DNA of 64,000 nucleotides from an uncultured Phycisphaeraceae bacterium. Lineage in GTDB: Bacteria; Planctomycetota; Phycisphaerae; Phycisphaerales; UBA1924. The translations under genes and the position numbers were made by a program. A model generated the notes under the pieces. It was not told where the DNA came from. It did not search any database and worked only from the letters and a program-made list of their open reading frames with translations. Below, piece after piece: positions 1 through 64,000 of the stretch (position 1 is its first letter; the number at the start of each line of letters is the position of its first letter). Location of the stretch: positions 2,315-66,314 of the forward strand of contig CAYGSG010000007.1 of assembly GCA_964352615.1 (NCBI GenBank), in the 5' to 3' direction.

Positions 1-56
1 TACATGAAAGAGGTACCCAGATGGACGCACAGATCTGATTTCGCGGAAGCGATGGT

Positions 57-413
57 TTGGACAAGAAGATTCGCATGATCGCCGGCCGATGCGGCGGGGC
101 GACTCGCGGCATGCCCAGGACGTTATTGCTTGCGATTTCGGCACCCGATCCGACGACGACGCCGGACTGCGAACACGCGGAGCCGCGTGCGTTCTGGATC
201 AATCAGCTCGACACGGAGATCACCTTCAAGGCGGCGGCCGAGATGCTCGGTGCGATGCAGGGGCTGATCGACATGCTTGAGGGCGAGTTCGTTGATCGCT
301 TCGGCCAAGAGTTCAGAGAGGTCATCGACGACGCCCGCGGTCGCGGGCACTCGGTCCGGATGAACCTGGTGCCGACGGAACCGGTGACGGCGCGCCCGTG
401 GCCGACCCGGTGA
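57..413 (+). CDS. hypothetical protein
   Basis: 118-aa track ORF with no motif recognised. The start is uncertain. Confidence 0.25.
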   Translation: MDKKIRMIAGRCGGATRGMPRTLLLAISAPDPTTTPDCEHAEPRAFWINQLDTEITFKAAAEMLGAMQGLIDMLEGEFVDRFGQEFREVIDDARGRGHSVRMNLVPTEPVTARPWPTR

Positions 414-440
414 GATCAGAGAAGCTGCGAAACCTGCCAA

Positions 441-755
441 TTGTGGCGGACGGCATGCCAACAGAAATCTGCACCAGATCACACGATTGAAGGAAGGAGT
501 TTGGGCGGCGTCATGGAAGTACAGAAGCGGAAGAGCATGAACCAGCACGACCGGTCATCAGATCCGCCCGGAGGCGGGGGCGACGGAAGCCCTCGCCGAC
601 GCGGGCGGAAGGCGAAGCCGGTCAGGTTCGCTGCCGCTGAGTACAGACAGCAGTCGCCCCAGGAGGAGCAGCTTTTCCGTGAGGCCGTCCGCCTCCTGAT
701 CGCAGTGATCGCTCGCGATGTTCTGGACGGCCATAAGGAGAGCAGGCATGAATGA
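441..755 (+). CDS. hypothetical small basic protein upstream of the recombinase
   Basis: 104-aa track ORF with a Gly/Arg-rich N-terminus and a helical C-terminus. It overlaps the recombinase start and no family was recognised. Confidence 0.2.
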   Translation: MWRTACQQKSAPDHTIEGRSLGGVMEVQKRKSMNQHDRSSDPPGGGGDGSPRRRGRKAKPVRFAAAEYRQQSPQEEQLFREAVRLLIAVIARDVLDGHKESRHE

Positions 756-2691
756 TCAGCCGCTCAAAGGGGAATACGGAATCCCCGTCTACAGATCCTC
801 GACAGAGGAACAGCTCGAATCGGTCCCCGCACAACGCCGGTACATCGGCGAGTGGTTCATACGGGCGGGCATGATCGCGTTGGACGCGATCGACTTCGGC
901 GGTCGGACAGGATCCGACGAACGGAACATTGACGCCATCGCTGATGAGGCGATCCGTCGCAAGCTGGCCGGCGAGACGGTGAATCACCTTGTGTTCTATG
1001 ACTCGACGCGTCGGGCACGCACGGGGGCACAGCACTGGATGACCGTCAAGCACAAGCTCGGGCTGCACGGAATCCGGGTGATCGCGATCACCCGGTGGTC
1101 GCCGGTAAAGATGCCGGGTGAGGACATCCTCGACTGCATCGATGCGTATGCGGCCAGGCAGTCGTCGGAGACGGCCGCGAACGCGTCGGCTCGGAACTCG
1201 CAGCTTAGGTTGTTGGATAGCAAGCGGAATCATTCTTCGCGAGCACCGTTCGGACTCGACCGGCTGTACATCGACAGCAAGGACGAGCCGGTCGAGATCG
1301 TCCGAGAGCACCCGGATGCCACTCGGGACGTGATCGACGCGGTGACCGGCGAGACGAAGTACACGCTTGAGAAAGGCGAGTTCTACGACAAGTCGGACCG
1401 GCATCGCGTGGAGCTCATCGAGGGCCGGGCCGACAGGGTGCACACCGTGCGTCAGATTTATCACCTGAAGTACATGAAGGGTCTCGGTCCGGATCAGACT
1501 GCCAGGGCACTGAATGATGCTGGGGTGGTGTCACCGCGAGGTGCGTTCTGGAGTTCGTCAACCATCCATAGCATCGCCAGAAACCCTGTGTACCTTGGCC
1601 GCGGGCGGGCGAACTGGATCAGCCAAGCGTTCTACTACCGGCAGCATCCGGATGGACCAAGGCCAACGGGCCGCGAGGTTGGCGTCCCCGAGAAGGTGTA
1701 CCGACCGCGTGAAGACTGGGTCTTTCGCGAGTACGACGGTCTACGTGACTTCCTGCCGGCTGATGTCCGCGAGAAGGCCGAGGCCGCGATCGATGACTAT
1801 CTGGAGCGGGCCGCGTCCGGACGCGTACCGCAGAAGAAGAAGCTCAAGGCAAACGGTCGGGGCACGTGGCCGCTGAGCGGGATCCTGATCGACGAGCGGA
1901 TCGGTAAGCCGATGGCCGGCACCGACTCCGGTCGAACGCGTCACCGCTACTACACATCGAACAGCCTCGACAACCTCGCGAAGTCGGAACTGAAGGTCAA
2001 GCGTGCGATGATCCCGGCGGACCCTCTGGAGCGGTTCGTGCTTGAGCGAGTTGAGCAGGTTGTCTGCTCGCTGCCCACGCTCCGCGATGACATCGCGGCC
2101 GAGTTGATGCGGCAGCAGGCCGAGCGTGAGAAGCAGAAGGGAAACCTGCCAGAGCTGAAGAAGCAGCTCGAACGAGTGAACAAGGCCATCGCAGTACAGG
2201 ACCGGATGCTTTCTCGCGTCGATGACACCGCACGCATCGAGGCGGAAATCGAACGGCTCAACGATGAGGCAACGGCACTTGTTCAGCAAATCACACTGCT
2301 TGGTGGCAGTGAAGAACTCGCCGACGAACAGATCGATGAGATGGTCGGCGTTGTCGTCGAACGGCTCGAAGCCCTGGGCACCGAAGCTCTCGACGGCGAC
2401 CGCACCGCACTTCGATCGCTTTGCGAAGTCCTCATCGACGAAGCCATCGCGAATCCGGAGACGCGTGAGGTGCGGTTTAGGTTCGCTGTGCCCGGCTGGG
2501 CGTTCGAGGACGCAATTGGAAGGGCAGTACCCAAGCTCGAACCCAAGCTTGGGGGGCATCCTTCCAAATGGACAAGCGTGACGCTTGGAGAGGCAACCGC
2601 TTGTGTACCAAAGCGTTGCAACAGAAAATGCCGTCGAGGCTTCAAACGGCTTGGATGTGACTCTTGCCGTCGTGGGCATGAGGCCGCATGA
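748..2691 (+). CDS. large serine recombinase (integrase/resolvase family)
   Basis: N-terminal IPVYRSSTEEQ fits the catalytic-serine motif of serine recombinases. The ~650-aa size with a coiled-coil-rich C-terminal half is typical of large serine integrases. AAGGAG at 735-740 lies 7 nt before ATG 748, whereas the track ORF starts at ATG 718. Confidence 0.85.
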   Translation: MNDQPLKGEYGIPVYRSSTEEQLESVPAQRRYIGEWFIRAGMIALDAIDFGGRTGSDERNIDAIADEAIRRKLAGETVNHLVFYDSTRRARTGAQHWMTVKHKLGLHGIRVIAITRWSPVKMPGEDILDCIDAYAARQSSETAANASARNSQLRLLDSKRNHSSRAPFGLDRLYIDSKDEPVEIVREHPDATRDVIDAVTGETKYTLEKGEFYDKSDRHRVELIEGRADRVHTVRQIYHLKYMKGLGPDQTARALNDAGVVSPRGAFWSSSTIHSIARNPVYLGRGRANWISQAFYYRQHPDGPRPTGREVGVPEKVYRPREDWVFREYDGLRDFLPADVREKAEAAIDDYLERAASGRVPQKKKLKANGRGTWPLSGILIDERIGKPMAGTDSGRTRHRYYTSNSLDNLAKSELKVKRAMIPADPLERFVLERVEQVVCSLPTLRDDIAAELMRQQAEREKQKGNLPELKKQLERVNKAIAVQDRMLSRVDDTARIEAEIERLNDEATALVQQITLLGGSEELADEQIDEMVGVVVERLEALGTEALDGDRTALRSLCEVLIDEAIANPETREVRFRFAVPGWAFEDAIGRAVPKLEPKLGGHPSKWTSVTLGEATACVPKRCNRKCRRGFKRLGCDSCRRGHEAA

Positions 2692-2826
2692 GGATCTTGG
2701 TCCATTGAGGCAGGATCCGTCTTGAAGCGTTGATGACATCGTTTTCGCCCCCCTTGGTCTAACGGCCAAGGGCGGCTTTGAAAAAAATCGCGACGACGGC
2801 TCCGCCGTCGAGCACACGGAGGAGAC

Positions 2827-3684
2827 ATGCACGACGGCTCACTCAGCGATATCGAGAAGGCGTGGCTCATTGGCATCGACGCTCTGCTGATGCACGGTTC
2901 GCCGCAAGGACATGCGGTGACAGCGGGACGGATCGTCGATCTGTGGGGTGCGGGCGGGACCGAGTTCAAGAAGGAGCTTGCCCATCGGGCGGAAATTTGG
3001 AACAAGCGTCAGGTACACATGACGATGGTGGTTTCTGACCACATGGGACCGTGTCATAGGTTGCTTCAGTTGTTGGATCTGCCCAGTGAAAGTCATTCCA
3101 AGAATCAACAGACCACTCCGAAGCCGAAACGGAAGGGTCCAAACAGATCCGTGGTTCGGCCGAGTTGCCGCAACACGCATCGACGGCAGATGACCGATGA
3201 CGAAGTGGCGAGGTTTCTCAAGCTGATCGACGATCAAGGCATCGAGGCGGTCTTTGACCTTGGGAACTCGATCAACTCCAATGATGAGCTCTTTCGCCCC
3301 CCACTGATCGTGCTCGACCGGGTGGGAGTGTTCCATGAGCAGATCGCCCCTCTCTACGAGTGTGGTGAGATCAAGAGATCATGGGATCCCAAACAGCGGG
3401 ATCCGGCAATCGCTCTGGCGTTTGACTTGGCGTTACTCGTGATGCTGAGGGAGAAGAAGTGGACTTGGGTGATCTGCGATCGACACTTCGCGAGACTGCC
3501 GTGGGGCCACTCGTGCAAGATGACGCCCGAAGGTCGACCGGGGTGGAAGCTGATCACCGCGATGCTTGAGGATGCGGGGCTGATCGAGCAGCGTAGCGGG
3601 CAGACTTGGCGATTGACGAAGGCTGGGAAGGCGGCGGCTGAGCAGGTGAGGGTAGAGTGGCGGCTGAATTCGACTGCTAATTGA
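2827..3684 (+). CDS. hypothetical protein with a possible C-terminal winged-helix
   Basis: 285-aa track ORF. The C-terminal ...AMLEDAGLIEQRSGQTWRLTKAGKAAAEQ resembles a wHTH recognition segment. The basic linker (KPKRKGPNR) suggests the real CDS may start at ATG 3190 (MTDDEVARF...). The region is visibly more A/T-rich than the rest of the window. Confidence 0.4.
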   Translation: MHDGSLSDIEKAWLIGIDALLMHGSPQGHAVTAGRIVDLWGAGGTEFKKELAHRAEIWNKRQVHMTMVVSDHMGPCHRLLQLLDLPSESHSKNQQTTPKPKRKGPNRSVVRPSCRNTHRRQMTDDEVARFLKLIDDQGIEAVFDLGNSINSNDELFRPPLIVLDRVGVFHEQIAPLYECGEIKRSWDPKQRDPAIALAFDLALLVMLREKKWTWVICDRHFARLPWGHSCKMTPEGRPGWKLITAMLEDAGLIEQRSGQTWRLTKAGKAAAEQVRVEWRLNSTAN

Positions 3685-3730
3685 GGTGAATGGGCATGTA
3701 TAAAGTGTGTTGAGTTTTGCCTCACAGTTT

Positions 3731-5334
3731 TTACCACCCTGCACGCAGGATTTCATCCTTGGCGGTTCGCGCGAGTACCCGCTCGCAGGTTTCCCAATTC
3801 ACAGGAAACACAGCATTGTATCGAACTTCAAATGGATGCTTCTGGGGCACAGCGTCGATCACCTTCTTGGCGTGCTCCTCTTCACCCATAGCAAGGTCGA
3901 TCCACACGTCTTCCAGTACATCTGGGACTTGGCCGAACAGCGTGAAAATGCCTTGCAGTCTCGATGACAGCAGTTGGTGAACCCTGTCTTCGACAGATCC
4001 GAGGTATCGCATGTTGTAGATAAGCACGACATCATTATTCTGGCCGATACGCTGGATACGCCCCTTGCGCTGTTCGAGCCTAGTAGGGTTCCACGGAAGG
4101 TCGAGATTGATGAGCGTCCCCAGGCGCTGAAGATTCAATCCTTCGGACGCTGCATCGGTGCCGAGCAGCAATCGCAACGCACCGCTACGCACATCGGCTT
4201 TGATCACCTCGCGATCACATGACTGAAATCGTCCATTCCTGTAAACCCCTGATCGCCCAGAGCCAGCATAGATGGCGATCGGTTCATTAGGGAAGTCATT
4301 GATGAGTTGCTCTGCCAGCCACCGAACCGAGTCATAGTACTGGCTGAAGATAATGCAACCCCGATTCAGCCATGAGCGATTCCGGAGGCACTCAAGAACT
4401 ACCGCATATTTAGGATCTCGCTCAGTGTTCGCTTCTAACGCCTTCACAAATTTCTCGAGCAGATGCCGCTCTGATTCAGTTAGTGACTTTGACTGTACCG
4501 CTCTTGGCTCATCCGATGCATCATCAGCTTCTCGCTCCAATTGCACCTTGTCGAGATCTCGCCACGAGTTCAGCATCTGCTGGGCAGTTGCCTTACCTGC
4601 AGCTATCGTGCTGCCGACGCGGCGGAGCAAAAGAGTCCTTAAAAAGCCTGCCCCTCTTACACGGGCACCAAGTTCGCGACAGAAAGCTTCGGCCGTCTCG
4701 TACGCTTCCTTGAGGTACGGGGACAGCTTGATGGCATCATCGTCGTCTTCCCCGAACAGATCCACCCGGATCGGCTTAAGAAATGGCTCATTGGTTTCTG
4801 GGTCAATCGTGTCTTCGAGATACTTCCGACTTCTTCGAACTATGTGCCGAATAAATGGATTGTGGTCAGTGAAGAATCGCGGGAACAACTGCCTCACGCG
4901 ACTCTGGTCAGGTGGTCGCAAGCGATCCCAATCACTGCCCGAAGCTGTCACCTTCGAATCATCGATTTGGAGTGATCGCCGTATGAGCTCGAAGTCGCGA
5001 TGCTCCTGCCGTGGGGGGAGTGGCGTTCTCACCCATTCCCATCGCTCTAGATCATCGTCTGGAGGATCGATTTGCCTTGTTACGAGATTGAGTGCTTGTT
5101 CCGCCCGTTTCCATTTGCTCCACATCCCGCCAAGAACCGCGTCGCTACCTCTCGAAAGCACATCCAGTAGATCCCAAGCCTCAATGGGTCTCAGTTGAAC
5201 AGGTGTCGCGGTTGCGAGAAGCATGCTCTTTGTCTGCTTCGATATCTCGTAGAGAAACTTAAGCAAGTTGTTGGGCTCGGGCTTCTCATCGTCCTTGCCA
5301 TCGCCGAGGTTTTTGCGACGCGCGTTGTGTGCTT
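3731..5334 (-). pseudogene. SNF2-family helicase, N-terminally truncated by IS3 insertion
   Basis: Contains LLATATPVQ (motif III) and the helicase-C motifs TDAASEGLNLQ...LDLPWNPTRLEQRKGRIQRIGQ. The native sequence starts at ...AHNARRKN, immediately after the IS left end. Walker A and the D-E of DEAH are missing. Residues 1-53 of the track ORF (5335-5494) are antisense IS sequence. Confidence 0.8.
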
Positions 5335-5413
5335 TGACCTGCCCCCCAGAAACTAGTCCACCCGCTATGCGATAATGCGGCGGTAAGGACGCATCTGGGA
5401 AGGCAGGTTTTTC

Positions 5414-5692
5414 ATGGCGAGGATCAGGCATTCGGCTGAGCAGATCATCAACAAGCTCCGGGAGGCGGAGGTGCTGCTGGGCGCGGGGACGCAAGTCCCC
5501 GAGGTAGCCAGGCAGCTGGGGGTGACGGTGCAGACGTACTACCGATGGCGCAAGGAGTACGGCGGGCTCAAGACAGACCAGGCGAAGAAGCTCAAGGAGC
5601 TCGAGCGTGAGAATGCCCGGCTCAAGAAGCTGGTGGCGGATCTTGCTCTGGACAAGGCGATGCTGCAGGAGGTGGCCTCGGGAAACTTCTAA
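5414..5692 (+). CDS. IS3-family transposase OrfA (HTH)
   Basis: 92 aa. ...[21 protein letters not shown]... followed by a leucine-zipper-like [20 protein letters not shown] is typical of IS3 OrfA. Confidence 0.9.
5680..5686 (+). promoter_or_regulatory. candidate -1 programmed frameshift heptamer G GGA AAC
   Basis: An X XXY YYZ heptamer lies in the orfA zero frame (tcG GGA AAC), 4 nt before the orfA stop. The -1 frame is open from 5680 ([28 protein letters not shown]...) into orfB. Confidence 0.5.
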
Positions 5693-5721
5693 GCCCGCAC
5701 CGGAAGCGTGAAGCGATCGGT

Positions 5722-6633
5722 GTGTTGTTGGATCGCTTCGACGTCTCCGAGAGGCGGGCGTGCAAGATATTGAAGCAGCCGCGAGCGTCGCAGCGGTACT
5801 TGCCCATCGTGCGTGATGATGAGCAGCCGTTGACGCGGCGGATCATCGAGCTGGCGTGCATGTACGGGCGATACGGGTACCGGCGTGTGACGGCGTTGCT
5901 CCATGACGACGGCTGGTGGGTGAATCACAAGCGTGTAGAGCGGATCTGGCGGCAGGAAGGCCTCAAGGTGCCCAAGAAGCAGCCCAAACGCGGGCGTCTG
6001 TGGCTCAACGACGGCAGCTGTGTCCGTCTTCGCGCCGAGTACAAGGACCACGTGTGGAGCTACGACTTCGTGCAGGCCAGGACGCACGACGGAAGGCCAT
6101 ACAGGATGCTGACGGTGATCGATGAGCACACGCGAGAGTGCCTGGCGATTGACGTGGCAATGCAGCTGAAGAGCGATGATGTCTTGGAGCGGCTCGCGTG
6201 GCTGATGGCGACGCGGGGCGTGCCCGCACACATCCGATCGGACAATGGCGCGGAGTTTACGGCCAAGGCGGTCCGCTGCTGGCTGAAGCGTGTGGGTGTG
6301 AAGACGCTGTACATCGAGCCGGGGAGTCCGTGGGAGAACGGGTACATCGAGAGCTTCAACGGCAAGCTGCGCGACGAGTTGCTCAACGGTGAGATCTTTA
6401 ACACGCTGCTGGAGGCAAAGGTGCTCATCGAGCGATGGCGTGAACACTACAACCGTGTGCGACCGCACTCGTCGCTTGGGTATTGTCCTCCGGCACCGCA
6501 GGCAATCACACCACCAGAGGCCTGCTCCGCTCCGCAGCCCTCTGGTAGCACAGGGAACGGCCCTTGGAGTAACATAGTCATTGGTACAACAATCGGGGGC
6601 AGGTCAGCCCTGCGCCTCCATTCTTTGATTTGA
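5722..6633 (+). CDS. IS3-family transposase OrfB (rve/DDE integrase core), probably made as an OrfAB fusion
   Basis: [25 protein letters not shown]...[14 protein letters not shown]...[22 protein letters not shown]...[12 protein letters not shown] are DDE-domain hallmarks. There is no ATG: the track start is GTG 5722 and the frame is -1 relative to orfA. The ORF runs 27 nt past the right IR. Confidence 0.85.
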
Positions 6634-6676
6634 ATCCGGGTGCATCGCATGTGCTCGCGGCTGCGAATACTGGCGC

Positions 6677-8158
6677 ATGGCAACACAACAGATCGAGCGG
6701 GCTGGGACGGTGGGCGAACTTCGTGCGTTGGGGTGGCGGTCTCGGTCCGTCAAGGCCGAACTGCGTGAGAACATGACGCGGGGCCTTGCGGAGGGCAAAG
6801 AGCTCTTTCCGGGTATTATTGGTTACGAAAGTACAGTGATCCCTGAGATCGTGAACGCCGTGCTGGCCGGGCATGACATGCTCTTTTTGGGCGAGAAAGG
6901 GCAGGCCAAGAGCCGGCTGATGCGCACGCTTGTGCGGTTTCTCGACGAGGGCTTGCCGTACCTCAACATCGCTGGATGCCCGGTGCACGAAGACCCCTAT
7001 GCGCCGATCACCACGGCGGGGAAGCGAGCGAGCGAGGAGATGGGCGAAGATGCCCCGATCGCTTGGTGGCCGCGTGCGAAGCGATATGCCGAACGGCTGG
7101 CACCGGGGACGAAGTTCGCGGACATCATCGGCGAGATCGACCCCGCGAAGATACTAGGGATGAACGCCTCGGTAGAGGATGGCGATTCCGGCTCGCGTGG
7201 GGTGAGCATGGGGAGCGAAGAAGCGCTGCACTTCGGGCTGATACCGCGGATGCACCGCGGGCTCTTTGCAATGAACGAGTTGCCGGACTTGGATGACCTT
7301 GTGCAGGTGGGGCTTTTCAACATACTTGAGGAACGTGATGTGCAGATCCGGGGGTACCCGATCAGTTTTGACATCGATGTGCTGGTCATGTTCAGCGCGA
7401 ATCCTCAGACGTACAACCGGTCGGGCAAGGTGATCCCGCAGCTCAAGGACCGGATCGGCGCGACGATCCGGACGCATTACCCCGCGAGCCGCGACGCTGC
7501 GATCGAGATCACCGAGGCCGAAGCGCTCAAGGACGGGCTTGACCTCGGGGACGTTGCCAAGCCCGAGACTTACCCGGTTATCGTGCCGCGCTTCATGAAG
7601 GAAGTGGTAGAGGAGATATCGATACGCGGGCGCAAGAGCAAGTGGGTGGATCAGGACTCGGGCGTAAGCGCGCGGTTCAGCATCGCGAACTACAAGCAGA
7701 TGGTGGCGAGTGCCCGGCAGCGGGCGATCCGGCTCGGTGAATCACCGTCGGTCGTGCGTGTATCGGACCTTGCGCACTTTCACGCGTCGGCGTTCGGCAA
7801 GCTGGAATTGGACATGATGGGCACGCACCAGATGAGCGAGCGGCAGGTACTCGATGCGCTGCTGGCCGAAGCGATCGGCGTGGTCTTCGAGGAGTACGTA
7901 ACGGACCACGGGCTCGGAAACATCGCAGAGATTTTTGGCAAGGGTGTGAAGATCGAAGTCGGTGACATGGTCCCAAGCCGCGCGTATGCCGAGGTGCTCA
8001 AGCGTGTGCCGGAAGTTTGGCAAAAAGCGTTCGAAGTAAATGCGGCGGAAGACGCGGCTGTGCGTGCGAGCTGCGTGGAGTTTGTTCTGGCGGGACTGTG
8101 GGCGACCGATCGCGTCAGCCGCGGCGAGAGATTCGGACGGTACGAATATCAAGTGTGA
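6677..8158 (+). CDS. ChlI/BchI-like AAA+ ATPase (chelatase-like, function unknown)
   Basis: [37 protein letters not shown] (Walker A) is collinear with the BchI/ChlI N-terminus. Walker B-like [11 protein letters not shown] is present, and the C-terminal ~170 aa is an extra domain. Confidence 0.8.
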
Positions 8159-8203
8159 ATACGCGCGACCTGATCGATCGATGCGCTCCCGAGGGGCTTT
8201 GCC

Positions 8204-10018
8204 ATGACACCCAAGCGACCACTGGGCGGCCTGATACATTCGTACCAAGGATATGACCCGCAGCGGTTTCCCTCTCCGACGTCCCCGCCGCCGGACATGG
8301 CCGGTGCCGCTATGGAGCACTTCATTCGCTTTGGTGACTATCGCACGCTCACGGATGAGGAGCTTCGCGATGCGGTGGAGATCGACCCGAGCCAGGTCGC
8401 CGGGCTCGGGCCGAGCTTGGACGCGCTGATCGCGATGCTCGAGGAACGGCGGCGGAAGATCCTTGCGACGTACGAGACAGCGACGGTCCGAGCCGAAGCG
8501 GAATCTGCGTTCCGCCGCGCGGTGTCGGAAGTCGTTGCCGGCCGCGATAGCGATGGAAGCGAGCCGCGCGGACGCAAGGGGCAGAGTGGTGCGCCGAGAT
8601 CGAAGCTACGCGAACTCAGGGAAGCGGTGCGGGAGGAGGCGCGTTCGGAGCAGATGCGCGATCTTGAGAGGGTGTGGTACGCCGCAGACCGGTTGGACCA
8701 GGGGCTCGCGGGCGAGATCATGGCGGTGATCGATCATCTCGGGGATCGGTACGAGATTGAGGGTCTCGCGGCTCGCTGGGCATTCACAGGCCACACCACG
8801 ATGACGGTGCCGGCAGCGATCGCGACCAAAGAAGAACTCGAGACGATAGAGGCTCTTCTTGAGCAGCTGCGCGACGCAAAAAAGAACGCGAAGCTCGGTG
8901 TCGTTGATCTTGATGCTCTGAGCAAGTTCGTGGATGAGGCGGGAGTGGATGATTTGCGCGGGCTGCAACAGACGGTAGAGAACTACATGCGCGAGCAGGC
9001 CGAGCGTCAGGGACTTGAGCAAGATGGGGATGGCAACTGGCGTGCGAGCCCGAAGACATACAAGCTCTTTCAGGCGTCCTTGCTCGATGAGATCTTCAGT
9101 GCGCTCGATCCCGCACGGAGCGGGCAGCATCGCGGCCCCGTGGTCGGCGAGGGCGTTGTGGAGATCGCGCGGACGCGGCCGTACGAGTTCGGCGATTCTC
9201 CCGCGGAGATCGACGTGCCGCAAACTCTCATCAATGCCGCAGTGCGTGGAGAGATGGCGAGCGGGCGTGTGCGCATCGGAGCAGAAGACATCGACGTGCA
9301 CCTCACGCGCAACACCCCGAAGTGCGCCACCGCGCTGATCGTCGATATGTCCGGATCGATGGGCAACGGCGGCCAGTACGTTTCGTGCAAGCGCATGGCG
9401 ATCGCGCTCGATGGATTGATCCGGAGCGAGTATCCCGGTGATCACCTGAGCGTGTACGAGATGGCGACGTTCGCGAAATCGGTACCGCCGGGGGAACTGG
9501 CAAAGCTGATGCCCAAGCTGGTGACGACGCGGGATCCTGTGGTGCGGCTGCGGGTGGATATGTCGGACCCTGAGATTACCGAGTCGATGGTGCACCCCCA
9601 CTTTACGAACATCCAGCACGGGCTTGAACTTGCGCGACGCCAGCTCGCGGGCCAAGACACGCCTAACAAGCAGATCTTCCTAATCACGGACGGTTTGCCC
9701 ACAGCGCACTTCGAAAACGGCCCCGAGACCGGTATACCGAACAAGAACGCCGTGGACGGGCGACATCTCTACATGCTGTACCCGCCCGACCCGCTCACGG
9801 AGCGTGCGACCATGCGAGAAGCGGCGGCTTGTGCGCGCGAGGGGATCACAATCAATCTCTTTGTGATCCCGAGCTGGAGCCAGGATGAGGACGACATCGC
9901 GTTCGCGTATCGGCTCGCCGAGCAGACCGGCGGCCGCGTGATCTTCACCGCGGGCAAAGACCTCGACCGATTTGTGCTCTGGGACTACGTCAGCAATCGT
10001 CGGCGGGTGATCGGGTAA
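8204..10018 (+). CDS. vWA domain protein, partner of the ChlI-like ATPase (ChlD-like logic)
   Basis: The C-terminal vWA domain has a MIDAS motif LIVDMSGSMG and a later FLITDGLPT. A long helical N-terminal region precedes it. The gene starts 45 nt after the ATPase gene on the same strand. Confidence 0.8.
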   Translation: MTPKRPLGGLIHSYQGYDPQRFPSPTSPPPDMAGAAMEHFIRFGDYRTLTDEELRDAVEIDPSQVAGLGPSLDALIAMLEERRRKILATYETATVRAEAESAFRRAVSEVVAGRDSDGSEPRGRKGQSGAPRSKLRELREAVREEARSEQMRDLERVWYAADRLDQGLAGEIMAVIDHLGDRYEIEGLAARWAFTGHTTMTVPAAIATKEELETIEALLEQLRDAKKNAKLGVVDLDALSKFVDEAGVDDLRGLQQTVENYMREQAERQGLEQDGDGNWRASPKTYKLFQASLLDEIFSALDPARSGQHRGPVVGEGVVEIARTRPYEFGDSPAEIDVPQTLINAAVRGEMASGRVRIGAEDIDVHLTRNTPKCATALIVDMSGSMGNGGQYVSCKRMAIALDGLIRSEYPGDHLSVYEMATFAKSVPPGELAKLMPKLVTTRDPVVRLRVDMSDPEITESMVHPHFTNIQHGLELARRQLAGQDTPNKQIFLITDGLPTAHFENGPETGIPNKNAVDGRHLYMLYPPDPLTERATMREAAACAREGITINLFVIPSWSQDEDDIAFAYRLAEQTGGRVIFTAGKDLDRFVLWDYVSNRRRVIG

Positions 10019-10173
10019 TGGGCACGCGTTCTCTGGCTGCGCATGGCTGGATCGCCGCAAACGACGCGTATGTGTGAGTTGCCCCTAGAACTTCGTCCCC
10101 GCACTACTGGACAAGGCGGTGTCGGAGCACTTTGACTAGCAATGGAAGCGCCATGGTGATCGCTGGATATCGG

Positions 10174-12795
10174 TTAATCAGCGGGCAAGAAAACCCACAA
10201 CGCGGGCCTGCCGCAGTTGCAGTGCACCGCGCGGCCAAGTAGACCAAGCCCGGACGCGCTGAGGTAAACCGCGCTGCGAGCGACATCCCAATAGCCGCGC
10301 CTATAATTAGCGCGTGGGCCATCGAGGCGGTTGTGCACACTCGGAATCGGGTGGAAGATCGTCTCGACAATCGAGGGGCGGCTTCGCTCCCCGTCCTGAA
10401 GGTCGTCGACACAGCGCATGGTTCTCTCGATGACGCCTCGATCGAACCCTGCCACCCGCAGTTGCTGGTCGATCTCGGCGACGCCCGATCGCGACAACGT
10501 AGGGAGTATGAGCAGCCCGAAGAACGACCACATCGTGAAGAGCAGGCTCAGCTCGACGATGCCATGAGCGCGGGCGAGGTTCTCGGACCCCACGATCGCT
10601 GCGGCGCAGGCGAGCCCGAACCAAGTAAAGAGCAGGGCGACAATGCGGCCCCGCCGCCACCCACCTGTCCGCACGACGCTGTTGCGTCGCGCTTCCGCAA
10701 TGCCAAAGCTTTCAGGCCCCAGCAACTCTCGCCAGCGCTCGGGCAGGACACTTCTCTTTGGCCAAAGCACCCCAACTATTCCGCCGGTGAATCCCTCGTC
10801 GTTGCTCGATACGCAGACGGTGGGCACGACACCGGCGGAGTCATCACGCAGAGTCTTAACCGGAGTCGATGGACCAAGTGATGCGACGGCTCTCGCGAGC
10901 GGCGCACGGGTCCAGAGGAGCAATAACGATACCGCTCCACCGGCGCCCAACACACCCCACAGCCCCGCAGCCTGCCCAGACAGGAGCAGCCCCGCACCGA
11001 TCAGGATCAGGACCATGCTCTGCACCACTGCGCCACGGGCAAGGCCCACAAAAAATCTCCCCAGCGACGGATGCAAGCGTCCGTATCTGCGTGGCAACAG
11101 ATACCCGCCGAAGAGATCGAATGGCAAGTGCAGCATCGCATATGACAGCACAAGCGCGAGCAGAAGTCCGAGTTGTCCTGCGAGCGTCTCGGGAAAGAGG
11201 GATGCCGCCCGCTCCGGCAGGCCCGTTGCAAGAGACAGGCTCGTTAGTGTCACGATCGTCCCCACTGCGGACATCCCGAGCCAGAGCCGGGCGCGCCCAT
11301 AGCCGTCGGAGGTCTCGGGTCTCTGGTCAGTTGGATCGGGGCTGCTGCGCTCCGCGACTTTCTTGATGCCGCGGAGCATTCCGCCGAAAACGATGTTGTG
11401 CAATGGGAGCACGCAGTACCAGTAGAGAATCCCGAGCAGCCCCTTGGGCCGGAACCGCGCGGTCATGGTGAGTTCCGTGGTCCGCGCCGTCTCCGCCGGG
11501 TCGAGTGAGAAGTTGAGCGTCGCCTGACCGGGGAGCTTCATCTCGGCGAGCAGCGAGAGCGACCGGTCCTCTTCCAAACCGATAACCCGCCAAAAATCTA
11601 ACGTCTCGCCGAACTCGACACGGTCCAGATCCCTTCTCCCACGACGTAGCCCGGGCCCTCCGACCAGCGTGTCCATCCAACCCCGGATCCGCCAGAGCAC
11701 GTCACCGGCGTACCAGCCGTGGCCTCCGCCGATCCGGCACAACGCGCGGAATACCTTGTGCGGATCCGCGTTCACGACGATCGAGCGTTCGTCCTTAAAC
11801 GTGGTACCACCGGCCCAGTCCGGATCACCCAGGACAGGGCCAGCCACGGACCAACGCGTCTCGACGTCGTTTGCCCGCACCCTGACCAACGCCTTGCGGA
11901 TGGCCTCCCGGGCGCCGAGCGCATGATGCGGCATCAGGTGCTGGACCTCGTCGCTCGTGACGACCACGCGGTTCCGCAGGCCTTCGGCGAGCGGCCGCGC
12001 GATCCGGTATGACACCGGCGTGACCAGGCCAATCCAGCCGGAGCTCAGGCGCGGGGTCAGGACCGGCAGCGGGATGATGACTCGGCGTGGGAGCGCGAGT
12101 TCCTCGGCCATTATCCGCATCAGCTCGCGGTAAGGCAGCACATCGGGTCCGCCGATTTCGAGCGTTTTGCCCGCCGTCTCGGGTGTCGAAAGGCATCGCA
12201 CTAGCCAGTGCAGCACGTCGGCGATGGCAACAGGCTGTGACTCGGTCTTCACCCACGAGGGGGTGACCATCACGGGGAGCCGTTCGACGAGGTATCGCAG
12301 GATCTCGAATGATGCAGATCCGGAACCAATGATCATCGCCGCCCTAAACACGGTTAATGGCACGCCGGTAGAGGCGAGCACGCGTTCTACTTCACGACGT
12401 GAGGAAAGATGCTCGCTGAGTCCAGAGCCCAGTTCGCCAAGTCCACCCAGATAGATGATCCGATCGACCCCTGTCGCAGCGCTCGCTCCAGCAAAAACCC
12501 GAGCGAGCCTCTGGTCTCGCTCGACGTACTCCGTGCCGCTGGTTTCCATCGAGTGCACCAGGTAAAAAGCCGCGGCACAGCCCGCTAGCTGATCGGTAAG
12601 CGACGCCTCATCCGAGAGGTCGCTCTCTTCGACTGATACGTCCTGGTGGTTCCGCCACCGCCGCCGATCGAGCTTCCGTCGATCGCGCACGATACAACGA
12701 ACGCGGAATCCGGCCTCCAGTAGGAGAGGCACAAGCCGACCACCGACGTAGCCCGTCGCGCCGGTCACCGCGATGAGAGGGCGCTCGCTTGTCAT
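10174..12795 (-). CDS. fusion protein: NAD(P)-binding SDR/NmrA-like + DUF2867-like + polytopic M48-like domain lacking HExxH
   Basis: N-terminal IAVTGATGYVGGRLV is a Rossmann GxxGxxG motif. The C-terminal half has several TM segments, LPFDLFGGYLLPRRYG (like the M48 N-terminal region), SRSGVAEIDQQ and FHPIPSVHNRL (like M48 distal motifs). AEARRN stands where HExxH is expected. Confidence 0.7.
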   Translation of the reverse strand: MTSERPLIAVTGATGYVGGRLVPLLLEAGFRVRCIVRDRRKLDRRRWRNHQDVSVEESDLSDEASLTDQLAGCAAAFYLVHSMETSGTEYVERDQRLARVFAGASAATGVDRIIYLGGLGELGSGLSEHLSSRREVERVLASTGVPLTVFRAAMIIGSGSASFEILRYLVERLPVMVTPSWVKTESQPVAIADVLHWLVRCLSTPETAGKTLEIGGPDVLPYRELMRIMAEELALPRRVIIPLPVLTPRLSSGWIGLVTPVSYRIARPLAEGLRNRVVVTSDEVQHLMPHHALGAREAIRKALVRVRANDVETRWSVAGPVLGDPDWAGGTTFKDERSIVVNADPHKVFRALCRIGGGHGWYAGDVLWRIRGWMDTLVGGPGLRRGRRDLDRVEFGETLDFWRVIGLEEDRSLSLLAEMKLPGQATLNFSLDPAETARTTELTMTARFRPKGLLGILYWYCVLPLHNIVFGGMLRGIKKVAERSSPDPTDQRPETSDGYGRARLWLGMSAVGTIVTLTSLSLATGLPERAASLFPETLAGQLGLLLALVLSYAMLHLPFDLFGGYLLPRRYGRLHPSLGRFFVGLARGAVVQSMVLILIGAGLLLSGQAAGLWGVLGAGGAVSLLLLWTRAPLARAVASLGPSTPVKTLRDDSAGVVPTVCVSSNDEGFTGGIVGVLWPKRSVLPERWRELLGPESFGIAEARRNSVVRTGGWRRGRIVALLFTWFGLACAAAIVGSENLARAHGIVELSLLFTMWSFFGLLILPTLSRSGVAEIDQQLRVAGFDRGVIERTMRCVDDLQDGERSRPSIVETIFHPIPSVHNRLDGPRANYRRGYWDVARSAVYLSASGLGLLGRAVHCNCGRPALWVFLPAD

Positions 12796-13069
12796 TGGCC
12801 TCGCCCCGCCTTGGTTAGCGAAGGCATGAGCCAGCCCAGCGGCCCGGCGGGACGAGGGATGATGCGGAACCGAAGATAACTTCCGACGCGAACATGAACG
12901 ACCAGACCTTCGAGGGGCATCAAACCGCTTGTCCGTGATGCCGAGGACCAGATACGGTGTACTAGGCGGACCTGAGAGAGGTCAGCCAGACGGAGCGTGA
13001 CCTTGCTCCCACTCATCTCGCTTGACCACGGCCGACCGTTAAGCGTTCCCGCCAAACGGCCGACCAGCG

Positions 13070-13282
13070 TCAGTTTGGGCCTGTAGCGCCGTCCGACGTG
13101 CGGATCTTGACTGAGCCGTCCAGGACCCACTTGGCGTGCTCCGCCTTCGCGCCCGTTCCACTCGGGATCTGGACCTGCATGTTCGAGAACTCGTATGTGA
13201 TCTCGGCGTTGCGACCGGTCAGCCGGTCATAGAGGCCGATGGCGAGATCGGGCCAGGACTTGGTGTGCTCAGTATCGCTCAT
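13070..13282 (-). CDS. small conserved-looking hypothetical protein (70 aa)
   Basis: MSDTEHTKSWPDLAIGLYDRLTGRNAEITYEF... is preceded by AAGGGA 6 nt upstream of ATG 13282. The track ORF extends to 13399, but that extension looks non-coding. Confidence 0.4.
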   Translation of the reverse strand: MSDTEHTKSWPDLAIGLYDRLTGRNAEITYEFSNMQVQIPSGTGAKAEHAKWVLDGSVKIRTSDGATGPN

Positions 13283-13331
13283 GATATTTCCCTTTTGATA
13301 GTGATGAGACCGCGGTGCTGTTTCTTGGAAG

Positions 13332-13565
13332 TCAGGTTTGGATGTCAAGTGATCCGTCAAGCATGCCGCACCGGGCAAGAAACTGCTCGGCGGCCTCAAC
13401 CTCGATCAGCGTGAAATCACAGAACGAATTGGGTTGGTCCGCGTGCCCCATCAGCTTCGAGGGAGACGATACGAGCGGATGGCCGCCAAGTTCGGCGAGA
13501 CCACGGAGCACGGCATCGACCGCATTGCAAAGTCGATCGGCAGGAACAAGCTCGTTAGGATTCAT
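13332..13565 (-). CDS. hypothetical protein (77 aa)
   Basis: Track ORF only, with no motif recognised. Confidence 0.25.
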   Translation of the reverse strand: MNPNELVPADRLCNAVDAVLRGLAELGGHPLVSSPSKLMGHADQPNSFCDFTLIEVEAAEQFLARCGMLDGSLDIQT

Positions 13566-13754
13566 GCTACCGAGTTCGCCGCATCAACGAGCTTGGATTC
13601 ATCGCCAGAAACGGTAAAGCCCCTTTCCCCAACTCATGGGCCATCATCAACGAAGTCTGCTACGCACGACGACATCACTGGCCCTGACTGGCCGTATCGG
13701 GTCCCAGTTCCTCTCCCGGCGTGCCCCTTGGCCGAGTCCTCGCGGCTGTGAATC

Positions 13755-16295
13755 GTGATCCAGCCATCCGACGAACAATCCCGTATGGACCCTTGTCTCC
13801 AAGCCGCGCGATTCTTGCCTCCGCATCTTCTGACACGAGCGCGGCGGCTGAACGATTGCCCGGTCAGGAATGAAGGGAAGTTCGTTCTTTGCTGGCTCCA
13901 TCACGCGATCCGAGATCACGAGAACCCGGCACTCGATGTCGCGGTCACGCTCGGAAACGCGATCGGTCGGCCGGTGCTGGTCTATCAGGGGCTCGCCGGC
14001 CGGCATCGCTTCAACAGCGACCGTCACCACGTCTTCATCATGGAGGGGGCACGCGACCTTCAGGCTGGCCTGGCAGATCGAGGGATCGCGTATGCGTTTC
14101 ACCTGCCGCAAGACCTAGGCGCGCCGAGCCCGCTCTTCGGTCTGCTCGATCGAGCGTCGGTACTTGTCACCGAGGACTTCCCAGCGCCACCCTTTCCTCG
14201 ATGGACTGCCCGCTGGGCGTCTGTCGCCCAATGCGCTGCAGTGGGAGTCGACTCCGCGTGCATCATGCCGCTCCGTCTGCTGAAGAAGCGTTACACACGT
14301 GCCTTTGCGTTTCGCAAGGCCGCCCAGCCCGAGTGGAGTGCGCATCTTCGCGAGCCGTGGGCAGATGCTGAGCCCAAAGAGCCGCAGATCAAGCTGAACG
14401 AGGTCGGGCTCGGATTCAAACCGATTGATCTCGAGCAAGAAGATCTACCGGCCCTCGCTGCGACGTGCACCATCGATCATGCGACACCGCCAGTCCAGCG
14501 CATCGCCGGCGGCAGCGCCAGCGGCTATGCGCGGTGGGATGACTTTCGTACGGGTTCACTCCGGCGCTATGACAATCGCCGCAATGACGCTGCGGACATG
14601 GAGGCCGTGAGTGGCTTGTCTCCGTACCTGCATCACGGGCACGTCTCGCCATTTCGGATCGCGCGCGAGGCGAACGCACTTGGCGGAAAGGGATCGGAGA
14701 AGTTTCTTGACAAACTCTTGGTCTGGCGGGAGCTGGCTTTCAACTTCTGCGTGCACACGCCAGAAGAAGAACTTGGATCACTCGGCGCTCTTCCTGATTG
14801 GGCGCTTCGCACGCTTGGTGAGCACGCCGACGATCAACGCGATGCAACCTACTCCTGGGAAACGCTGGCTCGAGGCACGACGGGCAGTGAACTCTGGAAC
14901 CTTGCCCAGCGGTCGCTGGTCCAGAACGGCGAGTTGCACAACAACCTGAGGATGACCTGGGGCAAGGCCATCGCGGCGTGGTCGCGTTCGCCCGAGGTCG
15001 CCCTCCGAAACCTGATCGATCTCAATCATCGCTACGCGCTCGACGGCAGCGATCCTAACTCGTACGGCGGACTGCTCTGGTGCCTCGGGCAGTTTGACCG
15101 ACCTTTCTCGCCGGAGCAGCCGGTGCTCGGCACGGTTCGCGGCCGCTCGGTCGAACAGCACGCCGAGCGTCTGTCGCCTCCCCGATACGCGGCCGCCGTG
15201 GAGGCTCGCTGGGGATTCGATCCGATCCGGGTGGCGGTCGTGGGGGGCGGTGTCTCTGGCCTGGCTTGTGCCCGAGTGCTGCAAGAACAGGGCTGCCCGG
15301 TGACGGTGTTCGATCGTGGGCGAGGACCTGGCGGGAGAATGGCGACCCATATCCCGCGAGATGCGGACTCTCCAGAGTTTGATCATGGTGCACCGTACTT
15401 CACCGTTCTCGACCCGAGGTTCGGTCGGTATGTTCGGTCGTGGATCGAGGGCGGTGTGTGTGATCGATGGACCGCGAGGCAAGGACGCTGGGTGGACGGC
15501 GTGCTCGAAGCTGTCGAGACCGAGGCGCCGCTTATCGTGGGCAAACCGTCGATGACCACCCTTTGTGGGCATCTGGCGGCGGATCTTAACTTGCAAGTCT
15601 CTTCCACGGTCACCGCGATCCGCCGCGACGCTGACGGTTGGACGCTCGCGTGTGACGGCGATCAGGATCACGGGCGCTTCGACGCGGTCGTGCTAGCGAT
15701 GGCGCCGGAGCAGGCCGCTCGGCTTGCGGGAACCTCCGAGGCCTCCTTCGACGCGGAACTGGGATCGCTGTCCAGCATCCCTGTCTGGGCCGGGCTGTTC
15801 GGCGTGATCGGCCTGAGTGATGAGTTGCCGGACGACCTCGAAGTGGTCGGTGACGAGGCGATCGATCGGATCATCCGAAACGAGCGAAAGCCGGGGCGCG
15901 TGAGCACCGGTGCCCTCACCGTACACGCCCGCTCGGATTGGTCCGCTGCGAGGCACGACGTCGATCGAGAGGTGATCGCGGCGGAATTGGCGGAGCACAC
16001 ACGACGGATCCTCAGCGACGTCACGGGACGCACTGTCGAACCGGATTGCTTCTCGCACAGCCGGGCTCACCGATGGGGCCTCGCCCGTCCCGCCGAATCA
16101 TCCCCTCAGCCCTGCCTCTTCGATCGCGCTGCTCGGCTCGTCGTGTGCGGTGACGGATTCGGTGGTTCGGGTGTCGAAGCGGCTTTTCTCAGCGGACGCG
16201 CCGCGGCCGGGAGGGTGCTCTCGCTCCGCCCCCCGCGGGCGAATGAGCCGGCCACTGCAGGTACCGAGTCGCTGTTCGAGGGTGAGACACAGTGA
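13755..16295 (+). CDS. class II CPD photolyase fused to a C-terminal NAD/FAD-dependent oxidoreductase (renalase/COG3380-like)
   Basis: The N-terminal ~480 aa carries [27 protein letters not shown] and [29 protein letters not shown], as I recall for class II photolyases. The C-terminal half opens with [38 protein letters not shown] (dinucleotide-binding fold). GTG start at 13755, with an alternative ATG at 13785. Confidence 0.8.
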
Positions 16296-16693
16296 CGGCG
16301 CACGAACCAAAAACATGCGTTGTCTGCGGCCGCCAGATCAAGTGGCGAAAGAAGTGGGAACGCGACTGGAACACCGTGAAGTACTGCTCGAAGTCCTGTC
16401 GTTCACGGAAGCTCAGCGGTACCGATATCGAGCTGGAGGAAAGGGTTCTGGGTCTCTTGGCCGCTCGTTCTCGCGGGGCAAGCATCTGTCCAGGCGAAGT
16501 GGCACGCGCGATCAGTCCCGATTCCTGGAGCGACTTGACGGAGCCGGTTCGGATGGCCGCTCGTCGACTTGTTGACGCTGGAAAGGTCGAGATCACGCAA
16601 CGGGGTCACGCGGTGGATCCTTCGGCCGCCCGCGGGCCGATTCGGATCCGATTGTCGGACCGACCTTCGAGAGCAAAGCAGGAACTAAAGTGA
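16292..16693 (+). CDS. DUF2256 zinc-ribbon + DUF3253 fusion protein
   Basis: [29 protein letters not shown] is the DUF2256 signature. The C-terminal ...[10 protein letters not shown]...[24 protein letters not shown]...RGPIRIR is DUF3253-like. The GTG start overlaps the photolyase stop (GTGA). Confidence 0.75.
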
Positions 16694-16723
16694 GCGAACT
16701 TGCACCACCCGCGTGAAGGGAGG

Positions 16724-18283
16724 CTAGCCGTTCACGTCGCCGATCCCCATCTGCTCACGCAGTGACCTTGCTGACACGGTGATCTCCACCTTCTCCTCGT
16801 CCGTGATCCGGTCAAGGTTCTTAAGCATCATCGTCATGCGTGTATTGGCGCGAAACCTTGATTCGTTCCGCAACAAGAAGTCCCAGTAGAAGACATTAAA
16901 CGGACATGCGCCCTCGCCAGAACGCCTCTTCACGTCGTGCGGGCAGTGCTTGCAGTAGTTGCTCATCCGCTGGATGTACTTTCCGCTCGCCGCGTACGGC
17001 TTGGTGCCGACCACGCCGCCGTCGGCGTGCATCGCCATACCAATCGTGTTCGGGGTGGTGACCCACTCCACCCCGTCGGCGTACATCCCGAGGTACCAGT
17101 CGTTGACGGCCCCGGGGTGAATCCCGGCGATCATCGCGAAGTTGCCCGTGACCATCAGCCGGGAGATGTGATGCGCATAACCAAGGTCGAGCACATCCTC
17201 GATCGACTCGCGCATGCACCGCATGTCGGTCTCGCCTGTCCAGTAAAAATCTGGTAGCGAGCCGTGCTGACCGAGACCGTTCCGCTGCTCGTAGTCCGGG
17301 CCCTCGAAGAAGTACACGCCCCGGATGAACTCGCGCCAGCCGATGATCTGTCGCACAAAGCCCTCGACAGCGTTGATAGGGGCGCGGCCTGATTCGTACG
17401 CCTCGACCGCCGCGGCGACGAGTTCACGCGGATCGAGCAACTTGAGGTTGAGCGGGACCGAGATGATGGAGTGGTAGAGCGTCATCTCGCCAGTCCACAT
17501 GGCGTCCTGATAGTCGCCAAAGAACGCGAGGCGGTGATCGACGAAATCGTGCAGCGACTCCAGCGCCTGCGCACGAGTCACGGGCCAGATCCATCTGCCG
17601 GAACGACCTGGCAAATCGGGCAGATGCTGCTTGATGTCAGCGAGAACGCCCAGGGTGATGTCGTCGGGAGGGAACTCCGGGACGGGCGGAGGACTGGGAG
17701 CGGTCTTGAAAGTCTTGCGATTCTCTTTGTCGAAGTTCCAGGCCCCGCCGGCAGGGTCCGCGCCGTCCATCAGAACGCCGAGCCGTTTGCGCATTGACCG
17801 GTAGAAGTACTCCATCGTCAGAGACTTCCGCCCTGAGGCCCATTCGGCGAATTCAGAAGCCGAGCACAGGAAGTGCGGGTCGGTAATAGTCTCAAGTTCG
17901 ATACCGGCCGCGCCACACGCGGATTGAAGCGCCCGACTCACGGCAAACGACCCCGGCTCGATACTCACCGCGGTGTTCGGACGAAGCCGTTCGATCGCTC
18001 GTCTGAATTCACCGTCGAACGTCTGAGTGTTTTCGGCGTCGCCCAGTTGCACATACTCGACCCTCCAGCCAGCCTCCCGCAGCAACGCGGCATGATGTCG
18101 CATGGCAGAGAGGAACGTTGCGGTTCGGATGATGCTGCTGGCGGGGGACCGCGAAGCCTCTGCGACCTCAACCATGACGATGACGTCACGGTCGGGATCG
18201 AGACCTATCGCTCCGGGATAGGCCAAGTCGAGTTGATCACCTAATATGATCGCGAGCGTTCGAATGGGGCGAGACTTGGGCAT
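16724..18283 (-). CDS. cryptochrome/photolyase family protein, FeS-BCP ((6-4) photolyase PhrB/CryB type)
   Basis: The N-terminal RTLAIILGDQLD and overall layout fit COG3046-type proteins. There are four clustered Cys (MRCMRE..., then CKHCPHDVKRRSGEGACPFNVFYWDFL), as in the 4Fe-4S site of this family. Confidence 0.85.
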   Translation of the reverse strand: MPKSRPIRTLAIILGDQLDLAYPGAIGLDPDRDVIVMVEVAEASRSPASSIIRTATFLSAMRHHAALLREAGWRVEYVQLGDAENTQTFDGEFRRAIERLRPNTAVSIEPGSFAVSRALQSACGAAGIELETITDPHFLCSASEFAEWASGRKSLTMEYFYRSMRKRLGVLMDGADPAGGAWNFDKENRKTFKTAPSPPPVPEFPPDDITLGVLADIKQHLPDLPGRSGRWIWPVTRAQALESLHDFVDHRLAFFGDYQDAMWTGEMTLYHSIISVPLNLKLLDPRELVAAAVEAYESGRAPINAVEGFVRQIIGWREFIRGVYFFEGPDYEQRNGLGQHGSLPDFYWTGETDMRCMRESIEDVLDLGYAHHISRLMVTGNFAMIAGIHPGAVNDWYLGMYADGVEWVTTPNTIGMAMHADGGVVGTKPYAASGKYIQRMSNYCKHCPHDVKRRSGEGACPFNVFYWDFLLRNESRFRANTRMTMMLKNLDRITDEEKVEITVSARSLREQMGIGDVNG

Positions 18284-18523
18284 GATTCAAATAAGGATGT
18301 AGCGGGCTTCATGCCGCGTTTTGGGAGATGCCTACGGAGCTCCCAGTCGATCCGATGGATGTGAGCCTGCGATAGGTTGCAGTGAGGCGTGTGTTCGTAT
18401 CTAAGTGGATGGCATTGACCGACCGAAAGTATCCAGTCTAGCTACTTCGAGGCAAGGCTTACAGAAGCACTCATCTGGCCGGCGAGTTGGAACATCGATG
18501 CCTTTGTCAGCTCCAGGCTCGAC

Positions 18524-19042
18524 CTAGCGGCCAGTGAGCAGTTTGGTGAGGTCTTCGAGGATGAGGTAAAGGCAGGGCACGAGAAGGAGGATGATCGCGG
18601 TGGCGAAAACGATGCCGAAGCCAAGGCTGATCGCCATAGGGATAATGTACTGGGCCTGCAGCGATGGTTCCAGGATGATTGGAGTAAGGCCCAGGAACGT
18701 CGTCACGGTGGTCAGAAATATAGGCCGAAAGCGCCGGATTCCTGCTTCGTAGATGGCTTCTAAGGCGGAGCCGCTGGCTCGCTTGCGATTGGCGTATTCG
18801 ATCATGATGAGCGAGTCGTTGACGACGACGCCGGTGAGCGCGATGACGCCCATGAAACTGATAAGCGAGAGGTCGTACCCCAAGAGGATGTGGCCGATGA
18901 CCGCTCCGACGATCCCAAATGGAATGGCGACCAGAACCAGCAGCGGCTGGACATAGTGACGGAAGGCGATTGCGAGAAGCGCGTAGATGACCACCAACGC
19001 CAGGACGAAGCCAGCCCACAGGTTGCTAGTCGCCTCACGCAT
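18524..19042 (-). pseudogene. RND efflux transporter (AcrB/CzcA superfamily), C-terminal ~170-aa fragment only
   Basis: The sequence ...[19 protein letters not shown]...[22 protein letters not shown]...[22 protein letters not shown]... matches the last TM bundle (TM10-12 region) of RND pumps. The ~850 aa that should precede it are absent. Confidence 0.8.
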
Positions 19043-19456
19043 TTCGGCGTCGCTGCCTCTCTTGCTCCACTCCCATCAACCGGAGTGGGCCAGAAGTTTG
19101 TCCGCTGCCTTACGCGGCATCCAGGCGGGATTTCGTAACGCTGAGACCGGATCCGCCAGCCGCTGACCACCCCGGACGCACCGCCGGTGCAGCCTGATTC
19201 TGGATTCAACCCCTCCTCTCTGCCCGTCCATAACGGCATCACTTGCCTGAGTGCCGAGTTCTGCTTCAGCGGGTGTCCATGATACGATGAGCGGCATAAG
19301 GGCGGTATCGATTGTGCCACACGCGGTGCGCGTCGAGGCGACGCTGGATGGCACCCAACCCCATCGGCATCGCCGAGCGCCGCGCCCATTCCATTGACAT
19401 CTCGGAAGACCCGCTCGACCTTCGCGCTGAACTGCCATGTCCGGGCCTGGCAGCGA

Positions 19457-19747
19457 AAGCGCGGCCGCCTCTGGCTCAACGACGGGTCGTGCGTAAGGCT
19501 GCGGGCCGAGCACAAGGACCACGTGTGGAGCTATGACTTCGTGCAAGGCAGAACGCACGATGGGAGATCATTCAGGATGCTGACGGTGATCGATGAGTAC
19601 ACGCGTGAGTGTTTGGCGATCGACGTAGCGAGAAGACTCAAGAGCGATGATGTGCTGGAGCGTCTGGCGTGGCCGATGGCGACGCGCGGTGTACCCGAGC
19701 ACATCCGATCCGACAACGGCGCGGAGTTTACGGCCAAGGCCGTGCGT
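19457..19747 (+). pseudogene. internal fragment of a second, diverged IS3-family OrfB
   Basis: [51 protein letters not shown]...[15 protein letters not shown] is collinear with 5985-6270 of the intact IS. There are ~9 aa differences in ~97 aa, and roughly 80% nt identity by eye. The similarity stops abruptly at 19747. Confidence 0.8.
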
Positions 19748-19953
19748 GCCTCGATCGGTTCGTCGTCTTTGGCACGGATCATTTCGATCATCTCGTCGAA
19801 GAATACCTCGAGCACTACCACGAGGAGCGGCCGCACCAGGGGCTTGGCAACCGACTCATCCTCGAACGCGCACCGCCGGGCTCAGAATCAGCTATCGTTT
19901 GCGAATCTAGGCTCAGTGGAGTGCTCAAATCCTACCGCCGTGAAGCCGCCTGA
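19747..19953 (+). pseudogene. C-terminal fragment of a different rve-family (IS481-like) transposase
   Basis: The other frame reads CLDRFVVFGTDHFDHLVEEYLEHYHEERPHQGLGNRLI...GVLKSYRREAA, the typical C-terminal tail of IS481-type integrase-core transposases. It is joined directly to the IS3 fragment. Confidence 0.6.
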
Positions 19954-20042
19954 CGAGGAGCGGACGACTATTTGACCCCCTGACGACAACTGTTCTGCGG
20001 TCACGGATTCATCTCTTGACCGGTTTCGGACCACTGCGGGCG

Positions 20043-20297
20043 CTATTCCAAAGTGTCGCGATCAAGCCATGTTGAAGGGTCGGAAAGTAGTTGCCCCAAC
20101 ATGTACCGACAGGCGCCTAGTTCGGTCCTAAATGCTCTCTTGCCTTTCTCATGCCCACGCTCACTGTAATACACGCTCCAGCCGGCAGCTGAATGAGATA
20201 ACACATAACTTTCGCTGGGATGACCTCCTTTCAGTGAATAACTCGATGGGTCAATCATGTGCGATTCTAGTTGCTCAATGAGAACGTTTTTGTTCAA
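20043..20297 (-). CDS. candidate immunity protein for the adjacent TNT-type toxin
   Basis: 84-aa ORF whose TTG start overlaps the toxin stop (TTGA). An alternative ATG lies at 20258. It is small, acidic and cytoplasmic-looking (…GWSVYYSERGHEKGKRAF…), and the DNA is A/T-richer. Confidence 0.5.
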   Translation of the reverse strand: MNKNVLIEQLESHMIDPSSYSLKGGHPSESYVLSHSAAGWSVYYSERGHEKGKRAFRTELGACRYMLGQLLSDPSTWLDRDTLE

Positions 20298-28858: not shown

Positions 28859-30040
28859 TCACGCCAGGGCCAGCCGCTCACCCTGCCTGCGTATCGAACC
28901 CTGAATTTCCAGCATCGTCAGGGCCGCGCGAAGCTCGCCCGCTCCAAGCCCGCTGCGTTCCATCACCTGATCCAGCGTTCTCGGCTCGTCGAGCGCCTCC
29001 ACGATCGCCCGCTGGTGCGGGTCCGTCGGCAGCACGACCGACCGCTCCGGCGCCTTTACCGTGGCTGGCGCAGCGCGATCCCGCGAGGCCGCGCTCGCGT
29101 CGTGGTTCGGCTGGCTGAACCGCCGAGCGTGCGTGCCCACCCGCAGGTGGTGCGCCGAGGCCTCCACCAACCCCACGACATCGCGCACCCCCGTCACCAC
29201 CGTGGCCGCGCCCGCCTTGAGCAGGTCCAGCGATCCCGCGCTCGCTGGCGAATCCACCCGCCCCGGCACGACCATGACCTCTCGGCCGTGGTCGTCGCCC
29301 GCGTACCGCGCCGTAATCAACGCGCCCGAGCCCACCGACGCCTCGATCACCAGCACGCCCAAACTCAGCCCACTCACGATCCGGTTCCGACCCGGAAAGA
29401 ACTTCGCCTGCGGCTGGGTCCGCAGCGGCAATTCGCTCACCAGCGCCCCGCCTGCCTCAAGAATCGCATCAAACAACGGCCCGTTCTCCGGCGGATACCG
29501 GTTGGCCAGCCCGCACCCGAGCACCGCGACCGTCGCGCTGCGCGCGCGCAGCGCACCACGATGCGCCGCTGCATCGATCCCCCTCGCACCGCCCGAAACC
29601 ACCGTAAGCCCAGCCTCGCTCAGGCCCATCGCGAACCGCTCAGCCTGTTCCACGCCGTACGCCGTGCACTTGCGAGAGCCCACAATCCCGATGCCCTCAA
29701 TCCCCGCATCGAGCTGGCCCAGCACGTACAACATCGGCGGGGCGCTCGGGATCGACCGCAGCACCTCCGGGTACGCCGCGCTCGATTTGGCGATCAGCGC
29801 CACGCCCAGCTTGGCTGCGAGTTCGAGTTCCGCATCCGCCAGTTCCGCGCTCTCGCGCAGCCCCTTGGCGATCGCAGCAGCCTTGCCCGCTCCGATGCCT
29901 CGGCAGCCTTCAAGCTCGCGCTGGCTCGCGCGCAGCACCGCCTCGGGCGAGCCGAACGCCTCGCAGAGCCGATCCAGCAGCACCGGCCCCAGCCCCGGGG
30001 TCAGCACGCACCGCAGCAAATCACGCAGAGCCTCGGCCAT
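28859..30040 (-). CDS. dprA: DNA-processing protein DprA/Smf
   Basis: …IVGSRKCTAYGVEQAERFAMGLSEAGLTVVSGGARGIDAAAHRGAL… and …FPGRNRIVSGLSLGVLVIEA…SGALITA… form the DprA Rossmann core. A C-terminal wHTH-like tail is present. Confidence 0.85.
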   Translation of the reverse strand: MAEALRDLLRCVLTPGLGPVLLDRLCEAFGSPEAVLRASQRELEGCRGIGAGKAAAIAKGLRESAELADAELELAAKLGVALIAKSSAAYPEVLRSIPSAPPMLYVLGQLDAGIEGIGIVGSRKCTAYGVEQAERFAMGLSEAGLTVVSGGARGIDAAAHRGALRARSATVAVLGCGLANRYPPENGPLFDAILEAGGALVSELPLRTQPQAKFFPGRNRIVSGLSLGVLVIEASVGSGALITARYAGDDHGREVMVVPGRVDSPASAGSLDLLKAGAATVVTGVRDVVGLVEASAHHLRVGTHARRFSQPNHDASAASRDRAAPATVKAPERSVVLPTDPHQRAIVEALDEPRTLDQVMERSGLGAGELRAALTMLEIQGSIRRQGERLALA

Positions 30041-30116
30041 GCCCGCATGGTACCAAAGTCCGGCTCGCAGTTTCGGGTTTTGTCTTGGATCGGTCCCACA
30101 AAGCCGGGAGGCCAGC

Positions 30117-30623
30117 TCAGACGATCACGTCCACCAGCCGCCCCACTTGGAGAATCGGCCTGGGCTGGTACGCCGCGATTGCCTGAGCCCCCGCATGGCC
30201 CGTCCCACCGTTCTGGCGTGCGAGGCCGATCATCGCGGTGATCGCTGGCTGGGCTTTGGAGGGGGTCGGGACCAGAGTCGGGGCCGGGCTCGGGCAAGGC
30301 TTGCAAGCTGGGGCAAGCCCGTTGCGGTCGTTTCCGACCGCAGCGAGCGGGTGTGTGTCATCTCTTCCCAACGGGCGGCGAGTCTCTGCAAGTTCAAAGC
30401 CCACCTCGACCGAGTCGCTCTCCCGAGCGATCCGGTTTGATTGTCCGAGGTGGTCAGCGAACGGGATCGGGGTGATCGATCCATACAAGTAAGGACGGCG
30501 ATCCCGCGCCGGGTTCTGGTCCGCCCACCCCGCCTCTTGGGCGGGCGGAACCAGAACCGCATGGCGCCAGCGGACCGGACCGCTGGGCAAGGAGTCATGG
30601 GATGCACCAAGGAGTGTGGTCAT
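30117..30623 (-). CDS. hypothetical protein (candidate, co-directional with dprA)
   Basis: This is the ATG 30623 portion of track ORF 30117-30887. Third-codon positions I checked by hand are about 80% G/C, like the confident genes. It ends 76 nt before the dprA start. No family was recognised. Confidence 0.4.
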   Translation of the reverse strand: MTTLLGASHDSLPSGPVRWRHAVLVPPAQEAGWADQNPARDRRPYLYGSITPIPFADHLGQSNRIARESDSVEVGFELAETRRPLGRDDTHPLAAVGNDRNGLAPACKPCPSPAPTLVPTPSKAQPAITAMIGLARQNGGTGHAGAQAIAAYQPRPILQVGRLVDVIV

Positions 30624-30790
30624 GTCTGCCAAACCACAGGGCATCAGCCGTGCCGAGAGCCGTAACCGGCGCCGCGACCGAGAAAACCAGCTCTGACACC
30701 GGCCCAAACGCGATAGGCTCACCCGAGGCCGATCCGGTTGTGACGGCTGTTGCCCCCACGCCACGCCCGTTGTCGTTGTCAGGAAACCCC

Positions 30791-31906
30791 GTGCTCCGAA
30801 CCGACTCGCTCGATTACCACCTGCCGCCCGATTTGCTCGCCACAGCCCCCGCCGCCGAGCGGTCCGAGGCCCGCTTGCTCGTCGCATGCCGCAACCGGTC
30901 TGCCCCTCAGCACCAGTCCATCGCCAACCTGCACGAACACCTCAGGCCGGGCGATCTGTTGGTGGTCAACACCTCGCGCGTGGTGCAGGCCCGCTTGCTC
31001 GGCTTCCGCACCGATACCGGCGGCAAGGTCCAGATGCTCTACCTGCGGGGCACGGGTAACCAATGGCAGGCGTTCGTGCGCACCAAACGGGTCAAAGCGG
31101 GCATGACGGTGCTCATCAAGGCCCGCGAAGGGCCCGCTGCGGGCAACGCCACCCTTATTGAGCCGCTTGATGCCTCCGCCGGCGAGGCCGGCGCCTGGCG
31201 GATCGAGTCCGACGCGCCCATCGAGTCCATCCTCGAACGTGCGGGCCTGCCTCCGCTGCCGCCGTACATCCTTACAGCACGCCGCCAGCGCGACGAACCC
31301 GAACTCCGCGAAGACGACCCGCAGCGCTACCAAACCGTCTTCGCCGACCAGCTCGGCTCGGTGGCGGCCCCGACCGCCGGCCTGCACCTCGATGAGCCCG
31401 CCCTCGACCGGCTGCGTGAGGGCGGCATCGGGGTCGAGCGGGTCGTGCTGCACGTGGGCAGCGGCACGTTCAAGCCCATCGAAGCCGAGCACATCGAGCA
31501 CCACCCCATGCACGCCGAGACGTGCAGCGTGCCCGCGAGCACCATCGAAGCCATCGACCGATGCCGAGCCAACGGCGGCAGGGTCTTCGCCGTGGGCACC
31601 ACCACCGCGCGCGCGCTGGAGAGCTACGCCCAGCTCCGCGACCTGGGCGAACCGCTGCCAGAAGAGCTTGATACCTCGATTCTCATCGCGCCGGGCCACG
31701 ACTGGCGCTGGGTCGATGGCCTGCTCACCAACTTCCATTTGCCTAGGTCCACGCTGCTGGCGATGGTCAGTTCGCTGTTCGGCCATGACCAGACGGGCCT
31801 CGAACACCTGCTGAGTCTGTACGCGCAGGCCATCGAGCACCGATACAGGTTCTACAGCTTCGGCGACGCCATGCTGATCACCCCCGAACCCTCGCGGAGC
31901 ACATGA
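30791..31906 (+). CDS. queA: S-adenosylmethionine:tRNA ribosyltransferase-isomerase
   Basis: LDYHLPPDLLA…ARLLV…LVVNTSRVVQARL…PLPPYI…RYQTVFA…GSVAAPTAGLHL…LHVGSGTFKPI…AVGTTTARALES…TNFHLPRSTLL…YRFYSFGDAMLI. GTG 30791 is preceded by AGGAAA. ATG 30602 would add 63 non-homologous residues. Confidence 0.85.
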   Translation: MLRTDSLDYHLPPDLLATAPAAERSEARLLVACRNRSAPQHQSIANLHEHLRPGDLLVVNTSRVVQARLLGFRTDTGGKVQMLYLRGTGNQWQAFVRTKRVKAGMTVLIKAREGPAAGNATLIEPLDASAGEAGAWRIESDAPIESILERAGLPPLPPYILTARRQRDEPELREDDPQRYQTVFADQLGSVAAPTAGLHLDEPALDRLREGGIGVERVVLHVGSGTFKPIEAEHIEHHPMHAETCSVPASTIEAIDRCRANGGRVFAVGTTTARALESYAQLRDLGEPLPEELDTSILIAPGHDWRWVDGLLTNFHLPRSTLLAMVSSLFGHDQTGLEHLLSLYAQAIEHRYRFYSFGDAMLITPEPSRST

Positions 31907-33426
31907 TGCGGCTGGCGGAGCTGGCACAAGGCATCGGCACGATCCACCCGGCTCGCACCGGCGAGGGCGATGCCGCCCTTACCACCATTACCGGCATTAC
32001 CGATGACTCCCGTGCTGTTCAGCCGGGCTGGCTGTTCGTCGCCCGAGCCGGCACCCGCACCGACGGCGCGGCCTTCGTGCAGCAAGCGCTTCAGGCCGGC
32101 GCCGCAGCGGTGCTCATCGATGGCGATCCACGGGCGTTGCCCGTCCCGGTCGTGCGCGCAGGCAGTGCCCCGCTCGCCCTGGCGCTGCTCGCTGAGCGGT
32201 TCCATGGCAACCCTTCGAGCAAGCTCAAGCTCGTCGGGGTCACCGGCACCAACGGCAAGTCCACCATCGTCCACCTCGTTCAGCAAGCGATGGAGCGCCT
32301 GGAAACTCGCTGCGGGCTCGTCGGCTCGATCGAGTCCTTCGATGGCCTCGTGCGCGCGCCCGCACGCCTGACTACGCCGCCCGCTCACGAGCTGAGCGCC
32401 CTGTTCGCCACGATGCTCGCCCACGGCTGCACCGCCGCCGCGATGGAGGTCTCGAGCCACGCGCTCGATCAGCACCGTGCTGCCGGGCTCAGCTTTGATG
32501 TCGGCGTGTTCTCCAACCTGTCGGGCGACCACCTCGATTACCACGGAGACATGGCCGCCTATGCGAGCGCCAAAGCCAAGCTCTTCGCGCAGCTGCCGAG
32601 CGCTGGCCTTGCGATCATCCACGACGTAGGCGAGCCCGCCAAGCTCATGGCCCAGCACTGCCGATGCCCCGTGCTGTTCTGCGGCGGCGAGCACCAAGCC
32701 AATGTGCGCACGGCATCGCAGTCTCTCAGCGGGCAATCGCTCGTGCTCACCGGCCCGTGGGGCGAGGCCCCTGTGCGCACCCGGCTCATCGGCGCGTTCA
32801 ACGCGATGAACACGCTGCAAGCGGCCCTCGCGGTCCACGCCCTGACCTCGTGCGATGCCAGCGCGATCAGCCGGGCGTTCGAGCACGCGCGAGGCCCCGC
32901 TGGCCGGCTCGACCCGGTCCACGACGAGGGCCAGCGGCCGCGCGTGCTGGTTGACTTTGCCCACACCGACGATGCGCTGGCCAACTCGATCTCGGCGGTC
33001 CGGGCTTCGCTCGATGCCGAGGCCAGGGGCGGGCAGCTCTGGGTTGTCTTCGGTGCCGGCGGCGACCGCGATGCGACCAAGCGGCCGCGCATGGGCCGGG
33101 TGGTTTCCGAGCTGGCCGACCGCGTTGTGGTTACCAGCGACAACCCTCGCACCGAACCGCCGATGGCGATCATCGAGCAGGTGGTAGCTGGATTTCCAGC
33201 AGGCGGGCTGGACGCTATGACCACCGAGCCCGACCGGGCCAAAGCCATCAAGCTGGCGCTGCAAAGCGCAGCACCCGATGATGTCGTGCTCATCGCGGGC
33301 AAGGGCCACGAGCGCCAGCAGCTCATCAGCGATGGCGCGGGCAGCATCCGCGCCATCGACTTCGACGATTTCGCACTGGCACGCCGAGTGCTTGACCAGC
33401 TTCAATCGGCAGACACCCCCGCATGA
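31903..33426 (+). CDS. murE: UDP-N-acetylmuramoyl-L-alanyl-D-glutamate--2,6-diaminopimelate ligase
   Basis: VGVTGTNGKSTIVHLV (P-loop), …DYHGDM…, …TSDNPRTE… are present. The start overlaps the queA stop (ATGA). Confidence 0.9.
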   Translation: MMRLAELAQGIGTIHPARTGEGDAALTTITGITDDSRAVQPGWLFVARAGTRTDGAAFVQQALQAGAAAVLIDGDPRALPVPVVRAGSAPLALALLAERFHGNPSSKLKLVGVTGTNGKSTIVHLVQQAMERLETRCGLVGSIESFDGLVRAPARLTTPPAHELSALFATMLAHGCTAAAMEVSSHALDQHRAAGLSFDVGVFSNLSGDHLDYHGDMAAYASAKAKLFAQLPSAGLAIIHDVGEPAKLMAQHCRCPVLFCGGEHQANVRTASQSLSGQSLVLTGPWGEAPVRTRLIGAFNAMNTLQAALAVHALTSCDASAISRAFEHARGPAGRLDPVHDEGQRPRVLVDFAHTDDALANSISAVRASLDAEARGGQLWVVFGAGGDRDATKRPRMGRVVSELADRVVVTSDNPRTEPPMAIIEQVVAGFPAGGLDAMTTEPDRAKAIKLALQSAAPDDVVLIAGKGHERQQLISDGAGSIRAIDFDDFALARRVLDQLQSADTPA

Positions 33427-34817
33427 GCGCTCACGCGACCAGCCTGGACACGTTCGCCGCGTCGATCACCGATGCGAAATGGCTTCGCGCGCCGACCGCA
33501 GCCAGTTGGCGCGGCGCGACGATGGACTCAAGGGACGTCAAGCAAGGCCGGGTCTTCTTCGCCCTGCGTGGAGCACGAGTCGATGGCCACGCGTTCGTTG
33601 GCCAGTCGCTGGCGGCTGGCGCTGCGTGCGCCGTCATCGAAGCTCCGCAGGCCTTCAACAGCGACCTGCCGTCTGGCGGCGTGCTGCTCGTGCCGAGCGT
33701 CGAGCGAGCGATGGCCGAGGCAGCCCGCATGTACCGCAGGCGCGCGCTCAAGAACGCTGCGGTGCTCGCCATCACCGGGTCCAACGGCAAGACCAGCACA
33801 TGCCGGCTGCTGGCCGCTGCGTGCTCCAGGTCCGGCTCGCCCGCTTGGCTGCCCGAGAAGTCGTTCAACAACCACCTCGGCGTGCCGCTCACGCTGCTCA
33901 ACGCGCCCGCTGATGCGCGATTCGTTGTTTGCGAGGTCGGCACGAGCGGGCCCGGCGAGATCGCTCGCCTCGGCGCGATTGTCGAGCCCGATGCCTGCGC
34001 CATCATCTCGGTCGGGCGTTCGCACCTTGAGGGCCTCGGCTCCATCGAGGGTGTCGCCAGCGAGAAAGCGTCGCTGAGCGCCGCGGTGCCCGAGGGCGGC
34101 TTGGTCGTCGCCAGCGCGCACGCGCCGGGGCTCATCGAGCGGCTCGCTGGCAGCCGGCGGGTCATCACGTACGGCTTCGATCAGCCGTGCGATCGGCGCG
34201 TCAGCGTGCTTGAAGAAGCCGAGACCTTCGTGCGGTGCAGCGTCGAGGGCATCGGTGAACTCATGGTCCCCATGCCCGGCAGGCACTCGGCGCTGAATGC
34301 CGCAGCGGCGGCGATCCTCGCGACCGAGATGGGCATCGATCCTGCGGAGACCATCGCGGGCCTTGCGCGAGCCGAGCCGCCGCCGATGCGGCTGGCGTGG
34401 GAGACCATCAACGGCGTGCGCCTGCTGGTCGATGCCTACAACGCCAACCCCGAGTCCACGCTCGCCGCGCTGGGTGTGCTGGCATCAGTCAAAGGCGACC
34501 GCCGGGTCGCGGTGCTCGGCGACATGCTTGAACTCGGGCCGGGGGCCTCGGCCATGCACCGCGAGGTGCTCGATGCAGCCCTTGCCAGTCCGGCCATCGA
34601 CCGCGTGGTGTGCATCGGCCCTGGGTACGCCGGCTGCGGCGCGGCTGCCTCAACCAAACTTACGCGGCACCCCGACGGCCGAGGCAACTGGCCCGCGCTG
34701 GTTGCAGCATCGCTCGCGCCCGGAGACGCTGTACTGCTCAAGGCGTCGCGCGGCATGGCGCTCGAGCGACTCATCGAAGCCGTGCGCTCGCACCAGGCAA
34801 CTCCGGCTGCGGACTAG
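33423..34817 (+). CDS. murF: UDP-N-acetylmuramoyl-tripeptide--D-alanyl-D-alanine ligase
   Basis: LAITGSNGKTSTCRLLA has the Mur ligase layout. The start overlaps the murE stop. Confidence 0.85.
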   Translation: MSAHATSLDTFAASITDAKWLRAPTAASWRGATMDSRDVKQGRVFFALRGARVDGHAFVGQSLAAGAACAVIEAPQAFNSDLPSGGVLLVPSVERAMAEAARMYRRRALKNAAVLAITGSNGKTSTCRLLAAACSRSGSPAWLPEKSFNNHLGVPLTLLNAPADARFVVCEVGTSGPGEIARLGAIVEPDACAIISVGRSHLEGLGSIEGVASEKASLSAAVPEGGLVVASAHAPGLIERLAGSRRVITYGFDQPCDRRVSVLEEAETFVRCSVEGIGELMVPMPGRHSALNAAAAAILATEMGIDPAETIAGLARAEPPPMRLAWETINGVRLLVDAYNANPESTLAALGVLASVKGDRRVAVLGDMLELGPGASAMHREVLDAALASPAIDRVVCIGPGYAGCGAAASTKLTRHPDGRGNWPALVAASLAPGDAVLLKASRGMALERLIEAVRSHQATPAAD

Positions 34818-34831
34818 GAACCACTCGGCTC

Positions 34832-36001
34832 ATGCTCTACTGGCTGTTTGATCTCTCGCGGAGCTGGCTCGACCAAGTCGGGCTGTACAGCGTGCTGGGC
34901 CTGCTCGACCAGATCGAGTTCCGCGCGTTGGGCGCTGCGGGCCTCGCGTTCGCGTTGGTGCTCGCGTTCGGTCCAAAGTCTATAAGGATGCTGCGCGCGC
35001 TCAAGGTGGGCGACACGGGCGAGACCGACGCCGCGGCACTCGGGCACGTCGCCAAGGGCAAGGCCAACACCCCCACGATGGGCGGCGTGCTGATCGTCGG
35101 CGCGATGCTCATCAGCACGCTGCTGCTCGCGGACCTCAGCGTACGCTGGGTGCAGCTCGGCCTGGTGCTCGTAGCGTGGCTGGCGGTCGTGGGCGGAGCG
35201 GACGACTACCTCAAGCTCACCGCGTCTCGCAGGGGTTCGGGCCGCCAGGGGCTTTACTCGTGGGAGAAGCTGGTCTTTCAGCTCGGCATCGGGATCATCA
35301 TCGGGTTCTTTGCGTATCGAGCCGGTGCTGTCGAGACCGGCCAGAGCCTCGCGCACGTGCTCAACCTGCCGTTCCAGAAGACGTACTCCACGCCCGGCCT
35401 TGAGCTGAGCGGCTCGGTGGTCGTGCTCTCGATGCCGGTGTTCGTGGTGCTTTCGGCGCTGATGGTCACGGGTATGTCCAACGCGGTGAACATCACCGAC
35501 GGCATGGACGGGCTGGCGTCGGGCATCGGTTCGATCATCGCGCTGGGCGTGCTGGTGCTCGCGCTGATCGCGGGCGAACAGGCCTGGGCGCAGCGGCTGC
35601 TCGTGCCGTATGTGCCCGGCACGGGCGAGCTATCGGTGCTCGCGGGCGCGATGGCTGGCGCGTGCCTGGGGTTCCTGTGGTTCAACTGCTCGCCCGCGCA
35701 GGTGTTCATGGGCGACACGGGTTCACTCGCTCTTGGCGGGCTGCTCGGGTACCTGGCTGTGGCGACCCGGCACGAGTACGTCGTGCTCATCATGAGCGGC
35801 GTGTACCTCGCCGAGATCGGATCGGTCGTGCTGCAAGTCGGCTACTTCAAGTCAACGGGCGGCAAACGCATCTTCCGGTGCGCGCCGTACCACCACCACC
35901 TGCACCTCGGCGGCTGGACCGAGCAGCAGGTCGTCGCCCGCGCGTGGATCTCCACCATCGTGCTTGTCGTCGTGGGCCTCGCGCTCATCAAGGTGCGATA
36001 G
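34832..36001 (+). CDS. mraY: phospho-N-acetylmuramoyl-pentapeptide transferase
   Basis: Polytopic membrane protein with …KGKANTPTMGGVLIV…, …NAVNITDGMDGLA…, …VFMGDTGSLALGG… and …APYHHHL…. The real start is ATG 34832; the track ORF begins inside murF. Confidence 0.9.
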   Translation: MLYWLFDLSRSWLDQVGLYSVLGLLDQIEFRALGAAGLAFALVLAFGPKSIRMLRALKVGDTGETDAAALGHVAKGKANTPTMGGVLIVGAMLISTLLLADLSVRWVQLGLVLVAWLAVVGGADDYLKLTASRRGSGRQGLYSWEKLVFQLGIGIIIGFFAYRAGAVETGQSLAHVLNLPFQKTYSTPGLELSGSVVVLSMPVFVVLSALMVTGMSNAVNITDGMDGLASGIGSIIALGVLVLALIAGEQAWAQRLLVPYVPGTGELSVLAGAMAGACLGFLWFNCSPAQVFMGDTGSLALGGLLGYLAVATRHEYVVLIMSGVYLAEIGSVVLQVGYFKSTGGKRIFRCAPYHHHLHLGGWTEQQVVARAWISTIVLVVVGLALIKVR

Positions 36002-37190
36002 GGCCGAGCAGCAGCATCGGTGAACGCAGCACCGGCGTGTCCTGCACCGGGCCGTTGCGGCCCTGGCGAACCTCGATCCAAAGCTCTGTTTCTCCCGGTT
36101 GCAGTTCCAGCGTCGCGGCGAGTTGTGCAGAACGCTGCTCGCCATCGAGCGACACCGCGGCCAGCTCGCGAGGCTCGCCCCGCCGCGCCACCATCAGCAC
36201 CACCTCGCACGCGCCCCACGGCGCCGCCGATGCGGGCAACTCCACGCCGCAAACAAACCCGGAGGCGCCCTCGGGCAGCGACCACTTCGAACGGGTCGGC
36301 CCGGCGAACGTCACATCACCCAGGCCCAGCGGATCATGCGCCATCGTGGGCGGCTCGACCCAACGAAGGCCCTCGCCTGCTTGGCTTTCGACCATCGAGA
36401 GCGACGCGAGACCGACCACTCGCTCGGGCGTCCAGAGCACGCCGACCAGATCGTCCGAGGTCACCAGCATCTCGCTGGCCGAGTCGGCATCGGTGAGCAG
36501 CACATCGCCCACAGCGTCGCTGACAATCGACGAGCACGCCAGCACGCTGCCATCGGCCAGCGCCACGAGCGTCGAGGCCGACCGCTTGGCCGGGCTCGCG
36601 AGCACCACGCCGCGCACGCGCTGGGGGTCGATCTCGCGGATGCCGGCGTCGGTTTCGATCTCGACCATCGGGCGGTAGGCGAGCACGAAACCCGTGAGTT
36701 CGTCGCCGTTTTCGAGGATGACCCGGTCGTCGATGGCTCCACGCATCTCGGCATGATCGAGCGGCTGGGCGGCGTCGGTCACAAGCGACCGCACATCATC
36801 AAGCCTGAACGCGAGCCGGTCGCGCAGCATGGTCTCCCAGCCGATGAAATCGTCGTCCGCGTGCGCCATGGCCCGGCCAAAGAGGACCCGGCCGTCGGTC
36901 AACGTCAGTTGGCCCACCGATTCCTCGCCGAGCGAGCCCGCGGGCGGGGGACGCAGCCTGGGCGACGCGGCGCGCAAGAGCAGCAGATCTTCCACCGAAA
37001 GCTCGATCGGCGTGCCCGTAGCGATGCCAAAGTGGACCGTGCTCGGCGAGAACAGCGGCCCATGAACCTCGCGCCGCGACAGGTCCGAGGTGGTCAGCGT
37101 AAAGAACTGCGCTGACGCGCCGCTTGCAGCAATCGCCCAAGGGGCGAGCCAGCAGACAGCCGAACGGATGGTCGAGTTGCTTTGCTTCAT
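35988..37190 (-). CDS. secreted hypothetical protein (last gene of the Bat-like operon)
   Basis: Signal peptide MKQSNSTIRSAVCWLAPWAIAASGASAQ. ATG 37190 overlaps the stop of the upstream gene (ATGA). The track ORF extension to 37586 is in that gene's coding region. No family was confidently recognised. Confidence 0.6.
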   Translation of the reverse strand: MKQSNSTIRSAVCWLAPWAIAASGASAQFFTLTTSDLSRREVHGPLFSPSTVHFGIATGTPIELSVEDLLLLRAASPRLRPPPAGSLGEESVGQLTLTDGRVLFGRAMAHADDDFIGWETMLRDRLAFRLDDVRSLVTDAAQPLDHAEMRGAIDDRVILENGDELTGFVLAYRPMVEIETDAGIREIDPQRVRGVVLASPAKRSASTLVALADGSVLACSSIVSDAVGDVLLTDADSASEMLVTSDDLVGVLWTPERVVGLASLSMVESQAGEGLRWVEPPTMAHDPLGLGDVTFAGPTRSKWSLPEGASGFVCGVELPASAAPWGACEVVLMVARRGEPRELAAVSLDGEQRSAQLAATLELQPGETELWIEVRQGRNGPVQDTPVLRSPMLLLGPIAP

Positions 37191-38197
37191 CGTTGGAAGA
37201 TCGGCAGGTACCTCTTGGGCATCTGAAGAATGAGCAGCGCCATCGCTGTGCCGTACGCAGGCCCGACCGAGCGGTCTTCCCATCGGCCGCTGGGCTCTTG
37301 CATCTCGAGCAAATGGCCCGCGATCAGCGGCCACCACTGCGACCAGTTTTGACCGCCGGAAAGGAACATCGCCTGCACCGCGTAGTAGTGCCCGTACCAC
37401 ACATGCGATCGGCTGGCCTCGCGGCCCGGCACAGCGGTCATCGAGAGGTATTGCAAGCCGCGATCGATCGCCCGGTCCTCGTAGATGCCCGCGTAGTAGA
37501 GGCTCGCCAGCCCCGCGGCGGACCTGGGCCAGCCGCTCTGCCCGCCATCGCGCTGGTAGCGGAACCCGCCGTCGGGGTTCTGGCATTCGCGCACATACTT
37601 GATCGCCGCGTCGATCACCTTCTTGTCGACCTCGAGCCCCGCGTTGCGCGCCGACCGCAGCCCCATGATCTGGCAGATCGTCACCGATACATCCGCATCA
37701 AACGGCACCGGGTTGTACCGCCAACCGCCCTCTTGATTCTGTGTTCGCTCGATCAGCCGAACCGCCCGGTCCAGCGCCTCATAGACGCGGTCGTCGAGCA
37801 CCGGATCGCCGCCGACTGTTCCGTAGACTTCGCCCAGAAACAGCGTGGCAAAGCCGTGGCCGTACATCGGGCCGTTGGCGGGCTCCGCAGCGATCAGCCC
37901 GTTCTCCGCCGTGTTGTCGAGGATGAACTCGAGGCCCTTTAAGACGATGTCGCCGTACTCGCCTCGTCCCGGCAGGTGCCCATCGGCCATGAATGCCAAG
38001 CACGCCAGCGAGGTCACCGCGACGTTGGGCCCGAACCGCCCGCCGCCGAACGAGCCGTCGGGCGACTGCTGCGTCGCCAGGTAGCGAAGGCCGTTAGCCG
38101 TCGCGTCGTCGATCGCCGGCGTCAGCTCACGTCCCGGCTGCGCCGAAGCGAGCGATGCAAACAACGCAGCACATAAAATCAGAAACCAACGCTTCAC
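37187..38197 (-). CDS. secreted prenyltransferase/squalene-oxidase (terpene-cyclase-like) repeat protein
   Basis: A signal peptide is followed by repeated …QQSPDGSFGG…, …QNQEGGWRY…, …QNPDGGFRYQ…, …QEPSGRWED… motifs typical of the alpha/alpha-toroid repeat. Confidence 0.7.
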   Translation of the reverse strand: MKRWFLILCAALFASLASAQPGRELTPAIDDATANGLRYLATQQSPDGSFGGGRFGPNVAVTSLACLAFMADGHLPGRGEYGDIVLKGLEFILDNTAENGLIAAEPANGPMYGHGFATLFLGEVYGTVGGDPVLDDRVYEALDRAVRLIERTQNQEGGWRYNPVPFDADVSVTICQIMGLRSARNAGLEVDKKVIDAAIKYVRECQNPDGGFRYQRDGGQSGWPRSAAGLASLYYAGIYEDRAIDRGLQYLSMTAVPGREASRSHVWYGHYYAVQAMFLSGGQNWSQWWPLIAGHLLEMQEPSGRWEDRSVGPAYGTAMALLILQMPKRYLPIFQR

Positions 38198-38889
38198 TCG
38201 GCATCCTCCGCGAGTCGCTCGAAGTACTTCTCGGTCAGCCCACGGTAGAGCGTGCTGAATCGCTCGTCCGCGCCCTGGAGCAGCGCATCACGCATACGAG
38301 CGGGCAGTGCGCCCCAACGCGCCAGATCGGCCGCAGCAGCCTCGGCAAGCTCGCCGTCCTGTCGGCCGGGCGGCTGCATCTCCTGCTGGTTGTCGCCCTG
38401 CTGCTGTTGCTGTTGTTCCTGCTGCTGCTGGTTGGGCTGGTTCTGTTGCTGCTGTTGCTGTTGTTGCTGCTGGCTCTGCGACTGCTGCTGTTGCTGCTGG
38501 GCGTTCTTGATGAGCACCTCAAGCTTGCGGATCGCTTCGGCCTGCATCCGCTGCGTATCGATGCCCGTGTCTTTCATGCCCGCGAGCCGCTGCGCCGAGT
38601 CGTTCATCAGCCGAACCGCGTCTTCGAACGTCTGCGCGACCGCTTCGCCATCGAGGGCACGCTCAAGCTCGCTCTCGATCGCATCAAGGGCGCCCGTCTC
38701 CGCGCCCTGACCGGGCCTCGCCGCGTCGGGCTCGACGCCCAGCAAAGCGTCAAGGTCGCCCAGGCCAGCCGGCGCGTCGGGATCCGTGGGTAGAGCAGGC
38801 TCGCTGGCGTCTTGGCCAAGAGCCGACGCCGCCATAACGCCGCCAACGAGCAGCGCCGACCAGCGGTTTATGTTGCATCGCGTTCGCAT
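38194..38889 (-). CDS. secreted polyglutamine-rich protein
   Basis: Signal peptide MRTRCNINRWSALLVGGVMAASALGQ. The central tract is QQQQQSQSQQQQQQQQQQNQPNQQQQEQQQQQQGDNQQ. The C-terminus reads …STLYRGLTEKYFERLAED. Confidence 0.6.
   Translation of the reverse strand: MRTRCNINRWSALLVGGVMAASALGQDASEPALPTDPDAPAGLGDLDALLGVEPDAARPGQGAETGALDAIESELERALDGEAVAQTFEDAVRLMNDSAQRLAGMKDTGIDTQRMQAEAIRKLEVLIKNAQQQQQQSQSQQQQQQQQQQNQPNQQQQEQQQQQQGDNQQEMQPPGRQDGELAEAAAADLARWGALPARMRDALLQGADERFSTLYRGLTEKYFERLAEDAE
38398..38500. repeat. (CTG/TTG)n trinucleotide tract encoding polyQ on the minus strand
   Basis: About 100 nt of almost uninterrupted CTG/TTG triplets, read directly from the sequence. Confidence 0.9.
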
Positions 38890-38892
38890 GGG

Positions 38893-41800
38893 TTACCCGC
38901 CTCCCCCGGGTTCGATCTCCGTGCCGCCGCCCGGCTGGGGCGTGGCCTGCTGGAGCTGTTCGATCAGTTGCTGGCCGCGCTCAGCGAGTTCGCGCTGAAG
39001 GTCCGCGAGTTGGTCAAGCTCGGTTGTCTCCGCGCCGTCTTCATCAGCGGCCCGTGTCCATTCCGCGACCTCGATCTGCATCGCACGCAGCAGCTTGAGT
39101 TCCGCAACCGGCGGCACAAGCGGCTGCTCGCCCCCGGCGCCTCCGCCACCGCCGCCGCTCTCCTGAGCGCCCTCGCCGAACTCGTCCTGCTCGGACCGAT
39201 CGTCCTTGAGTGCTTCAAGTATCGAACGCAGCAGCCGTGCCACCGTGGCTTGGCCGCGCTGCGCGCTGCGGTCGGCGTTGCCCCGGCGCAGGCGTTCGGC
39301 CGCGTCCGCGCTTGCCGAGTCCATGCGGTCAAGCGCGAGCGTGAACACCAGCGTGTCCTCGATGTCGGTGTTGGCCTCGCGCACCGCGGCCAGTTCCTCG
39401 GTCAACAAGAGTTGCTGCTCGCCGAGCCCCCGCACCTTGGCCCGTTCGCGGCGGGTGACTTCCTTGCCCACAAACACGTCCACCTCGCTCTGCAACACAA
39501 CCTGCCGTTCAAGCAGCTCGCGGTACGCCTCCTGCAACTCGGCGAGCCTGCGGTCCTGTTCGCGCTGCTGGGCTTCTTCTTCAAGCCGCTCGGCCTCGGC
39601 CTTGGCCTGCTCCAGCAGTTCAAGGCTTCTGGTCTCACGCTTGACCGCGACCTTGCCATTGCCGCTTCGCAGCGCCTGGACCGCCTTCGTCTGTTCGCCC
39701 TGCGCGCCCGACAGCATGGCGATCAGCTGGGCCACATCGCCCGGCGCCTCGCCCGCAAGCTGAATCACCGCCAGCGTGTTCGCATCCAGACGGATCATGC
39801 CCTCATCGAGCTGCTTGACTTCGTCGCCCTCGGCCTGCGCCAGCCGTTCAAGCTGGTCCTCCTGCTGAACGATCAGCGCATCGATCGATTCGATCAGGCT
39901 CGCCAGAATTCGGCGGAGCACCTCATCGCGGCGTTCGTCCGCGTTGTCAATCTCGTCGAGCATCTGCTCGAGCGCCTCGATCGCCTGCTGCTGGTTGCCG
40001 CCCGCGTCGGCGGTCTGGTTCTGCCCGAGGTTCTGCGCCGCGTCGTTCTGCCGTTGTTCAAGCTGCGAAGACCGGCCACGGCTCGCAGCGTCGCGCAACG
40101 CCGAAGCCTGCGCGGGGTCACGACCCGCGAGCTGGTCCGCACGCCGATCGAGTTCTTCGATCGCTTCGCGCCCCGCGTCCGCTGCCCGCTGCTGACGCTC
40201 CAAAATCCGCTCAAGCTCCGTGCGTTCGGCCTGCGTCAACTGCTCGATCGTTCGGCCCGTGGTGCGCTGGCCGAGTTGGGCGGTCTGCTCTGCGATCTCT
40301 CGCTGTTCTTCGAGCAATTGCTCGACGCCCCGCCGCGCCACCCATGCATCTTCGCCCCGGTCCAGAGCTGCAATCAAGTCGCTCAGGGCTGCACGCACTT
40401 CTTCCTGTGCTTGCTGGGCGCGCTCGGTCGCTTCGTCGCGAGCGTCCTGTTCGTCTTCGTTCTGCTGGGCATCGAGTTCCCGCTGCGCCTGCTCCGAGGC
40501 CTCGGCCGCCTCGCGTGCGATCGACTCCGCATCTTCGAGCAGCCCTGCCAGCGGGCTGTCGTCCATCTGGTTGCGGTCCAGCCGTTGACCGAGCCGATCG
40601 AGCGCCGCCTGCTGGGCCTCGATGCGCCGCGTCAGCGCTTCTTGCCTCGCCTCGGCCTTGGGATCAGCGGGTTCTTGGGCGACTTGGTCTCGCAGCTCAC
40701 GCTGCTGGCCTTCAAGCCGCATGGCCGCGCGCCGCACCGCCGACAGTTCGCCGCGAACCTGCGCCTCAAGTTCGCTCTCGTCGATGATTCGCAGCACGCG
40801 CTTGGCCGACCGCGCGGGCTTGCGCGGCTGGCCCTGATGATCGAACACATCGCTCGCCAGCGCCCACAGCCAAATCTCGTCGCCCGCCGTCGCTCCGAAG
40901 TCTTCAAGCGCCAGGGCGACCCGCGCCTGCCCGATCAGCCCGCCCGCGACCGATTCACGCGCGAGCAGCGTTTCATCGCCAACTGCCTCGGCCTCCGCTC
41001 CGGTCGAGCCTGCGGGCGATCTCGCCCGCTGTGCAACGAGCGACACCTGTTCGAGCCCTATGTCATCGCGCCCCTCGCCGAGTACATCGATGATCGCCGT
41101 GGCCAGCACCGCTTCATCCCTGCTGGGCTCGATGATCGCGATGGCTGGCGGTTCGTCCTGGATTACCTCAAGGCGGACCGTCGCCGCAGCGGCGGGCGTC
41201 AGACCGTGGGAATCCACGGGCATCACCGCGAGCACCACTTGTGCTTTCGGCTGAAGGGTCAGCGTCCATGTCGCGCCGTCATCGCTCGCCCTCATGGCAC
41301 CTGCGAGCGTCTCGTCACCGAGCTGTGTACGTGCGACCTCGGCCGCGTCCGCCCACCTAGGCAGCGGCTTGTTGAACCGCAGCGCCACCGTCACATCTGA
41401 ACCCGCGAGCACCGGCGAAGGCGCGCTCACCACGCGCGAGCCCGCATCAAGCTCGATGCCCTTGCCCGCGAGCACGCCTGTCACGCCCGCGCGCACCGCG
41501 TACTCGGGCGGCTCGGCCCGCACGCTCACGCCCACAAGCCTTGGCCTCGGCGCAAGCGTCAACTGCTGCACATCGGTCTGGTCGTCGGCGCTCACAAACC
41601 GGTACTCGAGCACCGCGTCGCGTTCGAGCATCGGGGTCTCGGTCAGGCGTTCGTACACCTCGCCGGTCGCTTCGCCGGATGTGGCCTCGCGCCGCTGGGG
41701 CGAGAGCGGCAGCGTGCGCCAGGGCTCGGCCTTGCCATCGCGCACGACCCGAAGCTTCACATCCACATCGCTCTGGCCCAGCGCCCGATTGGTCTTGGTC

Positions 41801-42489
41801 AGCAGCGCCCGCAGCACGATCGGCTCGCCCGCAGCGTGCACGCCGGTGCTGATGGCTGCCGCAACGCCGGTGCGTTTGGGCCACTGGGTCTGCGTCCATG
41901 GCGTGAGCAGCCGCGAGAGTCCGATCGAGGCCAGCGCCGGGCTTGCGACAGCGGCGCCGCCCGCGATCAGCAGCGCCATCGCCAGTGCGATCACGCCCCG
42001 CCGAGCGGGTTCGGTGCGTATGAGTTGGTCGATGCGCACGCCCTTGAGCGCTTCGCCCGCATCGCTGATGGCCTTTGCCTTGAGCGATGCCGAGGTCGGG
42101 TCATCGGTGTCAGCAGCACGCTCACCCGCGAGTTCGAGCGCTGAGGCCAGGCTGCCGCGAACGCCTTTGCCCTGCTCGCCTTGTTCGACGCGCAGCGCCA
42201 CGGCCGTCAGGCTGGGCGCAAACGATGCGGCGCGAAGCACCCACGCGCGGAGCATCCACGCGAAGCCCACAAGCCCGCCGATCAGCAGCACCCACCGTGC
42301 GCCCGCCGGAAGCCTGAGCAAGAAGTCCAACAGCACGCCCGCCAGCAGGCCGACCAGCACCGCCGCCGCCACCATCGAGCCCGCGCGCACCAGCAGCACG
42401 CGCTTGGCCCGCGACCGCAAACCCACCAGCGCACGCCGAAGCGATGGCCCCTGGCCCGCAGTAGCGGAGACTGGCTGGTTGTGGCTCAT
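38893..42489 (-). CDS. 1198-aa membrane-anchored coiled-coil protein
   Basis: GGAGG lies 7 nt before ATG 42489. The N-terminus has TM helices (…VAAAVLVGLLAGVLLDFLL…, …WVLLIGGLVGFAWML…). A beta-rich middle is followed by ~600 aa of E/Q/R/A-rich heptad-like sequence. The gene ends 3 nt before the next gene. Confidence 0.7.
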   Translation of the reverse strand: MSHNQPVSATAGQGPSLRRALVGLRSRAKRVLLVRAGSMVAAAVLVGLLAGVLLDFLLRLPAGARWVLLIGGLVGFAWMLRAWVLRAASFAPSLTAVALRVEQGEQGKGVRGSLASALELAGERAADTDDPTSASLKAKAISDAGEALKGVRIDQLIRTEPARRGVIALAMALLIAGGAAVASPALASIGLSRLLTPWTQTQWPKRTGVAAAISTGVHAAGEPIVLRALLTKTNRALGQSDVDVKLRVVRDGKAEPWRTLPLSPQRREATSGEATGEVYERLTETPMLERDAVLEYRFVSADDQTDVQQLTLAPRPRLVGVSVRAEPPEYAVRAGVTGVLAGKGIELDAGSRVVSAPSPVLAGSDVTVALRFNKPLPRWADAAEVARTQLGDETLAGAMRASDDGATWTLTLQPKAQVVLAVMPVDSHGLTPAAAATVRLEVIQDEPPAIAIIEPSRDEAVLATAIIDVLGEGRDDIGLEQVSLVAQRARSPAGSTGAEAEAVGDETLLARESVAGGLIGQARVALALEDFGATAGDEIWLWALASDVFDHQGQPRKPARSAKRVLRIIDESELEAQVRGELSAVRRAAMRLEGQQRELRDQVAQEPADPKAEARQEALTRRIEAQQAALDRLGQRLDRNQMDDSPLAGLLEDAESIAREAAEASEQAQRELDAQQNEDEQDARDEATERAQQAQEEVRAALSDLIAALDRGEDAWVARRGVEQLLEEQREIAEQTAQLGQRTTGRTIEQLTQAERTELERILERQQRAADAGREAIEELDRRADQLAGRDPAQASALRDAASRGRSSQLEQRQNDAAQNLGQNQTADAGGNQQQAIEALEQMLDEIDNADERRDEVLRRILASLIESIDALIVQQEDQLERLAQAEGDEVKQLDEGMIRLDANTLAVIQLAGEAPGDVAQLIAMLSGAQGEQTKAVQALRSGNGKVAVKRETRSLELLEQAKAEAERLEEEAQQREQDRRLAELQEAYRELLERQVVLQSEVDVFVGKEVTRRERAKVRGLGEQQLLLTEELAAVREANTDIEDTLVFTLALDRMDSASADAAERLRRGNADRSAQRGQATVARLLRSILEALKDDRSEQDEFGEGAQESGGGGGGAGGEQPLVPPVAELKLLRAMQIEVAEWTRAADEDGAETTELDQLADLQRELAERGQQLIEQLQQATPQPGGGTEIEPGGGG

Positions 42490-42625
42490 GGTCGTGCCTC
42501 CACGGGCTCCATCGGCGTTAGCCTGGCCCACCCTCCTGCAACGTCTACCACTCTCTATACGCCCCGCTGCGGCGAGTCGGCCCGCTGACAGTACCGTTAC
42601 CCATACAAAAACATGACATGATGAC

Positions 42626-44938
42626 TCACGCCAATCGCAGCAGCCGTCTGCCCGCCCACTCCGCGCCGAGCAGCACCACCAGCAGCACGAGCATCAAAGG
42701 CGTGTCCCAAAGCGTCTGGATCTTTGGCGGCGATGCCACCACCACCTCCCGGTTGGGGATCTCCTCCGCCAACGCGCCCAGTTCGCCGGTTGGCACCACG
42801 CGCCCGCCTGTCCGCTGAGCCAGGCTCGCCAGCAGCGCGTGGTCGGGCCGGGGGTCTCGGCGTTCGTCGTCCGCACGCACCACACGCACCTCTCGCTGCA
42901 ACCCCACGCCCGCGAGCAGCGGCGTCGCGGCCTTCAACTCGTACGTGCCCGGCTCCGACGGAATCCACGTTCCCAAAAACGTCGGGTCATCTTCGCCGAG
43001 CCTGCGCACGCTCACCCGCTGGGGCTCTGCATCCGGCTCGCCCGACCTCGCCAGATCGAACTCGACCGCGCCCTCGGCTGCATCGACGAGCGCTTGGTCG
43101 AGCAGCCGAAGCTCGATGCTCACCGCCCGGCCCGCGACCGGCTGGCGCGGGTCGATCCGCAGCGCCGCCTCGGTGCCCAATCTCGCCAAGCTCTGCCGGC
43201 CCGCCATGCGCACAATCGGCAGCCAGAACCGGTCGAACAGCAGGTCGCCCAAGCCGTAGCGCCATCGCCACGTCTCGTCCGTCGCAAGGTACACCACCCG
43301 GCCCGCGCCGTAGCGCATCGTCATCACCACCGGCCAGCCGCGCGCGTCCACGATCGAATCGCCCTGCGCAAACGCCAAGGGCACCGCAGCGGGCTTGAGC
43401 CGATCGACGGCGATCTTCTGCACACCCCAAAGCCGGCTCCAGCCCGTCAACGGATCAGACAACTGCGAGGGCCAGGGCTCGCTCGGCGTATCGCCCAGAC
43501 GCAGCACACCCAGCGCGTCCGAAGCATCCGCCCGAACGAGTGTCACCGCATCGTCCCACACCGGCGTTTGAGCCTGTGATGCAAGCGTAAACGGCAGCAG
43601 GGCCGCGAGCGGTGAACCGCGGTAGCCGTGGGGCGTCGCACGCGAGCCGCCGATCCATACAAGCCCCGCGCCGCGCGTCGCGATGTGATCGCGCAGTTGG
43701 TTCATCGTCTCTTCGCCGAGCAGTTCCGGACGCACATCGCCCAGCACCACCACGTCGATATCCGCCCATTCCTCTGGCGAGTTCGGCAGCTGCGCGATCG
43801 CCACATTGCCTTCCTGCGTGTACCGCCTGCGGGCCGCCAGCAGCAGCGACGACGACGTGATCGAATCCTCACGCAGCAACAAGTTTTTGAGATACCGGTG
43901 CTCCCAGCGAGGCGTGCCATCGAGGTACACCACGCGCAGCGGCTCGTCGAGCACCTCCACCGTGAGTTCCTGCGTGTTGTTCTCCGCGACCAGATCGCCC
44001 TCGCCCGCGTCGATCTCGACACGCCACCGCTGCGCGCCGGGCCGATCGGGCGTCGCCAGCAGCGTCAGTTCTACTGAGCCGCCATCGACGCTGATCGCTC
44101 GTTCGTCGAGCACCCGGCCTGTCAGTTCATCGATGAGCCTCGCCACCGCCGGCGTCGCCTCGCCCGCGTCAGCCACCTGATCGATGCGCACCTGCACCGG
44201 CACCGCGTCGTCCACGAACGCTCTGGCCGCAGCGGTCGCCGTTACCGCAAGGTCGCGCGTCGTGCCCGTCGCGCCCAGCGCCACCGTGAACACCGGCACG
44301 CCTTTAGCACGAAGCCGGTCCCACGAATCGGCGCTCAGCGCCGAAGACGACCGCCCATCGCTCAAGACCACGATGCCCGCAAGCGACCGGGCAGCACCGC
44401 GGTCCAGCGCCTCATCGAGCGCTGCTTCAAGGTCCGTGCGCACGCCCGCCGCATCGCCGAGCGTCACGCCTTGGTCGCTCGCGGCAAGATCGAACGCCCC
44501 GTCGGCAAAGCCCAGCCACACAAGCCGTGAACGCTCGGCCCGCTGCGACCACTGGGGCCATGCGGCCCGAAGCGCCTCGCGAAGCTGCTCGTTGCGCGTC
44601 GCGCCATCGGGACCGTCGGCGGCTTCCATCGAAGCCGACCGGTCCGCGAGCACCATGATCCAGTCCGGTTCGACCCGGCGGGAACTCTCGATCAGGGCCG
44701 GGCCGCTGAGCATCACCAGCACCAACACGAGCGTCACGCCCCGCACGCACCCGAGCACCACGCGCCATCGGCGAGCCATCGGAAGCCGGCGGTACACCCA
44801 CCACGCCACGCCCGCAGCGCCCGCGATCAGCACCACCCATAGCCAGCTTGGCCAGGGCCGCTGCCAGCCGAACCGCACACCTTCGACGCCGAAACGCACC
44901 GCATCGAGCCCGAGCAAGGTGTTGAGCAGGTCGTTCAT
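42626..44938 (-). CDS. membrane vWA-domain protein (BatB-like, with a large C-terminal extension)
   Basis: N-terminal TM pair. MIDAS-like VLADRSASM. Later …VVYLDGTPRWEHRYLKNLL… resembles the amidotransferase-like domain seen in long Bat-type proteins. The start overlaps the upstream stop (ATGA). Confidence 0.7.
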   Translation of the reverse strand: MNDLLNTLLGLDAVRFGVEGVRFGWQRPWPSWLWVVLIAGAAGVAWWVYRRLPMARRWRVVLGCVRGVTLVLVLVMLSGPALIESSRRVEPDWIMVLADRSASMEAADGPDGATRNEQLREALRAAWPQWSQRAERSRLVWLGFADGAFDLAASDQGVTLGDAAGVRTDLEAALDEALDRGAARSLAGIVVLSDGRSSSALSADSWDRLRAKGVPVFTVALGATGTTRDLAVTATAAARAFVDDAVPVQVRIDQVADAGEATPAVARLIDELTGRVLDERAISVDGGSVELTLLATPDRPGAQRWRVEIDAGEGDLVAENNTQELTVEVLDEPLRVVYLDGTPRWEHRYLKNLLLREDSITSSSLLLAARRRYTQEGNVAIAQLPNSPEEWADIDVVVLGDVRPELLGEETMNQLRDHIATRGAGLVWIGGSRATPHGYRGSPLAALLPFTLASQAQTPVWDDAVTLVRADASDALGVLRLGDTPSEPWPSQLSDPLTGWSRLWGVQKIAVDRLKPAAVPLAFAQGDSIVDARGWPVVMTMRYGAGRVVYLATDETWRWRYGLGDLLFDRFWLPIVRMAGRQSLARLGTEAALRIDPRQPVAGRAVSIELRLLDQALVDAAEGAVEFDLARSGEPDAEPQRVSVRRLGEDDPTFLGTWIPSEPGTYELKAATPLLAGVGLQREVRVVRADDERRDPRPDHALLASLAQRTGGRVVPTGELGALAEEIPNREVVVASPPKIQTLWDTPLMLVLLVVLLGAEWAGRRLLRLA

Positions 44939-47121
44939 GCGCGCGCGCCCCGTCCCGTGTTCACCGCCATCGGCCTCAGCTCAGCATGACTAAACCGCCT
45001 CGCGAGCAGCGCCTCCGCAACCAGTGCAGCCAACAGCAGCACGATGGCCGGCAGCGCCCAGCCCGCGTCGGTTCGAGCGGCTCGCGCGTCGGCAGCCTCG
45101 CTGGCTTGTTCATCGCCCAATACGCCGGGCCTTCGGCCTGTCTGCGACTCGAACCACGCGAGCACTTCCTCGGTCGACCGCACCCGCGCTCGGCCCGCGT
45201 CGGCATCCGGGTTCACCACCGCGACACCTGTCGCGGCGCCCTGCGCATCGATCGCGTCCCACACGCCCGCGAACCGCGCTGCCTCACCCGACTCGACCGT
45301 GATCCGCTCGCGTCCCGGCGAGCGAAGCTCCTGCGTTCCCGATGGCGCCGCTGGCTCGCGCCCCGCGACCGAGACCGCGCGCGGGTTGGCGGCGTCGATG
45401 CCCTGCCGCACAAGTTCTTGCACCAACGGCACCATGAGCCCGCGCGCCGGAAGATCCGTCCATTCAAGGTCCAAAGCCGAGGCCATCAGCACCACGAGCC
45501 CGCGCGTTGCTTCGCCCCGGCCCGCCACCACCATCGGCGCGCCGTCACTCAGGCTCAGCACCGTCTCGCCCTCGCCCGCTGCGAGTTCAAGCCTTCGGCG
45601 AACCGGGATAGAACCCGCGATCTCCGCGAGTTCCGGTTCGAGCAGCTTGAGCAACTCGCCCACCGGCACCGGGCTGATTGTTAGCGCTACCTCGCTCGCT
45701 GGGCCCGCCGACCAGCCAAGGCCCAGCGTCTGGCTGAGCGCATCGGGCCACACCGGCGTGCCGCGCTCGTCGGCATCGGGCGTGACCACCAACAGCCCGC
45801 CGCGCGAAACAAATTCACCAAGACGCGTCCATCCTGCCGCCGACACCCGCGCCGGCTCAAGCACGAACAGCGCCGAAAGGTCCGACAAACGCTCGCGTTC
45901 GATGCTCGTGGTCGGCACGTCTCGCAGCTCGATGCCGGTTTCGCGCCCGCCCGGGACCATCGCCAGCCGCACCCACTCGCTGGGCCCGTAGTCGCGCACG
46001 CTCGTCGGCCGATCGAACCCGCCCGGGCCTGCGATCCCGATGCGCAGCGACGTGCGCACCTGCACCGCCGCGTAGCGAACATCGTCACCCGGCAGCTCGT
46101 CGCCATCAATCTCGACCCGCAGCGCGCCCCACCGGCTGCCAGTAGAGGCATCGATCGCCGAGCGATCGAACGCGATCAGCGCTTGTGCCGTGGTCTGGCC
46201 CGGCGACCAACGCACCATCGCCTCGCCCAGCGGCGGGGACCAATTCGCGGGGCCGGTGCGGCCACGCAGCACCACGCGCGATACCGCAGCGCTCCCGCCC
46301 GCGCGGGCAAGGTCAATCGCCACCCGGTCGCCGCCCACGTCATCGCTCGATGTCACGCCACGCACCGGCGCCACAGCGGTGATGCCCACCGTGGCCGGTT
46401 CGTCCGCCCTTGGCGGCGAGAGCAGGAATTCAACACCCGTTTGCTCGGGCCAATCGGGCAACGCCGATTCGCCTCGAGCAGTACCTTCAAGCCAGTCGCT
46501 AAACACCGCGACCACCACCGGGCCTTGCGAGGCGTCTTCGAGCCCAAGCTCGGCCTGCACCGCTGCGATGTCGTCGATCACCAGTTCAACCGCGCCCTTC
46601 ACGTCCGCGCGGGCATCGGTCGGCTCCATCGAATCGAGCAGCCCAGCGACCGCTGCCAGATCCGTCGAGGGCGCGAGCACGATGCCCCGCGCTGGCTGGC
46701 TCATCGAGATCAGCCCCACCCGGTCGCCGCGCATCGGATCGAGCGAACCGATCAACTCGCGTGCCGCCGCTGCGTGCCTGCGCACACCCGAGAGCCCGCT
46801 TGCGTCGGTCGCCGTCGAACTCAGGCTGTCGTCGACCAGCACATACACCGTCCGCGTGCCCGGCCCATCGAGCCCGGCTGCCAGCAGCGCCGGCCGGCCC
46901 AGCGCAACCGCAAGCAGCAGCAGCGCCAGACACCGCAGCGCCAGCAGCAGCCACCGCTCGATCAGCAGCCGCTTGCGATTGCGCTTGTACGCCTCCACCA
47001 AGAACCGCATCGCCGCCCACCGCACCGGCTTGCGCCGACGCCGCATGAGCAGGTGAATCAAGATCGGCACCGCGATGCACGCGATCGCGCCAGTGAACAG
47101 CGCGGGGTTCAGCATCCCCAT
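44935..47121 (-). CDS. BatA N-terminal (double-TM) domain + vWA protein
   Basis: MGMLNPALFTGAIACIAVPILIHLLMRRRRKPVRWAAMRFL…LLLALRCLALLLLAVALGRP is the aerotolerance-regulator N-terminal signature. The MIDAS motif is VLVDDSLSS. The track ORF start at 47244 overlaps the DUF58 gene. Confidence 0.75.
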   Translation of the reverse strand: MGMLNPALFTGAIACIAVPILIHLLMRRRRKPVRWAAMRFLVEAYKRNRKRLLIERWLLLALRCLALLLLAVALGRPALLAAGLDGPGTRTVYVLVDDSLSSTATDASGLSGVRRHAAAARELIGSLDPMRGDRVGLISMSQPARGIVLAPSTDLAAVAGLLDSMEPTDARADVKGAVELVIDDIAAVQAELGLEDASQGPVVVAVFSDWLEGTARGESALPDWPEQTGVEFLLSPPRADEPATVGITAVAPVRGVTSSDDVGGDRVAIDLARAGGSAAVSRVVLRGRTGPANWSPPLGEAMVRWSPGQTTAQALIAFDRSAIDASTGSRWGALRVEIDGDELPGDDVRYAAVQVRTSLRIGIAGPGGFDRPTSVRDYGPSEWVRLAMVPGGRETGIELRDVPTTSIERERLSDLSALFVLEPARVSAAGWTRLGEFVSRGGLLVVTPDADERGTPVWPDALSQTLGLGWSAGPASEVALTISPVPVGELLKLLEPELAEIAGSIPVRRRLELAAGEGETVLSLSDGAPMVVAGRGEATRGLVVLMASALDLEWTDLPARGLMVPLVQELVRQGIDAANPRAVSVAGREPAAPSGTQELRSPGRERITVESGEAARFAGVWDAIDAQGAATGVAVVNPDADAGRARVRSTEEVLAWFESQTGRRPGVLGDEQASEAADARAARTDAGWALPAIVLLLAALVAEALLARRFSHAELRPMAVNTGRGARA

Positions 47122-47137
47122 CAGTGCACCGCCCCTC

Positions 47138-48196
47138 TCACGATCGGCTCCGCTTGCGGATGAACGCGTTGCGGTGCGCCACAAAGTGCGCGAGCGGCGG
47201 CCCAAGCCAGTCGTGCGTATCCACCAGCTCGTAATCAAAACCAAGGCCCACCACCGATCGCTCGACCGCGGCGCGGTGCTCCTCGAAGGCCTTCAGGTAC
47301 GCGTCGCGGATCGCTCTTGGGTCAAGCCTGAGCATCGGCTCGCCTTCGAGCCCCTCAAACGGCGCCACACCGCTCAGATCAAACTCGCGCTCGGCACGGT
47401 CCACCACCTGGAACGCGATCACGTCGTGCCCACGGTGCCGCAGCCGACCCATCGCAGCCCGGATCGGTTCGGGGTCCTCAAAGAAGTCTCCGATGATCGC
47501 GATCAGGCACCGGTTGCTCACGCCCGCGAGCACCTGGTCCACCGCCCGGGGCAGGTTCGTCTGCGCATCGACCGCCTGCATCGACAGCGTCTCGACGATC
47601 TGCTTCCAGGTGGTCTGTGCGCTCGACCGACGAACCGCGGCCAGAATCTCGTTGGCGTAGACGTACAGCCCCGCCCGGTCGCCCTGGCGAAGCGTGATGT
47701 AGCTCAGCGCCGCCGCCAGCGCCGTCGCGTGGTCGAACTTGCTCCAGTACGTCCGCCCATCGGGGCTCTCGTCCCGGCCGGCGCCCGAGGCATCGTGAAA
47801 GCTCCGCGAGCCGAAGTCCATCGAGCCCGAAGCATCCACCAGCGTGATCAGGTCGAGGTTCGTCTCCTGCTGGTACTGCTTGAGGTGCAGCTTGTCGCTG
47901 CGGGCGTACACCTTCCAGTCGAGGTGGCGGATGTCATCGCCCGCGACGTACGGCCGGTGCTGGGCGAACTCCACGCTAAAGCCCTGATAGGGCGAACGGT
48001 GCTGGCCGCTGGTCACGCCCTCGATGATCATCTTCGCGCGCAGCTCAAAGGTCTTGAGCCTCGCCAGCGTCTGCGGATGCAGGTACAGCGTCGCGTCCTG
48101 CCCCTTGCCCCCCTTGCCGCTCTTGCTCCCCTGGCCCGTGCGCGCAGCGCTCGCGTCTGCTGCGGTGCCGGGCTGTGGGCTGGGGGGTGCGTCCAT
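47138..48196 (-). CDS. DUF58 domain protein
   Basis: …GQHRSPYQGFSVEFAQHRPYVAGDDIRHLDWKVYARSDKLHLKQYQQE…LVDASGSM… is the DUF58 core. Confidence 0.85.
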   Translation of the reverse strand: MDAPPSPQPGTAADASAARTGQGSKSGKGGKGQDATLYLHPQTLARLKTFELRAKMIIEGVTSGQHRSPYQGFSVEFAQHRPYVAGDDIRHLDWKVYARSDKLHLKQYQQETNLDLITLVDASGSMDFGSRSFHDASGAGRDESPDGRTYWSKFDHATALAAALSYITLRQGDRAGLYVYANEILAAVRRSSAQTTWKQIVETLSMQAVDAQTNLPRAVDQVLAGVSNRCLIAIIGDFFEDPEPIRAAMGRLRHRGHDVIAFQVVDRAEREFDLSGVAPFEGLEGEPMLRLDPRAIRDAYLKAFEEHRAAVERSVVGLGFDYELVDTHDWLGPPLAHFVAHRNAFIRKRSRS

Positions 48197-48270
48197 CGTT
48201 CCATACTACGGCGAACCGACCAGCAAGCTGCACCCACCGGCAGCTACCCATCAAAGTCGCACGATGCGCC

Positions 48271-48325
48271 AAAAATGACCGCCGCCCACACAAGGGGGCG
48301 GGGGTACTGCCGAAAGGCGGCGGTC
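48271..48325 (-). terminator. terminator-like hairpin after the EF-hand gene
   Basis: The minus strand reads GACCGCCGCC…(30-nt loop with internal pairing)…GGCGGCGGUC followed by AUUUUU. It lies between the EF-hand stop (48377) and the DUF58 start (48196). Confidence 0.4.
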
Positions 48326-48376
48326 GCGGACTCTCATCCCATGTCTGGTTGTCGGCTCTGTTCGAGCCTGAGTGGC

Positions 48377-49492
48377 TCAGAACCCGCCGGACTTGTTCGT
48401 CAGGAACACGAGATCGTCCGAGTTCACCTCGCCGTCGCGGTTGAAGTCGGCCTTGCGTTCGCCCTTGCTGACCGCGTCGGCTGCGATGGCCAATTCGCTG
48501 GCGTCGATCGTGCCGTCGCGGTTGGCATCGACCCAGCTCTGCCCGCGCTGGCCACGGTCGCTGCGGTCCCCACGAGGCCCGCGCTTGCTGCGCATCGCAT
48601 CGCCCGCAGCCTTTCGCTCGGTCTCGTCGAGCTTGCCATCGCCGTCGGCGTCAAACTTCTCAAGAAGCTGCGCCTTCATCGCTTCGCGGTCCTGGCCGAA
48701 CGAAGCTCGGCCCTGGCGCCCCTCGCCGCCACGACTCTTGCGCATGGCCTCGCCCGCAGCCTTGCGCTCGGTCTCGTCGAGCTTGCCGTCGCCGTCGGTG
48801 TCAAACTTTTCGAGCATCTGCGCCTTCATCGCCTCGCGGCCTTCAGCGCCTTGTGGGCCTTGCGGGCCTCTGCGTGCCTGATCGCCTCGCTGCCCGTGCT
48901 GTGGACCCATCCCGAACCCGCCGGTGATCTCCGCGATCAGGGGCCTGGCCGCCTCGCCCGCTGCCTTGCGCTCTTCGCCGGTCAGCTTGCCATCGCCGTC
49001 GGCATCAAACTTGGTGAGAAGATCAGCCTTCATGGCCTCCATCTTCTCTTTGATGCTCGCCTTCATCGCAGCGGTCTCATCCTCGTTCAGTTCGCCGTCG
49101 GCGTCGAGGTCGTACTTCTTGATGAACGCGGCCTTCTTGGCTTCCATGTGCGCCTTGACGGCTTCGCGTTCGGTCTCGCTCAGCTGGCCGTCGCCGTCGG
49201 TATCGAACTGCTTGAGCAGCTCAGGGTCCATGCGGGGCGCATCGCCCCGCTGACCGCGCCGGCCTTCTGCGCCCTCAGCGCCGCGACGCTGGGGGCCCCG
49301 ATCGCCGAAGCGGGCGGGGCGGTCGCGTTCCGCGCCGTCCAGCACGAAGGGCTTGGTGTCCGGGCCTCGCAAAGCCCCGTCACGCCCGCCCTCACGGGGG
49401 GCGTCGCTCTGGGCGCTGGCTCCCATCGCCAGACCCGCCACCAGCACGATCATCAGATGCTTGCCCATTGACCCGTTCAGTTGCTTGTTCAT
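48377..49492 (-). CDS. secreted EF-hand repeat / dockerin-like calcium-binding protein
   Basis: A signal peptide is followed by five DxDxDGxL loops (FDTDGDGQLSETE, YDLDADGELNEDE, FDADGDGKLTGEE, FDTDGDGKLDETE, FDADGDGKLDETE). The C-terminus has DANRDGTIDASE…DFNRDGEVNSDD (dockerin-like pair). Confidence 0.75.
   Translation of the reverse strand: MNKQLNGSMGKHLMIVLVAGLAMGASAQSDAPREGGRDGALRGPDTKPFVLDGAERDRPARFGDRGPQRRGAEGAEGRRGQRGDAPRMDPELLKQFDTDGDGQLSETEREAVKAHMEAKKAAFIKKYDLDADGELNEDETAAMKASIKEKMEAMKADLLTKFDADGDGKLTGEERKAAGEAARPLIAEITGGFGMGPQHGQRGDQARRGPQGPQGAEGREAMKAQMLEKFDTDGDGKLDETERKAAGEAMRKSRGGEGRQGRASFGQDREAMKAQLLEKFDADGDGKLDETERKAAGDAMRSKRGPRGDRSDRGQRGQSWVDANRDGTIDASELAIAADAVSKGERKADFNRDGEVNSDDLVFLTNKSGGF
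48589..48840. repeat. two near-identical ~102-nt units at a 150-nt period inside the EF-hand gene
   Basis: Units at 48589-48690 and 48739-48840 align with only a handful of mismatches. Each encodes REAMKAQ(L/M)LEKFD(A/T)DGDGKLDETERKAAG(D/E)AMR. Confidence 0.85.
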
Positions 49493-49675
49493 GGCCGTTG
49501 TCCCTTCTCACAGCCCAGAACGGGCCGCGGATGTGTTCGTCTGTACCGCCCTCCAACGCACCCTTTGTATCGGTATTGCATCGCCCGAGGGCCATTCAGC
49601 CTCCCATACGGCCTGCTGGGGCAGAATCCGACGCCTCGATTTCCCAATACCAAGCCAGAGAGGACGGTTTTTGCG

Positions 49676-49924
49676 ATGTACACCCCCAAGTCTGCTGGTT
49701 GGGCCTATCTGCTCTGGTGCCTGTGTCTGGTCGGTTTTTGCGGCATCCACCGCTTCTACGCGGGCAAATGGCTCTCGGGCCTCATCTGGTTCTTCACCTT
49801 CGGCCTGCTGGGCATCGGCCAACTCATCGACCTGCTGCTCATCAACGGCATGATCAACAGCTCCAACCTGCGGTCCTACGTCCACAGCCACGCCTGCGAC
49901 CGCCACCAGATGGCCTACGCCTGA
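49676..49924 (+). CDS. TM2 domain protein
   Basis: …AYLLWCLCLVGFCGIHRFYAGKWLSGLIWFFTFGLLGIGQLIDLLLI… is the TM2 two-helix signature. ATG 49676 lies within the longer track ORF. Confidence 0.75.
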   Translation: MYTPKSAGWAYLLWCLCLVGFCGIHRFYAGKWLSGLIWFFTFGLLGIGQLIDLLLINGMINSSNLRSYVHSHACDRHQMAYA

Positions 49925-49958
49925 TCTCTTCGACTCGCTCCTTGCGGCATCACCCGGT

Positions 49959-50318
49959 TTGGCCGCGTACCGTTGGCCGATGGGCAGAACTCGGCACGTC
50001 ATCCTGATGAACGCACCCGCCGAGGATGCCCCGCCCGTCACCCCCGGAACCACGTGCGAACCCCTGGGCAAGCCCGCCGACGTGCTCGCGGTGCTCGCCC
50101 GCTTCAACACCGCCCCCGACGGCTCAGCGGGCTCGATGGGCATCGACCGTCTCTACGGGCCGGGCTTTATCGCCGAGATCCCTACGAGCCTCGATCAGCT
50201 CAGCCAGCTCATGGTCCACATCGACGACGACGAGACCGCATGGCCCGTCATGCAAAGGCTCTGCAAAGAGACCGGCTGGGCCATGTGCGATATGGAATCG
50301 GGCCGACGCTTCATCTGA
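49959..50318 (+). CDS. hypothetical protein
   Basis: 119-aa track ORF on the same strand, between the TM2 and FmdB-like genes. No motif was recognised. Confidence 0.4.
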   Translation: MAAYRWPMGRTRHVILMNAPAEDAPPVTPGTTCEPLGKPADVLAVLARFNTAPDGSAGSMGIDRLYGPGFIAEIPTSLDQLSQLMVHIDDDETAWPVMQRLCKETGWAMCDMESGRRFI

Positions 50319-50361
50319 TCCCCCACGCACTCTCCCCGTGCGCACCAACGGAGCACGCCAC

Positions 50362-50658
50362 ATGCCCACCTACGTCTATCAGGTTCTCGACAAAGCCGGC
50401 GAGGGCACCAACGAGCACTTCGAGGTCGTTCAGACCATGAGCGACAAGCCTCTTACCAAGCACCCCGAAGACGGCCGGCCCGTACGACGAGTGCCGTGCG
50501 CTCCGACCATTCTCGGCAAGTGGTCCGACACCAAGGGCGCCAGCTCCCTGAGCAATAAGAACCTCGACCGCATGGGCTTCACCAAGTACGAGCGCAAGGG
50601 CGACGGCCACTTCGAGAAGTCCGCGGGCAAAGGCCCCAACACGCTCAACGCCGACTGA
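50362..50658 (+). CDS. FmdB-family-like small protein lacking the zinc-ribbon cysteines
   Basis: MPTYVYQVLDKAGEGTNEHFEVVQTMSDKPLTKHPEDGRPVRRV is collinear with the MPxYEYxCxxCGxxFE…CPxCGxxVxR pattern, but both CxxC pairs are replaced. Confidence 0.6.
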   Translation: MPTYVYQVLDKAGEGTNEHFEVVQTMSDKPLTKHPEDGRPVRRVPCAPTILGKWSDTKGASSLSNKNLDRMGFTKYERKGDGHFEKSAGKGPNTLNAD

Positions 50659-50689
50659 CCGCCGACATCCCTACAGAGAAAGACCGCCC

Positions 50690-51817
50690 ATGAGCGCGCA
50701 CCCCGCCCTCTCCAGCGCCATCGCCTTCGGCGAGATCAACGCGCCCAACCGCGTGTTCATGGCCCCGCTCACCCGCTGCCGAAGCGAGCAGCCGGGCGAC
50801 ATCCCGTGGGAACTCAACGCCGAGTACTACCGCCAGCGAGCCTCCTCGGGCCTCATCATCAGCGAGGCCACCCAGATCAGCCCCCAAGGCAAGGGCTACG
50901 CCTTCACCCCCGGCATCCACTCACCAGAACAAGTCGAGGGCTGGAAACTGGTCACCAAAGCTGTTCACGAGCGGGGCGGACGCATCTTCTGCCAGCTCTG
51001 GCACGTCGGACGCATCAGCCACGTTGACTTGCAACCCAACGGCCAGGCCCCCGTCGCGCCCTCGGCTCAGCGTGCGGAGTCCAAGACGTTCACCTCCGCG
51101 ACTTCGGGCCGGGTCGATGTCTCCATGCCGCGCGCGCTCGAGACCACTGAACTGCCCGGCATCGTCGAGCAGTACCGCTCGGCCGCTGCCAACGCCAAGG
51201 CTGCGGGCTTTGACGGGGTCGAGATTCACGGCGCCAACGGCTACCTGCTCGACCAGTTCACACGCGACGGCACCAACCTCCGAAGCGACGATTTCGGTGG
51301 CTCCATCGCCAACCGCCTCCGCCTGCCCTTGCAGGTCGCCAAGGCGGTCTGCGAAATCTGGGGACCGGGCCGAGTCGGCTACCGGGTCAGCCCCATGGGC
51401 GGCACCGGCGACCTCAAGGACTCCACCCCCGACCAGACGTTCGGCCAGCTCGCATCCCAGCTCGGCGCGCTGCACCTCGCGTACATCCACGCGGTCGAGG
51501 CGTTCCGCACCTACGAGCGCAACGACGAGAACGAACGCATCCATGCGCGCATCAACGAGCGGTTCAAGTCAGCAGGCGGCGGCATCTACATAGGCAACGG
51601 CGGCCTTACACCCGACGTAGCCGAGGCTCGCATCAAGCAGGGCCTCGCCGATGCCATCGCCTTTGGCGAGTTGTACATCGCTAATCCCGACCTCGCCGAG
51701 CGCATCGCTCTAGGCGGGCCGTACAACAAGCCCGATCCCGAGACCTACTACGCGGGCGACGCGGGCATAGAAACCGGCTACACCGATTACCCGTCGCTCG
51801 AACAGGCGAACGCCTAA
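50690..51817 (+). CDS. alkene reductase / NADH:flavin oxidoreductase (Old Yellow Enzyme family)
   Basis: …NRVFMAPLTRCR…YYRQRAS.GLIISEATQISPQGKGY..TPGIHS.EQVEGWK.VT.AVHE.GG.IF.QLWHVGR…GVEIHGANGYLLDQF…. Confidence 0.9.
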   Translation: MSAHPALSSAIAFGEINAPNRVFMAPLTRCRSEQPGDIPWELNAEYYRQRASSGLIISEATQISPQGKGYAFTPGIHSPEQVEGWKLVTKAVHERGGRIFCQLWHVGRISHVDLQPNGQAPVAPSAQRAESKTFTSATSGRVDVSMPRALETTELPGIVEQYRSAAANAKAAGFDGVEIHGANGYLLDQFTRDGTNLRSDDFGGSIANRLRLPLQVAKAVCEIWGPGRVGYRVSPMGGTGDLKDSTPDQTFGQLASQLGALHLAYIHAVEAFRTYERNDENERIHARINERFKSAGGGIYIGNGGLTPDVAEARIKQGLADAIAFGELYIANPDLAERIALGGPYNKPDPETYYAGDAGIETGYTDYPSLEQANA

Positions 51818-53214
51818 CCGTTGGCGTCCGCGAGCACCCTTGGCCGATTGGGCAGCCTCAGCACGACGAGCACGGCGAACAGTGCGCACGTCTGCGTGTT
51901 CAAATGGAACGGGTCGAACGCGCTGACCAGCCCCAGCCCAAGCAGCGCGAACATTGGCCCATCGCGGTAGCCAGCCACGCCGTCACCCGGCTCGTAACGC
52001 CCCGCGCTCGATATCGCAGACGCGTACAACAGCAGCACCAGCCCGAGCCCGATGAACCCGCCCGTCGCTGCAACGTGCAAAAGCCCGTTGTGCGCATGGG
52101 CATGCACGCCCACAGGCCCGCCGGTTGCCCCCCCTGGCCCCTCAACATGGTCAAGCACCCACCGCTTGTACCCGCCGGTGCCCACGCCATGCACCGGCGC
52201 GCTGCCCCACGCCTCGGCGGCCCAAATCGCCATCCCGATGCGCGCGCCGGTGTCGGTCGTGAAGTCACGCTCATCGATCGCCCGGTTGATCTCGGTCCAC
52301 GCCGACTCGACGCGCTGCGAAAGCCCGCTGCCGCCAGCCACAACGCCCACCCCAGCCGCCGATGCGCCGAGGATCAGTACCAGCGCCACGGCAGCGCCGC
52401 CGACGGCAAGCCGGTTCTTCGACTTCCACCACCAGCGCAGCGCGACCAAACCGACGAGTCCCATCGCAGCGAGCCAGGCGCCGCGCGTGCCCGTCGCCAC
52501 GATGCCCGCCACCGCCGCAGCGCTGCCGAGCACACCAGCCAGCCGCCAGCCGCCGCGCCCCCACGCCGCTGCGGGCAGGTGCAAGCCGAGCAACCCAACC
52601 AGCAGCGTGCCCCCCACCACCGGGTCCCACCAGCCGCTCCACCGCCCGGGCATGCGGTTCCAGCGGAGCGACGGCTCATCGATCAGCACACCGACGCCGT
52701 GCATGACTTGCGTCACCTGCCCGATGTGCAGCCCGATCGCGACCGCTGCCAGCAGCAGCACCCGGTGTTGCATCAGGGGCCAGAGCATCAGCCCCAGCGC
52801 CGACCACCGGACCAACGCCAGTTCATCGAGCCCCAGCGCACGATCGGGCGACCACAGCAACCCGAGCAGTCCCCACACCACCGCGAGCAGCCAAAGGCCA
52901 GCCGTTGTGCACGCCAGCAGGCTGCCCCACGTTCGCCAATACCGATGCAATCGAATGATCGCAGACGTGCCCGCGGGCACCAGCGCCAGCTCGGCCATGC
53001 TCGTCGGCCCCCCAAGCATCGCGCACGTCGTCACGCCACAAAGCAGATGCACCGAGTAGCCCAGCGGGTCGATTCGTCGCTGGGCCTCAAAGTGCCGCTC
53101 GCCCGGCCGGGTCCGAGCGCCCAGCCGAGCCCCGAGCCTGCCAAAGGCCGCCAGCCTGCCCAAAGGGGCAGACCCAACAGGCAGGTTCGGCTTGGCTTGC
53201 GGGGTGGTGGTCAT
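51814..53214 (-). CDS. O-antigen ligase-like (Wzy_C) polytopic membrane protein
   Basis: More than 10 predicted TM helices, with …TGTRGAWLAAMGLVGLV… resembling the O-antigen ligase/polymerase loop motif. The start is uncertain. Confidence 0.6.
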   Translation of the reverse strand: MTTTPQAKPNLPVGSAPLGRLAAFGRLGARLGARTRPGERHFEAQRRIDPLGYSVHLLCGVTTCAMLGGPTSMAELALVPAGTSAIIRLHRYWRTWGSLLACTTAGLWLLAVVWGLLGLLWSPDRALGLDELALVRWSALGLMLWPLMQHRVLLLAAVAIGLHIGQVTQVMHGVGVLIDEPSLRWNRMPGRWSGWWDPVVGGTLLVGLLGLHLPAAAWGRGGWRLAGVLGSAAAVAGIVATGTRGAWLAAMGLVGLVALRWWWKSKNRLAVGGAAVALVLILGASAAGVGVVAGGSGLSQRVESAWTEINRAIDERDFTTDTGARIGMAIWAAEAWGSAPVHGVGTGGYKRWVLDHVEGPGGATGGPVGVHAHAHNGLLHVAATGGFIGLGLVLLLYASAISSAGRYEPGDGVAGYRDGPMFALLGLGLVSAFDPFHLNTQTCALFAVLVVLRLPNRPRVLADANG

Positions 53215-53437
53215 GGAAGCCAGCGATCATCGCCCCTGAGGCCCAGGCCTGCAACGCGGCCGGGAATGTCCTAACATAATGCAAACTGCAAAATCCGAGC
53301 GAACCGAGCGAAAACCTTGGCCGTCTCACCTGTATAGAAAGGTGGCGAGCCCGCATCGCCGATCTGTGCATGTAGGCTGGAAATTGCCAGCAGGCCGGGC
53401 ACTTGGCCCAGCCGGTCCGCCCAAAGGGAGTCTCACG

Positions 53438-55216
53438 ATGGACGACATCCGCCGCGTGGTTAAGGTTGCTTCCCGCCGACTGCTCATGATCGATCTCATC
53501 GGCTCGGCGGCGTGGGCGCTGACCATCGTCACGCTCGTGCTGCTGATTACGCTGCTGGCCGATCGCCTGATGGCGCTGTCGCTGCCTTGGGCCGACATCG
53601 CGCTGTGGGCTGCGGGCGCGGGTGCCTTGGGTGCTTTGGCCTGGGCATTTGCCACGCGCGCACGCGAGGCCGAGGTCGCCCGCGTGCTCGATGAGAAGGC
53701 CGAACTGCGCGAATCGCTCAGCACGGCGCTCACGGTGGAAAGCGCGACCGATCCGTGGTCGCAGGCCGTGGTGGCCAGCGCCATCGCCAAGGCCAAGCGT
53801 GTGGTGGTGCGCGATGCGCTGCCCATCGAGGGCCCGCGTTTCTGGCAGGTGCCTCTGGCCTCGCTGCTCGCGTTCACCGTGCTCTGGTTCCTGATGCCCA
53901 CGATGGACCTGCTGGGTAAGCAAGCCGAGCAGCAGGCCATCGCCGACTCCGAGAGCGAGATTCAGGAAGCCAAGACCGACGCGACCAGCGCACTCGAGAA
54001 GACCCGCGCCATCCTCGCCAAGTCCAACGTGGATCTTGGCTCGCTCGAAGCCGACGCCCTTGAACTCACCAGCAACGAGCTCGATGAACAGAAGACCGCA
54101 GCCGATGTTCGCAACGTCGCCATGCGCAAGCTCACGAGCCTCACCCAAGAACTCGACGACAAGCTCAACAGCAAGGACTCCAAGGCCACCAAGTCGCTCG
54201 AAACCATGCTCCGCCAGATGCGAACGCCCGGCCAAGGCCCGCTGACCGACCTCGCCCGCGACCTCGCACGGGGCGACATGAAGGGCGCCAAGGCCAAGCT
54301 CGAAGAACTCAAGAAGAACCTCGAAGACGGCTCGCTTAGCAAGGAGCAACAAGACGCCCTCGCCAAGCAGCTCGACAACGTCGCGGGCCAGCTCGAGAAC
54401 CTCGCCCAGCAGCGCAGCGACCTCGAACAAGCGCTCCGTCAGGCGGGCATGAGCGCCGAGCAGGCATCGCAGGCCGCCAACGGAAGCCAAGAAGATCTGC
54501 AGAAGGCCATCGAGCAGATGCAGAACATGTCTGCTGAGCAAAAACAACAGCTCCAACAGCAGGCACAAGCAGCCCAGCAGGCAGCCCAGCAAGCCCAGAA
54601 CATGAGCCAGGCCATGCAGGGCATGTGCCAGGCCATGCAGCAGGGCGATTCCCAGCAAATGCAGGACGCCATGCAGAACATGAGCGGCCAGCTCAGCAAC
54701 ATGGAAATGGCCCAGCAGGACATGCAGGCGATGGACCAAGCCATGCAGCAGGCCATGCAGCAACTCAGCCAACTCGGCCAGAGCTGCGGCCAGCAGGGCT
54801 GGGCTCAGGGCGGTCAGCCAAACCCGGGTCAGGGCCAAACCGGGCCGTGGTCCGCTGGCCAGTCCAAGAGCCAAGGCGCCGGCTCAGGCGGCCCCGGACA
54901 AGGCAACGGAAACGGCCCGGAGGCAGAGGCCGCCGACTTCATGACCGAGTCCATCAAGGCGCGCGTCAACAACCAGGGCGGGCCGATCATCGGCTCGCGA
55001 CTCGTCTTTGGCGATTCCATTCGCGGCGAGTCCGTGCAGGAGTTTGCCGGCGCCGTCGCCAAGGCCGCCGAAAGCGCCACCACCGAAGCGCTCGAAGAGC
55101 AACTCGTGCCCCGCGAGTACCACGAATCGGTCAAAGCATATTTCGGCAGGCTCGAACGCCAGGCTCAGCTCAACGCGGGCAAGCCCGCCGCCGAGCCAGC
55201 ACCCAAGCCCGAGTAA
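53438..55216 (+). CDS. membrane-anchored coiled-coil Q/M-rich protein
   Basis: ATG 53438 (MDDIRRVVKVASRRLLMIDLIGSAAWALTIVTLVLLITLL…) is followed by two TM helices, then a coiled coil, then AMQ/QQ repeats. The C-terminus reads …VPREYHESVKAYFGRLERQ. Confidence 0.65.
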   Translation: MDDIRRVVKVASRRLLMIDLIGSAAWALTIVTLVLLITLLADRLMALSLPWADIALWAAGAGALGALAWAFATRAREAEVARVLDEKAELRESLSTALTVESATDPWSQAVVASAIAKAKRVVVRDALPIEGPRFWQVPLASLLAFTVLWFLMPTMDLLGKQAEQQAIADSESEIQEAKTDATSALEKTRAILAKSNVDLGSLEADALELTSNELDEQKTAADVRNVAMRKLTSLTQELDDKLNSKDSKATKSLETMLRQMRTPGQGPLTDLARDLARGDMKGAKAKLEELKKNLEDGSLSKEQQDALAKQLDNVAGQLENLAQQRSDLEQALRQAGMSAEQASQAANGSQEDLQKAIEQMQNMSAEQKQQLQQQAQAAQQAAQQAQNMSQAMQGMCQAMQQGDSQQMQDAMQNMSGQLSNMEMAQQDMQAMDQAMQQAMQQLSQLGQSCGQQGWAQGGQPNPGQGQTGPWSAGQSKSQGAGSGGPGQGNGNGPEAEAADFMTESIKARVNNQGGPIIGSRLVFGDSIRGESVQEFAGAVAKAAESATTEALEEQLVPREYHESVKAYFGRLERQAQLNAGKPAAEPAPKPE

Positions 55217-55228
55217 GATTCTCTCGAC

Positions 55229-56281
55229 ATGCTTTACAGACTCGCGTTGCTGCTGATCGCCGGGCTGTTCGTGCAGGGCTGCGCGCGCCCAGCAAGTGAC
55301 GAAGCCCCGCCGACGGTCACGCTCTACAGTTCCGTTGACGACTTCCTCCTCCGAGAGATCGTGGACGACTTCGAGACCCAGACCGGCATCACCGTCAGGC
55401 TCGTCGGCGACACCGAAGCCACCAAGACCACCGGGCTCATGCACCGCCTGCTCGCGGAGCGCGACCAACCAAGAGCCGACGTCTGGTGGTCGAGCGAACC
55501 CTTCGCCACCCAACGACTCGCAGATGAAGGCCTGCTCAGCACCATCCCCAAAGCCGTCCACGATGAGCTCGGTGAATGGCCAGCGGAGCTCGTCACCGAG
55601 CACTGGATCGGATTCGCGCTCCGCGCCCGCGTCATCGCCGTGCGCGCTGGCGAGATCGACGATCCCCCGACCTCGCTCCAAGCCCTGACCGATGAACGCT
55701 TCCGAGGACGCGTCGGCATCGCTAGGCCAGAGTTCGGCACCACCCGAGGACACGTCGCCGCCCTCGTTCACGCGTGCGGGCCAGAAGCCTTCGAAGCGTG
55801 GCTCAACGACATGAAGGCCAACGACCTCCGTGTCTACTCGAGCAACTCCGCCGTCGTCAGAGCGATCGCCCAGGGCGAAATCCTCCTCGCCCTCACCGAC
55901 ACCGACGACGTCTGGGTTGCCCAACGCAACAACTGGCCTGTCGAAGTCATCTATGAACAACCCTCACCCGACAGTCCCACCGGCTCTTCCCGCGTTGGTC
56001 TCTGCGATGCCGGCCCGATGCTCATCCCCAACACCGTCGCCCTCGTCAATGGTGGCCCCAACCCGGTCCAAGCCCAGGAACTCATCGAGTTCCTCCTTAG
56101 TGAACGAACCGAGCGACGCATCGCGCAGAGCGACTCACGCAATCTCCCCGTCCGACCAGCCCTCGCCGCTGAATTTGCCCAATGGGGGCCCGACGCTGGC
56201 GTCATGCACCCCGTTGCCCCCGTTGCTGCGAGCGTCCGCGAGGCGCTCGAAATCGTCGAGCGTGTGCTGGGCGGGCCTTGA
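55229..56281 (+). CDS. ABC transporter substrate-binding lipoprotein (iron(III)-type)
   Basis: Lipobox LIAGLFVQGC. …VTLYSSVDDFLLREIVDDFETQTGITVRLVGDTEA…DVWWSSEPF… is typical of the FbpA/AfuA-like SBP fold. Confidence 0.75.
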   Translation: MLYRLALLLIAGLFVQGCARPASDEAPPTVTLYSSVDDFLLREIVDDFETQTGITVRLVGDTEATKTTGLMHRLLAERDQPRADVWWSSEPFATQRLADEGLLSTIPKAVHDELGEWPAELVTEHWIGFALRARVIAVRAGEIDDPPTSLQALTDERFRGRVGIARPEFGTTRGHVAALVHACGPEAFEAWLNDMKANDLRVYSSNSAVVRAIAQGEILLALTDTDDVWVAQRNNWPVEVIYEQPSPDSPTGSSRVGLCDAGPMLIPNTVALVNGGPNPVQAQELIEFLLSERTERRIAQSDSRNLPVRPALAAEFAQWGPDAGVMHPVAPVAASVREALEIVERVLGGP

Positions 56282-56305
56282 TGGCCTAGGCCCTACGATG
56301 ATCCC

Positions 56306-57568
56306 ATGACCACGACCTCGACCACGACCTCGGCCACGACATCGGCAACGGCCTCGGACCAATCCACGCCAAGCATCGACGCTCGCATCGATTCGCTCCT
56401 GCCCGACCTCGTCGCATTCCGCCGGGACCTGCATCGCCATCCCGAGCTGAGCTACAACGAGCACCGCACAAGCAATGCTGTGCAAGATGCGCTGGCTGCG
56501 ATCCCGGGCATCGACATCAAAAATGGACTTGCCGGCGGCACGGGGGTGGTCGCGCACCTGCCCGCGACGGCGCCGACCGAGAAGATGGCCACCGCGCTGC
56601 GCGCCGACATGGACGCCCTCCCCATCACCGAGGCCACCGGCTGCGATTGGTCATCGACCACGCCGGGTGTGATGCACGCCTGCGGCCACGACGGGCACAC
56701 CGTGATCTTGCTCGGCGCCGCACGCGTGCTCGCGTCGCTCGACCATCGTCCCAATCCGGTCACGTTCATCTTTCAGCCCGCCGAAGAAGGCGGCGGCGGC
56801 GGCGAACGCATGTGCCAAGAGGGCGTGCTCGATGGCGCGACCGGCGGCGGGCTCGGACCGCGCTGTGCGCGCATCTTCGGGCTTCACGGCTGGCCCCAGG
56901 TGCCTCTTGGTATCGTCGGCTCGCGCGAGGGCCCGCTGCTCGCTGCGACCGACGACTTTATCGTCAACGTTCGCGGTGTCGGCGGTCATGCAGCCATGCC
57001 GCACCTGCTTCGCGATCCGGTCGTAGCCGCTGCAAGCTGCGTCACCCAGCTCCAAACGCTCGCCAGCCGGTGCATCAACCCGCTCGAACCCGTCGTCTGC
57101 ACCGTCTCCACCATCCACGGCGGAATCGTCGACAACGTCGTGCCCGACGCCGTTGAATTCACGGGCACCGTGCGCACGCTGCACGATACCACGCGCGAGC
57201 AGGCCCGCACGCACTTCTTCCGCATCGTCGAGAGCGCCGCGAGTGCGCACGGCTGCACCGCCGACATCCAGTGGAACCCGGGCTACCCGGTGACCAACAA
57301 CCACCCCGAAGCAACGACTACGTTCTTCGAGGTTGCCCGCCGCGTGTTCGGTCCTCGGCATGTCATCGACGTGCCCGACCCCTTCATGGGCGGCGAGGAC
57401 TTCAGCTACTACGGCCAGCACGTTCCCGCGTGCTTTTTCATTCTGGGCCTGCTGCCCGTGGGCGATGACCCCGCCGCCACGCCGCGCCTGCACCAGCCGA
57501 CGTTCGACTTCAACGACGAAGCCATCGCCCCCGGCGTGCGCACGATGGTCGAACTCGCGCTGTCCTGA
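56306..57568 (+). CDS. M20-family amidohydrolase (N-acyl-amino-acid/hippurate hydrolase type)
   Basis: …FRRDLHRHPELSYNEHRTS…, …RADMDALPI.E…, …MHACGHDGH…. Has an unusual T/S-rich 20-aa N-terminal extension. Confidence 0.85.
   Translation: MTTTSTTTSATTSATASDQSTPSIDARIDSLLPDLVAFRRDLHRHPELSYNEHRTSNAVQDALAAIPGIDIKNGLAGGTGVVAHLPATAPTEKMATALRADMDALPITEATGCDWSSTTPGVMHACGHDGHTVILLGAARVLASLDHRPNPVTFIFQPAEEGGGGGERMCQEGVLDGATGGGLGPRCARIFGLHGWPQVPLGIVGSREGPLLAATDDFIVNVRGVGGHAAMPHLLRDPVVAAASCVTQLQTLASRCINPLEPVVCTVSTIHGGIVDNVVPDAVEFTGTVRTLHDTTREQARTHFFRIVESAASAHGCTADIQWNPGYPVTNNHPEATTTFFEVARRVFGPRHVIDVPDPFMGGEDFSYYGQHVPACFFILGLLPVGDDPAATPRLHQPTFDFNDEAIAPGVRTMVELALS
56309..56356 (+). repeat. degenerate 12-nt repeats (ACCACGACCTCG x2, then two diverged copies)
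   Basis: Read directly from the sequence. They encode TTTS TTTS ATTS ATAS at the amidohydrolase N-terminus. Confidence 0.8.

Positions 57569-64000: not shown

What the first reader, a model, noticed from the sequence alone, without database searches (positions are those of the whole stretch)
35988..48196. 12.2-kb seven-gene Bat-like operon with no MoxR ATPase and four non-canonical distal genes
Seven co-directional minus-strand genes are packed with ATGA overlaps or gaps of 16 nt or less; the only larger gap is 136 nt (42490-42625). In order they are a DUF58 protein, a BatA_N + vWA protein (DDSLS MIDAS), a second TM-vWA protein (DRSAS MIDAS), a 1198-aa TM + coiled-coil protein, a signal-peptide polyQ protein, a secreted prenyltransferase/terpene-cyclase-repeat protein, and a 400-aa secreted protein. 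The first three are the recognisable core of MoxR-DUF58-vWA (Bacteroides aerotolerance, Bat) modules. However, the AAA+ MoxR gene that canonically sits directly before DUF58 is missing. The upstream neighbour is an EF-hand protein followed by a terminator-like hairpin. No TPR BatC/BatD-type genes are present. Instead the vWA pair is coupled to a giant coiled-coil anchor and three exported proteins. This looks like an envelope-associated machine of unknown function and is my best candidate for an undescribed system in the window.
Basis: partly seen in the sequence, partly recalled or inferred. Interest (0 to 1): 0.7.

Follow-up and report, generated by a model that had tools for sequence, protein, structure and literature searches.

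The report
Planctomycete Bat-like envelope operon, MoxR unlinked
The seven genes are real and form a conserved cell-envelope gene cluster of Phycisphaerae bacteria, but it is a lineage-specific version of the widespread, poorly understood MoxR-DUF58-BatA-vWA-DUF4175 module whose ATPase gene has merely moved elsewhere, not a wholly new kind of system.

Summary
Seven tightly packed minus-strand genes lie at 35988-48196, with the stated domains, and the 64-kb window has no MoxR. The interpretation needs revising.

- **MoxR:** it lies upstream of DUF58 (3-2,700 nt) in 14 of 59 Phycisphaerae relatives, 7 of them within 60 nt. It is also adjacent in every homologous cluster I found outside the class where the upstream DNA could be read. 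Its absence here is therefore a clade-level unlinking.
- **G4 (the "giant coiled-coil anchor"):** it is a divergent DUF4175 protein (hhalign 99.8%). The polyQ gene G5 is its detached C-terminal piece, fused in frame in three relatives. DUF4175 also follows MoxR-DUF58-BatA in Gemmatirosa (Gemmatimonadota) and an unassigned metagenome contig.
- **G3:** it is homologous to the fourth gene of an alphaproteobacterial (Shinella) MoxR-DUF58-BatA four-gene cluster.
- **G6 and G7:** only these two look Planctomycetota-specific. G6 is an exported alpha/alpha toroid, 58-84% identical across the class. G7 combines beta-repeats with a CBM51-like lectin domain. G6 co-occurs with the core in three different gene orders.

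The distal genes follow the core in 55 of 61 loci. The most likely function is an inner-membrane-anchored, periplasm-spanning, glycan-binding scaffold for envelope integrity, serviced by MoxR-DUF58; this is inferred, not shown. I rate it a new variant of a known kind, of moderate interest.

The parts
47138..48196 (-). G1: DUF58 protein (352 aa). It has a vWA-like fold, no TM segment or signal peptide, and is predicted cytoplasmic. It is the usual partner or adaptor of MoxR.
   Evidence: Pfam DUF58, E 1.4e-42. The DxSxS motif (DASGS) is invariant in 71 of 71 orthologues, and no hydrophobic segment was found. The translation matches a public gene call exactly.
44935..47121 (-). G2: BatA-type membrane protein (728 aa). 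It has an N-terminal double-TM hairpin with an Arg/Lys-rich loop, a vWA domain with a degenerate MIDAS, a DUF4350-like domain and a C-terminal TM anchor.
   Evidence: BatA, E 5e-17; VWA_2, E 6e-07; DUF4350, E 3.7e-06. TIGR02226, E 4e-21. TM segments at 8-26, 57-75 and 689-707; the third MIDAS Ser is Ala in 46 of 77 orthologues.
42626..44938 (-). G3: doubly anchored membrane protein (770 aa). It combines a vWA domain carrying a complete, invariant MIDAS with a GATase1-like/DUF7408 region. It is homologous to the fourth gene of the Shinella (alphaproteobacterial) MoxR-DUF58-BatA-X cluster.
   Evidence: D99, S101, S103, T168 and D194 are invariant. Weak DUF7408 match; relatives carry PF07090 or PF24157. 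The G3 HMM hits the Shinella ORF that has the GATase1_like/DUF7408 matches at E 9.8e-20, and the Gemmatirosa ORF at E 5e-79.
42490..42625 (-). 136-nt spacer between G3 and G4. It is the likely boundary between two sub-modules, G1-G3 and G4-G7. A weak hairpin followed by a T run overlaps the G3 stop codon.
   Evidence: In most of the relatives read this is the longest junction of the cluster; it varies from about 20 to 618 nt. Hairpin at 42633-42614. In five loci with at least 7.5 kb downstream, unrelated genes follow G3 directly.
38893..42489 (-). G4: divergent DUF4175 protein (1198 aa). It has a TM hairpin, a helical loop of about 70 residues predicted cytoplasmic, a third TM, three Ig/MG-like beta-sandwich domains (about residues 208-569), an alpha-helical stalk of about 600 residues, a Gly-rich stretch and a conserved AELKLLRxMQ helix.
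   Evidence: No Pfam hit on the protein alone. The orthologue profile hits PF13779 proteins at E 1.9e-30. hhalign gives 99.8% and 99.6%. AF2 model of residues 1-570 has pLDDT 89.5. Foldseek top hits are alpha-2-macroglobulin/C3 MG arrays and generic Ig arrays, all with low TM-scores.
38194..38889 (-). G5: detached C-terminal module of the DUF4175-like protein (231 aa). It has its own signal-peptide-like N-terminus, an acidic region, a polyQ stretch and a conserved C-terminal motif, WGxLPxxxRDxL...YxxLTExY[YF]xRLAE.
   Evidence: It is fused in frame to G4 in L026, L035 and L083 and forms a single chain in P0174/L094. The G5 HMM hits the C-terminus of P0174 at E 2.9e-5 with Z set to 1e6, and hits no shuffled decoys. 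It hits the 182-aa ORF of the SH-PL62 plasmid at E 2.8e-15.
37187..38197 (-). G6: exported single-domain alpha/alpha-toroid protein (336 aa) with four QxxDG[GS][WF] repeats. It is among the most conserved genes of the cluster.
   Evidence: SQHop_cyclase_C, E 2e-09; Prenyltrans, E 4e-06. The profile matches squalene-hopene cyclase repeats in the PDB at E 1e-10. It is 58-84% identical across Phycisphaerae, with 21 invariant columns. The family has 950 clusters (at 50% identity) at E<=1e-30. It co-occurs with the core in L087 and L094.
35988..37190 (-). G7: exported all-beta protein (400 aa) with N-terminal small beta-repeats and a C-terminal CBM51/NPCBM-like lectin domain.
   Evidence: No Pfam hit for the window protein. 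Four of 42 orthologues hit NPCBM, best E 4.6e-06. hhalign against the plasmid NPCBM protein gives 96%, E 4.7e-09, over 296 columns. AF2 model has pLDDT 76.6 and pTM 0.79. Foldseek matches CBM51 structure 2vmh with TMt 0.62.
48282..48301 (-). Terminator-like hairpin between the EF-hand gene and G1. It probably marks the 5' limit of the transcription unit.
   Evidence: CCGCCC-loop-GGGCGG followed by CGGTCATTTTT. Terminator-like sites over the whole region are not enriched above shuffles (9 found, 6.4 +/- 2.5 expected).

Best explanation
**Identity (well supported).** This is the Phycisphaerae form of a widespread inner-membrane and periplasmic module built around a cytoplasmic MoxR AAA+ ATPase and its DUF58 (vWA-type) partner. 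In the window's clade, moxR has been separated from the cluster and is presumably encoded elsewhere. The core is MoxR, DUF58 (G1), a BatA-type protein (G2), a vWA plus GATase1-like protein (G3) and a DUF4175 protein. Here the DUF4175 protein is split into G4 and G5. Planctomycetota add two exported proteins: an alpha/alpha toroid (G6) and a CBM51-like lectin protein (G7).

**Mechanism (inferred).**
- G2 and G3 each sit in the inner membrane through an N-terminal TM hairpin and a C-terminal TM. They expose their vWA and amidotransferase-like domains to the periplasm.
- G4 crosses the membrane three times and leaves a helical loop of about 70 residues in the cytoplasm. It projects three Ig-like domains and a long helical stalk into the periplasm, and G5 completes its C-terminal end.
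- G6 and G7 dock on this scaffold and bind an envelope glycan, either peptidoglycan or an outer polysaccharide.
- From the cytoplasm, MoxR with DUF58 assembles or remodels the complex through the short cytoplasmic loops.
- The outcome is envelope integrity and shape maintenance, as reported for the Rhizobium cmdA-D (RL3499-RL3502) operon.
For: **Shown here**
- The domain content is established.
- The G1-G7 gene order recurs throughout the Phycisphaerae loci examined. G4, G6 and G7 are present in 55 of the 61 loci that have at least 7.5 kb downstream of G3.
- MoxR lies directly upstream in 7 of 59 relatives and nearby in 7 more.
- G4 is a DUF4175 relative.
- G4 and G5 are fused in three relatives and form a single chain in L094.
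- BatA and DUF4175 overlap by 4 nt in the MoxR-DUF58-BatA-DUF4175 cluster of L091. The same set occurs in Gemmatirosa.
- G3 has a homologue in the Shinella MoxR-DUF58-BatA_N/DUF4159-GATase1_like cluster.
- Within Planctomycetota, G6 travels with the core in three different gene orders: the Phycisphaerae order, the SH-PL62 plasmid (G6-MoxR-G1-G2-G3-G4N-G4C-G5-NPCBM) and L094 (G1-G2-G4/5-G3-G6).
- MIDAS motifs are invariant in G1 and G3.
- The G4 model shows a TM hairpin, a helical loop, a third TM and three beta-sandwiches.
- G7 has a CBM51-like fold.

**From the literature**
- The BatA-like protein BB0173 is an inner-membrane protein with a periplasmic vWA domain, and cmdA-D mutants have envelope and morphology defects (PMC5700661, citing Vanderlinde 2011).
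- vWA proteins act as co-chaperones or adaptors of MoxR-clade AAA+ ATPases (PMC3495828).
Against: - No experiment bears on any of these proteins.
- Topology rests on hydrophobicity and the positive-inside rule only.
- No MoxR can be shown for this genome. The contig is 67.7 kb, the window covers 64 kb of it, and 45 of 59 relatives have none within 4 kb or more.
- No interaction between cytoplasmic DUF58/MoxR and the membrane proteins has been demonstrated in any homologous system.
- G1-G3 occur without G4-G7 in five loci. DUF4175 modules also occur without MoxR, DUF58 or BatA nearby (L090, L092, L096).
- The ligand of G6 and G7 is unknown. The extreme conservation of G6 could mean it is an enzyme rather than a binder.
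- I did not verify that the Shinella cluster is the orthologue of RL3499-RL3502. That link rests on the description in PMC5700661 and on my memory of the Vanderlinde paper, which was not held.
Confidence: 0.6

Rival explanations
1. Two independent units lie side by side. G1-G3 is a Bat/Cmd-like membrane vWA module. G4-G7 is a separate DUF4175-based periplasmic module. On this view their adjacency in Phycisphaerae is inherited synteny without a shared function.
For: - The G3-G4 spacer is the longest junction of the cluster in the window and in most relatives. It carries a weak hairpin and T run.
- In five loci with at least 7.5 kb downstream, G3 is followed directly by unrelated genes such as TerC, ClpB, KsgA/MutS and PMT_2.
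- DUF4159-DUF4175-TPR-hypothetical clusters exist without MoxR, DUF58 or BatA nearby (L090, L092, L096).
Against: - G4, G6 and G7 follow G1-G3 in 55 of 61 loci at only 40-49% G3 identity.
- The same components stay together after rearrangement in the SH-PL62 plasmid and in L094, where G4/5 sits between G2 and G3.
- BatA and DUF4175 overlap by 4 nt in L091.
- DUF4175 again follows BatA in Gemmatirosa.
Confidence: 0.2
2. G6 is a periplasmic enzyme of the prenyltransferase or terpene-cyclase superfamily. The cluster would then process or insert an isoprenoid or other lipid (for example a hopanoid-like lipid) into the envelope, and the remaining proteins would form its membrane platform.
For: - G6 carries QW-type repeats and matches squalene-hopene cyclase.
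- It is 58-84% identical where G3 is 40-76% identical. It also has invariant or nearly invariant His, Cys, Asp and Arg columns, as expected for an active or metal site.
- It belongs to a large family.
Against: - G6 is a single toroid of about 310 residues, not the two-domain class II cyclase architecture.
- No DxDD motif is visible on direct reading of the sequence.
- It has a signal peptide.
- PDB matches are confined to the repeat units.
- No isoprenoid biosynthesis genes are in the cluster or among the genes I annotated upstream of it.
Confidence: 0.1
3. This is a true Bat (Bacteroides aerotolerance) operon whose role is tolerance of oxygen or oxidative stress.
For: DUF58 and BatA_N are the signature domains of the Bat locus. 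B. fragilis Bat mutants lose aerotolerance (Tang 1999, as cited in PMC5700661).
Against: - No BatC or BatE TPR protein and no BatD domain protein is present.
- G3 is of the GATase1-like type, not a BatB-type protein.
- The Bat function itself is unproven. PMC5700661 states that the proposed role of Bat proteins in countering oxidative damage has not been directly proven in either Bacteroides or Leptospira.
Confidence: 0.08
4. This is a MoxR-vWA type conflict or anti-phage defence system.
For: Some MoxR-vWA systems are conflict systems (PMC7159879, from the title and abstract only).
Against: - No PADLOC model matches any of the seven proteins.
- The cluster is inherited vertically at a fixed chromosomal position, next to mraY in 23 of 56 loci.
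- It is present in hundreds of species.
- It shows no sign of mobility in the window.
Confidence: 0.02

Closest known systems
cmdA-cmdD (RL3499-RL3502) operon of Rhizobium leguminosarum: MoxR, DUF58, BatA_N-type membrane protein, fourth membrane protein. I examined the Shinella sp. PSBB067 cluster (L088) as a stand-in.
   Same: - DUF58 is followed by a BatA_N double-TM protein and then by a G3 homologue that has the GATase1_like/DUF7408 matches.
- The proteins have an inner-membrane and periplasmic location.
- The reported phenotype is loss of envelope integrity and altered cell shape (PMC5700661, citing Vanderlinde 2011). I adopt this as the likely function.
   Different: - MoxR is not linked in the window.
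- The third gene carries VWA_2 plus a DUF4350-like domain instead of DUF4159.
- Four further genes follow: a split DUF4175, a toroid protein and a lectin-like protein.
- I did not test orthology of the Shinella cluster to RL3499-RL3502.
MoxR-DUF58-BatA-DUF4175 clusters with a G3-type protein and a TPR protein, as in the Gemmatirosa kalamazoonensis 1.1-Mb plasmid (L089) and metagenome contig L091
   Same: They contain the same five families: MoxR, DUF58, BatA+VWA_2, G3-type vWA/GATase1-like and DUF4175. BatA and DUF4175 are translationally coupled in L091.
   Different: - They include a TPR/Peptidase_MA_2 protein, and L091 also has DUF4159. Both are absent from the window.
- They lack G6 and G7.
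- Their DUF4175 is a single chain.
- Their MoxR is adjacent.
BatI (Bacteroides aerotolerance) locus and its spirochaete homologues (Borrelia bb0170-bb0176, Leptospira)
   Same: DUF58 and BatA_N/vWA membrane proteins are present. BB0173 is an inner-membrane protein with a periplasmic vWA domain (PMC5700661).
   Different: The window has no BatC, BatD or BatE (TPR, BatD domain, SH3) and no adjacent MoxR. Its distal genes are different.
DUF4175 (PF13779; TIGR02302 as I recall it), including the N-terminal region of the Acinetobacter baumannii division protein AdvA
   Same: G4 aligns with PF13779 proteins over 465-728 columns at 99.6-99.8% probability. My recollection is that TIGR02302 describes N-terminal TM helices, Gln/Gly-rich low complexity and a split into two tandem ORFs in one species; this was not checked here.
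   Different: G4 alone falls below Pfam detection. It is split from its C-terminal module, G5. AdvA shares only the short N-terminal DUF4175 and TM part (PMC7481262), and no functional transfer is justified.
Planctomyces sp. SH-PL62 plasmid pPL62-3 cluster (NZ_CP011276)
   Same: All eight components are present: a G6-like toroid, MoxR, DUF58, BatA, a G3-like VWA protein, G4 (as two ORFs), a G5-like ORF and an NPCBM protein homologous to G7.
   Different: - The gene order differs, with G6 lying upstream of MoxR.
- G4 is split at a different point.
- The G7 relative is 912 aa and has an extra DUF1583-like N-terminal part.
- The cluster is plasmid-borne.
- DUF58 appears to be split across reading frames.

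Membership tests
BatI (Bacteroides aerotolerance) operon | MoxR AAA+ ATPase gene immediately upstream of DUF58 | tested here: not met
   tblastn of a Phycisphaerae MoxR against the whole window gives a best E of 0.16. The feature is met in 7 of 59 relatives, and MoxR is nearby in 7 more.
BatI (Bacteroides aerotolerance) operon | DUF58 protein and a BatA protein (BatA_N plus vWA) | tested here: met
   PF01882, E 1.4e-42; PF07584, E 5e-17; VWA_2, E 6e-07.
BatI (Bacteroides aerotolerance) operon | BatC/BatE TPR proteins and a BatD-domain protein | tested here: not met
   None of the seven proteins has a TPR, BatD or SH3 match.
MoxR-DUF58-BatA_N-GATase1_like four-gene cluster (cmdA-D type) | Fourth gene: a membrane protein with a GATase1_like/DUF7408 region, homologous to G3 | tested here: met
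   The G3 HMM hits the Shinella ORF at E 9.8e-20. That ORF has below-cutoff Pfam matches to PF07090 and PF24157. G3 itself has a weak PF24157 match, and relatives carry PF07090 or PF24157.
MoxR-DUF58-BatA_N-GATase1_like four-gene cluster (cmdA-D type) | Third gene: BatA_N combined with a DUF4159 C-terminal domain | tested here: not met
   G2 has BatA_N but then VWA_2 and a DUF4350-like domain, with no DUF4159. The Shinella protein has DUF4159 at E 2e-52.
MoxR-DUF58-BatA_N-GATase1_like four-gene cluster (cmdA-D type) | Envelope-integrity and morphology phenotype | not testable with these tools
   Known only from the literature on R. leguminosarum (PMC5700661, citing Vanderlinde 2011).
DUF4175 (PF13779) | Match of the protein itself to the Pfam model above its threshold | tested here: not met
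   G4 has no family at E<=0.01. Only 2 of 39 orthologues match, best E 3.9e-05.
DUF4175 (PF13779) | Profile-level homology over most of the length, including the N-terminal TM region | tested here: met
   The orthologue profile hits PF13779 proteins at E 1.9e-30 and 2.6e-08. hhalign gives 99.8% over 728 columns and 99.6% over 465 columns.
Class II terpene cyclases / protein prenyltransferase beta subunits | Alpha/alpha-toroid repeats (QW-type motifs) | tested here: met
   PF13243, E 2e-09; PF00432, E 4e-06. PDB profile hits to squalene-hopene cyclase at E 1e-10.
Class II terpene cyclases / protein prenyltransferase beta subunits | Catalytic architecture: a two-domain cyclase with a DxDD motif, or a Zn site paired with an alpha subunit | tested here: not met
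   G6 is a single domain of about 310 residues behind a signal peptide. No DxDD motif is seen on reading the sequence. NCBIfam cyclase scores of 21-33 bits fall far below cut-offs of 322-851 bits. A Zn site could not be tested.
CBM51 / NPCBM-NEW2 (PF08305) | Sequence match to the family model | tested here: inconclusive
   The window's G7 has no match. Four of 42 orthologues match, best E 4.6e-06. hhalign against a bona fide NPCBM protein gives 96%, E 4.7e-09.
CBM51 / NPCBM-NEW2 (PF08305) | Beta-sandwich fold superposable on solved CBM51 structures | tested here: met
   Foldseek matches 2vmh with TMt 0.62 over 159 columns, and 7js4/7jrl at E 3e-07 to 5e-06. The model has pLDDT 76.6. Carbohydrate binding was not tested.
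Known anti-phage defence systems (PADLOC) | Any component model match | tested here: not met
   No families matched any of the seven proteins.

The most novel reading that the evidence does not exclude
G1-G7, with an unlinked MoxR, form a Planctomycetota-specific energy-transducing trans-envelope tether. The cytoplasmic AAA+ motor and DUF58 would act on the cytoplasmic loop of the split DUF4175 stalk. This would change the reach or grip of a periplasmic head made of the G5 cap, the G6 toroid and the G7 lectin on peptidoglycan or the outer layer. Such a device would be functionally comparable to Tol-Pal but built from unrelated parts, and relevant to the unusual envelope and division biology of this phylum.
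Probability: 0.1. Interest if true: 0.7.

Novelty: new variant of a known kind. Interest (0 to 1): 0.35.

Why it matters
MoxR-DUF58-BatA modules are among the most widespread bacterial gene clusters that still lack a mechanism. Three results from this window are useful for that problem.

- **A larger conserved core.** The core includes a DUF4175 stalk protein and a vWA/GATase1-like protein in at least two phyla, Planctomycetota and Gemmatimonadota. An alphaproteobacterium carries the four-gene core without an adjacent DUF4175.
- **Candidate ligand-binding partners.** Planctomycetota add two exported, probably ligand-binding proteins: a very strongly conserved alpha/alpha toroid and a CBM51-like lectin. 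These give a concrete handle on what the module touches in the envelope.
- **MoxR unlinking is tolerated.** The ATPase gene can be separated from the cluster without loss of the rest of the cluster. This should be considered when such clusters are classified by the presence of MoxR.

For planctomycete cell biology, the cluster is a conserved and testable envelope candidate. It sits tail-to-tail with mraY in many genomes.

Tried and rejected
- **Defence system:** no PADLOC hits.
- **MoxR hidden elsewhere in the window:** none found. Pfam annotation of the ten ORFs between 49959 and 63916 shows an oxidoreductase, Wzy_C, a solute-binding protein, an M20 peptidase, a two-component system and glycosyltransferases.
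- **Solved relatives of G7:** the profile search of the PDB found none. For G4 only coiled-coil noise appeared.
- **G4 against plasmid records:** tblastn gave no match.
- **Structure prediction from the locus-derived alignment (A3):** I used protein-search hits instead, so the G7 model rests on only 7 sequences.
- **Single-sequence homologue search for G7:** only 7 proteins returned.
- **G6 as a thioester (TED) domain paired with the MG-like domains of G4:** no CGEQ motif is present, and the QW repeats point to the cyclase/prenyltransferase branch. The Foldseek MG hits have TM-scores of 0.24 or less against the query. This stays a lead, not a finding.
- **P0172 (L095):** it has an unrelated gene context and was set aside as a likely low-complexity or coiled-coil match.
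- **Vanderlinde 2011 paper:** not held in the library, so it is cited only through PMC5700661.
- **Sigma-70 promoter scan:** no sites found. This is uninformative for this phylum.
- **Literature search for a described Planctomycetota version:** nothing specific found.

Full report
**1. The observation**

The window has about 67% G+C. It comes from a member of the Phycisphaerae (Planctomycetota). All close protein relatives that carry a name are from Phycisphaerales, Phycisphaeraceae or Planctomycetota metagenome-assembled genomes.

Seven co-directional minus-strand ORFs occupy 35988-48196. With the start codons I chose, all seven translations match gene products already in the public collection exactly.

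Pfam and NCBIfam confirm most of the domain calls:
- G1 is DUF58.
- G2 has BatA_N/TIGR02226 plus VWA_2 and a weak DUF4350 match.
- G6 has prenyltransferase / squalene-hopene cyclase repeats.
- The upstream neighbour has EF-hand repeats plus a dockerin domain.
- G3 gets only a weak DUF7408 match.
- G4 and G7 get nothing.
- G5 gets only low-complexity matches.

A tblastn search with a Phycisphaerae MoxR finds nothing in the 64 kb (best E 0.16). A G+C-rich hairpin with a T run follows the EF-hand gene.

**2. Conservation within Phycisphaerae**

A homologue search with G3 found a full-length family. A scan of one genome per species found more than 563 encoding loci, of which the best 80 were fetched; all are Phycisphaerae-like. 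I searched the window's proteins against these loci and five more from exact look-ups.

- **Distal genes.** Of 61 loci with at least 7.5 kb downstream of G3, 55 have G4, G6 and G7 in the same order. Five have none, and one lacks a detectable G7.
- **Junctions.** G2 and G3 almost always overlap by 4 nt. The G3-G4 spacer (about 20-618 nt) is the longest junction in most loci.
- **Loci without distal genes.** There, G3 is followed at once by unrelated housekeeping genes such as TerC, ClpB, KsgA/MutS and a PMT_2 protein. G1-G3 and G4-G7 therefore behave as two sub-modules that usually, but not always, travel together.
- **Rates of change.** Identity to the window in the orthologue alignments is 58-84% for G6, 32-68% for G4 and 22-57% for G7. 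For G1, tblastn best segments are 50-93% identical. G6 and G1 are thus the most conserved genes.

**3. MoxR**

Of 59 loci with at least 4 kb upstream of DUF58, MoxR lies 3-41 nt upstream in 7 and 360-2,700 nt upstream in 7 more. In L003 a CsrA-receiver protein, a histidine kinase and a response regulator are inserted between them. The other 45 loci have no MoxR upstream.

Clustering by G3 similarity places the MoxR-linked loci in three groups distant from the window. The window's own group has no MoxR within 6 kb or more. That group includes L093 (92% G4 identity), L001 (76% G3 identity) and L006 (68% G3 identity). Neighbouring groups are the same. Many of these unlinked loci instead end tail-to-tail with mraY, which is true of 23 of 56 loci overall.

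Outside the class, MoxR is adjacent to DUF58 in every homologous cluster where the upstream DNA could be read (section 4). Linkage is therefore the ancestral state, and the window's clade has lost it. The MIDAS motif of DUF58 is invariant in all 71 orthologues, whether linked or not. This fits a MoxR partner encoded elsewhere. I could not check that, because the contig is only 67.7 kb.

**4. What the "non-canonical" genes are**

*G4.* A profile of 39 orthologues hits proteins carrying PF13779 (DUF4175) at E 1.9e-30 and 2.6e-08. hhalign gives 99.8% probability over 728 columns and 99.6% over 465 columns. One of these proteins lies in the cluster GATase1_like protein - hypothetical - TPR/Peptidase_MA_2 - DUF4159 - MoxR - DUF58 - BatA+VWA_2 - DUF4175, where the last two genes overlap by 4 nt. 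The Gemmatirosa kalamazoonensis megaplasmid has G3-like - TPR - MoxR - DUF58 - BatA - DUF4175-like.

The AlphaFold2 model of G4 residues 1-570 has pLDDT 89.5. It shows:
- a TM helical hairpin;
- a helical loop of about 70 residues;
- a third TM helix;
- three beta-sandwich domains.

Foldseek's best matches are the MG-domain arrays of alpha-2-macroglobulin and C3, and generic Ig arrays. Their TM-scores are low, so I read them only as "tandem Ig/MG-like". The remaining ~600 residues are helical low-complexity sequence. They end in a Gly-rich stretch and a conserved AELKLLRxMQ helix.

*G5.* It is fused in frame to G4 in L026, L035 and L083. It is part of a single 1249-aa chain in a distant Planctomycetes genome (P0174/L094). 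The G5 HMM matches the C-terminus of that chain at E 2.9e-5 (Z set to 1e6) and matches no shuffled decoy. The C-terminal Y..L.E.Y[YF]..L motif can also be seen by eye at the ends of the other DUF4175-like proteins. G4 plus G5 therefore make one split DUF4175-like protein.

*G3.* Its HMM hits the ORF that follows MoxR - DUF58 - BatA_N/DUF4159 in Shinella (Rhizobiaceae) at E 9.8e-20. That ORF has below-cutoff Pfam matches to GATase1_like and DUF7408. This arrangement matches the description of the R. leguminosarum cmdA-D (RL3499-RL3502) operon in PMC5700661. I did not test orthology. G3's full MIDAS (D99, S101, S103, T168, D194) is invariant. In contrast, G2's DDSLS motif is degenerate in most orthologues.

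*G6.* It is a signal-peptide protein with one alpha/alpha toroid and four QxxDG[GS][WF] repeats. Its PDB matches are limited to the repeats of squalene-hopene cyclase and related enzymes. No DxDD motif is visible, and NCBIfam cyclase scores are far below their cut-offs. Its family is large: 950 clusters (at 50% identity) at E<=1e-30.

*G7.* The model (pLDDT 76.6, pTM 0.79, from only 7 sequences) is all-beta. Foldseek finds CBM51 modules, including 2vmh at TMt 0.62. Four of 42 orthologues hit Pfam NPCBM/NEW2. hhalign links the family to the C-terminal 320 residues of an annotated NPCBM protein at 96% probability.

**5. Co-occurrence of G5-G7 with the core beyond Phycisphaerae**

Three arrangements within Planctomycetota keep G6 together with the core:
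- Phycisphaerae: (MoxR)-G1-G2-G3-G4-G5-G6-G7.
- Plasmid pPL62-3 of Planctomyces sp. SH-PL62 (class Planctomycetia): G6-like - MoxR (spanning the record origin) - DUF58 - BatA - G3-like VWA - G4 N-half - G4 C-half - G5-like - NPCBM protein.
- L094, a distant Planctomycetes MAG: G1 - G2 - G4/5 - G3 - G6.

Conservation of the gene set through rearrangement is good evidence of functional coupling. I saw no G5, G6 or G7 relatives in the Gemmatimonadota, alphaproteobacterial or DUF4159-DUF4175-TPR loci. That sample is small.

**6. Mechanism**

What is shown is the anatomy. What follows is inferred.

- **Topology.** G1 has no hydrophobic segment, and MoxR, its usual partner, is a soluble AAA+ ATPase; I take both to be cytoplasmic. 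By hydrophobicity and the positive-inside rule, G2 and G3 have an N-terminal TM hairpin with a short Arg/Lys-rich cytoplasmic loop, a large periplasmic body and a C-terminal TM anchor. The BatA-like protein BB0173 has this orientation experimentally (PMC5700661).
- **G4.** It would leave residues ~88-160 in the cytoplasm and project its Ig-like domains and stalk into the periplasm.
- **Exported proteins.** G5, G6 and G7 have signal-peptide-like N-termini.
- **Role of the vWA partner.** In MoxR-clade systems the vWA partner acts as an adaptor or co-chaperone (PMC3495828).

I therefore favour a periplasm-spanning scaffold. It would be anchored by G2, G3 and G4, and capped by G5 with the toroid and lectin proteins, which bind an envelope glycan. 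MoxR-DUF58 would assemble or remodel it from the cytoplasmic side. The physiological role would be envelope integrity and shape, as for cmdA-D.

I put about 0.85 on the identity part and about 0.35 on the mechanism.

**7. Rivals**

- Two independent neighbouring modules: 0.2.
- G6 as a periplasmic isoprenoid or lipid enzyme: 0.1.
- A true aerotolerance operon: 0.08.
- A defence system: 0.02. PADLOC was negative, and inheritance is vertical at a fixed position.

**8. Novelty and verdict**

I found no paper that describes the Planctomycetota cluster. The families concerned are annotated only as hypothetical, "VWA domain-containing" or "prenyltransferase/squalene oxidase repeat-containing".

Its core belongs to a known, if mechanistically obscure, kind. 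What remains new is:
- the G6 and G7 accessory pair;
- the split of DUF4175 into G4 and G5;
- the tolerated unlinking of MoxR.

I rate it a new variant of a known kind, with interest 0.35.

Noticed in passing
window 48377-49492 (-); also L001, L006, L008, L045, L053, L056, L093: A secreted EF-hand-repeat protein with a C-terminal dockerin domain (XopAW-like by NCBIfam) lies 100-330 nt upstream of DUF58, on the same strand. This holds for the window and at least seven relatives, all from groups that lack an adjacent MoxR. A calcium-binding periplasmic protein next to MIDAS-bearing vWA proteins could be functionally linked. In the window, however, a terminator-like hairpin separates them.
   Followed up: partly
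window 35988-36001; 23 of 56 related loci: The 3' ends of G7 and the convergent mraY gene (the murE-murF-mraY cluster on the + strand) overlap by 14 nt. The tail-to-tail G7/mraY arrangement, within 600 nt, is conserved in 23 of 56 loci. It appears only in groups without a linked MoxR.
   Followed up: partly
L026 12544-16866, L035 12885-17177, L083 12569-16846; L094 3408-7157: G4 and G5 are one continuous reading frame in three Phycisphaerae genomes. They also form a single 1249-aa protein in a distant Planctomycetes MAG. In L045 the apparent fusion runs through masked bases and is unreliable.
   Followed up: yes
L015, L022, L068, L080, L071 (and probably L020, L030, L041): In these genomes DUF58-BatA-G3 is followed directly by unrelated housekeeping genes. 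I could not determine whether G4-G7 are elsewhere in those genomes or lost.
   Followed up: partly
L090 5051-12466, L092 9154-17297, L096 9258-16571: A different recurrent module has the order DUF4159 - DUF4175-like - TPR protein - a 430-530-aa protein with no family. MoxR, DUF58 and BatA are not nearby, and the module lies downstream of secDF in two of the three loci.
   Followed up: no
L003 3738-6344: In a complete 3.9-Mb Phycisphaerae genome, three genes are inserted between MoxR and DUF58: a CsrA-receiver fusion, an ETR1_N-type histidine kinase and a single-domain response regulator. They may regulate the cluster.
   Followed up: no
window 38812-41400 (+), 47075-49471 (+), 36099-37115 (+): Long ORFs of 338-862 aa run antisense to G4, to G1 and the EF-hand gene, and to G7. 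Real database gene calls occupy the opposite strand, so these ORFs are most likely by-products of the high G+C content and not genes.
   Followed up: partly
window 2001-6000 and 20001-22000: Two stretches have clearly lower G+C (0.56-0.58, against 0.62-0.70 elsewhere). No confident ORF was picked in parts of them (about 3.7-5.4 kb and 20-21.8 kb) by the codon-position G+C criterion. They were not examined.
   Followed up: no
window 37187-38197 (G6), alignment A4: G6 orthologues end in an almost invariant C-terminal sequence, ILQMPKRYLPIFQ[KR]. They also have invariant His114 and His265 and nearly invariant Cys175 and Cys205. This suggests a metal or active site, or a fixed docking peptide.
   Followed up: no
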